The notes under the pieces: generated by a model
Databases searched by the model: none
Seen by the model: the letters and a program-made list of their open reading frames with translations, nothing else
What the model was told of the DNA's origin: nothing
Origin: Octopus sinensis
Taxonomy: Eukaryota
NCBI RefSeq assembly: GCF_006345805.1
Contig: NC_042999.1
Coordinates: 4,898,001-4,962,000, forward strand
Direction of reading: 5' to 3'
DNA: 64,000 bases
Position numbers and translations under genes: made by a program
Shown: piece after piece, positions 1-64,000 of the stretch
How positions within the stretch are numbered: the stretch's first letter is position 1
How the letters are laid out: each line of letters starts with the position of its first letter

Positions 1-414
1 AAAAATATTATTGACTTCAAGGTTTTGTTTCTACCATTTATCTGTTATGTACTTCAAATGATTTCTGGAAAGTACCATGTCTTGTATTTGTAAAGAACCA
101 GAGAAATAGAATTGTCTGATGTCTCTGTTGTTGCCATGGACATCAACAGCCTCATAAGTGAAGTAGAATAAATAGACACGACTGGGAATTGAAAATGTGG
201 CTCCCCAAGAAGTATCATTATAAGACAACAATGGCTTCGTGGAACAAAAATTATAAAATAGCACTTAATGTAATGATAACTAAACATTGTTATGGAATAT
301 CAATATAACGACTTTGCCTGTTTTCTCACCAGTCACACTTAAAGGTTGAGGTGCCAGGCTGTAATCTCATGAACACAAAAATGGAAAACACACACACACA
401 AAATCATACTCACT

Positions 415-813
415 TTTTAACTCTTTTACTTGCTTCAGTCATTTGACTGTGGCCATGCTGGAGCATCGCCTTTTGTCAAGCAAATCGACCCCAGGACTTA
501 TTCTTTGTAAGCCTAGTACTTATTCTATCGGACTCTTTTACTGAACCGCTAGGTTATGGGGACGTAAACACACCAGCATCGGTTGTCAAGCGATGTTTAG
601 GGGACAAACACAGACACAAAAACATATACACACACACATACATATATATATACACATATATACGACGGGCTTCTTTCAGTTTCCGTCTACCAAATCCACT
701 CACAAGGCTTTGGTCGGCCCGAGGCTATAGTAGAAGACACTTGCCCAAGGTGCCACACAGTGGGACTGAACCTGGAACCATGTGGTTAGTAAGCAGGCTA
801 CTTACCACACAAC
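415..813 (-). mobile_element. tRNA-derived SINE (family B: ...GGCACCTTGGGCAAGTGTC...CCAGCATGGCCACAGTCAAATGACTGAAAC tail)
   Basis: Same consensus recurs at ~8825-9255(+), ~19630-19930(+), ~52815-53545(-) and ~61520-61905(-), with an internal (TA/TG)n. Confidence 0.8.
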
Positions 814-817
814 CGTC

Positions 818-1068
818 CCCATCATTTAACTTTGTCTTTCATGCTGGCATGGATTGGACAATTTGACAGGAGCTGGCAAGCCGGTGGGGCTGCACCAGGC
901 TCTAGTCGTCTTTTGGCATGGTTTCTATGGCTGAATGCCCTTCCTAATGCCAACCACTTTCCAGAATGTACTCAGTATGTTTATGTAGCAGCAACATGAG
1001 TGCATTTTATGTGCATTTGTCATGTGGTGCTGGCACATAACATGGCTGTTTTATAAGGCATCTGCATA
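818..1068 (-). mobile_element. RTE-LINE 3'-end-type repeat (degenerate)
   Basis: Shares CATGCTGGCATGG..TGCACCAGGC..TGCCCTTCCTAATGCCAACCAC with the tail of the RTE element at 23668-24984. Confidence 0.7.
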
Positions 1069-1630
1069 GGTGCTTTTTACATGGTGCGGGCCCAGGTGCT
1101 TTTTACATGGTGCGGGCCCAGGTGCTTTTTACATGGTGCGGGCCCAGGTGCTTTTTACATGGTGCGGGCCCAGGTGCTTTTTACATGGTACGGGCCCAGG
1201 TGCTTTTTACATGGTGCAGGCCCAGGTGCTTTTTACATGGTGCGGGCCCAGGTGCTTTTTACATGGTGCGGGCCCAGGTGCTTTTTACATGGTGTGGGCC
1301 CAGGTGCTTTTTACATGGTGCGGGCCCAGGTGCTTTTTACATGGTGCAGGCCCAGGTGCTTTTTACATGGTGTGGGCCCAGGTGCTTTTTACATGGTGCG
1401 GGCCCAGGTGCTTTTTACATGGTGTGGGCCCAGGTGCTTTTTACATGGTGCGGGCCCAGGTGCTTTTTACATGGTGTGGGCCCAGGTGCTTTTTACATGG
1501 TGCGGGCCCAGGTGCTTTTTACATGGTGCAGGCCCAGGTGCTTTTTACATGGTGCGGGCCCAGGTGCTTTTTACATCGTGCCTGCCCAGGTGCTTTTTAC
1601 ATCGTGCCTGCCCAGGTGCTTTTTACATGG
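1069..1630 (+). repeat. 26-bp minisatellite, ~21.5 copies (GGTGCTTTTTACATGGTGCGGGCCCA)
   Basis: Direct tandem array; the 26-aa periodicity in all three ORF frames equals 3 units. Confidence 0.97.
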
Positions 1631-2014
1631 CATCTCATGGCAATATAGTGACATTACTCTGCTATGTTACTGCTAGAATTTGAAATCCTTTAGTATTTGT
1701 GAAACATTCATCATTTTAATGAACAGTCATAGAAAGGGAACCACTGTAAGATATTTAGTAACTTTAATTACTTACATCAATAACGTTGATTGATCTGTTG
1801 AGTGAAGTCTCGACTGGATTGCAGTTTGTGGATGTTAGAGAAGTAAAAGGGGAATTGATCAACAGATATAGGTTTAGTTTAGGGATCTCAACACGTCTAT
1901 AGGGTGTCAGGAACCTCGCATGAATACTTGAAAAGAGTGAACTCCAACAAAGGTACCCATGGGGCAGAAGATAATAGTATTAAACTGAGGTACCCATGGG
2001 GCAGAAGATAGTAG

Positions 2015-2600
2015 TCAGCCACCTGGATTACTTCTCTCACCTATGGTCACCTAACAATGTAAAGTTAACAGCGGACCTTGAAGCAATCCAGTGAAGCTTC
2101 ACAAAGAAGATTGTCTCTTTGCAACAGCTCAGCTACTAGGAAAGGCTGAAACAGCTAAGACTCTACTCTTCGGAGCAAAGGTAGGAGAGGTATGCAGTAA
2201 TATACATCTGGAAGGAATTGTGCCAAATTTTGGTATTGAAAGCTACACCAATGCCAGAACAGGTTGACACTGCACGGTGCCAAAGATCCCAGCAATGCCA
2301 TCGCGCAAAGGACCAGTTACTGCAACAGCCTGGGTTTCAGGGACCCACAGCTTTTTAATATTCTCCCAAAGAGTCTGAGGAACCTGCACAAAGCAGATGT
2401 AGGCATTTTTAAATCAAAGCTGGACCTCTTCCTGTTGAGATTCACAGATGAACCTACCTCACGGCAAGAGGTGCAAATGAGGCTATCTACCTCAAACTCC
2501 ATTCTTCACCAAATGCCACATATTAGAGGAAGCTCTCAGTAATAACAGTGTAACAAAACGGTGGTGCTCCAGCATGGCCACAGCTCTGAGCTGAAACAAC
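2015..2600 (+). mobile_element. CR1-clade LINE 3' remnant (mirror at ~60590-61250)
   Basis: ORF2 C-terminal motifs (SLGFRDPQLFNILP, KLDLFL...DEP); the right copy additionally reads TFRTRNKETMMVLWRTFVISHLDY. Confidence 0.75.
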
Positions 2601-3739
2601 AAAGAAAAAATTATATTTAGGATCTCTTTAGTTTCACTCACACCTGTAAATCCATTTTTTAGGCAGAATGGTATACATATAAGATTCCAATACCTTGTAA
2701 GTTCCAATAGTGCTTAAAATTGGTCATTCCAAGTATAAGAGTTTGTATACAGTGTTATTGAATTGAGGGTTTTATTTAAATAAAACCCTCAATTCAATAA
2801 CATTGTGTACAAACTCTATACTTGGAATGATCGATTTTTTTTTTAACTAAACAGTTTGAAACTTTGTATACTGGTGTAATTTCTCATGCTGAACACGGTT
2901 TACTTTCAACATTTTTGACAAAATTTCATATTTTAGAAGTTGTCATATTTGGGTAATTTTAACCAATCAACGACATGTATTCAGCTGAAGAATACTATTG
3001 CAAACAGCAGTAGTTATCAAAGAACAACACCTTGCAGGTCATCTCTACTAAATGTCACCACCTGTTTCCTGCCTGTGTTGCATATCACAACCTTTGTTTT
3101 TTTGCGATCGCCTCTTTGTACATTTGCCTGTTAATTTTGCGATTATTTTCACTATCTGTTGCATTTTATTTTTGTTTACTGCCTGTGTTGCATACTACAC
3201 GCTTTGTTTGCTTTTCAATCGCCTCTTTGTACATTTGCATTTTCACCACACATAGAAAGAGGCAATCATCATCATCATCATCATCATCGTTTAACGTCCG
3301 CTTTCCATGCTAGCATGGGTTGGACGAAATCAAAAAGCAAAAAAAAAAGGCCTGTAATATGCAACACAGACAATAAACAAGAATAAAATAGAACAGAGTT
3401 GGTGACATTTAGTAGAGATGACTCAGAAGTTGTTCTTTGATTACTGTCACAAACAGCAGAGGTTTTCTTCAGCTGAATACATGTTGTTGATTGGCTAAAA
3501 TAACCCAAATAAGACAACTTTAACACGAAATAACTTCTACAATATGAAATTTTGTCAAGAATGTTGAAAGCAAACCATGTTCAGTGTGAGAAATCAAACC
3601 AGAGTACAAAGTTTCAAACTCTTCAGTTAAAATAATATTTAATCTGTGAGATTTTAATCTGAAGAGATCCTATATTTGTAGTATATTTTATATATATATA
3701 GGTAAACATACACATCATATCCACATACAAAGATAAATA

Positions 3740-4600
3740 CGAGGTCTGATCAATAAGTATCCAGACTGTTGCCATGGAAACAAAGCTAAAGCACACAGAG
3801 TGGATCCGCTTGGCAAAGATTGACCTTGCACTCTGTTGTGCATGCGCACACTAAGTTTTAATGTTCTAGCTCATTTCTTCTGTTTACAGCAGTGCTTTGA
3901 AGGAAGGTGTGTAGCGTTTGATCGTTGCATTGACCATGACAGAGAAAGTTGTCATGGCGATACGTGCTCAGAGGTCTGTACAAAGTTGCACACAAGTGTA
4001 CGAGTGGTTTGGACATTTCCAAGAAGGCCGAAAAAATGTCAATATTGATGAACATTCTGGGAGACCCACAACCAGCAGAACAGAGAAAAACATCACAGAT
4101 GTGCATGCAGTTATGAAGGGAAATTGTTGAATCACCATCCATGAGTCATCAGAGGATGTGCAGATTAGTGACGGTTCAGTTCAGTTCATTATCAATCAAG
4201 ATTTAGGTATGAGACATGTGTTTGCCAAGTTTGTGCCAAAACTGCTTTCAGCTGACCAAAAAGACACCCGGGTTTCAGTTGGACAAGATCTCGATTGTGT
4301 CAAGAATGAGGAAAACTTTTTGAAAACTTTGCGTGGGACTCTGAGCAGATATTGTCAAGCTTTTGTCAGAATTTGATGCAGATTCTCTGCTCAACTTTCT
4401 GTCATGGTCAATTCAATGATCCCACGCTATACACCTTCCTTCCAAGCACTGCTGTAAACAGCAGAAGTGAGCTAGAATGTTAAAAGTTAGTGCACATGCA
4501 CAGCAGAGTTGAAGGTCAATCTGTGCCAAGCGGCTTTAATCTGCGTTGCTATAGCTTCGTTACTACGGCAACAGTCTGAATACTTGTTGATCTGACCATG
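3740..4600 (+). mobile_element. Defective mariner element with long inverted termini (mirror at ~58605-59466)
   Basis: TA|CGAGGTCTGATCAATAAGTATCCAGACTGTTGCC TIR; transposase remnants VYEWF..F.EGR....DEHSGRPTTS and AKFVPKLL. Confidence 0.85.
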
Positions 4601-5356
4601 AATATACACCACGTGTGTATCTATTCTATTTATAAATGTTCTAAAATCTTCACAGCCTTGGTTTTTTATCTCATTCTGAAAAAAACAATTTTTATATACA
4701 CACATGCTGATATATGACCTACGTTGGACCCCTTATTCGCACAAGGACCGAACCTGGAGCTTAACTATGGTCTGTCCATAGCCCTTACTCAGCATTACCT
4801 GACTCCTTTGGGTCTTATTGACACCATTACCTCTCTCTCTGTATATTACAGTATTGACTTATAAACCTTTAATATATTTGGTAGTATACTATGGTTGCAA
4901 AACAAAATACTGTGTCCCTACCAGCAGTAACACACACACACATATATGTAAAGGTGCATGGGTGCCTAGTGGTTAGAGTGTTGTGCTCACAATCACAAGA
5001 TCATGGTTTCAGTTCCTAGACCAGGCGGTGTGTTGTGTTCACTTCGTCTCACTCTGCTCTGTGATTTCTTCAACACCTGGTGCGTGGTACACCGTGCACC
5101 TGTTCAGGCTAAATTGATTTGATGTAGGGAGTGAGCTGATGGACAGCTCATACATTTGACCACAATAAACAAACCCTTTTGTGCAAGTCATTCAGCACAC
5201 AGCTGAACACTACACTCATAAGTCATCTTCAACAGGAAAATCCATTATATATATATATATAAATATATATACAAATTGAGATAGGGGTTGTAAAGTATGA
5301 GATTGGGATCTGGTAATTGATATTTGATTTGGATGTATTTCTCCATTTTCTTATTT

Positions 5357-5405
<49 letters not shown>

Positions 5406-5991
5406 TTAGAGATAAAACCACTATTAGGCAAATCAAACAGTGAAAAACATAAACCAATACACAGAAATAAAAATAATTAATATAATATTCAAAATTTAAA
5501 TTATTTAAAGTTAAAGTTAAAATTTTAAAAATTATTTAAATTATTAATTTATACTTATAAATTTATATATATATATTATTTTTTTTTAATAAATATAATT
5601 ATCAAAAAGTATTAAAAAGTTTAATATAAGATAAAGAGTATATATATATATGTAAAGCATAATGTTATATGTATGTATATTATTGTAATTATCAGTTTAG
5701 TAAATAAATAAATAAATTGACATAATATAATGTCTAAAAGTTGATGAACCACCTATTGATCCCCTCCATTTTCTTATTGCTTTATAAATTAATGGTAAAA
5801 TATCTCTTCACATTCACCCATTTAGTACACTCGGTAATGTAATTGCAATGCAATAAAAAACACTTGTGTATTAATAACTGGGTATTCTACCAGCAGTATA
5901 TTGGATAGATATTATCCCTTAGTGGGTTGGATTCACAGCCTCTAACTTTCTTGGAGTTATATATATATATATATATAAATAAAAATAAATA

Positions 5992-6411
5992 CAGGGTTGG
6001 CCAAAAGTAACCAGACAGTAAATCAAAATTCCATGAATACTTAACCCTGTTGAGATTCTCTGTGTTTCTTTTAATTAATTATAAATATAACAAATAATTT
6101 AGTTATCATTAAGCTAGTGCTAGGAACATAAATTGTGACTAAGGTTTTCTGGAAGATTTCAATTCAGAACTTATGAAAACAAGACATCTGTACTACAGAG
6201 CCAGAGCCGGTTTCAGCCAGGTTGGTATCAGAAGAGTTAATATTCAATCTTGTTTATTCGTTCCAATTATGAATGTTGTGAGTTAAAATCACTGTTTTTT
6301 CTTTTCCTCCAACATTTGTCTATTTCTTAGTCTCATATAAAATATTTTTTTGTTTTAATCTTAGAATTAAATGCTTTTAATTTACTGGCAGGTAACTTTT
6401 GGCCAACCCTG
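5992..6411. mobile_element. Tc1/mariner-type MITE containing a nested TTAA-flanked MITE (6045-6236); mirror at 55962-56921
   Basis: TA|CAGGGTTGGCCAAAAGT(A/T)ACC TIRs at both ends. Confidence 0.8.
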
Positions 6412-8356
6412 TATGTATGTATGTATGTGTGTGTGTGTGTGTTTGTGTGTTTATTGCTAGTAGGGACACAGTGTTTTGTTTTGAAACTATTGGATGCTAG
6501 CAAATACATTAAGGGTTTATAAGTCAATATCATGTCCTGCTTTTGTGTTAGCAGTGCATTGTCTTCATTTTTAATTTTCTCTCTCCAGATTTTGTATACA
6601 ACCCAGAGCCAGCATTGAAAGTTACAACATTTTATATATGAATACATCTATGTAAACAATGTGATCAAAGACAGAAAAATGGGTTAAGGGCAGACATGCA
6701 TGTTTCAAGAGTTATTGTTCCCTCCTCAGCACCAAATGCAACCCATGAATACATTGCTAAAATACCCACCAAGTTTAGCAGTATAACACTATTGGATAGA
6801 ACAATTTACATATCAAACACTGAAGAAGGAGCAATAACTTCTGAAATGTGCATATACACCTAATACCTATTTTTCTAACTTCAATCACATTGCTCACATA
6901 GATGTATTTGTATACAAAACATCACAACTTTCAGTTCTGGCTCTAAATTCAATCAAAAATCTGTAACCTTTTAAATACACACACACACATATAATATAAT
7001 ATGTGACAAATATTCGGTAGCCAAGATAAAACTCTGAGTTTCGGATGCTGAGGTAGAAATCCACACCACCATCTCTTCAGTTATCCGGCCATCGGAAAAA
7101 CGCTATGAAAAAAGACCGTTTTACATACACACACACATTTTAGTGAAGAAATAACCTAAAAGATGGTGGTTTTAAGTTGTGTTTATTGAAGAGCTTCCTG
7201 TAAGTATGGTTGACTGGAAAATGTCTATCTATCAGTGCTAGGAAATATTTGCCTATATTGAAGGTCACCTCGGGTGAGTAGGGAGGTGTGAACCAGATGA
7301 TCTTTGGGCTAGTGACAGGTGTATAGGTTATTTCTTCGCTAAAACCACTATCTTTTAGGTTATTTCTTTGCTAAATATATATATATATATGTAATATATA
7401 TGTATGTATATATTAATGACAGTGTGTCTAGTGACTAAAACAAGTAAAAAATGAATGATACAGTCCTTGGACACACTGGATCCTGTCAAACTGTCTAACC
7501 CATGCCAGCATGGAATACAGACGTTAAATGATGATTCATTTGCTCTATGTGAAGACATATTTTCAAAAAGTAACTCAGTCATTTTATATCTTTCCCTTGT
7601 TTCAGTCATTACAACTGTGGCCATGCTGGGGCAACCACCTTAAAGAATTTTAGTTAAGTGAATTGACCCTGGTACCTATTTTTTAAAAACTTGGTATTTA
7701 TTCTATCAGTCTCTTTTGCCGAACTGTTAAGTTCTGGGATGCGTAAACACCCCAATACCAGTTGTCATGCAGGGGTGGGGGACAAACAGACACGCACGCA
7801 CACATGATAAGCCTAGTACTTATTCTATGAACCTTTTTTCTGAATCACTAAGTTATGGGGATATAAACAAACCAACACTGGTTATCAAGTAGTGAGTGGA
7901 GGACAGACAGACACAAACACATAACTATATATATATGTGTGTACGTACCAGATATATTGTGTTTGTGTGTGTTTTTGTCGCCACTACCAATTGACAACTG
8001 ATGTTGGTGTGTTTATGTCCCTGTAACTTAGTGGTTCAGCAAAAGAAAACAATAGAATAAGTACTAGGCTCTAAAACAAAATAAGTGGTGGGTCCAATTC
8101 ATTTGACTGGAAAATTCTTCATGGCCAGACTTGGCTGAAACAAGTAAAAGATAAAAGATCTCACTGGGCTATTATTAAAAGAAAGTGAAATTGCTGAAAG
8201 AAATGCTATGAGTATTAACATAACATCTGAAATTTCCATGAAAATGTTATTTTTACTGAGTGCTGGAAAGATTAAATGGATAGCAAGTGATACTGAGATT
8301 CAATTTATTTCAGAAATTAAGTTATTTCATTTGTGTCAACAAACATTTGCCAGTCG

Positions 8357-8418
<62 letters not shown>

Positions 8419-8824
8419 GTTCAAGTAAATGTCTCTCTTAAAATTAATAAATGATGTAATGAGTGAAGTGAATAGTGACTTCGAATGAAGTTACCCAATA
8501 ATTTAGAAAGGGATGAAATATGAATCAATTTAGGAAATAATTTTTCTTTGAAATCCTGTCATCCTAAATTAACAAGTTCATTCGTTAAGGTGAACTGCTT
8601 AATTACATAAAAATTCTCAGAGGATACCAACTTAAAAATTCCAATTTATTAAGCCTACTTCATGTTTAATTAGAAAGAAAATTTAAATATCTATTTAATT
8701 AGATAAAAAATCTGCTAAAAATCAATACTTTGATTTATTTTAAATCATTGTCTCTGACATTCTGTCAAATATTCACTAGATTTTTAAATACTTTTATAAA
8801 CATTGAAAATAAATGTTTATGGTA

Positions 8825-9008
8825 CGGAGGCGCAGGAGCGGCTGTGTGGTAAGTGGCTTACTTACCAACCACATGGTTCCAGGTTCAGTCCCACTGCGTG
8901 GCACCTTGGACAAGTGTCTTTTACTATAGCCTTGGGCCGACCAAAGCCTTGTGAGTGGATTTGGTAGACGGAAACTGAAAGAAGCCCACTATATATATAT
9001 ATATATAT

Positions 9009-9062
<54 letters not shown>

Positions 9063-9255
9063 TGTCTCCCCACCAACATCGCTTGACAACCAATGCTGGT
9101 GTGTTTACATCCCTGTCACTTCACGGTTCGGCAAGAGAGACCAATAGAATAAGTACTGGGCTTAGAAAGAATAAGTCCTGGGGTCGATTCGCTCGACTAA
9201 AGGTGGTGCTCCAGCATGGCCACAGTCAAATGACTGAAACAAATAAGAGAATAAA
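8825..9255 (+). mobile_element. tRNA-derived SINE, family B, near full length
   Basis: Head, central (TA)n and CCAGCATGGCCACAGTCAAATGACTGAAAC tail. Confidence 0.8.
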
Positions 9256-9983
9256 AGAAAGGTACAAATCTTGATTTCTAATAAAATTCCTAGTATATTT
9301 TTCTATCCAGCTTTAAAAATCTGGTTTTGTTTGTTGGTTTTTGTTAAAAAAAAGTTGTTATTGTTTCCTGTTGTCTTTTTGGAAAGAGATAAAAAAATAA
9401 ATAACTAATTTATGAATCGAGTGTAGAGCTTGAACATAGAAAAATAAATGCCTGATTTGTGAATCAATTAGGGGTCTTGGTGAACAGAAATATCGAAACG
9501 GTGGGTACCAAAAGCAGTGAAACAACACTTGTATTGGTGTTTGCATTGTAAGCTGTTTATATATTTTTAAAGTTTCCCTTCCAGGGACATCACAGCTGGT
9601 GAACAACTGTAATTGTAAATTCCATTACAATTGGTGTGGTTTCTGCAATGAATTAGCAAGAATTATGAGACACGCCTCCAAAATATTAATATCTAAAATT
9701 TGAGACGGTTTTAACAAATTTCACTTTGATTGTTTTATTTTGGGTCATTTTTCAAATTGCTGCCTTTTTTTTTTTAAAGTTTTTTACACAAAATAAACCC
9801 CCATCTTCCATGTGCCAATCAATTATTTTTGTCTTTTTCTGTGCTGTAATAATAATAATAATAATCATTAACTTTGAAGAAGCTTAAAAAATACATATTT
9901 ACATAAGAATACAACCAGGGAATGCTTTGCATATAAAATAAGCCATTGTGAAGATAAGTTTTTTTTTTTTTTCTCAATAAAAC

Positions 9984-10342
9984 TTAAGAAGTTGATCGAG
10001 CCTCTTCCACACTAACGGGGCTCCGAGTCCTACTCATAGATTGATTGTTAGAGGTTCCGTCTAAAATTGCAGGATGCATTGTAAAATGTCCTGATGAATT
10101 TGCAGATGAAGACGATGAAGATGCGCAGAGAGTTTTTACATGGACAGAGTTCATGTTGTCATGGTCTGTCAGCTGGCTGCTGTCCGGACTAGGAGATGCA
10201 GAATGCATATGCAAGCTATTATTGTATGCTAGAAGGCCTTGCCGTTTGGATTTACTAATCTCCAATAAATGGTCAAAGCACTGAGACTTCCTCTTTAGTA
10301 ATTCCTTCTTGTGTTCCGCTTCTGCAACTCGACGTCGAAGTT
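9984..10342 (-). CDS. GMEB: Last coding exon, left copy
   Basis: ttcttag|AACTTCG; LRRRVAEAEHKKELLKRKSQCFDHLLEISK...ARSTS*. Confidence 0.85.
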
Positions 10343-12280
10343 CTAAGAAAGAAAAGATAAAGAAAATTCATATAAGCAGAGTAATTCTAATATCCTCTCT
10401 GTAAGAAAATTTATTTAATCACCTGGAACAGTGGTTCACAACCTATTTAATATCCAGGCTAGATCCAAAACCTAGAATGTAAAAAACACCATTTGAGCAT
10501 GGCCATTGCCAGTACCGCCAGACTAGCCCTCGTGCTGGCGGCATGTAAAAGCACCCACTACACTCTCGGAGTGGTTGGCGTTAGGAAGGGCATCTAGCTG
10601 TAGAAACTCTGCCAGATCAGATTGGAGCCTGGTGCAGCCATCTGGTTTGCCAGTCCTCGGTCAAATCGTCCAACCCATGCCAGCATGGCCGGTTTAAACA
10701 TTAAAGGGTTAAAGACAAACACATTTTTCTTTTTAATTACCACAATAACAGCTTGAATCAACCCCCCCCCCCCAACGAAAAACCTAAACTTACAAATTTC
10801 AAACCAATACCAACAAAGAATGTAGACACTTTACCTTCCATTTCTTTATCAAGTTTCTCTTTCTGTCGTTCCATGTCAGTTTTATGAGCTGCCAACCAGT
10901 GTTTCAGTTTTGATGTCAAACCCAGTTCACTGGCAACTCTTGAAACCTTCCGTACCTCTGCAATTCACAATAGAGCATATGGATTAACACTGGTTTCAAA
11001 TTTTGGCACAAGGTCAGCAATTTGGGGGAAGGAGATAAGTCGATTACATCGATCCCAGGCGAGCTGGCAGAAACGTTAGCACGCCGGGCGAGATGCGTAG
11101 CCGTATTTCGTCTGCTGTTACGTTCTGAATTCAAATTCCGCCCAGGTCGACTTTGCCGTTCATCCTTTCGGGGTCGATAAATTAAGTACCAGTTGCGTAC
11201 TGGGGTCGATATAATCGACTTAATCCGTTTGTCTGTCCTTGTTTGTTCCTTCTATGTTTAGCCCCTTGTGGGTAGTAAAGAAATAGATTACATCGACCCC
11301 AGTACACAACTGGTACTTACTTTATCGACCGCAAAAGGATGAAAGGCAAAGTCAGCTTTAGCCGAATTTGAACTCAGAACGTCAAGATGGACGAAATACT
11401 GTGAAGTATTTTGACACAAGGCCAGCAATTTCAGAGCAGTGGAAAGTGGATTACACCGACCCTGGTAGCATTTGAACTCAGAATCTACAAACATGAAATG
11501 CAGTTAAGCATTTTGCCCAGCATACTAACGGTCTTGCAATGATATGGAATGATATTACAATGTTATTATTATTCTTCAAATCAATTTTCAGTAATAAAAC
11601 AGACTTGAAGGTTTTGATACCAGAAAAGAAATTCTTTCTCAATTTGTTTTATGTCTTTTTTTGTCTCTTCTTTTTCCAGGCTTTGACATCTTACATTAAC
11701 TGAGGCAGTGCTCTGCAACCAGACAGCCTTCCTGTCATCAAGCCTTACCCGGTTTTCAAGTAGGAGTTCTTTTATTTCCCATCCAAGTCCTACGACTGGC
11801 ACCCTGCAGTTGCCAGTGCCGCTGGACTGACTCCTGTGCAGGTGGCAAGTAAAGAAACACCGTTTCGACCCTGTGCTTGAGGAGACCTATTGAGTCAAGT
11901 ACATCAACATAAAAAAATCAATGGAAATTGTAGTTGTGATCCCTGTACCGGTGGCACGTAAACAGCACCCTATTACACTCATGGAGTATTTAAGGGTTAT
12001 GCAAGGGTAAAAATGTTGAGAAACACTGGTTTAGACTGATCTGACATTGATTTATAACAAAGTTAAACTTACCTTCAAGTGGACATTGGTTTCGAATGAG
12101 ATTATGTTTTAGATTGTCCAAGGTGGTCTTGATTTCCCGAAATATTTCATCAGCAAGTCCGAGCTCAATTATTCCTTTCCAAAACAGTTGACTTTCTACA
12201 AGAGACAAAAAACAAGAACTTCATTTCTTCAAGGAGTAACAGTAAACAATTATACACTCAATGGAAAGTTTGATTCCTAA

Positions 12281-12343
<63 letters not shown>

Positions 12344-15300
12344 GAAAATGTAATAGAATTTAGAATGTAAAAATAAATTTAGAATAGAATATTAGAATCA
12401 ACTGTAAGAGAATTCAAAAAATTCTTCTGGACTATTTCACTTGTTTATTTTTAATGGTTTAGCCCAGTGGTTTTCATATGACCCTTGGGGGTCTATATAA
12501 GAGTTTGTTATTTAAAATTTAACTGCAATAAGTTGGTTATAATTCTACAAGACACAAAATATTTTAATATTTTTATACAATCCCTAGTAATATTTAATTA
12601 TAAAAATACAGTAAGATTTCTTAAAATAGGAATCAAAGGGGTCCATAGGTTAAAAAAATGGCTGAGGACCACTGATTTAGCCAGAGAAGAGTAGCACCCA
12701 TGATCCTTTGCAAGACTGATAGGAGAAAGAAAGGAAGTTGTCATTTGAAAGATCTGGCCTGGGCACTGGCACAGAATGGACACAAACAAAGACACCCAAA
12801 AGCCAAGTGGTGGTAGTGCTAAACCAGAAGCTAAAGTCTACCCCGCAAGAACGAGATTAGTCCTTCCAAAGGATTTCATAGTTTACTCTCCGTGCTGGTG
12901 GCACGTAAAAGGCACCATTCGAGCGTGATCGTTACCAACGTCGCCTTACTGGCACCTGTGCCGGTGGCATGTGTAAAAAGATTCGAGCGAGGTCATTGCT
13001 AGTACTGACTGACTGGCCCTGTGCCGGTGGCACATAAAAAGCACCCACTTCACTCTCGGAGTGGTTGGCGTTAGGAAGGGCATCCAGCTGTCGAAACTCT
13101 GCCAGATCAAGATTGGAGCCTGGTGCGGCCATCTGGTTTGCCAGTCCTCGGTCAAAATCGTCCAACCCATGACAGCATGGAAGGCGGACGTTAAACGATG
13201 ATGATGAAAGATTTGGTTGACGTAACTGGCTTTGCATCAGTTACAACAAGTAGAGATTCAGTTGATAGAATCAATGGAACGGCCTAATGGGGAAATTAAT
13301 GTGCAAGTGGCTGAGTACTCCACAGACACACGCATCCTCAATGTAGTTTTCAAGGAGATTCAGTGTGTCACAGACTGTCACGACTGACCCCTTTGAATCA
13401 CAGGTACAACTCATTTTCGTAAGCTGAATGGATTGGAGCAATGTGAAATAAAGTGTCTTGCCTAAGGATACAATGTGGTGCTGGATATTGAACTCATGAC
13501 CTTACGATTGTCACCTGAAAACTTTAACCATGAAGCCACACACTTTCACTTCGTTGACCTGAGGCTGTGGTGGACGACAATTAAACTAAGGTGTTGTGCA
13601 CTGGAATTGAACCTGAGATCACACACTTGCAAAGCACACTTCCTAACCACACAGACCTGCCTGGTGATTACAAAAAGAAAAAAAGAGATTGAATGTAATG
13701 AAATTATTTTGAGTATTCTAAGCGAAGAGTAAGGAATAAAGACATCTGAGGGCTTTAGATGAAGTTCACTGAGGCAGATTCTAAGGCTGGGTGCACTTCC
13801 TGTTGCCAACCCTAACCTGTTTCCAAGCAACATAATATTTCCCCATCAGTTAGTCCATATTACTCCGTCAGGAGCATAGGACTGGTTTCCCAGTTTCTCT
13901 GGCAAATATATTCCTCCTGGTCCACCACAGGATTGCTCATTCCTGCCAGCTGACCGGAGCAACGTAAAACGAAATATTTTGGTCAAGAACACAATGCATG
14001 GTCTGGTCCAGGAATCGAAACCACAATCTTACAATCATGAATCCCACACCCTAACCACGAAGCCATGCACCTCCCCATAGCCAGATATTTTTTCATGGAA
14101 AAACTGTACCAAAATGATGCTCATTTGCAACAGCACACAATGTCAAAACAATGACACAGACATAGACACGTCACAAAACAGACGTTAAAGTGATGATGAC
14201 AATGATGGTGATGTTATATTAGTTTGTTTCCATCAATCCTCCCACACTTTGTAGATTATGTTTGTTGTTTGCTTTGTTGCACAAAATAAAGCAGAGAAAT
14301 ATGGAGAGGGAGAGAGAACTGAGATTTGCAACAGTTTTGCTGAGTAGAAGGTAACCTCACTGGTGCTGGTGCCATCATAAACTGTACCCCATTCACTCTG
14401 CAAAGAGGTCGGTAAACAAGCAGGGGTATCCTAAGGTTGAAAGGACCCTTTATTCTTACTGAGGACATAACAACCTGCCTAGAGCTGGCACCATGATAAA
14501 ATGCACCCAGTACATTCGGTAAAATGATTGAAGTACATCCAACCATAGATACCTTGCCAGTACAAAATACAAGAACAAGGTGCTTTCCTGCAACTATGTC
14601 AAAGAGGGTAGTAATTCTGCAAACTGTGGCAACCCCTCTAACTCCTGACAGCATGGAAAGCAAACAATGATGGCAAAGATGACATTCTAATTTGTCTCCA
14701 ATCAACTCAGTTGGTTCGTTTAGCTTTCATTAGTATTTTCCCTCAATACAAAAACCACTAAGATATCTTTAGCTTAGTCAATGCCAGTAAAACAGACTAA
14801 CATAGAAAAGCAAACCTCCAGGTGTTCAAATGTCATTGCTTTTCATCATCATCATTGTTTAACGTCCGTTTTCCGTGCTAGCACGGGTTGGACGATTCGA
14901 CCAGGGTCCAATCTGATCTGGCAGTGTTTCTACAGCTGGATGCCCTTACTAACACCAATCACTTTGTGAGTGAGGCGGGTGCTTTTTATGTGCCAGGGAA
15001 GGCTGGCAACGGCCACGATCGGTTGGTGCTTTTGTGCCACCGGCACAGAAGCCAGTCAAGGCGGCGCTGGCATCAGTCACGTTTGGAAGGTGCTTTTTAC
15101 GTGCCACTGGCACAGGGATCACGACTACATGTGCCAAATGATGATGGTGATTAATAACAATCTCTGAATAATAGAGATACTAAGGAGTTTATTTATCAGT
15201 GTGAGAATGTGTCTTGGTAAGTATTTCATGAAACAAGAACAGTTGTTAGTCGATGAAGTACATTGGCTATGTGGTTAAGCTACTAGAGCGATGATCACAG

Positions 15301-18104
15301 TCGTGAGCTCAAATCTTACCAGAGCCACTGGGCTGTGCTCCAACATACACCATCACAACAGTAGTACTAGAACGAGGAAATGTCTGTAAAACTGCAAAAA
15401 GAAAGAAACAAAACAAAAAAAAACTCATTTTGACTTATTAAAACAAAAAGAGTTTTTGAGATAAGCACAGCACTGAAGTATAGAATATTTAATTTGGCAC
15501 TTGACATGAAATGTCAAGTGTCCGCAACTGAAGTGTTCAAAATACATTCCACAGTAAACCTTTTTCAAAAGGATAAACCAAACAAACTAAGGAACCAAAT
15601 ATCTTCCTTTAAATGTTGTATTCAAGAAACAACTCAAGGCCCTGAAGATTGAGGCTTCAAGGGGCTGCAAAGAATTTTTAGAAATTGCTTTAATTAAGGA
15701 CGTGAAATATGTAAAACAAGGAGAAGTAAAGAAAATAATCTTCATGGAAACTAGAAAGGAGTGGTTGTGTGAATAAGAAGCTTGCTTCCCAACTACATGG
15801 TTCTAGGTTCAGTTCCACTGTTGGGCACCTTGGGCAAGTGTCTTCTACTATAACACAGGGTTGACAAAAATGCTTTGTGAGTGGATTTGATAGGCAGACA
15901 CAGAAAGAAGCTCATCGTGTGTGTGGTTGGTTCAACAGGATTTGGCAAGCCACAGGGCTGCATTGCCCTTCAATTGCAGCTTTGGCAAAGCTTCTTTGGC
16001 CAAATGCCCTTCCTAATGCCAACCACTTTACAGTGTGTACTGGTGTACTGAGTGCTGTTTTGTGCCTCCAACACTACTTGGCTGTTAATTCAATGAACAG
16101 TCAGGGAGAAGACCCATCTATCAAGTGGAAACCCATTCAAAGTGAAGGAGAAGAAATCCCATGGATCAAAAAATTGAATCACTGTTGTCAAAAATCAACA
16201 AACATCCAGTTAAAAAATGCTTCAAGCATTTGACAATTAGGACAGCCTTTCAACAGAAGGCGAAAACAATTCACTTTTGGAAAGATTGTAAGAAAATAAT
16301 AAACCCCAGCAGGAAACCATTCTTGTGATAATATCTTTTATCTTTTGAGGCAGCACGCTGGCAGAAACGTGAGCACCCTGGGGGAAATGCTTAGCAGTTT
16401 TCATGTCTTTATGTTCTGAGTTCAAATTCCACCAAGGTCAACTTTGCCTTTCATCCTTTCGTGGTCAATAAATTAAATACCAGTTGTGTACTGAGGGTCA
16501 ATCTTATCGACTGACCCCTTCCCCCAAAAAATTTCAGGCCTTGTGCCTAGAGTAGAAAAGAATATCTTTTATCTTTTATTTGTTTCAGTTATTAGACTGT
16601 GGCCATGCTGAAGCACCTCCTTGAAGAAATTTTAGTACTGGGGTCGATTTGTTTGACCCCAGTACTTTTCATCTTAAGCCTGGTACTTATTCCATCGGTT
16701 CTTTTGCTGAACTGCTAAGTTATGGAGACAAACAAATCAACACCAGTTGTCAAGTGATGGTGGGTGACAAACACACACACACATAGATACAACAGGCTTC
16801 TTTCAGTTTCCGTCTATTAAATCAGTCCATCCAGAGCAGGGTTTCAGTCAGGCTGAAGCTATAGTAGATGACATCTGTCCAAAGTACCACACAGTGGGAG
16901 TGAACCTGGAACCGTGTGATTGGAAAGCAAACTTCATACCACACAGCCACGCCTACACCCAGTCTAATATGTATTTCTTTATTGCCCACAAGGGGCTAAA
17001 CATAGAGGGAACAAACAAGGACAAAGGGATTAAGTTGATTACATTGACCCCAGTGCGTAACTGGTACTTATTTAATCGACCCCGAAAGGATGAAAGGCAA
17101 AGTCGACCTCGGCGGAATTTGAACTCTCAACGTAACGGCAGACGAAATACCACTAAGAATTTCGTCCGGCGTGCCAACGTTTCTGCTAGCTCACTGCCTT
17201 AACTACACCCAGTGTAATATAGTAATTAAAATACATTATTTGATTGGCTCTACACAGTTTCCACCTACCGAAGTAGACTCACAAGGGGACCAAAGGTTTC
17301 CTGAAAAAAGTACTCTTCAAAATTTGCACCAAGAATAAGCACAAGGTAAAATTACTACCTGCTTTTATAGCAAGTTGATGCAGGTAGTTTATCCTGTCCT
17401 CCGACTTTTAGTTCATCCAATTGAAATAACTGTTATTTATGGGATGACCCAATATATATGTGTGTGTGTGTGTGCATCTTTGTGTTTGTCCCCTAGCACT
17501 CATTAAGAGCCAGTGTTGGTTTGTTAACATCCCTGTAAGTGGTTTGTCATGAGTCAATGATAGAATAAGTACAAGAGTTAAAGTACTGGGGTTAATTAGT
17601 TCAACTAAAAATACCCTTTAAGGTAGTAACCCTTGCATGGCCACAGTCCAATGACTGAAACAAGTAAAAGATTAAAAGATGTGAATTTCTAGAAGAAGCA
17701 GAGCTTAAACAAAACAAACAAAAAGAAAGAGGAAAGAGTTAGGTTCTATGGTAGATTGCCTAATAAAAAGGAACCAGAAGTGATCATCATCATCATCATC
17801 ATTTAATGTCATTGTTCTATGCTGGAATGGGTTGGGCAGTTTGATAGGAGTTGGTAAGGCTGGAATTGCACCAGGCTCCATTGTCTGTTCTTGCATGGTT
17901 TCTACAGCTGGATGCCCTTCATGGCACCAACACCAACAGGGTCACCAAGCAATTTGCAAGGCAAAACTTCTTGGCTTGGAGGACACGGGAAATCGTATTG
18001 AAGCAGGAGTGGCTTTGTGCCAGTTGAGCGTTTGAAAGATTAAGAGGCACAAGGATAGATGTTCATTAGTTAATAAATAGCAAATTACATACCATCAGGT
18101 GGTT

Positions 18105-18135
<31 letters not shown>

Positions 18136-21100
18136 TTCTTCAGTGTTTTCAGCTGTCACAGCTCTATGCAGAACCTGTACACTTGGTTTGACATCGGGGT
18201 CATCTTGGTTTTGAGATTGATTAACATACGTATACTGACTTCCTACTGCTTCAGCAATTTTGCCAGAAGTCTGTTCAGAAACATAGAGATAATTGTTTTC
18301 TTTAATGCTAATCCCAGTCTCTGCCAGCAGAGTTGAGATTGGGGCCAAAGTGCCATCATCAAATACCATTGTCTTCAAAGGTGCGTGCGGTACACAGCGA
18401 CCTGTACACATCTCTTGGTGATTAGTAAAATCCAACTGTCCTGATTCAATGTACTTCCTGAAGGGAATGAAAGTGAAGACATTTAGAACAACTCTACACC
18501 ACTTTATACATTTGTATTATCATCATCATTATTATGTAACATCTACTTTTCCAAGCCTGAATGGGCCACACAGAATTGGGTACTACTAGTGAACAGTGGT
18601 CCTGGTGCGTGCACACGTGCATCCGCGCTAGCTCTTCATAAGTAGTCGATCCAACAATGACTTTTTAACCCTAACCTTAGTTTGTTTATAAAAATAATTT
18701 ATTTACTTAGTTTTAAAAATTATTTAAGATTGACTACTTACGACTAGCTACTGCGGATGCGCGTGTGCACACACCGGGACCACTGTTCGCTAATAGTACC
18801 CAGAATTTGTTGAGGCAGATTTTCTACAGCCCAAATGCTTTTCCTACAAACACCACATGATGTCAAGACTAGGATACACACACACACAAATACATACACA
18901 CAATATAATAATGTGTAAGATGCTGAGCACTCCACAGACACAGGTACCTATTTCTTTACTACCCACAAGGGGCTAAACACAGAGAGGACAAGCAAGGACA
19001 GACAAACGGATTAAGTCGATTAGATAGACCCCAGTGCATAACTGGTACTTAATTTATCGACCCCGAGAGGATGAAAGGCAAAGTCGACCTCGGCGGAATT
19101 TGAACTCAGAACGTTGCGGCAGACAAAATACCGCTAAGGATTTCGCCCGGCGTGTTAATGATTCTGCCAGCTCGCCACAGACACAGGGACCCTTAATGTA
19201 GTTCTCTGGAAGATTCAGCCTGACATGGAACGAGACAAGGCTGGCCCTTTGAATTACAGCTGCAGCTCATTTTTGCCAGCTGAGTGGACTGGAGCAACGT
19301 GGAGTAAAGTGTCTTGCTCAAGGAAACACTATACTGCCAGGTATCAAACTCACAAGCTTACAATCGTAAGCTGAGCACCCTAACCACTTAGCTATGTGCA
19401 AGAGTAGAGATGGGGGTAGAAGTGAATGTAGTAAGTGAGGACCAGGAGTGGAGGGGCAGCTTGAGACATAAAAATGGTAAAAGTGATGTCTTGACTATTA
19501 AGTGTTGTTTGTATCAGCAAAGTATACAAATCAATAAATTCTATACAAAGAGATTCTTTAATTTCCCAAAACTTTGCTTGTTTATAAACATGAAGCATCA
19601 CTGCATTGATATCATTAAATTTCTTAGAATAGATTAACATGTGGCTGTGTGATAAGAAGCTTGCTTCCCAACCACATGGTTCCGGGTTCAGTTCCACTGC
19701 ATGGCAGCTTGCACAAGTGTCTTCTACTATAGCCTCAGGCAGGCCAAAGCTTTGTGAGTGGATTTGGTAGACAGAAACTGAAAGACCATTGTGTATGTGT
19801 TTGTGTTTATGGTCCTGTAACTTAGTGCTTCAGCAAAAGAGACTGATAGAATAAGTACCAGGCTTTGAAAAAAAAAAGTACTGGAATTGATTCGTTCATT
19901 CGACTAAAAATTCTTCAAGGTGGTGCCTCCATTCCAAATAAGGTAAAAACTGTGATAAAAAACTTTAACCCTTTCGTTACTATATTTCTGACCGAAATAC
20001 ACTCATGAGTTTCAATTAAATTCTAAAATAATCATGAATCTAGGCTTGTTTCATTAAATAACTGTAACTTTTTTACTTATCAACATATTAATGTGATATT
20101 TGGAACATAATTAAAGAAAGGGTTCTTAATCAATTCTATTGCATAACTTTTGTCTCAAAGTGACTTTAATTACAGGTAAATCCACGTAAATTGAGCAAAA
20201 AGGTAAAAATATTAAAATTTTTAATTGAGCAAAAGGTAAAAATATTAAAATTTTGTTTAAACATCACCATAGAAAATGAATCATCAGCTAATATTCAAAT
20301 GGGTATGCAACAAAATTTTGATAAAGAAGAATTGTGCACATCACTATATCATCTGTTGAATTTAGTGCACAACAGGTGTACCATAAAGGTGGAATAAAGT
20401 GAAATACTGGAATCCACCGTAAATTTGACTGAACTAAAGAAATCGGTCAAAAAATAATATACGGCCCTGGTTATGGTATGGAAGTGATAAATTCCAGACC
20501 ACATCGTTCCCTAGGCCATGCTGACTAACATTATTTTCCCTGTATAAAAACTAAATCCACGCAGTACTCAGTATTTGCTTCACAAATTTTCCGAAATCTG
20601 AACCCCCATTTTGTGTTTGTTTACATTCAGCGTAAGTTTGTTTCCGCATTGATCACTTCAAACAATAACGTCCAGACCACATCATACCCTAAGTCATGCT
20701 GACTAACATTAGTTTCCCTGTATAAAAACTAAATCCACAACAGTACCCAGTATTTGTTTCACAAATTTTCCAATTCGGAATCAATGCTTGATAACATGAA
20801 ACTCCTATCCATTTTCAAAGTTGAAGAAAAATCGATGCCGAAAAAAATCTCCCAAAATTCAGGGAATTAAAATTACACGTCGATCGTTGTACAAAACTGT
20901 AGATTAACTGTTTACAAAGCATAATCACATGTTTTCACGAATGTACTAAAGAGATTTGCTCTGATATTCTCATTTAAATATGAATAGGTAAATTCGGGCG
21001 GGTTTGGGCGGTTTGGTAACGAAAAGGTTAATGAAACAGATCAAAGATGAAATACCTGAGTTGGATGCCATTCATTCGAACAGCATTCTTCCAGTCTTTC

Positions 21101-21267
21101 AGCTTTTCTTTCTCGCCCATGACAGAAAACAGTTTCGGAGAGATAAAACGACCTTCATACTCAATACATTCTCGGTGAATGCCAGGACAAATAAATTTCT
21201 CCATATGTAGTTTGCCAACCAAATTTCCACAGGTGACTGTTATCACCCCTGCACTATCTTCAGTCAT
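9984..21267 (-). CDS. GMEB: GMEB-like SAND/KDWK-domain transcription factor, left paralog (5 coding exons: 21267-21056, 18457-18093, 12195-12073, 10957-10835, 10342-9984; 393 aa)
   Basis: Exons are bounded by AG/GT with compatible phases (2,1,1,1) and splice into one open frame. Motifs ITVTCG..KFICPGI..CI..EG..ISPK.F...GEKEKLKDWKNAVRMNGIQLRKYIESGQLDF..H...C...C (SAND plus Zn motif), FWKGI.ELGL and KRKSQ all match the GMEB1/2 family. Upstream exon(s) were not located. Confidence 0.88.
10835..10957 (-). CDS. GMEB: Coding exon 4, left copy
   Basis: ttgcag|AGGTAC...GAAG|gtaaag; VRKVSRVASELGLTSKLKHWLAAHKTDMERQKEKLDKEME. Confidence 0.85.
11059..11286 (+). mobile_element. tRNA-derived SINE, family A (GGCGAGCTGGCAGAAACGTTAGC...GAATTCAAATTCC...AAAGAAATAG)
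   Basis: A/B-box-like head. Further copies at ~16985-17205, ~18950-19180, ~21520-21735, ~28855-29085, ~31800-32035, ~38315-38545, ~39823-40055, ~41795-42025 and ~62595-63005. Confidence 0.85.
12073..12195 (-). CDS. GMEB: Coding exon 3, left copy
   Basis: ttgtag|AAAGT...GAAG|gtaagt; SQLFWKGIIELGLADEIFREIKTTLDNLKHNLIRNQCPLE. Confidence 0.85.
12465..12674. mobile_element. hAT-type MITE (mirror at ~46302-46555)
   Basis: CAGTGGT..TCA / TGAGGACCACTG termini; 8-bp TSD gtttagcc/atttagcc. Confidence 0.7.
12890..13207 (+). mobile_element. RTE 3'-end repeat (GACGTTAAACGATGATGATGA tail)
   Basis: Same tail as the RT-bearing element at 23668. Other copies at ~10495-10690, ~14845-15145, ~48055-48530, 56288-56819 and ~62085-62345. 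Confidence 0.75.
18093..18457 (-). CDS. GMEB: Coding exon 2 (SAND Zn-binding tail plus polyQ), left copy
   Basis: cttcag|GAAGTAC...GATG|gtatgt; KYIESGQLDFTNHQEMCTGRC...QQQQQQQQQQQPPD. Confidence 0.85.
18578..18801. mobile_element. MITE with ~70-bp TIRs starting GGGTAC and an apparent 6-bp TSD AGAATT (mirror at 40197-40420)
   Basis: gggtactactagtgaacagtggtcc... / ...ggaccactgttcgctaatagtaccc; AGAATT on both flanks. Confidence 0.75.
19969..21027. mobile_element. piggyBac-type non-autonomous element, left arm only
   Basis: TTAA|CCCTTTCGTTAC ... GTAACGAAAAGG|TTAA; the right arm has a single TTAA empty site (~39031). 1059+4 nt equals the offset shift. Internal ~100-bp direct repeat with ~178-bp period. 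Confidence 0.9.
21056..21267 (-). CDS. GMEB: SAND-domain exon, left GMEB-like copy
   Basis: ttacag|ATG...CTCAG|gtat; encodes the KDWK motif. Confidence 0.9.
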
Positions 21268-21875
21268 CTGTAAGAGAGAATTGAGTTTTACTAAGATAAC
21301 AAGTAGAAGCTGTTAGATAAATACATTTTCAATAGGCTGCAATGAAGCATTGCTATCAAGTTTTGGTACAGGGCCAGCAATTTGGTGGGACTGGGCAAGT
21401 CAATGACCACCCCTGTACTCATTTTATTGAAAGGAAGAAAGGCAAAGTTGATCGCAAAAGTTTAAAAGGCAAAACCTCAGCAAAATTTAAACTCAGCACA
21501 TAAAGACAAACAAAATACCTATTTCTTTACTACCCACAAGAGGACAAACTAGGACAGACAGACGGATTAAGTTGATTACATCGACCCCAGTGCGTAACTG
21601 GTACTTAATTTATTGACCCCGAAAGGATGAAAGGCAAAGTCAACTTCAGCGGAATTTGAACTCAGAACGTAATGGCAGACGAAATACCGCTAAGTATTTA
21701 GCCAGGTGCGTTAACGTTTCTGCCAGCTCGCTGCTTTAATATACAAAATACCATTATACATTTTGCCTGCTGTGCTAACAATTCTGTCCGTTCGCCATTT
21801 TTGGCTGCAACGAAATATTGAATGCAATTTCAATCAAAAGGATCATCATCATCATCATTTAATGTCTGTCTTCTA

Positions 21876-22330
21876 CAGGGTGTGCCAAAAAAATGTACTC
21901 GCATTTTGACTCTCCATAACTCACTGGATTTTTCATTTCTTTTTGGATCAAATTGATCCTAATAATGGCAGAAGTATGACAAAGATTTGAAGGAGAAAAT
22001 TCATGAAAAAGTGCGACTTGGAAGCATTGAAACATCGTGGAAGTGCTAAGACAATTTGAAGTGATTTTCAGAAAGATCCACCAGTGCAATGCAACACTGC
22101 TCGCATCCAAGATAAGTTTGAATCAGATGGAACTGTGCATGACATCCATAAGGAACATCCAAGAAAGTAAGAGAAAAGGAATTGTCCTAAAGGAAAAAGA
22201 ATTGCTGGAAACCCTTCACTGTTCCCCACAAGTTTTTGTATGACAAATGACTCATGAGAGCGGAATCCCTAAATCAAGCACCCGTCGCATTTTGAAGGGA
22301 GTCCGTTGGAAATGTTACATGTGAACATTA
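21876..22330 (+). mobile_element. Tc1/mariner transposase 5' remnant (mirror at ~37720-38171)
   Basis: TA|CAGGGTGTGCCAAAA terminus; frameshifted HTH-like peptide VEVLRQFEVIF..KFESDGTV.D..SGIPKSSTRRILK. Confidence 0.65.
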
Positions 22331-22789
22331 AACCATGCTCTAAATGAAGTTGATTTATCCTTTTATGCATTTAACCATCAATCTTGTTTCTAAGACAATC
22401 AACAATGCATTTATTGTCATTTAAAGAGTACATTGGGGGAGGGTGGATACCCTGGATATTGGCATGGATTGGATGGCTTGACAGGACCACCCAACTAGCC
22501 AGAGGACTGTGCTGTGTTCCAGTGTATGCTTCGGCATGATTTCTACAGCTGGATACCCTTCCACAACAAACAACCCATTAAATTCAGTTTCAAATTTTGA
22601 CACAAGGGAGGGTCAGGTCGATCACATCAACCTCCCCAGTGCATAACTGCTATTTCTTTTTTCAACCAACTTCAACTTAGAATATAAAGACGAATGAAAT
22701 GGTGCTAAGCATTTTGACCAGTGAGCTAATAATTCTGCCAGCTTGCTGTCTGAAACAACTCATTAACTTCAACCAATGAAGCTAATGAG

Positions 22790-23320
22790 TTCCCTAGTGA
22801 GAACAAGTCTCCTTTACGGCAGCGAGTCATGGCCGATGAGGGTGGAAGATATTAAGTAACTAGAATCCTTCGATCACCTCTGTCTACGCCGCATCTTTCA
22901 TGTCCGATGGCATCACTTTGTCTCCAACAATTCGGTGCGACAACAGTGCAAAATCACCTCCCTCCAACAAGTCATTCTAACGAGACGTCTGCGTTGGCTG
23001 GGTCATGCCCTCCATCATCAACCAGGAGAATTCATCTACGAAGCAATTGCCCCAGCTCCCCTTCAGGGTTGGCGAAAGCGGTTGTGGTGGACAACGCAAA
23101 ACCTGGCTGATGATAGTCAAGGCTGATCTGGAACCCAACCTAGACCCCATATCTACGGCATTCACCGCTGGAATAAGGAGTGGTTGGAGATCATATGGTC
23201 GTTAGCCCCAAATCGCTAGGTCTGGTCAGCGTTTGTGAGAGATGCAGCATTGAGGATAAATGAAGCCAGCTCATCACACCCCGGGTGAATGCAGTCTCAA
23301 GACAAGAAAAGACAATCGTG
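22790..23320 (+). mobile_element. RTE-like LINE 3' remnant (mirror at ~36760-37260)
   Basis: RRLRWLGH and GGQRKTWL..VKADLEP motifs in shifted frames. Confidence 0.7.
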
Positions 23321-23667
23321 ATGATGGCTTAACTGTCTTCATAGGGGTTATCCTAAGACATTAGTCCATGCTCTAAATGAAGACAATTTATTCTTTTATG
23401 CATTTAACTATCAAGCTTGTTTCTAAGACAATACTGAGATATTTAACCTTTGAGTTACCACATTTCTGTTGAAATACATTATTTCACTTTACACATTAAC
23501 TTTCTTTTAAATAACAAAGAATTTAATGAATTAACTTTGTCATTTTTAAGTTGTTGTTTCCAACATAAATTAACATGAAATTTAAATGGAAAGTTTTAAC
23601 TTAGATGATTTTAAAATGGGAAGTCTGTACCATAAAGCCAGGGGCAATGTCAGATGGTTTGGTATCA

Positions 23668-24984
23668 TCATCATCGTTTAACATCCGTTTTCCACGCTAG
23701 CACGGGTTGGACGGTTCGACCGGGGTCTGGGAAGCCAGTGACTGCACGGAAGCCAGTCACGGCGGCGCTGGCATCGGCCACGTTTGGATGGTGCTTTTTA
23801 TGTGCCACCGACACAGAAGCCAGTCAAGGCAGCGCTGGCATCAGCCATGTTTGGATGGTGCTTTTTACATGCCACCGGCACAGGTATCACAACTACTATT
23901 TCCATTGATATTTATTTCGATGTTCATGTACTTGACTCAATAGGTCTCAAGCACAGCGGGATGTTCTGGAATCCAAGGTACTTTGAATGGGCAGGGGCTA
24001 TGTGGAACTGGTGCAGGAAGCAGCCCAGGTCTTTGCAGTCACAGCATATCTTCAGAGATCTCAGTCCTTCGCCATTGCCTCTATGAGGCCCAACGCTCTG
24101 AGGTCATGCTTGACTACCTCATCCCATGTCTTCCTGGGTCTACCTCTCCCCCTGATACCTTTAACTGTTTGGGAGCGGCACTTCTTCACACAACTTTCCT
24201 CGTCCATCCACAGTACATGACCATACCATTGCAAGCGTCGCTCTTGCACACCACATCTGATGCTCCTTATGTCCAGCATTTCTCTCACGGTGCTTACCCT
24301 CTGTCGTGTGCGCACACTGGCATTACACATCCAGCAGATCATGCTAACTTCATTTCTTTCAAGTCTACGCATGTCCTCTGCAGTCACGGCCCATGTTTCA
24401 CTACCGTGAAGCATGGCAGTTCGCACACATGCATCATACAATCTACCTTTCACTCTGAGTGAGAGACCCTTTGTCGCCAGTAGGGGTAGGAGCTTTCTAA
24501 ACTTAGCCCAGGCTATTCGTATTCTAGTGGTGACACTCTCTGAGCATCCACCTCCACTACTAACTTGGTCACCCAGGTAGCGGAAACTATCAAATACTTC
24601 TAGTTTCTTCCCCTGGAGTGTGATGGAATCTGTTTTCTGAGTATCTGTGGTGTCTATTGTCCCTGTGCATTGGCCGCACATGAAAGCTATCTTATCAGTT
24701 AATTTCCCTTTGATGTTGCTGCACCTCTTATGCGTCCATAGCTTACACTGGGTACATCTTATGGAGTTTCTACCTACACCTTTCCTACAGATCGAGCAGG
24801 GCCACCTGCCCGAGGGTGTGTGTGCTGAGTTCGCCATTCTGCTTAATATAACTTTGGTCTTTGCTACATTACTCTAAGGCCCTTTGATTCTAACCCTTGC
24901 TTCCACACCCGAAATTTCTTTTCTAGTTCTGGTAGTGATTCTGCTATGAGATCAGGTCATCAGCATAGAGGAGCTGCCAGGGGC
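23668..24984 (-). mobile_element. 5'-truncated RTE-clade LINE, left arm only (ORF 24061-24837)
   Basis: RT C-terminal motifs (FRYLGD, RIRIAWAKF, LHGSETW, RRLQWYGHV, RGRPRKTW) preceded by a Cys/His finger; (GAT)n tail at 23668; empty site in the right arm near 36400. Confidence 0.9.
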
Positions 24985-26276
24985 AAAGTGTTTAAATAGA
25001 AACCGAATTACATGAGATTTCAATTGGTCAACACCAACATAATATATATACCAATACATAAATTTACAGGTTTTTCACTAAATACTTTGAAAATCTTGAT
25101 TATATTGAAAATTTATAGGAATACATAGACAGGCTACTTGTTAAAATGCAGTTAAAGAAAGTGTGAAGCAAGAACCGTGCTGGACTACATGGCAATACAG
25201 GAATTACCATAATTGATGGTATAAAAGATGCACAGCATATTCAAGGGGAAAATGTTTAGGGCATTAAAGGAACATAGCATACAAGATCTGCCCATCCTTG
25301 TTTTGGGGTCGATAATAAGTACCAGTGAAGAACTTGGAGTCAATTTAATTGATTTATTCTCTATCTCTAAAATTCCTGGCCTTGTGCCAAAATTTAAAAA
25401 TTATTATGACGATGAGAGCAATGCATGCCATCAAAGTGATGGTGGGGTACAAATATACGAAGCCCTATATACTATCTGATAAGGATACACCAGGCACATA
25501 CATAAAAACCATGTGTGTGACATGGTGACCTCATATCAAGATGAGCAGCACATGACCTCACAGGTGGAACCCACTTATAATTTTCTTCAGGTCGAGTTCA
25601 TCCTGCTTAAAACATCCCTGAATAAGGGTTAAGGATGATGGGTGAAACACTTCTCAACACATGGTTATGAGGCTTCCCCACTATTTCTGCTTGTGATAAG
25701 AGATGCACATAGCATCAGCCATTAAGTGACATGCACAACTGGTTACAGTTAAGCAGCTGACAAGCAAATCTGTGGTATTGAGCAGAATATTTGCTGTAGC
25801 CCATCTTTTACATCAAGATAAAACATGTACATGTTAACACTTCCAATCAATTATGATCAGAAGCCACGAGAACCACAGCCTGGTACTGCATCAGGGCATA
25901 CAGTATTATTATTAATTGGCAAACTAGCAAAAAAATCTTTAGCATGTCAGACAAATTGCTTAGTGGCATTTCTTTTGGCTCTTTCCTGGTTCTTAGTTCA
26001 AATACTACCAAGGCTGGCTTTTTGCAGTCACCCTTCTAGGGTTTCATAAGATAAATATCTTTTCTAATCTAGGCAGAAGGACTGAAATTTTTGGAGAGGG
26101 GGCCAGTCGTTTAGATCGACTCCAGTGCGTAACTGGTACTTATCGACCCCAAAAGGATACAAGGCAAAGTCGACCACGGCGGAATTTGAACTCAGAACAT
26201 AAAAGACAGACGAAATACTGCTAAGCATTTCGCCTTTCATAAAATAAATTCCAGCAAAGCACTGATATCAACATAT

Positions 26277-26435
26277 TACCGTATTTTAACGTGTATAAGG
26301 AATCTATTTTTGTCAAAACTTAGTTTTAAAAAATATGGGAGTTTCTTACACACGGATAGTATTATAATCCTTTATTTTTTCCAAATTTTAAGAACCCCAA
26401 AATTAGGGGGTTCCTTATACACGTTAAAATACGGT
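26277..26435. mobile_element. Short MITE, probably Tc1/mariner superfamily (mirror at 34951-35111)
   Basis: TACCGTATTTTAACGTGTATAAGG TIRs. Confidence 0.7.
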
Positions 26436-28529
26436 CTTTTGTTGCCAGTTGAAATCATTATCACTTTTATAATTTTCTTTTTATAACGGGCTAAAAACGC
26501 TTTAGTTTGACCCTTACGGTTACTCTCCGGTAGTTTATTCTGCTTTTTTATGTTCAAATCCAGCCCATGTCTCAAAATTGTTTTTTTCCCTACTTTCTGG
26601 GTCAATAAAATAAAGTGCTATAAACAACTGCTACCCTTCCTGCAAAAGAAAAAAAAAGAAAAAAATCTGGCCTTCTGCCTGTGTTAGAAATAACAACTGT
26701 TATTTCTCATTCCTCGGTGAGGAAGCAGACGGGAAGAAAACACAACTCTAGGCAGAAGAAGAGTTGTTTAAATTCCATGATAGGTGTGAAGGTAACAAGT
26801 GCTTGCTTGCACATTTATTGTTGTTGTTGTTGTTCCACAACTCTGCCTTTCGTCCTTTCCGGGACGATAAAATGAAATAGCGGTCAAGTCCTGGGGTCGG
26901 TGTAACCAGCTGTCCCCATCTGTCCCCTTTTCTGGAAATTGTTGGATTTGTGCCAAGATCAGAACGAATTATTATTATTGTTGTTATAAAAATATATCTA
27001 GACAAAAGTTTTAAGAGCCAAATATAACCAAAAAATTCTCTAAATGTGTTTAGTAAAGAAAGATCACGTTCGCAAAGCACAGGTCGATGACATACGGGTG
27101 CGTTCGGGGTCACTACCTGCTACAAAAGAGTAGCTAAATCTCCCTCAAACGAAACTCTTACCGTAGGACACCGAATAACGTATTTTATTGTGAACTATTC
27201 AAGTATTTTGGTGGACTATACGAGTATAATTGCTGTCTTTACTTGACTTATTGCGGTTCTTTTGCTCCTACCATCACCTTTCATCCTTTTCCGACGAGTT
27301 GTGTTCTAAAGCCCCGGGGGTGGGGGAAAATGCTGAGCGATATTTGTTGCAGTTCTTTAGGTTCTCAGATCAAATCCCAGACTAACATTTTGTCTTCCAT
27401 GGGTCGATTAAATAAGTAACAGTCAAGTACTGGGATCGATCTAATCCACTAACCACCTCCCCATAAAATGTCAGGCCTTGTCTATTCGTAGAAAGAATTA
27501 TTGTTATTATTATTATTATTATGAAGGTGGCGAACCTGCAGAATCCGTTTAGAGCCTCGCAGTGTTACCTCCGGGTCTTTACGTTCCCAGTTCAAACTCC
27601 ACCGACGTCGACATCAATCCCTCTCCCCCAGCATCCCTGAAAACTGAGGCCCTTGTCCTTAATCGGAAATTATTATTTGATATGCAACGACGAGAAGGTC
27701 ATGGATGGAGAGACTTTTCGATTAAAGGCATGCTGTATCAATAAGAACATAACGGAAAATAATACAAACAATAAATAATAATAATAGTAATTGCATGTGT
27801 GTGTGTGTGTTATATGAAGAACAAAGAAAGAAAAAACTTGGTTTTATACCCACCTTTGATTAAAAGTATGACAGGTAGAGACCAGGTGAGCAGCAGGGAC
27901 GGAGATTAGTGAGGATTCGTGGGGAAGACGGAAATAACGGATGAAACCAAATAGGGTGGTAACATATAATACAGAGAGGAGGAAGGAATATATATATGTG
28001 GGTACATCATTGATTCTATTGTCTTGCCTCCATAACTTCAATAACAACACTGACCAGAGAGAGAGAGAGAGGAATGCTGCAATGACCATATATATATATA
28101 TATAGATATATGTATATATAAATGTGCCCACCCACACAGAGGAGAGGGGAAACTATTATCGTACAACAGTTGGGAGAGAGAGGAAAAGTTACGTTGTCAT
28201 GAAAGAACTTAGCAAAGTTCGATCGATCGATTTTGCGGGAATTTAAGCGATTATATCATATATTTATTACTTTGTTAAGTGGTGTAGGTATATTTTGTGT
28301 GTGATTATAAAATAATGTCGTGAAATTCTAAGAGATTTGAGGGAGAATGGTGTCTTTTTTTGTTTGTTTGTGGAGTTTTTGTTGTTGATTTTTTTCTTTA
28401 AGGTCGACGTTTTTGAAAGAAATCGGGAGAAAAGAAAATATGGCGAGAAAAAAAAAGGGAAAGAGTGTTCTAAAGGAGAGGAAAAGTTTGATGAAAGCAT
28501 GGTAAGAATTGTGGTTTGCGCCTGAAGAC

Positions 28530-28787
28530 GGTAACGTGCCCCATTTTAACGTCGAGAAACAAATATGGACGTTGCTTTGAACGGAAACGGACACTGACGT
28601 CATTGACGTTTCCTTACGTCACGACTCGGTGTGACACGTGAGCGTTGCGTTCCGCCAACCCCGTCGCGAGTTCGTCGCCGCCTTCGCCGTCATCGTCGTC
28701 GTTTTAACGAAGTCGTTGGGTGACGTTGGTTTTGAAAAGGAAGAGGAAAAGTAAGAGGAGAGAACAACAGAGAATGGTTGACCTCCT
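28530..28787. promoter_or_regulatory. CpG-rich candidate promoter with CRE/ACGT cluster (left copy)
   Basis: Local CpG enrichment in otherwise AT-rich DNA; TGACGTCA (28595), TGACGT (28604), TTACGTCA (28614), CACGTG (28635); ~7.3 kb 5' of the SAND exon. TSS not determined. Confidence 0.6.
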
Positions 28788-31700
28788 GTACCTAGATCTC
28801 ACCTATACAAACTACCTGTTGAAAACTTCTGCTTAGAATGGAATTAAAGAGTATTGCGAGCTGGCAGAATCGTTAGCATGCCGGGCGAAATGCGTAGCCG
28901 TATTTCGTCTGCCGTTACGTTCTGAGTTCAAATTCCGCCGGGTTCGACTTTGCCTTTCATCCTTTCGGGGTCGATAAATTAAGTACCAGTTATGCACTGA
29001 GGTCGATATAATCGACTTAATCCATTTGTCTGTCCTTGTTTGTCCTCTCTGTCTTTAGCCCCTTGTGGGTAGTAAAGAAATAGGTATTGAATTTTAAAAA
29101 TCAAAAAAAGAATAACCAGGGGAGATAACCCGGACAAGTAATTTATAAAGATTAGTCTCCCCTGGAAGAAGTCTTTTTTTTTTTTAAGTACAAATTAGAA
29201 ATTGTAGGGCTCAAAGTCGAACACTGAAATTATCCAAGTGATGGGAATTCATTCACTCTAGAGGAACTTTAAAATATAAAAAAACAAAAGAGTTAAGTCT
29301 AGATTAGCTTAAATTTGGTTCGGCAGATAGGGATGCTCCCAAAGTGTCCATTGAACGAATTGCTTGTACTATAATGTGCTTAAATGTATAGTTACAACCA
29401 TATGCCCACGTCATTACTGGTTTTACATCGGAACCACGATTCATTTTAAGCAACGCTAACGTGCACACCTGTTAATCTGAAAATTTACCTCGTTTTCTAC
29501 ATCCCTCGCAATCCACATACCCTATAAGGACATACTCTATAATCTGTCCTGTTCCATAGTTTGCAGCGGAATTCCTCGACAGCAGATTGGTGCGTTTGTC
29601 CAGTATGTTGCCACGTACCGCTCACTATATTTCGCCACAACAAGACCTCGAAGCTAAATCGATTCTCTGACATAATTTTTGAATGTTATCACAAATGCTA
29701 CAAAACTTTCTCCAACTACATGAAATCGTCATAATTTTTACTGTACAAACTAGCTTGTCCCTTTACTAACTGGTACTTATTTAATCGACCCCGAAAGAAT
29801 GAAAGGCAAAGTCGACCTCGGCGGAATTTGAACTCAGAACGTAGCGGCAGTCGAAATGTTGTTAAGCATCTCGCCCGGCGTGCTAACGTTTCTGCCAGTT
29901 CGCCGTCTTTCTTCCTTTATAACCTGCTTTCTCCTTAATGACGTTTGCTACTGTTGCCTCTCCTTTTTTCTGTATTGTTTAACAAACTACCTAACAACTC
30001 TAAGGCGAGCACAATAGTCTTTACCTCTCCTCTCTCTGAGTTTCATTCTGCTAATTCCTCTTTAATTTCCCCGCCTCGTTAACCGTTTCTTATCTTCCCT
30101 CGAACATTTTCCTTAGTACCTCTATTATGTTTTCTATAAACCTTTACTTATGAAAATACGACCTTGGAATCTTCCTTCCAATGAAGGTGATCTGCTTAAT
30201 AAATTAATTCGGACCTATGTTATTACACACCCCTAAGACATCATGCACCCTTGTTACATAAGAATGTGTCTACGGCATAAGCCGTGGTGCACATGAAACA
30301 GCTGTCGAGACAAAACGATTACATAACTTCTTCCGTTTACTTCATTCCGTACTCTGTATTTAATATTCCATGTAAATATACATTAAGCCTACTTTATCTG
30401 CCTTTACTGAAAGGAAATGGAAGCAGCGTTAATTCATATCTGAATTTATTTTTTCGTATGCATTGTCCGGGCACATCCACACATAGTTTGCACGTGAACT
30501 GATGAAATGATCCATCTCAGATCCTGTTCGGTTACGTGATGTTGATAAGCCACGAAAATGGCGAAGCATCAATGTCCATCACTCCTGGATGGTATTAGAG
30601 GGGAGTTATCTTGCCTGTCCATAACGTTCAGGTGTTTTAACACCCGGCACTTTGAGAGAGTCTTCTCCACCATGTCAAATCGCAGCCAACCGGTATATAC
30701 GTTAAGTATGTGTGGTTGATAATGTTATTACACTAGCGCTGCTTCTATCTTATATTTGAAACACATGGTTCCGAGTTCAGTCCCACTGCATGATCGTAGC
30801 CTAATGAGTGAACAAGTATAAGATAAAAGAACACACATTTATTCATAGAACCCACTTACTTTCCATTCCCTCTGCCAGCGCATCACCTGACATACCCGGT
30901 TCTCCTAGAAGCCAAAGTATAGGTGTCTACATTGGACCGATTGCGCCCAGAAGAGGCTATCTTTTTACTTGTTTCAGTCATTGGCATGTGGCCATGATAG
31001 AGCACTGCCTTAAAGGGTTTAGTCGATTTAATTAATCTCAGTACTTATTTCTTTTTTCAGGTTTATGTTCATACAAAGGGCTTCTTTCAGTTTCCATCAA
31101 CCCCACCCATTCACAAAGTTTTGGTTGGCCTGAGCCATATCAGAAGATTCTTGTTCAACTAGACGCTTACACTTCGAAATGAAATAATTTAAATAAATTA
31201 AATAAATGTAAAATATGATAAGAGTCGAGCGGTTGTCTGCCCTTGGTAAGTCCTGTGCATGTAAACTTTCTCCAGCACTCTCTATATGACCTGGGAGGGC
31301 CCTTACCCCACTTCCACCGTCAAGTAGATTACTTCCATGACTAGATTTGGGACTAATACTGGAACAGTTTCCTGTTTCCTTCTCCAGTCAGGTGGGATTA
31401 GAACCCAGAATGTAGGCAGCTGGAAGATAACTCATAAAGCATCTCTGCCGACACGCCAACGATTCTACCACTCTCTCACCTGCAGCCTGACATGCTATGA
31501 ACTGTTTTGTTCAAGAACACAACGCGCTGCTCGGTCCGGGAACCGAATCCACTACCTGACGATTGTGATTGCAACACCCTAACTTACGATGCCATTTGTG
31601 CAATCTTTCACTGAAATATGTAAACATCAGCGAGTTTTCAAAAAAGATAAATAACAATAATAAATTGTGTAGTAAGAAACCTACTTCCCGACGACGAGCA

Positions 31701-32577
31701 AGTGTTTTTTACTATAGCCTCGGGCCGACTAAAGCCTTGTGAGTGGAGTTGATAAATGGAAAGTGAAAGAAGTCCGCTGTGTATATCTTACATGTTTGTT
31801 GAGGCGGCGAACTGGCAGAAACGTTAGCACGCCGGGCGAAATGCTTAGCGGTATTTCGTCTGCGTTACGTTGTGAGTTCAAATTCCGCCGAGGTCGACTT
31901 TGCCTTTCATCCTTTCGGCGTCGATAAATTAAGTACCAGTTACACACTGGGATCGATGTAATCGACTTAATCCGCCTATCTGTCCTTGTTTGTCTCCTCT
32001 GTGTTTAGCCCCTTGTGGGTAGTAAAGAAATAGGTATTTCGCCCGTTGCTACGTTCTGGGTTCAAATTTCGCCGAGGTCGACTTTCCCTTTCATCCTTTC
32101 GGGATCGATAAATTAAGTACCAGTTGGGTCCATGTAATCGACTCGCCTCTTCCCCACCCCCAAAAAACTTCAGGCCTTGTGCCTGTAGTAGAAAGGACGA
32201 TTATATGTTTTGCGTGCGTGTGTGTGCGTGCATGTCTTTGTGTCTGCCTGTCTCCCACCGCTCTACAACCGGTGTTGGTTTTTTTGACATCCCCGTAACT
32301 TAGAGGTTCGCAAGAGACCGCTAGAATAAATATTAGGCTTTTAAAAAAATAATTACTGAGATTCATTTATTCGACTAAAAATGAAATGGATTCCGTTGTA
32401 AATCAGAATTGCGTGTGGGATGTTTACTTCTTTCGACGATAACTTTATTTTTATTATCTTTTATCAAACTCGCCGCAAATCAATCAATATTCCTTCAAAA
32501 CCTCAACTTTCCGAAAGAGTTCAATACAGTTTCCACAACGAGGCTAGTCTAGCAAGCACATGACATAGCCGTGTGGT
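28788..32577. other. Spacer between the inverted arms (~3.8 kb)
   Basis: Not mirrored within itself; contains SINE copies and unique sequence; no convincing ORF. Confidence 0.85.
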
Positions 32578-32835
32578 AGGAGGTCAACCATTCTCTGTTG
32601 TTCTCTCCTCTTACTTTTCCTCTTCCTTTTCAAAACCAACGTCACCCAACGACTTCGTTAAAACGACGACGATGACGGCGAAGGCGGCGACGAACTCGCG
32701 ACGGGGTTGGCGGAACGCAACGCTCACGTGTCACACCGAGTCGTGACGTAAGGGAAACGTCAATGACGTCAGTGTCCGTTTCCGTTCAAAGCAACGTCCA
32801 TATTTGTTTCTCGACGTTAAAATGGGGCACGTTAC
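32578..32835. promoter_or_regulatory. CpG-rich candidate promoter with CRE/ACGT cluster (right copy)
   Basis: Mirror of 28530-28787; TGACGTCA at 32764; ~6 kb 5' of the SAND exon. Confidence 0.6.
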
Positions 32836-35800
32836 CGTCTTCAGGCGCAAACCACAATTCTTACCATGCTTTCATCAAACTTTTCCTCTCCTTTAGAACA
32901 CTCTTTCCCTTTTTTTTCTCTCGCCATATTTTCTTTTCTCCCGATTTCTTTCAAAAACGTCGACCTTAAAGAAAAAAAATCAACAACAAAAACTCCACAA
33001 ACAAACAAAAAAAGACACCATTCTCCCTCAAATCTCTTAGAATTTCACGACATTATTTTATAATCACACACAAAATATACCAACACCACTTAACAAAGTA
33101 ATAAATATATGATATAATCGCTTAAATTCCCGCAAAATCGATCGATCGAACTTTGCTAAGTTCTTTCATGACAACGTAACTTTTCCTCTCTCTCCCAACT
33201 GTTGTACGATAATAGTTTCCCCTCTCCTCTGTGTGGGTGGGCACATTTATATATACATATATCTATATCTATATATATATATATGGTCATTGCAGCATTC
33301 CTCTCTCTCTCTCTCTCTGGTCAGTGTTATTGAAGTTATGGAGGCAAGACAATAGAATCAATGATGTACCCACATATATATATTCCTTCCTCCTCTCTAT
33401 ATTATATGTTACCACCCTATTTGGTTTCATCCGTTATTTCCGTCTTCCCCACGAATCCTCACTAATCTCCGTCCCTGCTGCTCACCTGGTTCCTACCTGT
33501 CATACTTTTAATCAAAGGTGGGTATAAAACCAAGTTTTTTCTTTCTTTGTTCTTCATACAACACACACACACACACGCAATTACTATTATTATTATTATT
33601 TATTGTTTGTATTATTTTCCGTTATGTTCTTCTTATTGATACAGCATGCCTTTAATCAAAAAGTCTCTCCATCCATGACCTTCTCGTCGTCGCATATCAA
33701 ATAATAATAATTTCCGATTTAGGGACAAGGGCCTCAGTTTTCAGGGATGCTGGTGGGGGGGATTGATGTCGACGTCGGTGGAGTTCGAACTGGGAACGTA
33801 AAGACCCGGAGGTAACACTGCGAGGCTCTAAACGGATTCTGCAGGTTCGCCACCTTAGTAATAATAATAATAATAACAATAATTCTTTCTACGAATAGAC
33901 AAGGCCTGAAATTTTATGGGGAGGTGGTTCGTGGATTAGATCGATCCCAGGACTTGACTGTTACTTATTTAATCGACCCATGGAAGACAAAATGTTAGTC
34001 TGGGATTTGATCTGGGAACGTAAAGAACTGCAACAAATATCGCTCAGCATTTTCCCCACCCCCCGGGGCTTTAGAACACAACTCGTCGGAAAAGGATGAA
34101 AGGTGATGGTAGGAGCAAAAGAACCGCAATAAGTCAAGTAAAGACAGCAATTATACTCGTATAGTCCACAAAAATACTTGAATAGTTCACAATAAAATAC
34201 GTTATTCGGTGTCCTACGGTAAGTGTTTCGTTTGAGGGAGATTTAGCTACTCTTTTGTAGCAGGTAGTCACCCCGAACGCACCCGTATGTCATCGACCTG
34301 TGCTTTGCGAACGTGATCTTTCTTTACTAAACACATTTAGAGAATTTTTTGGTTATATTTGGCTCTTAAAACTTTTGTCTAGATATATTTTTATAACAAC
34401 AATAATAATTCGTTCTGATCTTGGCACAAATCCAACAATTTCCAGAAAAGGGGACAGATGGGGACAGCTGGTTACACCGACCCCAGGACTTGACCGCTAT
34501 TTCATTTTATCGTCCCGGAAAGGACGAAAGGCAGAGTTGTGGAACAACAACAACAACAATAAATGTGCAAGCAAGCACTTGTTACCTTCACACCTATCAT
34601 GGAATTTAGAGAACTCTTCTTCTGCCTAGAGTTGTGTTTTCTTCCTGTCTGCTTCCTCACCGAGGAATGAGAAATAACAGTTGTTATTTCTAACACAGGC
34701 AGAAGGCCAGATTTTTTTCTTTTTTTTTTCTTTTGCAGCAAAGGTAGCAGTTGTTTATAGCACTTTATTTTATTGACCCAGAAAGTAGGGAAAAAAACAA
34801 TTTTGAGACATGGGCTGGATTTGAACATAAAAAAGCAGAATAAACTACCGGAGAGTAACCGTAAGGGTCAAACTAAAGCTTTTGACCCGGTCATAAAAAC
34901 AAAAAAAAGAAAATTATAAAAGTGATAATAATTTCAACTGGCAACAAAAGACCGTATTTTAACGTGTATAAGGAACCCCCTAATTTTGTGGTTCTTAAAA
35001 TTTGGAGAAAAAAAAAGGATTATAATACTATCCATGTGTAAGAAACTCTCATATTTTTTTAAACCTAAGTTTTGACAAAAATATGTTCCTTATACACGTT
35101 AAAATACGGTAATATGTTGATATCAGTGCTTTGCTGGAATTTATTTTATGAAAGGCGAAATGCTTAGCAGTATTTCGTCTGTCTTTTATGTTCTGAGTTC
35201 AAATTCCGCCGTGGTCGACTTTGCCTTGTATCCTTTTGGGGTCGATAAGTACCAGTTACGCACTGGAGTCGATCTAAACGACTGGCCCCCTCTCCAAAAA
35301 TTTCAGTCCTTCTGCCTAGATTAGAAAAGATATTTATCTTATGAAACCCTAGAAGGGTGACTGCAAAAAGCCAGCCTTGGTAGTATTTGAACTAAGAACC
35401 AGGGAAAGAGCCAAAAGAAATGCCACTAAGCAATTTGCCTGACATGCTAAAGATTTTTTTGCTAGGTTGCCAATTAAAATAGTACTGTATGCTCTGATGC
35501 AGTACCAGGCTGTGGTTCTCGTGGCTTCTGATCATAATTGATTGGAAGTGTTAACATGTACATGTTTTATCTTGATGTAAAAGATGGGCTACAGCAAATA
35601 TTCTGCTCAATACCACAGATTTGCTTGTCAGCTGCTTAACTGTAACCAGTTGTGCATGTCACTTAATGGCTGATGCTATGTGCATCTCTTATCACAAGCA
35701 GAAATAGTGGGGAAGCCTCATAACCATGTGTTGAGAAGTGTTTCACCCATCATCCTTAACCCTTATTCAGGGATGTTTTAAGCAGGATGAACTCGACCTG

Positions 35801-38794
35801 AAGAAAATTATAACTGGGTTCCACCTGTGAGGTCATGTGCTGCTCATCTTGATATGAGGTCACCATGTCACACACATGGTTTTTATGTATGTGCCTGGTG
35901 TATCCTTATCAGATAGTATATAGGGCTTCGTATATTTGTACCTCACCATCACTTTGATGGCATGCATTGCTCTCATCGTCATAATAATTTTTAAATTTTG
36001 GCACAAGGCCAGGAATTTTAGAGATAGAGAATAAATCAATTAAATTGACTCCAAGTTCTTCACTGGTACTTATTATCGACCCCAAAACAAGGATGGGCAG
36101 ATCTTGTATGCTATGTTCCTTTAATGCCCTAAACATTTTTCCCTTGGATATGCTGTGCATCTTTTATACCATCAATTACGGTAATTCCTGTATTGCCATG
36201 TAGTCCAGCACGGTTCTTGCTTCACACTTTCTTTAACTGCATTTTAACAAGTAGCCTGTCTATGTAGTCCTATAAATTTTCAATATAATCAAGATTTTCA
36301 AAGTATTTAGTGAAAAACCTGTAAATTTATGTATTGGTATATAATGTTGGTGTTGACCAATTGAAATTTCATGTAATTAGGTTTCTATTTAAACACTTTT
36401 GATACCAAACCATCTGACATTGCCCCTGGCTTTATGGTACAGACTTCCCATTTTAAAATCATCTTCATTAAAACTTTCCATCAAAATTTCTTGTTAATTT
36501 ATGTTGGAAACATTAATTTAAAAATGACAAAGTTAATTCATTAAATTCTTCGTTATTTAAAAAAATTAATGTGTAAAGTGAAATAATGTATTTCAACAGA
36601 AATGTGGTAACTCAAGGGTCAAATACCTCAGTATTGTCTTAGAAACAAGATTGCTGATTAAATGCATAAAAGGATAAATTGTCTTCATTTAGAGCATGAA
36701 CTAATGTCTTAGGATAACCTCTATGAAGACAGTTAAGCCATTATCATCATTGTCTTTTCTTGTCTTGAGACAGCATTCACCCGGGGTGGGTTCAGCTGGC
36801 TTCATTTATCCTCAATGCTGCATCTCTCACAAACGCTGACCAGACTTGGCGATTTGAGGCTAACGACCGCGTGATCTCCAACCACTCCTTATTCCAGCGG
36901 AGAATGCCGTAGGTTGGGTTCCAGATCAGCCTTGACTGTCATCAGCCAGGTTTTACGTTGTCCACCACATCACTTTCGCTAACCCTGAAGGGGAGCTCTG
37001 GGGCAATTGCTTTGTAGATGAATTCTCCTGGTTGACGATGACAGACATGACCCAGCCAACGTCTTATTAGAATGACTTGTCGGAGGGAGGTGATTTTGCA
37101 CTGGTGTCGCACCGAATTGTTGGAGACAAAGTGATGCCATCGGACATGAAAGATGCGGCGTAGACAGAGGTGATCGAAGGATTCTAGTTACTTAATATCT
37201 TCCACCCTCATCGGCCATGACTCACTGCCGTAAAGGAGAATTGTTCGCACTAGGGAACTCATTAGCTTCATTGGTTGAAGTTAATGAGTTGTTTCAGACA
37301 GCAAGCTGGCAGAATTATTAGCTCACTGGTCAAAATGCTTAGCACCATTTCATTCGTCTTTATATTCTAAGTTGAAGTTGGTTGAAAAAAGAAATAGCAG
37401 TTATGCACTGGGGAGGTTGATGTGATCGACCTGACCCTCCCTTGTGTCAAAATTTGAAACTGAATTTAATGGGTTGTTTGTTGTGGAAGGGTATCCAGCT
37501 GTAGAAATCATGCCGAAGCATACACTGGAACACAGCACAGTCCTCTGGCTAGTTGGGTGGTCCTGTCAAGCCATCCAATCCATGCCAATATCCAGGGTAT
37601 CCACCCTCCCCCAATGTACTCTTTAAATGACAATAAATGCATTGTTGATTGTCTTAGAAACAAGATTGATGGTTAAATGCATAAAAGGATAAATCAACTT
37701 CATTTAGAGCATGGTTTAATGTTCACATGTAACATTTCCAACGGACTCCCTTCAAAATGCGACGGGTGCTTGATTTAGGGATTCCGCTCTCATGAGTCAT
37801 TTGTCATACAAAAACTTGTGGGGAACAGTGAAGGGTTTCCAGCAATTCTTTTTCCTTTAGGACAATTCCTTTTCTCTTACTTTCTTGGATGTTCCTTATG
37901 GATGTCATGCACAGTTCCATCTGATTCAAACTTATCTTGGATGCGAGCAGTGTTGCATTGCACTGGTGGATCTTTCTGAAAATCACTTCAAATTGTCTTA
38001 GCACTTCCACGATGTTTCAATGCTTCCAAGTCGCACTTTTTCATGAATTTTCTCTTTCAAATCTTTGTCATACTTCTGCCATTATTAGGATCAATTTGAT
38101 CCAAAAAGAAATGAAAAATCCAGTGAGTTATGGAGAGTCAAAATGCAAGTACATTTTTTTGGCACACCCTGTAGAAGACAGACATTAAATGATGATGATG
38201 ATGATCCATTTGATTGAAATCGCATTCAATATTTCATTGCAGCCTAAAATGGCGAGCTGACAGAATTGTTAGCACAGCAGGCAAAATGCATAATGGTATT
38301 TTGTATATTAAAGCAGCGAGCTGGCAGAAACGTTAACGCACCTGGCTAAATACTTAGCAGTATTTCGTCTGTCTTTACATTCTGAGTTCAAATTCCACCG
38401 AAGTTGACTTTGCCTTTCATCCTTTCGGGGTCAATAAATTAAGTACCAGTTACGCACTGGGGTCGATGTAATCAACTTAATCCGTCTGTCTGTCCTTGTT
38501 TGTCCTCTCTGTGTTTAGCCCCTTGTGGGTAGTAAAGAAATAGGTATTTTGTTTGTCTTTATGTGCTGAGTTTAAATTTTGCTGAGGTTTTGCCTTTTAA
38601 ACTTTTGTGATTGACTTTGCCTTTCTTCCTTTCAATAAAATGAGTACAGGGGTTGTCATTGACTTGCCCAGTCCCACCAAATTGCTGGCCCTGTACCAAA
38701 ATTTGACAGCAATGCTTCATTGCAGCCTATTGAAAATGTATTTATCTAACAGCTTCTACTTGTTATCTTAGTAAAATTCAATTCTCTCTTACAG

Positions 38795-39006
38795 ATGACC
38801 GAAGATAGTGCAGGGGTGATAACAGTCACCTGTGGAAATTTGGTTGGCAAACTACATATGGAGAAATTTATTTGTCCTGGCATTCACCGAGAATGTATTG
38901 AGTTTGAAGGCCGTTTTATCTCTCCGAAACTGTTTTCTGTCATGGGCGAGAAAGAAAAGCTTAAAGACTGGAAGAATGCTGTTCGAATGAATGGCATCCA
39001 ACTCAG
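38795..39006 (+). CDS. GMEB: SAND-domain exon, right GMEB-like copy
   Basis: ttacag|ATG...CTCAG|gtat; KDWK motif; 4 nt differences from the left copy (one Y/F change). Confidence 0.9.
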
Positions 39007-40862
39007 GTATTTCATCTTTGATCTGTTTCATTAAAGTTTTTTATCACAGTTTTTACCTTATTTGGAATGGAGGCACCACCTTGAAGAATTTTTAGTCGAA
39101 TGAACGAATCAATTCCAGTACTTTTTTTTTTCAAAGCCTGGTACTTATTCTATCAGTCTCTTTTGCTGAAGCACTAAGTTACAGGACCATAAACACAAAC
39201 ACATACACAATGGTCTTTCAGTTTCTGTCTACCAAATCCACTCACAAAGCTTTGGCCTGCCTGAGGCTATAGTAGAAGACACTTGTGCAAGCTGCCATGC
39301 AGTGGAACTGAACCCGGAACCATGTGGTTGGGAAGCAAGCTTCTTATCACACAGCCACATGTTAATCTATTCTAAGAAATTTAATGATATCAATGCAGTG
39401 ATGCTTCATGTTTATAAACAAGCAAAGTTTTGGGAAATTAAAGAATCTCTTTGTATAGAATTTATTGATTTGTATACTTTGCTGATACAAGCAACACTTA
39501 ATAGTCAAGACATCACTTTTACCATTTTTATGTCTCAAGCTGCCCCTCCACTCCTGGTCCTCACTTACTACATTCACTTCTACCCCCATCACTACTCTTG
39601 CACATAGCTAAGTGGTTAGGGTGCTCAGCTTACGATTGTAAGCTTGTGAGTTTGATACCTGGCAGTATAGTGTTTCCTTGAGCAAGACACTTTACTCCAT
39701 GTTGCTCCAGTCCCCTCAGCTGGCAAAAATGAGCTGTAGCTGTGATTCAAAGGGCCAGCCTTGCCTCGTTCCATGTCGTGCTGAATCTTCCTGAGAACTA
39801 CATTAAGGGTCCCTGTGTCTGTGGCGAGCTGGCAGAATCATTAACACGCCGGGCGAAATCCTTAGCGGTATTTTGTCTGCCGCAACGTTCTGAGTTCAAA
39901 TTCCGCCGAGGTCGACTTTGCCTTTCATTCTCTCGGGGTCGATAAATTAAGTACCAGTTATGCACTGGGGTCTATCTAATCGACTTAATCCATTTGTCTG
40001 TCCTTGCTTGTCCTCTCTGTGTTTAGCCCCTTGTGGGTAGTAAAGAAATAGGTACCTGTGTCTGTGGAGTGCTCAGCATCTTACACATTATTATATTGTG
40101 TGTATGTATTTGTGTGTGTGTGTATCCTAGTCTTGACATCATGTGGTGTTTGTAGGAAAAGCATTTGGGCTGTAGAAAATCTGCCTCAACAAATTCTGGG
40201 TACTATTAGCGAACAGTGGTCCCGGTGTGTGCACACGCGCATCCGCAGTAGCTAGTCGTAAGTAGTCAATCTTAAATAATTTTTAAACTAAGTAAATAAA
40301 TTATTTTTATAAACAAACTAAGGTTAGGGTTAAAAAGTCATTGTTGGATCGACTACTTATGAAGAGCTAGCGCGGATGCACGTGTGCACGCACCAGGACC
40401 ACTGTTCACTAGTAGTACCCAATTCTGTGTGGCCCATTCAGGCTTGGAAAAGTAGATGTTACATAATAATGATGATGATAATACAAATGTATAAAGTGGT
40501 GTAGAGTTGTTCTAAATGTCTTCACTTTCATTCCCTTCAGGAAGTACATTGAATCAGGACAGTTGGATTTTACTAATCACCAAGAGATGTGTACAGGTCG
40601 CTGTGTACCGCACGCACCTTTGAAGACAATGGTATTTGATGATGGCACTTTGGCCCCAATCTCAACTCTGCTGGCAGAGACTGGGATTAGCATTAAAGAA
40701 AACAATTATCTCTATGTTTCTGAACAGACTTCTGGCAAAATTGCTGAAGCAGTAGGAAGTCAGTATACGTATGTTAATCAATCTCAAAACCAAGATGACC
40801 CCGATGTCAAACCAAGTGTACAGGTTCTGCATAGAGCTGTGACAGCTGAAAACACTGAAGAA

Positions 40863-40893
<31 letters not shown>

Positions 40894-43800
40894 AACCACC
40901 TGATGGTATGTAATTTGCTATTTATTAACTAATGAACATCTATCCTTGTGCCTCTTAATCTTTCAAACGCTCAACTGGCACAAAGCCACTCCTGCTTCAA
41001 TACGATTTCCCGTGTCCTCCAAGCCAAGAAGTTTTGCCTTGCAAATTGCTTGGTGACCCTGTTGGTGTTGGTGCCATGAAGGGCATCCAGCTGTAGAAAC
41101 CATGCAAGAACAGACAATGGAGCCTGGTGCAATTCCAGCCTTACCAACTCCTATCAAACTGCCCAACCCATTCCAGCATAGAACAATGACATTAAATGAT
41201 GATGATGATGATGATCACTTCTGGTTCCTTTTTATTAGGCAATCTACCATAGAACCTAACTCTTTCCTCTTTCTTTTTGTTTGTTTTGTTTAAGCTCTGC
41301 TTCTTCTAGAAATTCACATCTTTTAATCTTTTACTTGTTTCAGTCATTGGACTGTGGCCATGCAAGGGTTACTACCTTAAAGGGTATTTTTAGTTGAACT
41401 AATTAACCCCAGTACTTTAACTCTTGTACTTATTCTATCATTGACTCATGACAAACCACTTACAGGGATGTTAACAAACCAACACTGGCTCTTAATGAGT
41501 GCTAGGGGACAAACACAAAGATGCACACACACACACACATATATATTGGGTCATCCCATAAATAACAGTTATTTCAATTGGATGAACTAAAAGTCGGAGG
41601 ACAGGATAAACTACCTGCATCAACTTGCTATAAAAGCAGGTAGTAATTTTACCTTGTGCTTATTCTTGGTGCAAATTTTGAAGAGTACTTTTTTCAGGAA
41701 ACCTTTGGTCCCCTTGTGAGTCTACTTCGGTAGGTGGAAACTGTGTAGAGCCAATCAAATAATGTATTTTAATTACTATATTACACTGGGTGTAGTTAAG
41801 GCAGTGAGCTAGCAGAAACGTTGGCACGCCGGACGAAATTCTTAGTGGTATTTCGTCTGCCGTTACGTTGAGAGTTCAAATTCCGCCGAGGTCGACTTTG
41901 CCTTTCATCCTTTCGGGGTCGATTAAATAAGTACCAGTTACGCACTGGGGTCAATGTAATCAACTTAATCCCTTTGTCCTTGTTTGTTCCCTCTATGTTT
42001 AGCCCCTTGTGGGCAATAAAGAAATACATATTAGACTGGGTGTAGGCGTGGCTGTGTGGTATGAAGTTTGCTTTCCAATCACACGGTTCCAGGTTCACTC
42101 CCACTGTGTGGTACTTTGGACAGATGTCATCTACTATAGCTTCAGCCTGACTGAAACCCTGCTCTGGATGGACTGATTTAATAGACGGAAACTGAAAGAA
42201 GCCTGTTGTATCTATGTGTGTGTGTGTTTGTCACCCACCATCACTTGACAACTGGTGTTGATTTGTTTGTCTCCATAACTTAGCAGTTCAGCAAAAGAAC
42301 CGATGGAATAAGTACCAGGCTTAAGATGAAAAGTACTGGGGTCAAACAAATCGACCCCAGTACTAAAATTTCTTCAAGGAGGTGCTTCAGCATGGCCACA
42401 GTCTAATAACTGAAACAAATAAAAGATAAAAGATATTCTTTTCTACTCTAGGCACGAGGCCTGAAATTTTTTAGGGGAAGGGGTCAGTCGATAAGATTGA
42501 CCCTCAGTACACAACTGGTATTTAATTTATTGACCACGAAAGGATGACAGGCAAAGTTGACCTTGGTGGAATTTGAACTCAGAACATAAAGACATGAAAA
42601 CTGCTAAGCATTTCCCCCAGGGTGCTCACGTTTCTGCCAGCGTGCTGCCTTAAAAGATAAAAGATATTATCACAAGAATGGTTTCCTGCTGGGTTTTATT
42701 TATATTCTTACAATCTTTCCAAAAGTGAATTGTTTTCGCCTTCTGTTGAAAGGCTGTCCTAATTGTCAAATGCTTGAAGCATTTTTTAACTGGATGTTTG
42801 TTGATTTTTGACAACAATGATTCAATTTTTTGATCCATGCGATTTCTTCTCCTTCACTTTGAATGGGTTTCCACTTGATAGATGGGTCTTCTCCCTGACT
42901 GTTCATTGAATTAACAGCCAAGTAGTGTTGGAGGCACAAAACAGCACTCAGTACACCAGTACACACTGTAAAGTGGTTGGCATTAGGAAGGGCATTTGGC
43001 CAAAGAAGCTTTGCCAAAGCTGCAATTGAAGGGCAATGCAGCCCTGTGGCTTGCCAAATCCTGTTGAACAAACCACACACACGATGAGCTTCTTTCTGTG
43101 TCTGCCTATCAAATCCACTCACAAGGCACTTTTGTCAACCCTGGGTTATAGTAGAAGACACTTGCCCAAGGTGCCCAACAGTGGAACTGAACCTAGAACC
43201 ATGTAGTTGGGAAGCAAGCTTCTTATTCACACAACCACTCCTTTCTAGTTTCCATGAAGATTATTTTCTTTACTTCTTGTTTTACATATTTCACGTCCTT
43301 AATTAAAGCAATTTCTAAAAATTCTTTGCAGCCCCTTGAAGCCTCAATCTTCAGGGCCTTGAGTTGTTTCTTGAATACAATATTTAAAGGAAGATATTTG
43401 GTCCTGTAGTTTTTGGTTTATCCTATTGAAAAAGGTTTACTGTGGAATGTATTTTGAACACTTCAGTTGCGGACACTTGACATTTCATGTCAAGTGCCAA
43501 ATTAAATATTCTATACTTCAGTGCTGTGCTTATCTCGAAAACTCTTTTTGTTTTAATAAGTCAAAATGAGTCTTTTTTGGTTTTGTTTCTTTCTTTTTGC
43601 AGTTTTACAGACATTTCCTCGTGCTAGTTCTACTGGTGAGATGGCTTATGTTGGAGCACAGCCCGGTGGCTCTGGTAAGGTTTGAGCTCACGACTGTGAT
43701 CATTGCTCTAGTAGCTTAACCACATAGCCATTGTACTTCATCAACTAACAACTGTTCTTGTTTCATGAAATACTTACCAAGACACATTCTCACACTGATA

Positions 43801-46800
43801 AATAAACTCCTTAGTATCTCTGTTATTAATCACCATCATCATTTGGCACATGTGGTCGTGATCCCTGTGCCAGTGGCACGTAGAAAGCACCTTCCAAACG
43901 TGACTGATGCCAGCGCCGCCTTGACTGGCTTCTGTGCCGGTGGCACAAAAGCACCAACCGATCGTGGCCGTTGCCAGCCTTCCCTGGCACATAAAAAGCA
44001 CCCGCCTCACTCACAAAGTGATTGGTGTTAGTAAGGGCATCCAGCTGTAGAAACACTGCCAGATCAGATTGGACCCTGGTCGAATCGTCCAACCCGTGCT
44101 AGCACGGAAAACGGACGTTAAACAATGATGATGATGAAAAGCAATGACATTTGAACACCTGGAGGTTTGCTTTTCTATGTTAGTCTGTTTTACTGGCATT
44201 GACTAAGCTAAAGATATCTTAGTGGTTTTTGTATTGAGGGAAAATACTAATGAAAGCTAAACGAACCAACTGAGTTGATTGGAGACAAATTAGAATGTCA
44301 TCTTTGCCATCATTGTTTGCTTTCCATGCTGTCAGGAGTTAGAGGGGTTGCCACAGTTTGCAGAATTACTACCCTCTTTGACATAGTTGCAGGAAAGCAC
44401 CTTGTTCTTGTATTTTGTACTGGCAAGGTATCTATGGTTGGATGTACTTCAATCATTTTACCGAATGTACTGGGTGCATTTTATCATGGTGCCAGCTCTA
44501 GGCAGGTTGTTATGTCCTCAGTAAGAATAAAGGGTCCTTTCAACCTTAGGATACCCCTGCTTGTTTACCGACCTCTTTGCAGAGTGAATGGGGTACAGTT
44601 TATGATGGCACCAGCACCAGTGAGGTTACCTTCTACTCAGCAAAACTGTTGCAAATCTCAGTTCTCTCTCCCTCTCCATATTTCTCTGCTTTATTTTGTG
44701 CAACAAAGCAAACAACAAACATAATCTACAAAGTGTGGGAGGATTGATGGAAACAAACTAATATAACATCACCATCATTGTCGTCATCACTTTAACGTCT
44801 GTTTTGTGACGTGTCTGTGTCATTGTTTTGACATTGTGTGCTGTTGCAAATGAGCATCATTTATGTACAGTTTTTCCATGAAAAAATATCTGGCTATGGG
44901 GAGGTGCATGGCTTTGTGGTTAGGGTGTGGGATTCATGATTGTAAGATTGTGGTTTCAATTCCTGGACCAGACCATGCACTGTGTTCTTGACCAAAATAT
45001 TTCATTTTACGTTGCTCCAGTCAGCTGGCAGGAATGAGCAATCCTGTGGTGGACCATGAGGAATATATTTTCCAGAGAAACTGGGAAACCAGTCCTATGC
45101 TCCTGACGGAGTAATATGGACTAACCGATGGGGAATATTATGTTGCTTGGAAACAGGTTAGGGTTGGCAACAGGAAGTGCACCCAGCCTTAGAATCTGCC
45201 TCAGTGAACTTCATCTAAAGCCCTCAGATGTCTTTATTCCTTACTCTTCGCTTAGAATACACTCAAAATAATTTCATTACATTCAATCTCTTTTTCTCTT
45301 TTTGTAATCACCAGGCAGGTCTGTGTGGTTAGGAAGTGTGCTTTGCAAGTGTGTGATCTCAGGTTCAATTCCAGTGCACAACACCTTAGTTTAATTGTCG
45401 TCCACCACAGCCTCAGGTCAACGAATTGAAAGTGCGTGGCTTCATAGTTAAAGTTTTCGGCTGACAATCGTAAGGTCATGAGTTCAATATCCAGCACCAC
45501 ATTGTATCCTTAGGCAAGACACTTTATTTCACATTGCTCCAATTCATTCAGCTTACGAAAATGAGTTGTACCTGTGATTCAAAGGGGTCAGTCATGACAG
45601 TCTGTGACACACTGCATCTCCTTGAGAACTACATTGAGGATACGTGTGTCTGTGGAGTACTCAGCCACTTGCACATTAATTTCCCCATTAGGCCGTTCTA
45701 TTGATTCTATCAACTGAAACTCTCCTTGTTGTAACTGATGCAAAGCCAGTTACGTCAGCCAAATCTTTCATCATCATCATCGTTTAACGTCCGCCTTCCA
45801 TGCTGTCATGGGTTGGACGATTTTGACTGAGGACTGGCAAACCAGATGGCCACACCAGGCTCCAATCTTGATCGGCAGAGTTTCTACAGCTGGATGCCCT
45901 TCCTAACACCAACCACTCCGAGAGTGTAGAGGGTGCTTTTTATGTGCCACCGGCATGGGGCCAGTCAGTCGGTACTAGCAATGACTTCGCTCGAATCTTT
46001 TTACACATGCCACTGGCACAGGTGCCAGTAAGGCGACGTTGGTAACGATCACGCTCGAATGGTGCCTTTTACGTGCCACCAGCACGGAGAGTAAACTATG
46101 AAATCCTTTGGAAGGACTAATCTCGTTCTTGGGGGGTAGACTTTAGCTTCTGGTTTAGCACTACCACCACTTGGCTTTTGGGTGTCTTTGTTAGTGTCCA
46201 TTCTGTGCCAGTGCTCAGGCCAGATCTCTCAAATGACAACTTCCTTTCTTTCTCCTATCAGTCTTGCAAAGGATCATGGGTGCTACTCTTCTCTGGCTAA
46301 ATCAGTGGTCCTCAGCCCTTTTTTTTTTACTATGGACCCTTTTGATTCCTATTTTATTCTACTGGACTTCAATAGCCATTCACTGCATATAAAAAAGAAA
46401 TCCTACTGTATTTTTATAATTAAATATTACTAGGGATTGTATAAAAATATTAAAATATTTTGTGTATTGTAGAATTATAACCAACTTATTGCAGTTAAAT
46501 TTTAAATAACAAACTCTTATATAGACCCCCAAGGGTCATATGAAAACCACTGGGCTAAACCACTAAAAATAAACAAGTGAAATAGTCCAGAAGAATTTTT
46601 TGAATTCTCTTACAGTTGATTCTAATATTCTATTCTAAATTAATTTTTACATTCTAAATTCTATTACATTTTCATTTATATATATATACATATATATATA
46701 TATACATCTTAGGAGTCAAACTTTCCATTGAGTGTATAATTGTTTACTGTTATTCCTTGAAGAAATGATGTTCGTGTTTTTCGTCTCTTGTAGAAAGTCA

Positions 46801-49800
46801 GCTATTTTGGAAAGGAATCATTGAGCTCGGACTTGCTGATGAAATATTTCGGGAATTTAAGAACACCTTGGACAATATAAAATATAAGCTCATTCGAAAC
46901 CAATGTCCACTTGAAGGTAAGTTTAACTTTGTTATAAATCAATGTCAGATCAGTCCTGAATGAGCGTACCTAGGCTCTAAACCAGGGTTTCTCAACATTT
47001 TTACCCTTGCATAACCATTAAAATAAATTACATGTCTCAAGGAACTCCTGCACAAAAAAATTATATACCATGTCTTTCTCATATTTTTTTCATCGTAGTT
47101 CACGTAGTAAATATCATATATATATATATATATATGGTTGTTATATTTTTTTGATAATATAATAGGTTAGATAGGATGATGTCTATATTACAATAACCAA
47201 TAATATGTTGTACATTTATAGTAATATTAGCAGTATCGCCCGGCGTTGCTCGGGTTTGTTTTGACCCTTTAGAATTGGAATTTTTGAAAAGTAAAAATTT
47301 TGCATTATGTAGCTTGTTATTCTCTTTAAGTGAACATTTTTCTGTTTGAAATACATCAAAAAATGGCGACACAGCAGTAAAAAAAATCGTAAAAAATAGG
47401 GATTTTCATAGAAAAAAATCACATTTTTGGTGTTAACATAGTCCGATTTGAATTTTTTATTCTACGGAAGGAAGAGCAAGCCTTCTTCTATCATACTCTC
47501 AATTTTGGTCAATTTGCACCGCAGGGTCTTGGAGGAGATAGTGTTAGTTGAAGGCTACCCAAACCTGCCATACACAGACAACTTCAGCTTTATATATAGA
47601 GATTATGATCATGAAATTAGCATTGGCTTATTTCTTTCTCATGGAACCCCAGTTGAGAAACACTGCTCTAACCTATTGCAGCCATGACTGTCCTGTCTTT
47701 TATTGAACATTGTGTATTTAGGACTACATTATTCAGTGTGTCTCTCCCTTTTTAAGGTGATAGTGTGTAATTTCAATGCAATAGTTGTAAACGAGTATCA
47801 CTGTTGTACAAGCAGTGTCCTTTATTTCCAATCTTCCATGAAAACATGTCTGGCGGTGGAAAAATATTGTCTTGCTTAGAAACAGGTGTGTGTGGGTGAC
47901 ACAAAGGACATTTGGTAATAGAAAAATCTGCTTTGACAAATTCTGTCTTATATTCATGCAAAATATTTTTTGAAAGTCGTGAGCTACAAACTGTGGTGTT
48001 GTAGTCAGTTGCCTTGTCAACAAATCATTGCTCACTTTATGCTTTCAATGACATCATCATCACCATTTAATGTCGGTTTTCCAGCACGGGTTGGATGGTT
48101 TGACCGGTGTCTGGGAAGCCAGGAGGCTGCACCAGGCTCCAGTCTGATCTGGCAGTGTTTCTACAGCTGGATGCCCTTCCTAACACCAACCACTCTGTGA
48201 GTGTAGTGGGTGCTTTTTCCGTGCCACCGGCACAGGGGCCAGAGGAGGCTGGCAACGGCCACGGTCGGTTGGTGCTTTTTACGTGCCACTGGCACTGAAG
48301 CCAGTCAAGGCGGCACTGGCATTGGCCACGTTCGGATGGTGCTTTTTACATGCCACCGGCACTGGTATCACAACTACAATTTCCATTGATTTTTGATGTT
48401 GATGTACTTGACTCAATAGGTTTCCTCAAGCACAGGGTCGAAACGGTGTTTCTTTACTTGCCACCTGCACAGGAGTCAGTCCAGTGGCACTGGCAACTGC
48501 AGGGTGCCAGTCGTAGGACTTGGATGGGAAATAAAAGAACTCTTACTTGAAAACCGGGTAAGGCTTGATGACAGGAAGGCCGTCTGATTGCAGAGCACTG
48601 CCTCAGTTAATGTAAGATGTCAAAGCCTGGAAAAAGAAGAGACAAAAAAAGACATAAAACAAATTGAGAAAGAATTTCTTTTCTGGTATCAAAACCTTCA
48701 AGTCTGTTTTATTACTGAAAATTGATTTGAAGAATAATAATAACATTGTAATATCATTCCATATCATTGCAAGACCGTTAGTATGCTGGGCAAAATGCTT
48801 AACTGCATTTCATGTTTGTAGATTCTGAGTTCAAATGCTACCAGGGTCGGTGTAATCCACTTTCCACTGCTCTGAAATTGCTGGCCTTGTGTCAAAATAC
48901 TTCACAGTATTTCGTCCATCCTTAAATCCTTAAAAATGTTTTAGCCCGAAGGCCACGGCCATGCTGGGGCACCACCACTGAATGAGATACACTAATATGT
49001 AAATCCACCTCTGATACATGGCACTTGATCAACAAGGGATTTCGATGCTGCTGCCCGCATCTGCGTCTCCTGTCGTGAGGTAGGTTCATCTGGGACTCCC
49101 GACAAGAAGAGATCCAGTTTAGTTGTAAAGAAACCCACATCCACACCATGTAAGTCTCTCAGGCATTTAGGGAGGATGTTAAAGAGCTGTGGTCCTCTGA
49201 AACCCAAGCTGTTGCAGTATCTGGACCTGTATTTTGATGGTGATGTTGGAATCTTTGGCACCATGCAGTGGCGCCCTGTTCTGCGGTTGGGGTAACTTTG
49301 AATGCCAAAGTTTGGGACAAGACCCTCCAGGATTTTCCAGATGTATATCACCGCATATCTCTCCCGCCTCCGCTCTAGGGAGAAGAGGTTTAATACTTTC
49401 AGTCTTTCCCAGTAGCTTGATGTTCTGAGTTCAAATTCGGCTAAAGCTGACTTTGCCTTTCATCTTTTTGCGGTCGATAAAGTAAGTACCAATTGTGTAC
49501 TGGGCTCGATGTAATTGACTTATCTCCTTCCCCCAAATTGCAGGCCTTGTGCCAAAATTTGAAATTAGTGTTATTCCATATGCTTAATTATGAATTGCAG
49601 AAGTGCGGAAGGTTTCTAGAGTTGTCAGTGAACTGGGTTTGACATCGAAACTGAAATACAGGTTGGCAGCTCACAAGACTGACATGGAACGGCAGAAAGA
49701 TAAACTTGATAAAGAAATGGAAGGTAAAGTGTCTACATTCTTTCGTTTTATTTTCTTTGGTGGTATTGGTTTGAAATTTGTAAGTTTAGGTTTTTCGTTG

Positions 49801-50327
49801 AGGGGGGGGGGGTGATTCAAGCTGTTATTGTGGTAATTAAAAAGAAAAATTTGTTTGTCTTTAAATAAAACCTCTTTAACAACCACTTTGAGCGTCTTTT
49901 TGAGCTCCATGTGTCTAACACATGTAGGCATGTCTACAAAGTCAGTAAACAGCTCAGCTCCCACGACTTTTGAAAACATTTTTTCACACTCAGAGTTGCT
50001 GAAGAATGAAACAAACTACCTGCTTCAGTTGTTAGTTGCTGAGACATTGCATCCTTTATTATGGATGTAAAACAAATGGACGGGGACACACACACACACA
50101 CATACATAATATATTTAGATCAAATTTACAGAAAACAAAAGACAAAGACAGGTAAAGGAACAATAAGCAGGTATATTAGTTTAATGCTCAGAACGAATGG
50201 AAAAGTTGTTGACATTTCGAGCCTATGCTCTTTGACAGAAAGGATTAAGAGGAGAAAAAATATGTAGGGATTAACGGTTCAACATGATGAAATGGCTGGA
50301 AGAAAGGGCCTGAAAAAAAATATACAT

Positions 50328-50360
<33 letters not shown>

Positions 50361-52094
50361 AGTTTCTTTAATAGCAGCTACATTGTCTGGTGTCAGGTAA
50401 AAAGAACCCAGTATACTCTGTAAAGTGGTTGGCATTAGGAAGGGCCTCTGGCCGTAGAACCCTCACCTAACAGACAATTTGAGCCTGGTGCAGCTCTCTG
50501 GCTTGCCAGTCCCTGTCAAACCATCCAACCCATGCCAGCATAGAAAACAGACGTTAAATGATAATGATGATATATGATTCACATCTCATCATTAAGTCTG
50601 TTTCTTTTTTGATTCATATTGGTGCTTATGATGTCAAAACACCCCTACCCTATCTCTAACCATCCCTCACTCTCTCTGTACATCCTTGCAACCTCTGCCC
50701 ACCCAGCCTCCACCTATTCTTATATAATACAAGTAGCCATGTATCTCCTTTGCAGCAAGACACTGTTCCAGGCTCTTCCTAGCTTTAAAGTTGCCTCCCC
50801 AGCTATTCTAGTCTCATTCAGTTCATGGAGAGCTTAGTCCTGTGAGTGACATGGTGACCTCATTGATGTTGGTGCCACAAAAATGTATGCTGCATATTCT
50901 GTAAAGTGTTTGGTGTTAGAAAAGGGCATCCCGCTGTAAAAAGCATGCCAAAGTCGACATTGGGGCATGGCACAGTTCTCTGACCTGTTTAGACTATAGT
51001 AGAAGACACTTGCCCAAAGTCTTTTGAAATAGGACAGTACCTGGAACCATATGGTTGCAAAGCAAATTTCTTAACAGTACTGCCCCATGCCAGTCTGTAA
51101 AGAAAATGTTTTTGGTTTTTATTTGTTATTTTTTCAATTAATATTCAAAGAATAATAATTTTTTTTAATGTAATGAAAAGAAGGGAATGCACCTAAAATA
51201 TAGTCCTCGTTCCTTGATATATATCTGAATATCTATACTAGCGGTCGTTCTCAACTGCGGACCCCAGGGCCACATGTGACCTTCAAATATCCTTCTAATG
51301 GACTCTGACAGTCTTCCCACTATGATTATAATAAATTTTTCTTCAATTCATTTGTGTTTTACATTTTTTGCTGTAAACCCCTTAAAAAATATTATAGGTT
51401 TTGGATCTAGCCTGGATATTAAAAAGGTTGTGAACCACTGTTCCAGATGATTAACCCTTTCGTTACTGTATTTCTGTTGAGATGCTCTGTGTTTCTTTCA
51501 ATTACTTTAGATATGACAAAGAATTTAGTAAAATAACTTCGTTTTCATTCAGCTAGTGCTAGGAACATAAACTGTGATTAAGGTTTGGTGGAAGATTTTA
51601 ATTCAAAACGTATAAAAACAAGACATTTGTACGCAGAGTCAGATTCAGCCGTGTTGGTAATGAAAGGGTTAAATAAATTTTCTTACAGAGAGGATATTAG
51701 AATTACTCTGCTTATATGAATTTTCTTTATCTTTTCTTTCTTAGAACTTCGACGTCGAGTTGCCGAAGCGGAACACAAGAAGGAATTACTAAAGAGGAAG
51801 TCTCAGTGCTTTGACCATTTATTGGAGATTAGTAAATCCAAACGACAAGGCCTTCTAGCAGACAGTAGTAGTTTGCTTATGCATTCTACGTCTCCTAGTC
51901 CGGACAGCAGCCAGCTGACTTACCATGAGAACATGAACTCTGTCCATGTAAAAACTCTCTGCGCATCTTCATCTTCAAATTCATCAGGACATTTTACAAT
52001 GCATCCTGCAATTTTAGACGGAACCTCTAACAATCAATCTACGAGTAGGACTCGGAGCCCCGTTAGTGTGGAAGAGGCTCGATCAACTTCTTAA
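38795..52094 (+). CDS. GMEB: GMEB-like SAND/KDWK-domain transcription factor, right paralog (5 coding exons: 38795-39006, 40541-40905, 46794-46916, 49601-49723, 51745-52094; 390 aa)
   Basis: Same exon structure as the left copy (212+365+123+123+350 nt = 391 codons including stop). Canonical splice sites, no premature stop. Confidence 0.88.
40541..40905 (+). CDS. GMEB: Coding exon 2, right copy
   Basis: Appears identical to the left exon 2 by eye, including the polyQ codon pattern. Confidence 0.85.
46794..46916 (+). CDS. GMEB: Coding exon 3, right copy
   Basis: SQLFWKGIIELGLADEIFREFKNTLDNIKYKLIRNQCPLE; canonical AG/GT. Confidence 0.85.
46983..47665. mobile_element. hAT-type MITE with nested Helitron
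   Basis: CAGGGTTTCTCAAC / GTTGAGAAACACTG termini; TSD ctctaaac/ctctaacc. Confidence 0.75.
47227..47602 (-). mobile_element. Non-autonomous Helitron-like element
   Basis: On the minus strand: 5' TC start, 3' CCCG-AGCAACGC-CGGG hairpin followed by CTAA. Confidence 0.65.
48921..49416 (-). mobile_element. CR1-clade LINE 3' fragment, right arm only
   Basis: ORF 48992-49351 (IYIWKILEGLVPN...FRGPQLFNILP...VPDEP); splits a SINE fragment that is contiguous at left ~11385. Confidence 0.8.
49601..49723 (+). CDS. GMEB: Coding exon 4, right copy
   Basis: VRKVSRVVSELGLTSKLKYRLAAHKTDMERQKDKLDKEME; canonical AG/GT. Confidence 0.85.
51455..51668. mobile_element. piggyBac-type MITE, right arm only
   Basis: TTAA|CCCTTTCGTTAC...GTAATGAAAGGG|TTAA; single TTAA at the left-arm empty site (~10415). 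Confidence 0.9.
51745..52094 (+). CDS. GMEB: Last coding exon, right copy
   Basis: ttag|AACTTCG...TCTTAA; 9 nt shorter than the left copy in the Ser-rich tract. Confidence 0.85.
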
Positions 52095-53022
52095 GTTTTA
52101 TTGAGAAAAAAAAAAAAACTTATCTTCACAATGGCTTATTTTATATGCAAAGCATTCCCTGGTTGTATTCTTATGTAAATATGTATTTTTTAAGCTTCTT
52201 CAAAGTTAATGATTATTATTATTATTATTATTACAGCACAGAAAAAGACAAAAATAATTGATTGGCACATGGAAAATGGGGGTTTATTTTGTGTAAAAAA
52301 CTTTAAAAAAAAAAGGCAGCAATTTGAAAAATGACCCAAAATAAAACAATCAAAGTGAAATTTGTTAAAACCGTCTCTAATTTTAGATATTAATATTTTG
52401 GAGGCGTGTCTCATAGTTCTTGCTAATTCATTGCAGAAACCACACCAATTGTAATGGAATTTACAATTACAGTTGTTCACCAGCTGTGATGTCCCTGGAA
52501 GGGAACTTTAAAAATATATAAACAGCTTACAATGCAAACACCAATACAAGTGTTGTTTCACTGCTTTTGGTACCCACCGTTTCGATATTTCTGTTCACCA
52601 AGACCCCTAATTGATCCACAAATCAGGCATTTATTTTTCTATGTTCAAGCTCTACACTCGATTCATAAATTAGTTATTTATTTTTTTATCTCTTTCCAAA
52701 AAGACAACAGGAAACAATAACAACTTTTTTTTAACAAAAACCAACAAACAAAACCAGATTTTTAAAGCTGGATAGAAAAATATACTAGGAATTTTATTAG
52801 AAATCAAGATTTGTACCTTTCTTTTATTCTTTTATTTGTTTCAGTCATTTGACTGTGGCCATGCTGAAGCACCACCTTTAGTCGAGCGAATCGACCCCAG
52901 GACTTATTCTTTCTAAGCCCAGTACTTATTCTATTGGTCTCTCTTGCCGAACCGTGAAGTGACGGGGACGTAAACACACCAGCATTGGTTGTCAAGCGAT
53001 GTTGGTGGGAGACAAACATATA

Positions 53023-53126
53023 TATATATTATATATATATATATATTATATATATATGTATATATATATATATATATGTATTATATATATATATATGTAT
53101 ATATATGTATATATATATATATATAT

Positions 53127-53218
<92 letters not shown>

Positions 53219-53302
53219 ATATATATGTATATATATATATATATATATATGTGTATATATATATATAATATATATATGTGTATATATATATATATATATG
53301 TG

Positions 53303-53342
<40 letters not shown>

Positions 53343-53347
53343 TATAG

Positions 53348-53381
<34 letters not shown>

Positions 53382-53400
53382 GTGGGCTTCTTTCAGTTTC
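53023..53400. repeat. Imperfect (TA)n microsatellite, ~380 bp, inside a SINE
   Basis: Directly visible; the mirror tract at ~8990-9058 is only ~70 bp. Confidence 0.95.
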
Positions 53401-53953
53401 CGTCTACCAAATCCACTCACAAGGCTTTGGTCGGCCCAAGGCTATAGTAAAAGACACTTGTCCAAGGTGCCACGCAGTGGGACTGAACCTGGAACCATGT
53501 GGTTGGTAAGTAAGCCACTTACCACACAGCCGCTCCTGCGCCTCCGTACCATAAACATTTATTTTCAATGTTTATAAAAGTATTTAAAAATCTAGTGAAT
53601 ATTTGACAGAATGTCAGAGACAATGATTTAAAATAAATCAAAGTATTGATTTTTAGCAGATTTTTTATCTATTTAAATAGATATTTAAATTTTCTTTCTA
53701 ATTAAACATGAAGTAGGCTTAATAAATTGGAATTTTTAAGTTGGTATCCTCTGAGAATTTTTATGTAATTAAGCAGTTCACCTTAACGAATGAACTTGTT
53801 AATTTAGGATGACAGGATTTCAAAGAAAAATTATTTCCTAAATTGATTCATATTTCATCCCTTTCTAAATTATTGGGTAACTTCATTCGAAGTCACTATT
53901 CACTTCACTCATTACATCATTTATTAATTTTAAGAGAGACATTTACTTGAACT

Positions 53954-53992
<39 letters not shown>

Positions 53993-56287
53993 CGACTGGC
54001 AAATGTTTGTTGACACAAATGAAATAACTTAATTTCTGAAATAAATTGAATCTCAGTATCACTTGCTATCCATTTAATCTTTCCAGCACTCAGTAAAAAT
54101 AACATTTTCATGGAAATTTCAGATGTTATGTTAATACTCATAGCATTTCTTTCAGCAATTTCACTTTCTTTTAATAATAGCCCAGTGAGATCTTTTATCT
54201 TTTACTTGTTTCAGTCAAGTCTGGCCATGAAGAATTTTCCAGTCAAATGAATTGGACCCACCACTTATTTTGTTTTAGAGCCTAGTACTTATTCTATTGT
54301 TCTCTTTTGCTGAACCACTAAGTTACAGGGACATAAACACACCAACATCAGTTGTCAATTGGTAGTGGCGACAAAAACACACACAAACACAATATATCTG
54401 GTACGTACACACATATATATATAGTTATGTGTTTGTGTCTGTCTGTCCTCCACTCACTACTTGATAACCAGTGTTGGTTTGTTTATATCCCCATAACTTA
54501 GTGATTCAGAAAAAAGGTTCATAGAATAAGTACTAGGCTTATCATGTGTGCGTGCGTGTCTGTTTGTCCCCCACCCCTGCATGACAACTGGTATTGGGGT
54601 GTTTACGCATCCCAGAACTTAACAGTTCGGCAAAAGAGACTGATAGAATAAATACCAAGTTTTTAAAAAATAGGTACCAGGGTCAATTCACTTAACTAAA
54701 ATTCTTTAAGGTGGTTGCCCCAGCATGGCCACAGTTGTAATGACTGAAACAAGGGAAAGATATAAAATGACTGAGTTACTTTTTGAAAATATGTCTTCAC
54801 ATAGAGCAAATGAATCATCATTTAACGTCTGTATTCCATGCTGGCATGGGTTAGACAGTTTGACAGGATCCAGTGTGTCCAAGGACTGTATCATTCATTT
54901 TTTACTTGTTTTAGTCACTAGACACACTGTCATTAATATATACATACATATATATATATATATATATATTTAGCAAAGAAATAACCTAAAAGATAGTGGT
55001 TTTAGCAAAGAAATAACCTATACACCTGTCACTAGCCCAAAGATCATCTGGTTCACACCTCCCTACTCACCCGAGGTGACCTTCAATATAGGCAAATATT
55101 TCTTAGCACTGATAGATAGACATTTTCCAGTCAACCATACTTACAGGAAGCTCTTCAGTAAACACAACTTTAAACCACCATCTTTTAGGTTATTTCTTCA
55201 CTAAAACCTGTATGCGGGTATGTATGTAAAACGGTCTTTTTCCATAGCTTTTTGCCGATGGCCGGATAACTGAAGAGATGGTGGTGTGGATTTCCACCTC
55301 AGCATCCGAAACTCAGAGTTTTATCTTGGCTACCGAATATTTGTCACATATTATATTATATGTGTGTGTGTGTGTGTGTACTTAAAAGTTTACAGATTTT
55401 TGATTGAATTTAGAGCCAGAACTGAAAGTTATGATGTTTTGTATACAAATACATCTATGTGAGCAATGTGATTGAAGTTAGAAAAATAGGTATTGGGTGT
55501 AGATGCACATTTCAGAAGTTATTGCTCCTTCTTCAGTGTTTAATATATAAATTGTTCTATCCAATAGTGTTATACCGCTAAACTTGGTGGGTATTTTAGC
55601 AATGTATTCATGGATAGTTAATGGGTTGCATGTGGTGCTGACGAGGGAACAATAACTCTTGAAACATGCATGTCTGCCCTTAACCCATTTTTCTGTCTTT
55701 GATCACATTGTTTACATAGATGTCTTCATATATAAAATGTTGTAACTTTCAATGCTGGCTCTGGGTTGTATACAAAATCTGGAGAGAGAAAATTAAAAAT
55801 GAAAACAATGCACTGCTAACACAAAAGCAGGACATAATATTGACTTATAAACCCTTAATGTATTTGCTAGCATCCAATAGTTGCAAAACAAAACACTGTG
55901 TCCTTACTAGCAATAAACACACAAACACACACACACACACATATATATATACATATATATACAGGGTTGGCCAAAAGTTACCTGACAGTAAACTAAAAGC
56001 ATTTAATTCCAAGATTAAAACAAAAAAAATATTTTATATGAGACTAAGAAATAGACAAATGTTGGAGGAAAAGAAAAAACAGTGATTTTAACTCACAGCA
56101 TTCATAATTGGAATGAATAAATAAGATTGAATATTAACTCTTCTGATACCAACCTGGCTGAAACTGGCTCTGGCTCTGTAGTACAGATGTCTTGTTTTCA
56201 TAAGTTCTGAATTAAAATCTTCCACCAAACCTTAGTCACAATTTATGTTCCTAGCACTAGCTGAATGATAACTAAATTATTTGTTAT

Positions 56288-56819
56288 CATCATCATCGTT
56301 TAGCATCCGCTTTCCATGCTAGCATGGGTTGGATGGTTCAACTGGGGTCTGGGAAACCAGAAGGCTGCACCAGGCCCAGTTTGATCTGGCAATGTTTCTA
56401 CGGCTGGATGCCCTTCCTAACACCAACCACTTCGTGAGTGTAGTGGGTGCTTTTTACGTGCCACCGGCGCAGGTGCCAGACGAGTCTGGCAAACGGCCAT
56501 GATCGGATGGTGCTTTTTATGTGCCACCAGCACGGGGGCCAGGCGAGGCTGGCAATGGCCACGAACGGATGGTGCTTTTTACGTGCCACCGGCACAAGGA
56601 CAGTCAGGGCGGCGCTGGCAACGGCCACGAACGGATGGTGCTTTTTACGTGCCAGTCGGGGCGGCGCTGGCAATGGCCACGTTCGGATGGTTCTCTTACG
56701 TGCCACCGGCACTGGTAACTCAGCTGCAATTTCCATTGATCGATTTCGATTCTGATTCTCACTTGCCTCAACAGGTCTTCACAAGTAGAGTTTTGTGTCC
56801 CAAGAAGGGAAGGTATGCA
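56288..56819 (-). mobile_element. RTE 3'-end retro-insertion, right arm only
   Basis: 7-bp TSD TTGTTAT (56281-56287 and 56820-56826); the left arm has the single empty site (~6088). Confidence 0.88.
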
Positions 56820-57528
56820 TTGTTATATTTATAATTAATTAAAAGAAACACAGAGAATCTCAACAGGGTTAAGTATTCATGGAATTTTGATTTACTGTCT
56901 GGTTACTTTTGGCCAACCCTGTATTTATTTTTATTTATATATATATATATATATAACTCCAAGAAAGTTAGAGGCTGTGAATCCAACCCACTAAGGGATA
57001 ATATCTATCCAATATACTGCTGGTAGAATACCCAGTTATTAATACACAAGTGTTTTTTATTGCATTGCAATTACATTACCGAGTGTACTAAATGGGTGAA
57101 GATAAAGAGATATTTTACCATTAATTTATAAAGCAATAAGAAAATGGAGGGGATCAATAGGTGGTTCATCAACTTTTAGACATTATATTATGTCAATTTA
57201 TTTATTTATTTACTAAACTGATAATTACAATAATATACATACATATAACATTATGCTTTACATATATATATATACTCTTTATCTTATATTAAACTTTTTA
57301 ATACTTTTTGATAATTATATTTATTAAAAAAAAATAAAATTAAAAAAATAATAATAATAAAAATAATATATATATATATATATAAGTATAAATCAATAAT
57401 TTAAATAATTTTTAAAACTTTAACTTTAAATAATTTAAATTTTGAACATTATATTAATTATTTTTATTTCTGTGTATTGGTTTATGTTTTTCACTGTTTG
57501 ATTTGCCTAATAGTGGTTTTATCTCTAA

Positions 57529-57915
57529 CTAGCAGTATCGCCTGGCGTTGCTCGGGTTTGTAAGGGAAATAACTATAAAGCACTTTTAGAGAGTTATAGC
57601 CAAAAAATAGCAAAAAAAATTGGGAAAAAAATTATGGTAAATTTTTTTTTGATAGTTAAAAAGGCCGAGTTGCGTCCCCTACACCATCTGCGGTTTGCGT
57701 TTCTGATTGTCGACCCCATGTCGAATTTATCGATCTTTTTCTGAACTGGGGGAACTTTTCAAAATTTTCGCTGCGTTAGTTTTGAATTATGACATTGGGC
57801 TATGTGTGTGTCAAGTTTCATCAGAATCGGTTGAAAGCCGTGGTCAGAGTGAGGGTACAAACAAACAGACACACAGAAACACGCACAGACAAACTGCCGT
57901 TTATATAGAGAGAGA
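57529..57915 (-). mobile_element. Non-autonomous Helitron, right arm only
   Basis: Minus strand A|TCTCTC...GCTAG|T, i.e. TC/CTAG ends in an AT target with no TSD; absent at left ~5410. Confidence 0.75.
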
Positions 57916-60900
57916 TTTAAAATATATATATATCTATATATATATATAATGGATTTTCCTGTTGAAGATGACTTATGAGTGTAGTGTTCAGCTGTGTGCT
58001 GAATGACCTGCACCAAAGGGTTTGTTTATTGTGGTCAAATGTATGAGCTGTCCATCAGCTCACTCCCTACATCAAATCAATTTAGCCTGAACAGGTGCAT
58101 GGTGTACCACGCACCAGGTGTTGAAGTGATCACAGAGCAGAGTGAGACGAAGTGAACACAACCCACCGCCTGGTCTAGGAACTGAAACCATGATCTTGAG
58201 ATTGTGAGCACAACACTCTAACCACTAGGCACCCATGCACCTTTACATATATGTGTGTGTGTGTGTGTGTTACTGCTGGTAGGGACACAGTATTTTGTTT
58301 TGCAACCATAATATACAACCAAATATATTAAAGGTTTATCAGTCAATACTGTAATTTACAGAGAGAGAGAGAGAGAGGTAATGGTGTCAGTAAGACCCAA
58401 AGGGGTCAGGTAATGCTGAGTAAGGGCTATGGACAGACCATAGTTAGGCTCCAGGTTTGGTCATTGTGCGAATAAGGAGTCCAACGTAGGTCATATATCA
58501 GCATGTGTGTATATAAAAATCGTTTTTTTCAGAATGAGATAAAAAACCAAGGCTGTGAAGATTTTAGAACATTTATAAATAGGATAGATACACACATATA
58601 TATTCATGGTCAGATCAATAAGTATTCAGACTGTTGCCATAGTAACGAAGCTAAAGCACCGCAGAATGAAGCCGTTTGGCACAGATTGACCTTCGACTCT
58701 GCTGGTGCATGTGCACTAACTTTTAACATTCTAGCTCACTTCTGCTGTTTACAGCAGTGCTTGGAAGGAAGGTGTGTAGCGTGGGATCATTGAATTGACC
58801 ATGACAGAAAGTTGAGCAGAGAATCTGCATCAAATTCTGACAAAAGCTTGACAATATCTGCTCAGAGGTCTGTGCAAAGTTTTCAAAAAGTTTTCCTCAT
58901 TCTTGACACAATCGAGATCTTGTCCAACTGAAACCCGAGTGTCTTTTTGGTCAGCTGAAAGCAGTTTTGGCACAAACTTTGCAAACACATGTCTCATACC
59001 TAAATCTTGATTGATAATGAACTGAACTGAACCGTCACTAATCTGCACATCCTCTGATGACTCATGGATGGTGATTCAACAATTTCCCCTCACAACTGCA
59101 TTCACATCTGTGATGTTTTTCTCTGTTCTGCTGGTTGTGGGTCTCCCAGAATGTTCATCAATATTGACATTTTTTCGGCCTTCTTGGAAATGTCCAAACC
59201 ACTCGTACACTTGTGTGCAACTTTGTACAGACCTCTGAGCACGTATCGCCATGACAACTTTCTCTGTCATGGTCAATGCAACGATCAAACGCTACACACC
59301 TTCCTTCAAAGCACTGCTGTAAACAGAAGAAATGAGCTAGAACATTAAAACTTAGTGTGCGCATGCACAACAGAGTGCAAGGTCAATCTTTGCCAAGCAG
59401 ATCCACTCTGTGTGCTTTAGCTTTGTTTCCATGGCAACAGTCTGGATACTTATTGATCAGACCTCGTATTTATCTTTGTATGTGGATATGATGTGTATGT
59501 TTACCTATATATATATAAAATATACTACAAATATAGGATCTCTTCAGATTAAAATCTCACAGATTAAAAATTTTTTTAACTAAACAGTTTTAAGCTTTGT
59601 ATGCTGGTTTGATTTCTCACACTGAACATGGTTTGCTTTCAACATTTGTGACAAAATTTCACATTGTAGAAGTTATTTCGTGTTAAAGTTGTCTTATTTG
59701 GGTTATTTTAACCAATCAACAACTGAAGAAAACCTCTGCTGTTTGTGACTGTAATCAAAGAACAACAACTTTTGAGTCGTCTCTACTAAATGTCACCAAC
59801 TCTGTTCTATTTTATTCTTGTTTATTGTTTGTGTTGCATATTACAGGCCTTTTTTTTTTTTGCTTTTTGATTTTGTCCAACCCATGGAAAGCGGACGTTA
59901 AACAATGATGATGATGATTGCCTCTTTCTATGTGTGGTGAAAATGTAAATGTACAAAGAGGCGATTGAAAAGCAAACAAAACGTGTAGTATGCAACACAG
60001 GCAGTAAACAAAAATAAAATGCAACAGATGGTGAAAATAATCGCAAAATTAACTGGCAAATGTACAAGGAGGCGATCGCAAAAAAACACAAAGGGTGTGA
60101 TATGCAACACAGGCAGGAAACAAGTGGTGACATTTAGTAGAGATGACCTGCAAGGTGTTGTTCTTTGATTACTATTGCAAACAGCAGTAGTTTTCTTCAG
60201 CTGAATACATGTCGTTGATTGGTTAAAATTACCCAAATATGACAACTTCTAAAATATGAAATTTTGTCAAAAATGTTGAAAGTAAACCGTGTTCAGCATG
60301 AGAAATTACACCAGTATACAAAGTTTCAAACCGTTTAGTTAAAAAAAAAAAAAATCGATCACTCCAAGTATAGAGTTTGTACACAGTGTTATTGAATTGA
60401 GGATTTTATTTAAATAAAACCCTCAATTCAATAACATTGTATACAAACTCTTATACTTGGAATGACCAATTTTAAATACTATTGGAACTTACAAGGTATT
60501 GGAATCTTATATGTATACCATTCTGCCTAAAAAATGGATTTACAGGTGTGAGTGAAACTAAAGAGATCCTAAATATAATTTTTTCTTTGTTGTTTCAGCT
60601 CAGAGCTGTGGCCATGCTGGAGCACCACCGTTTTATTACACTGTTATTACTGAGAGCTTTCTCTAATATTTGGCATTTGGTGAAGAATGGAGTTTGATGT
60701 AGATAGCCTCATTTGCACCTCTTGCCGTGAGGTAGGTTCATCTGGGACTCTCGACAGGAAGAGGTCCAGCTTTGATTTTAAAATGCCTACATCTGCTTTG
60801 TGCAGGTTCCTCAGACTCTTTGGGAGAATATTAAAAAGCTGTGGGTCCCTGAAACCCAGGCTGTTGCAGTAACTGGTCCTGAAGCGCGATGGCATTGCTG

Positions 60901-63006
60901 GGATCTTTGGCACCGTGCAGTGTCAACCTGTTCTGGCATTGGTGTAACTTTCAATACCAAAATTTGGCACAAATCCTTCCAGATGTATATTACTGCATAC
61001 CTCTCCTACCTTTGCTCCGAAGAGTAGAGTCTTAGCTGTTTCAGCCTTTCCTAGTAGCTGAGCTGTTGCAAAGAGACAATCTTTTTTGTGAAGCTTCACT
61101 GGATTGCTTCAAGGTCCGCTGTTAACTTTACATTGTTAGGTGACCATAGGTGGGAGAAATAATCCAGGTGGCTGATGACGAATGTCCTCCAGAGGACCAT
61201 CATGGTTTCCTTATTTCTGGTTCTGAATGTAATATAAGATAAGATAATATAACCAATTTTCACAAATTTAACCAGATAAAGCCAATAATTTGTTTTGACT
61301 TATATACATTATTTGATTTATAAACAATTCATATCTATGTATACATGTTTCTTCAGACCCTTGGTTCCAAAAGACAGACGAAATTCCATGTAAAAGGACT
61401 GCTAAATTGTAAAATAATACTGATTCAAAATACCTATGTTTAGGGGCGTGAGTGTTAACAATTCTAAACATAAATACAACAAAAAAACAAAATTCAAATG
61501 GATAAATTAATTCTTTCATTCATTTACTTGTTTCAGTCATTTGACTGTGACCATGCTGGAGCACCGCCTTTAGTCAAGCAAATCAACCCCAGAGCTTATT
61601 CTTTGTAAGCTTAGTACTTATTCTATTGGTCTCTTTTGCCAAATTGCTAAGTTACGGGGACATAAACATACCATCGGTTGTTAAGCAATGTTGGGGAGAC
61701 AAACACAGACACAAACATATACACACTCACACATATATATACACATATACAACTGGCTTCTTCCAGATTCCATCTACCAAATCCACTCACAAGGCTTTGG
61801 TAGACCCGATGCCATAGTAGAAGACACCTGCCCGAGGTGCCATACAGTGGGGCTATGACCATGTGGTTGGTAAGCAAGCTACTTACCACACAGCCACTCC
61901 TGCATCTAACTGAGTAAAGAAAATTTATAACAGTCAAAAATGTTATAGATCTCCAATAAATGTATTTAAATCGAAAGGCATCACAGCCATTTTAATGATA
62001 TATAATAATAATATGTAAACATATTAGCAAATAAAGTATCAATGTTTTACTTAGTTTTATTGATGGATTAATCGTGTAGATCCATCATCATCATTGTTTA
62101 ATGTCCGCTTTCCATGCTAGCATGAGTTGGATGAATTGACTGAGGACTGGCGAACCAGATGGCTGCACCTGGCTCCTATCTGATCTGGTAGATGGATGCC
62201 CTTCCTAACGCCAACCACTCCGAGAATGTAGTGGGTGCTTTTACATGCCACTGGCACAAGGGCCAGTCAGGTGGTACTGGCAATGGCCATGCTCAAATGG
62301 TGTTTTTTTATGTGCCACCTGCACAGGAGCCAGTCCAGCGGCACATTATCTAGGATGCAGTGTTTTTTTTTTTATTCATTTATTTTCCAAATTTGAATGT
62401 GATGCAGTCACAGCCCTGTTGTTAAGAAGTTTGGTCCACAATCACAAAGTTCTGGGTTTAGTCTCATCAGTTGGTACATTGGACAAATACTTTTTTCAGG
62501 AAACCTTGGGTCAGTCCCTTGTGAGTCTACTTCGGTGGGTGGAAACTGTGTAGAGCCAATCAAATAATGTATTTTAATTACTATATTACAATGGGTGTAG
62601 TTAAGGCAGTGAGCTAGCAGAAATGTTAGCACACCGGACGAAATGCGTAACCGTATTTCGTCTGCCGTTATGTTGTGAGTTCAAATTCCGCCAAGGTCGA
62701 CTTTGCCTTTCATCCTTTCGGGGTTGATTAAATAAGTACCAGTTACGCACTGGGGTCAATATAATCGACTTTATCCGTTTGTCTGTCCTTGTTTGTCCTC
62801 TCTGTGTTTAACCCCTTGTGGGTAGTAAAGAAATAGGTATTTCATCTGCCTTTACGTTCTGAGTTCAAATTCCGCCGAGGTTGACTTTGCCTTTCATCCT
62901 TTCGGGGTTGATTAAATAAGTACCAGTTACGCACTGGGGTCGATGTAATCGACTTAATCCGTTTGTCCTCTCTGGGTTTAACCCCTTGTGGGTAGTAAAA
63001 GAAATG

Positions 63007-63843
63007 GGTTATAAAGGAAGATAGATAAAAGTAAATAAAGCCGCGGCTGAAGGAGGCGCGTCGGTAAGAGAGAAGGTGAGTGTTAGAGAATTACGATTAG
63101 TAAAGGTGGAAGCTAGTTTGTGCAGTAAAAATTATGACGATTTCATGGAGTTGGAGAAAGTTTCGTAGCATTTGCGATAACATTCAAAAATTATGTCAGA
63201 GAATCGATTTAGCTTAGAGGTCTTGTGGCGAAATATAGTGAGCGGTACGTGGCAACATACTGGACAAACGCACCAATCTGCTGTCCGAGGAATTCCGCTG
63301 CAAACTATGGAACGGGACAGATTATAGAGTATGTCCTTATAGGGTATGTGGATTGCGATGGATGTAGAAAACGAGGTAAATTTTCAGATTAACAGGTGTG
63401 CACGTTAGCGTTGCTTAAAATGAATCGTGGTTCCGATGTAAAACCTGTAATGACGTGGGCATATGGTTGTAACTATACATTTAAGCACATTATGGTACAA
63501 GCAATTCGTTCAATGGACACTTTTGGAGCATCGCTATCTGCCGAATCAAATTTAAGCTAATCTAGACTTAACTCTTTGTTTTTTTAGACTTTTAAGCTCC
63601 TCTAGAGTGAATGAATTCCCATCTCTTGGATAATTTCAGCGTTCGACTTTGAGCCCTACAATTTCTAATTTGTACTTAAAAAAAGACTTCTTCCAGGGGA
63701 GACTAATCTTTATAAACTACTTGTCCGGGTTATCTCCCTTGCTCATTCTTTTTTTTTCTTTGCTTAATTCGATAATTTTTTATTTAATTCTAAGCAGAAG
63801 TTTTCAACAGGTAGGTTGTATAGGTAAGATCTAGGTTACAGGG
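63007..63843 (-). repeat. Inverted copy of 28785-29924 (segment B)
   Basis: For example 63130-63320 is the reverse complement of ~29560-29750, and 63790-63843 of 28785-28837. SINEs at ~28855-29085 and ~29770-29905 are present only in the left copy. Confidence 0.9.
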
Positions 63844-64000
63844 TATTTACGTACAAATATTGCCACCAAACCCAGCTGTATGAAACTCAAAATAACTGTA
63901 GTTGATTCTGGAACAATGAAACTTAAAATACCTTGAGGTATCGGGTCCACACACACACACGCACACACATAGGTAATCGTTCCGTAAGTCAGGGATGATA

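Follow-up and report, generated by a model that had tools for sequence, protein, structure and literature searches.

To our knowledge, gene-bearing palindromes with arm-to-arm gene conversion have been studied almost entirely on the sex chromosomes of mammals, birds and plants. In human Y palindromes, a crossover between the arms can also invert the centre. The palindromes of the primate and mouse X (PMC8327919; 10.1101/800185; PMC8981503) resemble the octopus locus described here in having arms of tens of kilobases around a short unique spacer, in carrying protein-coding genes, in being conserved as the same palindrome between species, in keeping both paralogs under purifying selection, and in showing conversion as within-species arm similarity that exceeds between-species orthologous similarity. 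The octopus arms, however, are 89-98% identical outside a few tracts rather than >99% identical, and the chromosome is very probably an autosome; moreover, octopus conversion comes in patches and misses the 3' end of the coding sequence, so that the two paralogs no longer encode the same protein. Human Y palindromes P1-P8 (PMC8600007; PMC3403216) share palindrome geometry and intrachromosomal conversion with the octopus locus, and their centre inversion would have a flipped, unplaced octopus contig as its counterpart. In contrast to them, the octopus locus lies outside any non-recombining, sex-limited region, has far smaller and much less homogenised arms, and holds a single gene pair rather than an ampliconic family.

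We analysed 64,000 nucleotides of Octopus sinensis (CM016861.1:4898001-4962000; hereafter, the window). Considering its structure, the conservation of that structure, the signal of selection and the mosaic of conversion, the locus as a whole is very probably a genuine, conserved inverted duplication of a GMEB gene, with both copies functional, patchy conversion between them and possibly a flip of the centre. This kind of element is known, while the architecture appears to be undescribed; the locus overturns no current ideas but provides a useful, well-resolved case. It is a clean, small and very probably autosomal example in a mollusc, and because conservation in two species is joined by an outgroup with one copy and by a haplotype that may be flipped, this one locus follows such a structure through all its stages: origin, long homogenisation, escape of a coding segment with divergence of the proteins, and possible inversion of the centre.

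Comparison of the window with its own reverse complement (BLAST) yielded a colinear inverted chain running from 2015-5271/61175-57923 through to 24985-28787/36399-32578, and self-comparison found 135 inverted pairs. The arms, spacer and arm-specific insertions are as follows.

2015..28787, left arm, 26,773 bp (inverted BLAST chain and repeat self-comparison)
28788..32577, unique spacer, 3,790 bp (inverted BLAST chain; 94.7-98.6% identical to its O. vulgaris ortholog)
32578..61175, right arm, 28,598 bp (inverted BLAST chain and repeat self-comparison)
19969..21028, left-only insertion of 1,060 bp in intron 2, O. sinensis only
23668..24985, left-only insertion, a retroelement with a 258-aa ORF and a weak PHD-finger match
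46956..48338, right-only insertion (inverted BLAST chain)
48934..49415, right-arm-specific insertion common to the O. sinensis and O. vulgaris right arms
49865..51669, right-only insertion, against 291 bp on the left
56288..56820, right-only insertion (inverted BLAST chain)

An earlier note on this DNA had placed a palindrome at 2015-61175, with arms of ~27 and ~29 kb around a 3.8-kb spacer, coordinates that equal those of the BLAST chain exactly; as in large palindromes of the sex-chromosome type, the arms are longer than about 8-10 kb (26.8 and 28.6 kb) and flank a unique spacer (3.79 kb). The arms differ in length because of arm-specific insertions, which are restricted to introns, as that note had also held. 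Identity per block ranges from 89 to 98.3%, plus a single block of 2,421 bp at 100%; overall the arms are about 96-98% identical, diverging by 2.1% and by five indels of kilobase scale. Chance cannot account for 27 kb of inverted similarity at 95-98% identity. The insertion at 23668-24985 is common to the O. vulgaris left arm and missing from both right arms and from O. bimaculoides. Extension of the palindrome past the window was considered, but the flanks showed no inverted homology in the window or in ~1.7 kb more of the O. vulgaris right flank. Among the repeats, ARAGORN found no tRNA-like heads in the ~230-bp SINE-like elements, and several transposon-like ORFs gave no Pfam match.

Each arm carries a gene with five exons and one cassette exon that encodes a SAND-domain product, with the following coordinates.

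9984..21267, minus strand, coding span of the left GMEB paralog; product exactly XP_029633455.1 (393 aa, GMEB1-like)
Left exons, minus strand: E2 21267-21056, E3 18457-18093, cassette 15392-15321, E4 12195-12073, E5 10957-10835, E6 10342-9984
38795..52094, plus strand, coding span of the right GMEB paralog; product exactly XP_029634390.1 (390 aa, GMEB1)
Right exons, plus strand: E2 38795-39006, E3 40541-40905, cassette 43602-43673, E4 46794-46916, E5 49601-49723, E6 51745-52094

Since the left gene is on the minus strand and the right gene on the plus strand, the two lie head to head. The earlier claim of two intact, divergently oriented GMEB-like genes therefore stands: all AG/GT splice sites are present and the frames open in both copies, the products equal RefSeq proteins, and the sole coding indel between the copies is an in-frame 9 bp. 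In the left gene every intron is phase 1, and the ATG of E2 lies immediately 3' of the acceptor; one fetched locus (L008) is an exact match to the window starting at position 28795. Both genes are already in RefSeq with two isoforms each, and O. sinensis and O. vulgaris each have annotated proteins of the left (L) and the right (R) type. The paralogous proteins differ at 19 residues (~94% identity), with the cassette exon differing at 6 of its 24. An ORF at 14259-14726 was rejected as an exon (no Pfam match, no cross-species tblastx match, in no annotated protein); the true exon in its interval is the 72-nt cassette.

Judged from their sequences, both products belong to the GMEB family of SAND-domain transcription factors and are closer to GMEB than to SP100/SP140. 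The Pfam SAND domain (PF01342) was matched at E=4.7e-23 on the exon and at 8.7e-24 (left) and 1.2e-23 (right) on the full-length proteins, for which it was the sole match in local Pfam, and the KDWK motif is present in both copies. In a PDB search the top solved structure was the GMEB1 SAND domain 1oqj (2e-23), whereas SP140/SP100 reached only 1e-8 to 6e-8, and the alignment to 1oqj continues through the zinc-binding tail 'SGQLDF..H....C...C'. Annotated GMEB orthologs occur across molluscs and vertebrates, and GMEB-annotated proteins of octopods, bivalves, tunicates and fishes gave 71-100% query coverage; the 'FWKGI' exon is retained at other molluscan loci, and a coiled-coil-like region is present at the C-terminus. 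A search with the SAND exon alone gave only four fragments, whose loci confirmed that the exon is conserved. The SAND domain with KDWK and the zinc-binding tail, the conserved 'FWKGI...' region, the C-terminal coiled-coil-like region and the existence of two paralogs whose differences lie chiefly beyond the SAND domain all recall vertebrate GMEB1 and GMEB2, which form heteromers. The octopus pair differs from these in being an independent, lineage-specific duplication of adjacent genes that are still ~94% identical, and thereby documents such a duplication of GMEB in the Octopus vulgaris complex.

The same palindrome is present in the separately assembled O. vulgaris chromosome OX597816.1 (arms 2856-31873 and 36820-67586, arm identity 89-97.6%), with a 4.9-kb orthologous spacer, the same left boundary and the same arm-specific insertions as in O. 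sinensis, and with both gene types, whose CDSs reproduce CAI9718987 and CAI9718985 exactly. Sites compared across two arms and two species supported orthology in 151 cases, concerted evolution in 109 and the crossed topology, which we took as the noise level, in 16, and these sites were spatially clustered. Relative to O. bimaculoides, the two arms agree with each other but differ from that species at 884 sites, with 59 and 50 lineage-specific sites. These patterns indicate arm-to-arm conversion that is patchy, its extremes being the following tracts.

16298..18718, left copy of the 100%-identical tract, 2,421 bp, containing exon 3 (concerted versus crossed sites 13:0; 0.0% divergence)
40280..42700, right copy of the 100%-identical tract
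9849..12566, left copy of a tract escaping conversion, with exons 4-6; right partner about 46451-52231

Within the identical tract, a deletion at 17313/41685 is common to the two O. sinensis arms only, which points to a recent gene-conversion tract specific to O. sinensis. Conversion here may have run from left to right, although an anomaly of the O. vulgaris right arm, whose stretch at 17.9-15.6 kb lies 15-19% away from all other sequences, weakens confidence in that direction. The cross-species comparison thus shows concerted evolution between the arms and an absence of conversion from exons 4-6: in the escaped tract L-R divergence is 3-7%, orthology outnumbers concerted evolution 63:2, and exons 4-6 have been out of conversion since before speciation. 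Given this escape and the fixed amino-acid changes in exons 4-6 (10 in the left lineage, 6 in the right), the paralogs differ in their C-terminal half. The arms thus still exchange sequence: sporadic conversion between them homogenises patches of the palindrome and leaves the 3' part of the gene to diverge.

Three other accounts of the locus as a whole must be weighed against a genuine, conserved duplication. Two haplotypes of one locus could have been falsely joined in inverted orientation, as a haplotig fold-back or a chimeric-read hairpin; the palindrome is indeed almost central in the window, its outer ends just 2-2.8 kb from the window ends, and the same assembly has an unplaced contig with part of the locus in another configuration, so the region is evidently hard to assemble. 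Such an artefact, which the earlier note had named as its refuter, is effectively refuted by the recurrence of arms, spacer and boundary in a separate assembly of another species, by the sharing of L and R types between the species (the 151 orthology sites, the arm-specific insertions and the annotation in both of two proteins with 19 differences), and by a 3.8-kb unique spacer in a window that contains zero N. A true haplotig, furthermore, diverges from the chromosome by 0.18-0.48%, about ten times below the L-R divergence of 2.1% with its five kilobase-scale indels. It is also improbable that one copy is non-functional or decaying and seems intact merely through recent conversion by a good copy. 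That account could appeal to exon 3, which is identical between the arms through conversion, to the cassette differences, and to acceleration of the L lineage (in the exon 5-6 tract, 29 derived sites versus 8; 10 nonsynonymous versus 5 synonymous fixed changes). Yet the unconverted exons 4-6 keep their frames and splice sites in both lineages and both species, two RefSeq isoforms are annotated per copy, and between O. sinensis and O. vulgaris synonymous changes number 15 in the L orthologs and 9.5 in the R orthologs, against 0 and 4.5 nonsynonymous ones. As nonsynonymous sites make up ~78% of the total, 0 of 15 is very unlikely under neutrality; dN/dS between L and R is 0.22. These counts show purifying selection on both copies, and are a stronger test of the constraint that had previously been read from intactness. 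Both paralogs are probably functional, with expression taken solely from database annotation.

Still less probable is a classic ampliconic, Z-linked palindrome that frequent conversion keeps >99% identical throughout and that protects a gene expressed in the gonad. Its architecture is indeed seen here in the large arms, the short unique spacer, the paired genes and the conversion between arms; the nematode GMEB relative spe-44 is, moreover, a regulator of spermatogenesis, and the Spe-44 family (PF25892) is found on the orthologs, in precomputed annotation only. However, arm identity does not exceed 99% along the arms of either species, with only 2.4 kb of the O. sinensis arms at 100%, and the coding 3' halves have been unconverted since before speciation. 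As the Z chromosome, PMC10925132 gives chr17 for O. bimaculoides and the former chr20 for O. sinensis, and 10.1101/2024.12.09.627507 gives chr16 for O. vulgaris, whereas the locus lies on CM046603.1, CM016861.1 and OX597816.1, the second or third accession of each assembly and chromosomes of 168-182 Mb. The locus is thus probably autosomal, the chromosome number being deduced from accession order and size. The earlier note had pointed out that large palindromes maintained with gene conversion are best known from sex chromosomes; conversion is borne out here by the 109 concerted sites, but arms well below 99%, patchiness, the escape of exons 4-6 and a probable autosome depart from the classic sex-chromosome form.

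A genuine duplication, then, must also be dated and given an origin. The sharing of both gene types indicates that it is older than the split between O. sinensis and O. vulgaris, and it would date from around the O. bimaculoides split or later. The loci of O. bimaculoides and Argonauta hians each yielded one GMEB gene, and the former is without a large inverted repeat, in an assembly (GCA_001194135.2) that has N gaps there and may have collapsed a palindrome. In the escaped tract the L-R divergence of 6.6% is close to the divergence from O. bimaculoides (5.9-9.0%), so the duplication could reach back as far as that split. Upstream of its single gene, the O. bimaculoides locus has sequence colinear with the right part of the spacer (31221-32577); the right arm and ~0.9 kb of the right flank are colinear with the rest of that locus, whose order is spacer-right, arm, 61131-62085, ..., left flank (1990-1). 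The left flank of the window is hence ancestral downstream sequence, inverted and on the other side. A second, smaller inverted pair has one member in the spacer and the other beyond the right arm.

29103..29769, X, a small segment of the spacer, inverted copy of X' at 94.8%
63097..63755, X', in the right flank, 1.9 kb past the right arm

X and X' are also paired in O. vulgaris, and together with the large arms they form a reciprocal pair of inverted duplications; in O. bimaculoides, the arm is single-copy and X would fall just upstream of the fetched sequence.

These arrangements suggest that the palindrome originated in a single inversion that left an inverted duplication at each breakpoint: with staggered breaks, such an inversion would duplicate both ends of the inverted block and so produce a palindrome with two GMEB copies. 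For the origin only, a competing account has fold-back or template switching simply insert an inverted duplicate upstream of the parent gene, with unrelated rearrangements coming later; we consider this quite possible, if somewhat the weaker of the two. Fold-back priming usually yields just this, an inverted duplication with a short unique spacer; the left arm is without the ~0.9-1.6 kb that staggered breaks predict beside the left flank; and the right flank is mostly repeats, so that X/X' might be a low-copy transposon. Conversely, the inverted ancestral downstream sequence in the left flank, and the ancestral upstream and immediate downstream neighbours retained by the right arm, speak for an inversion. 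X and X', of which none of the fetched loci contains a further copy, stand in reciprocal position to the arms in both species and have diverged to a similar degree (94.8% versus 95.3% for the outer arms). The resulting a-B-D'-C'-B'-D-e pattern is that described for staggered-break inversions in Drosophila (PMC1885836), in which, as here, a block (X, spacer and right arm) is inverted against its flanks relative to an outgroup and each block end is duplicated, inverted, on the far side (arm/arm, X/X'). The octopus locus differs from the Drosophila cases in that its left copy is without one predicted segment. Because almost the whole inverted block, about 28 of 34 kb, is duplicated, an inversion of this kind would have the look of a palindrome instead of that of a long inversion whose duplicated ends are short.

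The centre of the palindrome carries mirrored features at both junctions of arm and spacer.

28201..29000, CpG-island-like putative promoter region at the left arm/spacer junction (CpG o/e 1.5-1.9; window median 0.43)
32401..33200, mirror CpG-island-like putative promoter region at the right arm/spacer junction
32865..32957, minus strand, putative upstream exon copy in the right arm, oriented for the left gene, donor ATG/GTAAGA kept
28412..28501, plus strand, mirror putative upstream exon copy in the left arm, oriented for the right gene, donor ATG/GTAAGA kept

The CpG islands may serve as promoters. The annotated O. vulgaris L-type transcript CAI9718986 begins in the opposite arm, and its first coding exon is homologous to 32865-32957, suggesting that first exons may lie across the spacer in O. 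sinensis as well. The N-terminal extension of CAI9718986 was rejected as conserved coding sequence: in O. sinensis it is interrupted by a stop and by a frameshift, and it is therefore read as a 5' exon only. It is possible, but unlikely, that the paralogs are jointly interlocked, with starts in opposite arms, spacer-crossing antisense transcripts, double-stranded RNA, coupling of the paralogs and a segregating flip of the centre. Were this so, primary transcripts would cross the spacer with an antisense overlap of ~5-6 kb, and each would carry both inner-arm ends, which form an inverted repeat of at least ~0.4 kb; the resulting long intra- and intermolecular double-stranded RNA could couple or cross-repress the paralogs, in animals whose RNA is heavily edited by ADAR, and the flip would be a segregating polymorphism that swaps promoters and exon 2 between paralogs.

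The unplaced contig VCDQ01000472.1 contains the centre of the palindrome in flipped configuration, and crossover between the arms may flip the centre. The flipped contig could also be an assembler path switch inside the near-identical tract. Together with the identical tract, this redundant contig confounds annotation, read mapping and variant calling at both LOC genes. Certain 'L-like' bases in the outer right part of the contig were considered as polymorphic conversion, but a check against the O. vulgaris arms identified all 8 as private mutations of the reference right arm.

The most fitting description of the locus is a palindromic segmental duplication, very probably autosomal, that stands partway between concerted evolution and paralog divergence. 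Repeat finding, which returned 135 inverted pairs in the window, and a BLAST comparison of the window with its reverse complement agree exactly with the ~59-kb inverted repeat proposed in an earlier note. The colinear inverted BLAST chain runs from 2015/61175 to 28787/32578 and delimits three features:

2015-28787, left arm, 26,773 bp
28788-32577, spacer between the BLAST-defined arms, 3,790 bp
32578-61175, right arm, 28,598 bp

The window contains no N bases. Arm blocks are 89-98.3% identical, with a single 2,421-bp block at 100% (16298-18718 / 40280-42700), and arm-specific insertions of 0.5-1.8 kb account for the unequal arm lengths. An AT-rich microsatellite just downstream of the gene (53018-53381; 183 dinucleotide copies; left counterpart ~8865-9104) is strongly enlarged in the right arm only, another arm-specific difference. 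The left flank carries a 26-bp minisatellite (1068-1630; 21.7 copies, 96% matches) that is kept in O. vulgaris (L004 48541-49049, part of the orthologous locus), and related 66-67-bp repeats with a GGTGCTTTTTACATG core lie within arm-specific insertions (23745-23883 and 56446-56654). A 258-aa ORF in a left-arm-specific insertion (24061-24837, minus strand), with a weak PHD-finger match below the Pfam cutoff (E=6.5e-05), looks like a retroelement fragment inserted after duplication and before the sinensis/vulgaris split. At least ten copies of a ~230-bp SINE-like element (mutual identity 85-92%) are present in the window, two of them in the spacer; ARAGORN found no tRNA-like head in these elements, which lie at:

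11058-11286, 16972-17192, 18945-19175, 21535-21731, 28856-29086, 31806-32036, 38316-38546, 39826-40050, 41806-42026 and 62611-62839

Each arm holds one GMEB-like gene with five coding exons and a 72-nt cassette exon. Exons were located with stop-to-stop ORFs, Pfam and tblastx against related mollusc loci, and the junctions were then read:

21267-21056, 18457-18093, 15392-15321 (cassette), 12195-12073, 10957-10835, 10342-9984, minus strand, left gene
38795-39006, 40541-40905, 43602-43673 (cassette), 46794-46916, 49601-49723, 51745-52094, plus strand, right gene

In both genes all introns are phase 1 and all junctions AG/GT, and the only coding indel between the 393-aa (left) and 390-aa (right) ORFs is an in-frame 9 bp, bearing out the earlier claim of two intact, oppositely oriented copies. 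A SAND domain is matched in Pfam (E=4.7e-23), and the closest solved structure is the GMEB1 SAND domain 1oqj (2e-23, versus ~1e-8 for SP100/SP140); this alignment takes in the zinc-binding tail, and the label "GMEB-like" is therefore correct. Full-length search and cluster listing identified the right product exactly as XP_029634390.1 ("GMEB1 isoform X2 [Octopus sinensis]") and the left as XP_029633455.1 ("GMEB1-like isoform X2"). The CM016861.1 segment 4926795-4960094 (GCA_006345805.1) matches the window without any difference from position 28795 onward, which places the window at CM016861.1:4898001-4962000. Annotation of both genes thus existed already, including a cassette-exon isoform of each, whereas the palindrome architecture seems undescribed, as no paper naming GMEB together with octopus was found in the literature searched. 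The 24-residue cassette (15321-15392, minus; 43602-43673, plus) differs between paralogs at 6/24 residues within an intron ~98% identical, and it also varies among octopods, making it a fast-evolving segment.

Five separate observations rule out an assembly artefact. The palindrome is also present in the separate O. vulgaris assembly (OX597816.1:8639067-8710154; L004+L005, overlap verified), with arms at 2856-31873 and 36820-67586, an orthologous spacer of 4.9 kb, and the same left boundary and left flank. Its R-type and L-type genes stand head to head, with CDSs matching CAI9718985 and CAI9718987 exactly. Arm-specific insertions recur in both species on the matching arm (patterns 10100 and 01010), and 151 sites among 18,492 well-aligned four-way columns pair left with left and right with right copies across species. 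The haplotig-like contig VCDQ01000472.1 shows scattered substitutions relative to the chromosome (0.18-0.48%), far less than the 2.1% divergence and kilobase indels between arms; together with the O. vulgaris assembly, this excludes the haplotig artefact named as a refuter in the earlier note. The O. bimaculoides locus, in an assembly containing N gaps, carries a single gene and lacks any large inverted repeat.

Divergence between the arms has been shaped by gene conversion. Besides the 151 orthology sites, the quartet scan yielded 109 concerted sites (O. sinensis arms alike and differing from alike O. vulgaris arms) and 16 crossed sites, the latter setting the noise level; the classes are clustered along the arms. 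In concerted windows (18245-16603, 9848-7544 and 26198-25020), arms diverge by 0.0-0.7% in O. sinensis versus 2-6% in O. vulgaris, and a deletion in the 100%-identical tract (17313/41685) occurs in both sinensis arms but not in vulgaris arms or bimaculoides. With bimaculoides added, 884 sites are shared by both arms and unlike bimaculoides, versus 59 left-derived and 50 right-derived; most of the arm was therefore kept homogenised over a long period. Conversion has spared the exon 5-6 window (11356-9849; orthology 49:0; 7.2% divergence): across the escaped tract the arms differ by 6.6%, the same order as their divergence from bimaculoides (5.9-9.0%), and the left lineage is accelerated (29 derived sites versus 8). 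At exon 3, the O. sinensis right protein has the derived L-type H and E where O. vulgaris R and bimaculoides have R and G, which suggests left-to-right conversion in O. sinensis. This direction is tentative because the O. vulgaris R-arm tract there (aligned to ~17881-15624) lies 15-19% from every other arm and O. bimaculoides, possibly through misalignment, an insertion or ectopic conversion from another site. In the exon 3 region of the O. vulgaris R arm (~21963-22391 of the joined locus), the exon also contains an internal duplication of 54 bp, which adds 18 residues ("NQSQNQDDPDVKPSV...").

Nei-Gojobori estimates, with pre-speciation changes polarised by O. bimaculoides, uphold the view that both copies are under constraint. 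The O. sinensis paralogs have dS 0.089, dN 0.020 and omega 0.22; left orthologs differ by 15 synonymous and 0 nonsynonymous changes, and right orthologs by 9.5 and 4.5. Changes fixed after duplication and before speciation number 5 synonymous and 10 nonsynonymous on the left lineage and 6 and 6 on the right. Both paralogs passed through an early period of amino-acid change, mostly in exons 4-6, followed by strong purifying selection. A truncated third copy of GMEB (exons 2-5, cassette isoform included) lies on another chromosome in both species (O. sinensis, 120 Mb, XP_036359978.1 and XP_029638206.1; O. vulgaris, 135 Mb, CAI9724117.1). It keeps ancestral residues at sites of left/right divergence, and its O. 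vulgaris annotation (624 aa) fuses it with a long array of C2H2 zinc fingers.

The sex-chromosome analogy drawn earlier holds in part. Primate and mouse X palindromes (PMC8327919; 10.1101/800185) are alike in geometry, conservation, conversion and constraint, but the octopus locus lacks two class-defining features, identity >99% and sex linkage. The cephalopod Z corresponds to chr17 of O. bimaculoides, to the former chr20 of O. sinensis (PMC10925132) and, for O. vulgaris, to chr16 of GCA_951406725.2 (10.1101/2024.12.09.627507). The locus lies on chromosomes of 168-182 Mb (CM046603.1, CM016861.1 and OX597816.1, respectively) that come second or third in the accession order of each assembly, and from this order and size is therefore very probably autosomal.

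The O. bimaculoides sequence runs colinear with the window along the right-hand spacer segment (31221-32577), through the right arm and, across the arm boundary, into the right flank (61131-62085); further downstream, its sequence corresponds to the window's left flank (1990-1), inverted. A small inverted pair, X/X', is reciprocal to the big arms:

29103-29769 / 63755-63097, spacer / right flank, 94.8% identical

This pair is common to O. vulgaris, and no further copies occur in any fetched locus. Staggered-break inversions are described as leaving this a-B-D'-C'-B'-D-e layout (PMC1885836); here nearly the whole inverted block was duplicated. We give a roughly even chance to such an inversion, with inverted duplications at both breakpoints, as the origin; its weak points are that a predicted 0.9-1.6 kb is missing from the left copy and that X was not located in the bimaculoides segment covered.

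The highest CpG enrichment of the 64 kb falls in mirror windows at the arm/spacer junctions (28201-29000 and 32401-33200; o/e 1.5-1.9, median 0.43). In the O. vulgaris L-type model CAI9718986, the first coding exon lies at 31488-31589 of the joined locus, within the innermost part of the opposite arm, versus 44581 for exon 2 of the L gene. Copies in the window keep the donor ATG/GTAAGA:

32957-32865, minus strand, first-exon copy, right arm
28412-28501, plus strand, first-exon copy, left arm

In bimaculoides, where the locus is single-copy, the corresponding sequence is found ~5 kb upstream of the gene, in antisense orientation. We infer an upstream-antisense exon of a putative bidirectional promoter, which the palindrome would have made available to the other copy as a first exon, a candidate one in O. 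sinensis.

The unplaced 68.5-kb contig VCDQ01000472.1 of the same O. sinensis assembly repeats part of the locus with its centre flipped, its 1741-36109 segment spanning window 31256-12622 (reversed) and 39031-62079. It comprises, in order, reversed spacer (28788-31256, 100% identical); L-type inner arm (diagnostic sites 103 L versus 4 R; both L-specific insertions); a 700-bp R-type patch around exon 2 with 11 old R-diagnostic sites; an L-specific 1,060-bp insertion; and R-type outer arm with all R-specific insertions. This pattern would result if the arms had crossed over in intron 2 and so inverted the centre, with a conversion patch alongside, or if the assembler had switched path in the near-identical tract. 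The two readings, a real inversion haplotype and a path switch, seem about equally probable, although allele-like substitutions on both sides favor a real second haplotype. RefSeq places another copy of the right gene (XP_029656950.1/51.1) on this contig, whose redundancy will cause multi-mapping.

Follow-up and report, generated by a model that had tools for sequence, protein, structure and literature searches.

The palindromes of the human and ape Y and X chromosomes have large inverted arms, between which gene conversion takes place, and spacers that undergo inversion. A repeat of comparable build, with arms of tens of kb, a short spacer and conversion in both directions, is present on chromosome CM016861.1 of Octopus sinensis, a 64,000-nucleotide stretch of which (the window) was analysed. 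Its arm identity is 97-98% and mosaic, in contrast to the >99.9% of the sex-chromosome palindromes. Gene copies in the latter are identical throughout, whereas the octopus paralogs have diverged, probably also in function, in part of the gene. Nothing at the locus marks CM016861.1 as a sex chromosome.

A second comparison is offered by the primate L/M (red/green) opsins, in which conversion homogenises the introns and purifying selection guards exons 3 and 5 (PMC3213168). The opsins and the octopus pair have several features in common. In both, the exons are more diverged between paralogs than the introns, synonymous sites included, and non-synonymous divergence lies below synonymous. Exon trees group by gene, with intron and other sequence evolving in concert, and conversion tracts are found mainly outside the protected exons. 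The arrangement differs, as the octopus genes are inverted and head-to-head around a 3.8-kb spacer and the opsins are in tandem. Unlike the opsins, the octopus gene is a predicted transcription factor whose protected residues have no known phenotype, and it is the C-terminal module that is protected, with homogenisation proceeding freely in the DNA-binding domain. The octopus comparison covers two genomes, as opposed to the population samples of the opsin work.

At the protein level, the octopus pair shares with vertebrate GMEB1/GMEB2 and nematode SPE-44 a SAND domain at the N-terminus that contains the KDWK motif, a His/Cys cluster following it, and probably a conserved C-terminal helical module (PF25892 'Spe-44' on database matches). 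It is nevertheless a young, lineage-specific duplicate with no orthology to the vertebrate split of GMEB1 and GMEB2, and its proteins are shorter. No earlier description of the locus was met in the literature consulted on other points of the analysis.

The inverted repeat and its genes

The inverted repeat is ~27 kb long and each arm carries one GMEB-like SAND-domain gene, the two lying head-to-head. The components, as positions in the window, are:

2015-28787: left arm, minus-strand 'GMEB1-like' copy (L); from self-BLAST and MAFFT arm alignment
28788-32577: spacer between the arms (3.8 kb)
32578-61175: right arm, plus-strand 'GMEB1' copy (R); from self-BLAST

The L protein is O. sinensis XP_029633455.1 and the R protein is XP_029634390.1; L007 matches window positions 28795-62094 at 100%. 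Reading frames are intact and AG/GT splice sites are present in both copies. The proteins are 390-417 aa in length, with an N-terminus that begins at the SAND domain. An Rfam scan of the whole 64-kb window returned 0 matches.

The same palindrome is found in O. vulgaris, with 89-97.6% identity across its arm HSPs. A single copy is present at the locus examined in O. bimaculoides and in Argonauta, and out to 10 kb from the O. bimaculoides gene there is no inverted repeat. The upstream flank of that gene matches the right portion of the spacer (31221-32577). A duplication preceding the O. bimaculoides split was rejected, as L and R group together against O. bimaculoides and Argonauta at 10 sites, with 2 and 1 sites for the alternatives. 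The duplication probably took place after the O. bimaculoides lineage had split off and before the separation of O. sinensis and O. vulgaris.

The exons of the two copies in O. sinensis compare as follows (minus strand for L, plus strand for R):

exon 1 (SAND, start codon), L 21056-21267, R 38795-39006: 4/212 nt differ
exon 2, L 18093-18457, R 40541-40905: 0/365 nt differ; inside the longest identical tract
alternative cassette exon of 72 nt (X1 isoforms), L 15320-15391, R 43603-43674: 7/72 nt differ
exon 3, L 12073-12195, R 46794-46916: 9/123 nt differ, 8 fixed in both species
exon 4, L 10835-10957, R 49601-49723: 11/123 nt differ, 9 fixed in both species
exon 5 (last coding exon, with stop), L 9984-10342, R 51745-52094: 15 nt differ, plus an indel of 9 nt
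3′ UTR, 9300-9983, R ~52095-52800: 8/681 aligned positions differ (1.2%), with no fixed L/R difference

In the last exon the differences amount to 8 amino-acid substitutions and a 3-aa indel. A preliminary description of the locus had given by-eye difference counts for the SAND exon, exons 2-4 and the last exon, all of which were reproduced exactly, along with the gene model, and had called the 3′ UTR almost identical, as it proved to be. The cassette exon had been missed in that first reading. Its seven differences are all private to the O. sinensis L copy, and the O. vulgaris L cassette exon is R-type.

Gene conversion between the arms

Identity along the arm alignment is non-uniform. Arm-specific sequence includes a piggyBac-like insert at 19965-21027 and intron segments present in R only. 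Divergence forms a mosaic over a background of 2-3% (2.2-2.9% overall in O. sinensis), with peaks at exons. Exact arm-identical runs of 2168, 899, 807 and 652 bp were found, whereas 10,000 permutations gave no run longer than 552 bp. The arm offset of 58998-58999, noted earlier for part of this region, held from 15722 to at least 19964. The principal identical and near-identical tracts are:

16543-19006, R 42455-39993: longest identical tract, an exact run of 2168 bp and a further 295 bp
14198-15096, R 44782-43884: identical tract of 899 bp
21993-22799, R 38054-37248: 807 bp identical, situated upstream of exon 1
7390-9003, R 54955-53368: near-identical over 1614 bp with 4 differences, lying downstream of the gene

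Two of these tracts give a direction of conversion. Within the longest tract both O. sinensis copies carry the L-type exon 2 states, which indicates conversion from L to R. At 14198-15096 both O. sinensis copies are R-type, and conversion therefore ran from R to L. A four-way comparison of the arms of the two species gave 144 orthology sites, 121 concerted sites (a species-specific allele present in both arms) and 19 control-pattern sites. Both O. sinensis arms carry the derived allele at 48 concerted sites and both O. vulgaris arms at 30. Bins rich in orthology sites tend to be poor in concerted sites (rho = -0.46, P = 0.003), and the two kinds of site fall into separate tracts. The bin at 22000-22499, with 10 concerted sites, has near-identical arms in both species. 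Bins in which the MAFFT global alignment is unreliable (10414-10708, 11970-12033, 16000-17500 in O. vulgaris R, and 25000-25500) were left out of the counts.

Conversion at this locus has been repeated, non-reciprocal and active in both directions, and most of the 27 kb has been held at 0-3% divergence, the SAND exons included. The arm-to-arm conversion put forward in the preliminary description is thus upheld, by the runs exceeding the permutation maximum and by the excess of concerted over control sites. Differential conversion was also considered as the main source of the arm differences between species and was rejected as a general account, since divergence of 1.5-3.7% is found in the single-copy left flank too.

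The C-terminal exons: divergence and its explanation

The region 9984-12200 had been described as an island of divergence over exons 3-5 flanked by near-identical sequence. The divergence does lie on these exons, but it is not continuous, being made up of three peaks with a homogenised intron block between them:

10036-10242 (207 bp): peak 1, in exon 5; 13 fixed L/R differences, with homogenised sequence on both sides
10813-10993 (181 bp): peak 2, with exon 4 at its centre; 13 fixed L/R differences
11386-11969 (584 bp), R 48338-48920: homogenised block of intron 3 between exon peaks; 97.9% identical, no fixed L/R difference
11973-12274: peak 3, exon 3 and ~80 bp of intron 2; 15 fixed L/R differences

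The 13 differences of peak 1 are all of those fixed in the last exon (13/13), and its flanks (9300-9985 and 10243-10414) contain zero. Near-identical sequence was confirmed on the 3′ UTR side only; on the other side, 12200-14197 shows an ordinary arm divergence of 2.4-3.8% and the next identical tract does not begin until 14198. Relative to the 2.2% arm background, differences are enriched in exon 3 (7.3%, P = 0.002), in exon 4 (8.9%, P = 1e-4) and in the variable stretch of exon 5 (7.1%, P = 2e-4), and exon 2 is depleted of them (P = 3e-4).

In both species the fixed L/R differences survive in exon 3, exon 4 and the 3′ part of exon 5, and all 30 of them are older than the O. sinensis/O. vulgaris split. 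Fixed sites make up 30/593 in exons 3-5 and 122/18334 in non-coding sequence (P = 5e-16), and the four-way comparison found 0 concerted sites in these exons, in agreement with the earlier proposal that conversion is excluded from the C-terminal coding region. For each of these exons the L copies of the two species (Ls-Lv) differ by 0-2 nt and L and R by 9-14 nt. Synonymous changes on the paralog stems affect 12 of 128 synonymous sites (~9.4%), ~14x the non-coding value of 0.67%.

Branch counts for exons 3-5 gave S5 N10 on the L stem and S7 N8 on the R stem, together 18 N : 12 S. The pre-duplication stem has S9 N2, O. bimaculoides S3 N1 and the four terminal branches S6 N0 (Fisher test of the paralog stems against all other branches, P = 0.0014). 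As the four post-speciation branches carry just 6 changes, their count of 0 non-synonymous is weak evidence for a renewal of constraint. The dN/dS ratios on the paralog stems are 0.55 and 0.32, none being >1, and relaxed constraint may therefore have acted in place of adaptive divergence.

The likely explanation of the locus as a whole is an inverted duplication followed by recurrent conversion, with selection against conversion in the C-terminal exons. The inverted duplication would have produced two head-to-head GMEB-like genes, each copy then fixing its own amino-acid changes early on in a conserved helical module and a disordered tail. Later conversion tracts over those residues would have been purged by purifying selection, and tightly linked synonymous and intron-edge sites would have been spared from conversion along with the selected residues. 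The exon peaks would then show how old the duplication really is, and the remaining arm only how long ago conversion last took place.

It is unlikely that the exclusion is mechanical, with indels in introns 3 and 4 breaking arm homology so that no conversion reaches exons 3-5 and their divergence is neutral. In O. sinensis, intron 3 measures 1115 bp in one copy and 2684 bp in the other and intron 4 measures 492 bp and 2021 bp, the ancestral intron 4 having undergone different deletions in L and R. Exon 4 of this species sits in an isolated homology block of ~350 bp between heterologies and exon 3 lies ~40 bp or less from a heterology edge; mechanical suppression may add to the effect. However, the divergent part of exon 5 is within continuous homology, the isolated 584-bp intron block is homogenised all the same, and identical tracts elsewhere directly adjoin a 1063-bp heterology. 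Intron 3 of O. vulgaris is collinear between copies and mostly 1-3% diverged (54/1693 overall, ~3%), yet exon 3 (9/123) and exon 4 (10/123) remain peaks at 7-8%, with 100-bp bins of 8-10% (Fisher P = 0.002). Selection is for this reason favoured over an indel pairing block. The large L-copy deletions in introns 3 and 4 occur in O. sinensis only and must therefore be younger than the fixed exon differences. A burst of 18 N : 12 S followed by 0 N would also be unexpected under neutrality. The preliminary description had offered both causes; selection for paralog difference is the one favoured here.

Slightly less probable again is that the near-identical flanks are artefacts of assembly, through collapse or short-read polishing over the palindrome, and that the island represents ordinary old-paralog divergence with no ongoing conversion. 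Both assemblies, for O. sinensis as for O. vulgaris, are long-read builds, and that of O. vulgaris was polished with short reads (PMC10700109); such polishing could be the source of some concerted sites. Exact arm-identity runs of at least 350 bp occur in GCA_006345805.1 only, with none in the O. vulgaris assembly. An unplaced contig of the same O. sinensis assembly, VCDQ01000472.1, is an L/R mosaic of the locus with several switches in ~3 kb, and the most recent conversions could therefore be artefacts. The word 'ongoing', as the conversion had been called, depends in part on zero-divergence tracts that occur in this one assembly only. Against an artefact, the fixed differences and their concentration in exons recur in two independent assemblies, and the homogenised intron block and 3′ UTR are without fixed differences in both species. 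Also against it are the 30 concerted sites derived in both O. vulgaris arms, the R-type cassette exon of O. vulgaris L, and the sorting of orthology and concerted sites into separate tracts.

Least probable of all is a recent duplication after which the exons just changed at a higher rate, with no old divergence, either through local hypermutation or because a diverged tract was brought in from a different paralog. In its favour, the derived changes form clusters (R ~10 in 174 bp near exon 3, L 6 in 77 bp of exon 4), both lineages are accelerated in exons 3-5 relative to O. bimaculoides (relative-rate test, 24:4 and 20:6) and a third, truncated paralog (L005) exists on CM016864.1. Against it, that paralog is ancestral in exons 3-4 and was rejected as donor, the L- and R-specific residues occur in no other sequence recovered, every peak has changes from both lineages, exons 1-2 of the same genes show no significant acceleration, and the 9 synonymous changes on the pre-duplication stem in exons 3-5 fit time and not a burst of mutation.

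Protein features and biological meaning

The DNA-binding half of the protein is readily recognised. Pfam SAND (PF01342) covers residues 6-79 (E = 8.7e-24) and the region matches the GMEB1 structure PDB 1OQJ over residues 4-92 (E = 3.6e-22). The sequence LKDWK, containing the KDWK DNA-binding motif, is present in both L and R. The two SAND domains differ at residue 37 (Y37 versus F37). In GMEB1 the His/Cys cluster directly after the SAND fold is a zinc site. Residues H84, C88 and C92 of the octopus proteins are invariant across 21 homologs and align with the GMEB1 sequence '...YQHDKVCSNTC', which makes them a putative metal site.

SAND is the sole domain from the local Pfam scan; the C-terminal module PF25892 'Spe-44' is recorded on nearly all database matches, the O. 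sinensis proteins included. The AF2 model has confident helices within 193-312 (207-227, 232-244 and 248-312). The L/R substitutions fall in these modelled helices and strike positions that are conserved elsewhere, L221 and the KLKYRL motif among them. Family knowledge and the model together suggest that the L and R proteins may have a common DNA-binding specificity and differ in oligomerisation or partner binding.

A more tentative reading, and on balance a doubtful one, is that the palindrome actively recombines and that selection exploits the conversion, keeping the DNA-binding half interchangeable and the helical module in two versions, with the mosaic contig being real. If so, the two versions of the module would set different dimerisation or partner specificities. 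VCDQ01000472.1, a possible spacer-flipped or recombinant haplotype such as those of the sex-chromosome palindromes, would then be a recombinant or spacer-inverted haplotype with an R-type coding end behind an L-type upstream region. For the O. sinensis reference, an assembly problem or a structural polymorphism is flagged at the GMEB locus.

The locus is likely a clear new example of a known pattern, that of gene conversion opposed by selection. In repeats of this kind, divergence of the arms badly underestimates the age of the duplication, the arms here standing at 2-3% and the protected synonymous sites at ~9%. The locus adds a cephalopod case, validated across species, of domain-level escape from concerted evolution. 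About nine residues in the conserved helical module of GMEB/SPE-44-type regulators become candidates for partner specificity.

The inverted repeat and its two genes

Self-BLAST and MAFFT alignment of the arms resolve the window as a large inverted repeat.

Parts of the repeat (self-BLAST, MAFFT arm alignment)
~2015-28787, left arm
28788-32577, spacer
32578-61175, right arm

Each arm holds one SAND-domain gene (L, left, minus strand; R, right, plus strand), and both are transcribed outward from the spacer. All AG/GT splice sites are intact in L and R. The spliced products of 393 aa (L) and 390 aa (R) are identical to O. sinensis XP_029633455.1 ('GMEB1-like X2') and XP_029634390.1 ('GMEB1 X2'), respectively; CM016861.1:4926795-4960094 is window 28795-62094 itself (100%). 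The SAND domain is N-terminal (Pfam E=8.7e-24) and its region matches the GMEB1 SAND structure 1OQJ. A 72-nt cassette exon (15391-15320 in L, 43603-43674 in R), overlooked in the preliminary description, is used by the X1 isoforms and differs at 7/72 nt. In the O. vulgaris annotation, the L-type gene begins on the far side of the spacer, within the inner end of the other arm (L001 position 10001, ~window 33.7 kb); if this start is real, the 5′ exons of the two genes are interleaved.

Just beyond the left arm lies a 26-bp tandem array (1068-1630, 21.7 copies, 96% match), and an (AT)n tract of ~364 bp (53018-53381) is found in the right arm only. A SINE-like family of ~230 bp has at least nine copies in the window at 85-92% identity, one of them (11058-11286) inserted into intron 3 in L alone. 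A second family supplies an L-only insertion in intron 4.

Dispersed repeats
SINE-like: 11058-11286, 16972-17202, 18945-19176, 28856-29088, 31806-32038, 38316-38548, 39823-40054, 41796-42026, 62611-62841
Second family: 10481-10688, 12948-13207, 62085-62334

The 1063-bp insert in intron 1 of L (19965-21027) is identified as a piggyBac-type non-autonomous element by its TTAA target-site duplication and terminal inverted repeats CCCTTTCGTTAC/GTAACGAAAAGG. R, the two O. vulgaris arms, O. bimaculoides and a third paralog all lack it, which marks it as a recent insertion specific to O. sinensis. This third GMEB-like paralog (CM016864.1:82415216-82447030) is located within another gene on a different chromosome; it is truncated to exons 1-4 with introns present, its exon 2 and cassette exon being R-like and exons 3-4 ancestral-like.

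Gene conversion between the arms

Divergence between the O. sinensis arms is 1-4% in most 500-bp intervals, and four exact or near-exact tracts stand out.

Identical and near-exact tracts (left-arm positions)
16543-19006, 2168 bp exact, then 295 bp
14198-15096, 899 bp
21993-22799, 807 bp
7390-9003, near-exact, 4 differences

When the 692 differences across 23,977 aligned sites were permuted 10,000 times, identical runs reached 552 bp at most. The constant arm offset described earlier (58998-58999) extends from 15722 to at least 19964. The near-identical flanks described for the divergent region hold on the 3′UTR side (8/681 positions differ); 12200-14197 is ordinary background.

O. vulgaris shares the palindrome and carries both types of gene (OX597816.1:8639067-8710154). 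O. bimaculoides has a single gene, and the 10 kb to each side of it contain no inverted repeat; going by gene calls, Argonauta has one gene at the locus. Sites of a five-way alignment were classified among the four arms, with counts taken from reliably aligned bins. Fixed L/R differences common to the two species (orthology sites) numbered 144, sites separating the two arms of one species from the two arms of the other (concerted sites) 121, and sites of the third, control pattern 19. At concerted sites the derived allele was carried by both sinensis arms 48 times and by both vulgaris arms 30 times. Orthology and concerted sites occupy separate tracts (Spearman rho = -0.46, P=0.003). The duplication is thus older than the sinensis/vulgaris split, with conversion since then in both lineages. 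The proposed arm-to-arm conversion is borne out by the tracts of 2168, 899 and 807 bp and by the excess of concerted over control sites.

Conversion goes both ways, L to R and R to L. Tract 16543-19006 carries an L-type exon 2 (H94, E116) in both sinensis copies; R and G occupy these positions in the R copy of O. vulgaris, in the third paralog and in O. bimaculoides. Tract 14198-15096 is R-type in both sinensis copies, and the O. vulgaris L cassette exon is R-type. The cassette exon of O. sinensis L has 7 unique differences within 43 bp, 3 of which match O. bimaculoides; among O. vulgaris L, the two R copies and the third paralog it varies by no more than 1 nt. This pattern indicates an old L-type haplotype retained in O. 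sinensis only.

Across 9463-10614 (3′UTR, last exon and part of intron 4 with a SINE) the L copies of the two species show one difference in 1152 bp; L-to-L divergence is 2.8% arm-wide, and the R copies are 1-1.4% apart here. Constraint, a sweep or introgression are possible explanations.

The O. vulgaris arms have no identical run of at least 350 bp, so the very recent tracts are seen in one assembly only. The O. vulgaris assembly was polished with short reads (PMC10700109), which could be behind a few concerted sites. An unplaced contig of the O. sinensis assembly (VCDQ01000472.1:1741-36109, compared with window 12622-31256 and 39031-62079) encodes an R-type protein and is an L/R mosaic. It runs from reversed spacer through the L inner arm (0-4 differences per kb, L-only insert included) and several L/R switches (~21.8 to 19.0 kb) into R-type sequence up to the outer flank. 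The contig represents a haplotype that is recombinant or spacer-inverted, or else a chimera produced during assembly.

Divergence of exons 3-5

The preliminary exon counts are exact: L and R differ at 4/212, 0/365, 9/123 and 11/123 nt in exons 1-4, and in the last exon they differ at 15 nt, which alters 8 aa, and by a 3-aa indel. Relative to the 2.2% background, differences are significantly over-represented in exon 3, in exon 4, in the variable portion of exon 5 and in the cassette exon, each taken singly; exon 2 shows a deficit. The island of divergence described there is concentrated on exons as proposed, and is not continuous, resolving into three separate peaks.

Peaks of fixed L/R differences
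10036-10242, 13 differences, wholly within the last exon
10813-10993, 13 differences, exon 4 and edges
11973-12274, 15 differences, exon 3 and ~80 bp of intron

No fixed difference occurs in the 3′UTR (9300-9985), in 10243-10414 or in the intron-3 block 11338-11972. Exons 3-5 contain 30 fixed differences in 593 sites, compared with 122/18,334 in non-coding sequence (P=5e-16), and no concerted site; exons 1-2 contain one fixed difference. Exons 3, 4 and 5 differ between species by 2, 1 and 0 nt in the L copies and by 0, 2 and 2 in the R copies, versus 9, 9-12 and 14 between L and R. These counts support the suggested exclusion of conversion from the C-terminal coding exons. Both the peaks and their exon positions are reproduced in the assemblies of both O. 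sinensis and O. vulgaris, so they are unaffected by the assembly caveats.

Of the two causes put forward, selection for paralog difference is favoured. The less favoured explanation is that indels in introns 3 and 4 block pairing, so that conversion misses exons 3-5. However, the exon 5 peak lies within continuous homology with homogenised sequence on each side, and a 584-bp block of the intron separating exons 3 and 4 is homogenised although it now sits between heterologies in O. sinensis. Elsewhere an identical tract directly adjoins the 1063-bp insertion. Intron sizes across five copies indicate that the large L deletions arose in O. sinensis only, after the fixed differences.

Intron sizes (intron 3, intron 4)
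O. sinensis L, 1115 bp, 492 bp
O. vulgaris L, 1809 bp, 3302 bp
O. sinensis R, 2684 bp, 2021 bp
O. vulgaris R, 2721 bp, 2269 bp
O. bimaculoides, 3118 bp, 3284 bp

Between the L and R copies of O. vulgaris, intron 3 can be aligned over its full length, mostly at 1-3% divergence (~3% overall, 54/1693), climbing to 5-8% across a SINE-like stretch. Exons 3 and 4 are nonetheless more diverged (9/123 and 10/123 nt; Fisher P=0.002).

Parsimony was used to assign substitutions in exons 3-5 to the branches of (((Ls,Lv),(Rs,Rv)),Bi),Ar, where s and v denote O. sinensis and O. vulgaris, Bi O. bimaculoides and Ar Argonauta.

Changes in exons 3-5 (synonymous, non-synonymous)
Common stem prior to L/R divergence, 9, 2
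L stem, 5, 10
R stem, 7, 8
O. bimaculoides branch, 3, 1
The four branches after speciation, 6, 0

The L and R stems differ from all other branches in this ratio (Fisher P=0.0014). Both copies are accelerated in exons 3-5 relative to O. bimaculoides (24:4, P=2e-4; 20:6, P=0.009), and neither is in exons 1-2. Pairwise dN/dS in exons 3-5 is 0.24, and no branch has a ratio above 1. Synonymous stem divergence (12 changes/128 sites, ~9.4%) is ~14x the 0.67% density at which non-coding sequence carries fixed differences; selection at the protein level cannot by itself account for the peaks, which are older than the remaining arm. L and R group against O. bimaculoides and Argonauta at 10 sites, the alternatives having 2 and 1, which places the duplication after the O. 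bimaculoides split. Synonymous counts, at few sites, suggest as a rough estimate that the L/R split in the protected exons may lie ~40-45% of the way back to that split. The cited ages are ~34 My for O. bimaculoides and ~2.5 My for sinensis/vulgaris (PMC10700109).

The putatively protected module and comparable systems

The exon 3-5 region is strongly conserved among 21 homologs (consensus FWKGI.ELGL.DE.FREIK..LD.LK ... KLKYRL.AHK.DMERQ ...). The AF2 model is confident at the SAND domain and residues 190-310 (pLDDT 86-97), with helices at 193-203, 207-227, 232-244 and 248-312 and a disordered tail (312-393). Helix 207-227 contains the R-specific I214F, T216N, L221I and N224K and the L-specific Y223H. 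Of the other L-specific changes, V242A is in helix 232-244 and Y253H, R254W and D267E are in the long helix; the remainder, with the 3-aa deletion of R, fall in the Ser-rich tail. Family knowledge suggests that the module may set oligomerisation or partner choice. In exon 2 of O. vulgaris R (L002 / P0040), 18 aa (NQSQNQDDPDVKPSV.VLH, present twice) are duplicated in tandem and in frame, and the polyQ differs in length; polyQ length varies across all copies.

The nearest parallel is found in the L/M opsin genes of primates, in which exons diverge more than introns, non-synonymous divergence is below synonymous and exon trees conflict with intron trees; its authors infer conversion with purifying selection against homogenised key exons (PMC3213168). 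The octopus pair differs in its inverted geometry, its gene class and the protection of a single protein module. Sex-chromosome palindromes are alike in architecture, but their defining near-perfect arm identity is not seen in the octopus arms. Overall, the original observation is confirmed and its interpretation supported, with the assembly caveat attached. The octopus locus is a fresh example of an already known kind of evolutionary process.

What the first reader, a model, noticed from the sequence alone, without database searches (positions are those of the whole stretch)
28785..63843. Circularly permuted gene duplication: both junctions of the inverted copy map to one 3-bp site
On + the left locus reads A(2015-28787)-B(28785-29924). 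Read on -, the second copy is B'(63843-63007)-D-A'(61175-32578). A' ends at ...GGTTGACCTCCT (=28787) and B' begins at CCTGTA(A)CCTAGATC (=28785). Both ends of the ~31 kb copy therefore map to the same CCT, and AGG is present at both + strand junctions (32578-32580 and ~63840-63842). This AB-to-BA order is the signature of excision as a circle followed by re-integration, here inverted and ~2.7 kb downstream of B, through a 3-bp microhomology or staggered cut. Circular-intermediate duplication is established in a few animals (e.g. cattle KIT, tilapia vasa). A local inverted case generating an intact head-to-head TF pair would be notable.
Basis: partly seen in the sequence, partly recalled or inferred. 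Interest (0 to 1): 0.9.

Follow-up and report, generated by a model that had tools for sequence, protein, structure and literature searches.

The report
Permuted inverted duplication of a gene
A roughly 27-kb stretch carrying a GMEB-like transcription-factor gene is present twice, head to head, with a 1-kb neighbouring piece moved to the far end of the second copy; this is a real but known kind of complex duplication, and the sequence alone cannot show that a DNA circle made it.

Summary
A (2015-28787) and A' (61175-32578) are inverted copies. A 1-kb piece, B, follows A on the left but lies beyond the far end of A' on the right. The A' end and the B' start both map to one CCT (28785-28787).

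Corrections:
- B' starts at 63842, not 63843.
- The claimed B end (29924/63007) is a SINE target-site duplication, not orthologous sequence.
- The true far end of B' was erased by a second SINE.

- A 5'-truncated LINE with both copies of its 7-bp target-site duplication runs uninterrupted from D into A' on the right. On the left it is cut at 2015.
- So D is native flank, not filler at a circle-closing junction, and the right copy is the more likely parent.
- On that reading, the left A|B join is a single new junction made through 3-bp microhomology. The "two ends, one site" coincidence disappears.
- A template-switching (MMBIR-like) event explains the structure at least as well as a circle.

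B/B' differ by 5.4% and A/A' by 1.9%, with a 2.4-kb perfect tract, which points to arm-to-arm gene conversion.

No outgroup or reads were reachable, so polarity and mechanism stay open. The kind is known (human circular-DNA-mediated duplication pairs, cattle KIT).

The parts
1..2014 (.). L: left flank, unrelated to D. It holds a SINE-a (415-815), a TE-b fragment (820-972) and a 26-bp minisatellite (1068-1630). A perfect 22-nt local direct repeat (1952-1973 and 1989-2010) ends 4 nt before the L|A junction.
2015..28787 (-). A: left copy of the duplicated block. It carries a GMEB-like SAND-domain gene on the - strand, with its 5' end near 28.6-28.7 kb. It starts inside a LINE (2015-2610) that lacks its first 55 nt and its 5' target-site duplication.
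28785..28787 (+). CCT: the 3 bp shared by the end of A/A' homology and the start of B/B' homology.
28785..29924 (+). B (left). Unique core: 28785-28855 and 29091-29766. A SINE inserted after the duplication: 28856-29090 (target-site duplication GTATTG). A 173-bp deletion at 29766/29767 (TAAC/TAAT microhomology). The 5' part of an ancestral SINE: 29767-29909. That SINE's second 15-bp target-site duplication: 29910-29924.
29925..32577 (.). S: single-copy spacer between the two gene heads. It is partly SINE and SINE-a fragments and shows no homology to D, L or R.
32578..61175 (+). A': right copy of the block, with the gene on the + strand. It ends at AGG 32578-32580, the reverse complement of CCT.
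61176..61237 (-). The first 55 nt of the LINE (61230->61176; 18 ORF2 codons, TFRTRNKETMMVLWRTFV) and its 5' target-site duplication TTATATT (61237-61231). The 3' copy of the duplication is at 60578-60572. This shows that D|A' is native contiguity.
61176..62835 (.). D: sequence present only in the right copy, between A' and B'. It contains the LINE head, about 270 nt of unique sequence, a SINE-a (61511-61904), 178 nt unique, TE-b (62083-62344), 143 nt unique, and a long SINE2 (62488-62841).
62836..63842 (-). B' (right). Unique core: 63842-63083. A 62-nt stretch that is deleted in the left copy. The 15-bp target-site duplication: 63021-63007. The 3' part of ancestral SINE1: 63005-62836, truncated by the 3' end of SINE2.
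63843..64000 (.). R: right flank. Only 158 nt lie inside the window and they have no match elsewhere in it.
16298..18718 (.). A 2,421-nt tract that is 100% identical to 40280-42700. It is a gene-conversion footprint inside arms that otherwise differ by 1-3.4%.

Best explanation
This is a real inverted segmental duplication of a GMEB-like SAND-domain gene, arranged as a head-to-head pair.

Proposed history. The right-hand arrangement, read on the - strand as R-B'-D-A'-S, is the more likely parent. The left copy (A-B) is the derived one. It was built in a single complex replication or repair event from two parental pieces that lie about 1.7 kb apart: A' (28.6 kb) and B' (about 1 kb). Both were copied in inverted orientation and joined in swapped order at a 3-bp CCT microhomology. 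The product was placed 2.65 kb from the parent's gene head.

Mechanism. I think serial template switching is most likely: an MMBIR/FoSTeS-type fold-back duplication with a templated piece at the junction.

Later changes:
- SINE and LINE insertions in both copies.
- A 173-bp deletion in the left B.
- A SINE2 event that erased the far end of B'.
- Repeated arm-to-arm gene conversion, which lowered A/A' divergence to 0-3.4%. B/B' is not colinear with the arms, so it kept about 5.4%.

What is shown: the structure, the junction sequences, LINE continuity across D|A', the SINE target-site-duplication logic, the divergence contrast, and intact exons in both copies. What is inferred: the polarity, that a single event was responsible, and the template-switch mechanism.
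For: Structure. Junction sequences and the 3-bp overlap.

Polarity:
- The LINE ORF2 frame continues 18 codons into D in the right copy only, and more than 100 LINE homologues align from that point.
- The TTATATT target-site duplication brackets the LINE at 61237-61231 and 60578-60572. The left copy keeps only the 3' copy of the duplication.
- A perfect 22-nt local direct repeat ends 4 nt from the L|A junction. Such local duplications are typical of replicative junctions.

Locality: the acceptor site is 2.65 kb from the donor and both pieces come from within 31 kb. That fits template switching (Hastings 2009, PMC2621351, and Hermetz 2014, PMC3907307, found). The circle-mediated pairs reported so far lie 0.09-58 Mb apart.

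Real duplication with later history:
- Private TE insertions with target-site duplications.
- The 2,421-nt perfect tract has P about 2e-21 under uniform divergence.
- B is 5.4% diverged against 1.7% in the adjoining 1.8 kb of A (Fisher P = 5e-7).

Gene: Pfam SAND at E about 5e-23 in both copies. The nearest solved structure is the GMEB1 SAND domain, 1OQJ. Four recognisable exons are open in both copies.
Against: - No outgroup, population data or reads were available, so polarity rests on one truncated LINE. A later insertion larger than 2 kb, or a deletion, at 2014/2015 in the left copy would also explain that truncation, and the window starts only 2 kb to the left.
- Under free template switching there is no reason for the small piece to come from just beyond the far end of the large piece, in the order and orientation of an exact circular permutation. 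That near-complete wrap-around is what a circle predicts.
- A 3-bp microhomology occurs by chance at roughly 5% of blunt joins (my estimate), so it is weak evidence.
- The other two junctions show 0-1 bp of microhomology.
- Recombination between the 27-kb arms can flip the spacer. So which distal arm was originally linked to the A|B junction is not certain.
Confidence: 0.45

Rival explanations
1. Circular intermediate with the right copy as donor. The interval 32578-63842 (B'-D-A') was copied or excised and closed into a circle by end joining at the CCT microhomology. It was then reopened in or around D with loss of about 1.3-1.8 kb, and inserted in inverted orientation between L and S.
For: - The derived copy is an almost complete circular permutation of one contiguous 31-kb parental interval.
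- The single new junction joins the two ends of that interval with 3-bp microhomology, as at the closing junctions of circular-DNA-mediated duplication pairs.
- LINE continuity fits this polarity.
Against: - The opening is not at a single point. D (at least 1.3 kb) is missing from the derived copy, whereas reported cases show only short indels.
- The B-side end is overwritten by SINE2, so the opening point cannot be defined.
- Re-insertion 2.65 kb from the donor is far closer than any reported case (0.09-58 Mb).
- Nothing in a single sequence separates a circle from a backward template switch.
Confidence: 0.2
2. The left A-B is the parent. A circle carrying A-B, plus some sequence upstream of A, was opened at the CCT and inserted in inverted orientation between S and R.
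For: - Both ends of the right-hand unit map to the same 3 bp of a contiguous A-B sequence.
- The SINE at the B end is more complete on the left, with its 5' end and second target-site duplication present.
Against: - The two ends of the left block (2015 and about 29860-29924) are not joined in the right copy. They are separated by 1.7-1.8 kb of D.
- The part of D next to A' is the native continuation of a LINE with its target-site duplication.
- So the donor must have extended left of 2015, and the left copy must since have lost or been separated from that sequence by an unseen second event. L shows no homology to D.
Confidence: 0.1
3. Several independent events. B/B' is an older duplication (5.4% diverged) and A/A' a younger inverted duplication (at most 3.4%) whose end happens to fall at the edge of B.
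For: Divergence jumps sharply at the junction: 1.7% in the last 1.8 kb of A against 5.4% in B (P = 5e-7).
Against: - Two independent breakpoints would have to coincide within 3 bp.
- The divergence contrast is what gene conversion confined to the colinear arms would produce. The perfect 2.4-kb tract and the patchy 0-3.4% profile support that.
Confidence: 0.12
4. Assembly artefact. Two diverged haplotypes of one locus were mis-joined head to head.
For: - Divergence of 2-5% with TE presence/absence differences is within the range of haplotype differences in highly heterozygous marine invertebrates (my own knowledge).
- A distant relative's assembly also holds this gene on two contigs that are 90-97% identical.
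Against: - The window has no N gaps.
- The two copies have different unique flanks (L, S, D, R) with no mutual homology.
- The permuted position of B and a perfect 2.4-kb tract inside otherwise diverged arms are not what a haplotig join gives.
Confidence: 0.08

Closest known systems
Circular-DNA-mediated segmental duplication pairs in the human genome (Chicote et al. 2020, BMC Genomics, PMC7450558). Cattle KIT colour-sidedness translocations via circular intermediates are the classic case (Durkin et al. 2012, from memory).
   Same: Block order is flipped (A-B versus B-A) with both blocks keeping the same relative orientation. The two ends of one copy meet at a single point in the other copy. 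That junction has only a 3-bp microhomology. There is no long homology or transposon ends at the breakpoints.
   Different: Only one of the two diagnostic junctions is clean, because about 1.3-1.8 kb (D) separates the other pair of ends. The copies are 2.65 kb apart and inverted, not 0.09-58 Mb apart. Polarity is not fixed by an outgroup. One end has been overwritten by a later SINE.
MMBIR/FoSTeS complex rearrangements and fold-back inverted duplications with a short single-copy spacer (Hastings et al. 2009, PMC2621351; Hermetz et al. 2014, PMC3907307)
   Same: Inverted arms are separated by a kb-scale single-copy spacer. A second, short templated segment from nearby sits at the junction. Junctions have 0-3 bp of microhomology. 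A small local duplication lies next to one junction. All templates come from within about 31 kb.
   Different: The templated piece is about 1 kb and comes from just beyond the far end of the duplicated arm, so the copy is an almost exact circular permutation. This is a fixed evolutionary duplication in an invertebrate genome, not a human disease CNV. The mechanism cannot be observed here.
Large palindromes homogenised by arm-to-arm gene conversion, such as the primate Y-chromosome palindromes (Rozen et al. 2003, from memory)
   Same: There are 27-kb inverted arms with a short spacer. Identity is patchy and includes a 2.4-kb perfect tract. Divergence in the arms is lower than in the non-colinear piece from the same duplication.
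   Different: The arms are still 1-3% diverged in most places and carry private TE insertions, so homogenisation is much weaker.
GMEB1/GMEB2, SAND-domain (KDWK) transcription factors
   Same: Both copies carry a SAND domain with the KDWK motif, and the best solved match is the GMEB1 SAND domain. C-terminal exons, including a coiled-coil-like exon, follow the SAND exon in the same order as in a related mollusc contig.
   Different: Only some of the exons were identified. The 5' exons and full-length orthology were not established.

Membership tests
Circular-DNA-mediated segmental duplication pair (Chicote 2020 criteria) | Block order is flipped between copies (A-B versus B-A) while both blocks keep the same relative orientation. 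| tested here: met
   Both A/A' and B/B' are inverted. The order on the left is A-B, and on the right, read on the - strand, it is B'-D-A'.
Circular-DNA-mediated segmental duplication pair (Chicote 2020 criteria) | Closing junction: the two ends of the ancestral copy are joined inside the derivative with only microhomology or a short indel. | tested here: inconclusive
Met if the right copy is ancestral: 32578 and 63842 are joined at CCT in the left copy.
Circular-DNA-mediated segmental duplication pair (Chicote 2020 criteria) | Opening point: the two ends of the derivative map to a single point in the ancestral copy. | tested here: inconclusive
Not met if the right copy is ancestral, because the derivative's ends map to 61175 and about 62836, with D between them. 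The B-side end is also obscured by SINE2. So in either polarity one of the two junction criteria fails.
Circular-DNA-mediated segmental duplication pair (Chicote 2020 criteria) | Ancestral and derivative copies are assigned from an outgroup that lacks the derivative and shows the empty acceptor site. | not testable with these tools
   No close relative is in the reachable collections. The best SAND-exon hits are 74% and 61% identical, an exact ORF look-up found nothing, noncoding sequence of the relative cannot be aligned, and the junction 24-mer scan gave 0 hits.
MMBIR / fold-back type inverted duplication | Inverted arms separated by a short single-copy spacer. | tested here: met
   The spacer is 2,653 nt (S), or 3,790 nt if B is counted with it, between 27-kb arms.
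MMBIR / fold-back type inverted duplication | Breakpoint junctions have microhomology and complexity, such as templated insertions from nearby sequence. | tested here: met
   There is a 3-bp CCT overlap at A|B. B itself is a piece of about 1 kb whose template lies 31 kb away. A 22-nt local direct repeat ends 4 nt from L|A. The other junctions have 0-1 bp of microhomology.
MMBIR / fold-back type inverted duplication | Origin in a single replicative event. | not testable with these tools
   This needs intermediate alleles, an outgroup or experimental systems.
   The core of B has exactly two copies in 64 kb, while SINE, SINE-a and TE-b families have 5-20. The ends of the unit show no terminal inverted repeat (read directly). 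Genome-wide copy number could not be checked.
SAND-domain (GMEB-like) transcription factor | A SAND domain with the KDWK motif. | tested here: met
   Pfam PF01342 at E = 4.7e-23 and 6.3e-23, above the curated cut-off, in both copies. The best solved structure is GMEB1, 1OQJ, at E = 1.3e-14. KDWK is present in both copies.
Palindrome with arm-to-arm gene conversion | Identity between arms is patchy, with long perfect tracts beyond what uniform divergence allows. | tested here: met
   One-kb bins range from 0 to 3.4% mismatch. A 2,421-nt perfect tract has P about 2e-21 at the mean rate.

The most novel reading that the evidence does not exclude
The permuted copy really did pass through an extrachromosomal or looped circular DNA of about 31 kb, closed at a 3-bp microhomology and re-inserted inverted only 2.65 kb from its source. 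That would have created an intact head-to-head pair of GMEB-like transcription-factor genes in a mollusc. It would be the most local circle-mediated gene duplication on record, and the first in an invertebrate.
Probability: 0.25. Interest if true: 0.55.

Novelty: new member of a known kind. Interest (0 to 1): 0.3.

Why it matters
If the polarity and mechanism could be fixed, this locus would be a compact, base-resolved example of how one complex event makes a divergent (head-to-head) pair of transcription-factor paralogues. The two copies share a promoter-proximal region of only about 100-190 bp. Their upstream contexts differ: B on one side and the far end of S on the other.

The locus also shows how arm-to-arm gene conversion can make a duplication look two to three times younger than its non-colinear fragment indicates.

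As it stands, it adds one case to a class already described in mammals. It also carries a caution. The 'both ends map to one site' signature is symmetric: it becomes a single ordinary microhomology junction once the polarity is reversed. So by itself it cannot diagnose a circle.

Tried and rejected
- Outgroup or empty-site test. The SAND exon found only a Lottia protein (61%) and an unnamed ENA assembly (74%). An exact ORF look-up found nothing. The relative's contigs align to the window only in exons. A metagenome scan for the 24-mer at the A end gave 0 hits. So there is no outgroup.
- Empty-site joins. I joined S|R, L|S and B|A in a script and searched for any repeat copy spanning a join. 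None did, so the test is uninformative.
- Hidden homology of D's unique parts or R to L or S. Smith-Waterman scores were at shuffle level. The best position-consistent hit, between the start of S and D after the SINEs, is not real homology when aligned.
- Word-based protein search with the LINE fragment found no candidates. The exhaustive HMMER search did work.
- Species identification through cluster names returned no names.
- B as a transposon: rejected within the window, since there are two copies and no terminal repeats.
- Tandem duplication followed by inversion as a two-step route: I worked through it and rejected it, because it needs three copies of B or extra deletions.
- Using identity to decide whether the left SINE fragment and the right SINE1 are orthologous: uninformative, because 92.3% is matched or beaten by other copies. 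The orthology rests instead on the shared 15-bp target-site duplication and on position.
- Using amino-acid states shared with the relative to polarise the two gene copies: the signal is mixed.

Full report
**What is there**

The window is eukaryotic, intron-rich and TE-rich, with about 40% GC and no Ns. Self-comparison shows a large inverted duplication. A (2015-28787) matches A' (61175-32578) in nine colinear blocks. TE-sized insertions private to one copy interrupt the blocks:
- left only: 19968-21022 and 23667-24985
- right only: 56287-56820 and 47022-48338
- a remodelled stretch at 10418-11386 (left) against 51669-48920 (right)

Over 23,538 aligned columns the arms differ at 1.95% of sites. 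The difference is very uneven, from 0 to 3.4% per kb, and 16298-18718 is 100% identical to 40280-42700. At the mean rate, a perfect tract of 2,421 nt has a probability of about 2e-21. The arms have therefore exchanged sequence by gene conversion.

**The gene**

The block carries a SAND-domain gene.
- Pfam PF01342 scores E about 5e-23 in both copies.
- The nearest solved structure is the GMEB1 SAND domain, 1OQJ.
- Exon order against a distant mollusc contig puts the gene on the - strand in A and the + strand in A'.
- Four recognisable exons and the coiled-coil-like exon are open in both copies. The copies differ by several amino acids in the C-terminal exons.
- The organism looks like a mollusc. 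The best hits are an unnamed ENA assembly at 74% and Lottia gigantea at 61%. It could not be named.

**The permuted piece**

To the right of A, the left locus continues into B. B has a second, inverted copy beyond the far end of A'. The matches are 28785-28854 with 63842-63772, and 29103-29784 with 63755-63083.

At base level:
- left: ggttgacctCCTgtacctagatc
- A' end, read on the - strand: ggttgacctCCT|accacacggc
- B' start, read on the - strand: gtacgtaaatac|CCTgtaacctagatc

So A/A' homology ends, and B/B' homology begins, on the same CCT (28785-28787). On the + strand this is AGG at 32578-32580 and 63840-63842.

The core of B has only these two copies in the window. True dispersed families here have 5-20 copies.

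**Corrections to the anatomy**

1. The left B carries a SINE at 28856-29090 with a GTATTG target-site duplication. It is absent on the right, so it inserted after the duplication.

2. On the left it lies just after the 5' end of a SINE in the same orientation (29910-29924). It is therefore the target-site duplication of one ancestral SINE.
- The left copy has since lost 173 bp between two TAA(C/T) microhomologies at 29766/29767.
- The right copy's SINE is truncated at about its position 45 by the complete 3' end of a second SINE (62841-62488).
- Orthologous B homology therefore runs to about 29860 / 62836. Its true far end has been erased by a later event in the right copy.

3. D (61176-62835) is not filler.
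- The duplicated block starts inside a 5'-truncated LINE.
- In the right copy the LINE ORF2 frame runs 18 codons (55 nt) past the boundary into D: TFRTRNKETMMVLWRTFV|ISHLDYFSHLWSP.
- An exhaustive HMMER search found 3,419 LINE ORF2 relatives. Most of the 150 listed align from exactly that point, and full-length proteins read TFRARDQETMLTLWRTYV|LSHMDY there.
- The LINE is bracketed by a TTATATT target-site duplication, at 61237-61231 and after its A-rich tail at 60578-60572.
- In the left copy the LINE is cut at 2015. The upstream sequence is unrelated, and only the 3' copy of the duplication remains (2611-2617).
- A perfect 22-nt local direct repeat ends 4 nt before that junction.
- The rest of D is SINE-a, TE-b, the long SINE2 and about 600 nt of unique sequence. 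None of it matches L or S.

**What this means for polarity**

D|A' is native contiguity, and L|A (2014/2015) is a derived break.

The simplest reading is that the right-hand arrangement (R-B'-D-A'-S on the - strand) is the parent and the left A-B is the copy. On that reading, the two ends of the parental interval (32578 and 63842) were joined once, in the left copy, through 3 bp of microhomology.

The donor must originally have extended left of 2015, and a later insertion or deletion larger than 2 kb must then have separated that sequence from the left copy. This cannot be excluded, because the window starts only 2 kb to the left. It is, however, one extra event with no trace in the data.

The B-side end gives no polarity signal, because the SINE2 event is needed in every model.

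A further caution applies. Crossing-over between the 27-kb arms inverts the spacer. So which distal arm was originally attached to the A|B junction is not fixed.

**Mechanism**

I compared the locus with the explicit criteria for circular-DNA-mediated duplication pairs (Chicote et al. 2020, PMC7450558).
- The order flip is present.
- In either polarity only one of the two diagnostic junctions is clean. The other pair of ends is separated by 1.3-1.8 kb.
- The reported circle-mediated pairs lie 0.09-58 Mb apart. Here the acceptor site is 2.65 kb from the donor and the copy is inverted.

These features are the usual setting for replication-based template switching: inverted arms around a kb-scale single-copy spacer, a second short templated segment at the junction, 0-3 bp of microhomology, and a small local duplication at one junction (Hastings 2009, PMC2621351; Hermetz 2014, PMC3907307).

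Against pure template switching: the small piece comes from just beyond the far end of the large piece, in the order and orientation of an exact wrap-around. A circle or loop predicts that outcome. Free switching merely allows it.

My estimates:
- about 0.45 for a single template-switch type event with the right copy as parent
- about 0.2 for a circle with the same polarity
- about 0.12 for separate events
- about 0.08 for an assembly artefact

**Divergence**

B/B' differ at 41 of 754 sites (5.4%). The adjoining 1.8 kb of A differs at 1.7% (Fisher P = 5e-7), and the most diverged clean stretch of A at 3.4% (P = 0.02).

This could mean that B is older. That would leave the 3-bp coincidence of breakpoints unexplained. 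The more economical reading is that conversion homogenises only the colinear arms. B' is not colinear, so it keeps the true age of the event.

**What could not be done**

No close relative, population sample or read set is reachable. So the empty-site test, the junction-support test and the genome-wide copy number of B remain open.

**Verdict**

The circle interpretation is possible, but it is not required and is probably mis-polarised. The class of event is already known. Interest is moderate to low until an outgroup or reads are available.

Noticed in passing
window 1068-1630: A 26-bp minisatellite (consensus AGGTGCTTTTTACATGGTGCGGGCCC) with 21.7 copies at 96% identity lies in the left flank about 400 nt from the L|A junction. 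Because of the repeat it gives long spurious ORFs in three frames.
   Followed up: partly
window 1952-1973 and 1989-2010: A perfect 22-nt direct repeat (ggtacccatggggcagaagata) with a 37-nt period ends 4 nt before the L|A breakpoint at 2015. This could be a local templated duplication made when the junction formed.
   Followed up: partly
window 16298-18718 and 40280-42700: A 2,421-nt tract is 100% identical between the arms and includes the polyQ exon, while neighbouring kilobases differ by 1-3%. It is a recent gene-conversion tract, so the two paralogues are not evolving independently along their whole length.
   Followed up: yes
window 53000-53400 versus 8990-9060: An AT/GT-rich microsatellite inside an orthologous SINE-a has expanded by about 330 nt in the right copy only, into a complex array with 8-12-nt periods.
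   Followed up: no
window 24064-24873 (- strand): A left-copy-only insertion (23667-24985) carries a 270-codon open frame resembling the C-terminal part of a LINE ORF2. The frame begins with a weak PHD/C1-like zinc-finger match, below the Pfam cut-off.
   Followed up: partly
window 60600-60640 / 2560-2600 and 61540-61590: The 3' end of the LINE at the start of A (…ggtgctccagcatggccacagc…ctgaaacaa…) closely resembles the 3' end of the roughly 400-nt SINE-a family (…ggtgctccagcatggtcacagtcaaatgactgaaacaag…). This suggests a LINE-SINE partner pair that shares a tail.
   Followed up: no
window 12068-12196 / 46793-46921, 10833-10988 / 49570-49725 and 9987-10367 / 51720-52091: The C-terminal exons of the two paralogues differ at many amino acids (5 of 43 in one exon, 4 of about 43 in the next) and by an in-frame 3-codon indel in the last exon. 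The SAND exon differs by one residue and the polyQ exon by none. The protein divergence is uneven, and dN/dS was not analysed.
   Followed up: partly
L001 (1-12372) and L002 (1-20216), ENA assembly ERZ25069853: The only moderately close relative in the collections also carries this gene on two contigs that are 90-97% identical, with TE-sized indels. One contig starts just 2.1 kb upstream of the SAND exon. These may be haplotigs, or the gene may be duplicated in that species too.
   Followed up: partly
window 28600-28720 and 32645-32765: A CpG-rich stretch with several TGACGT (CRE-like) motifs lies 70-190 nt inside the end of A in both copies. It is the likely promoter, and the breakpoint falls just upstream of it, so the two paralogues share only the core promoter.
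   Followed up: no
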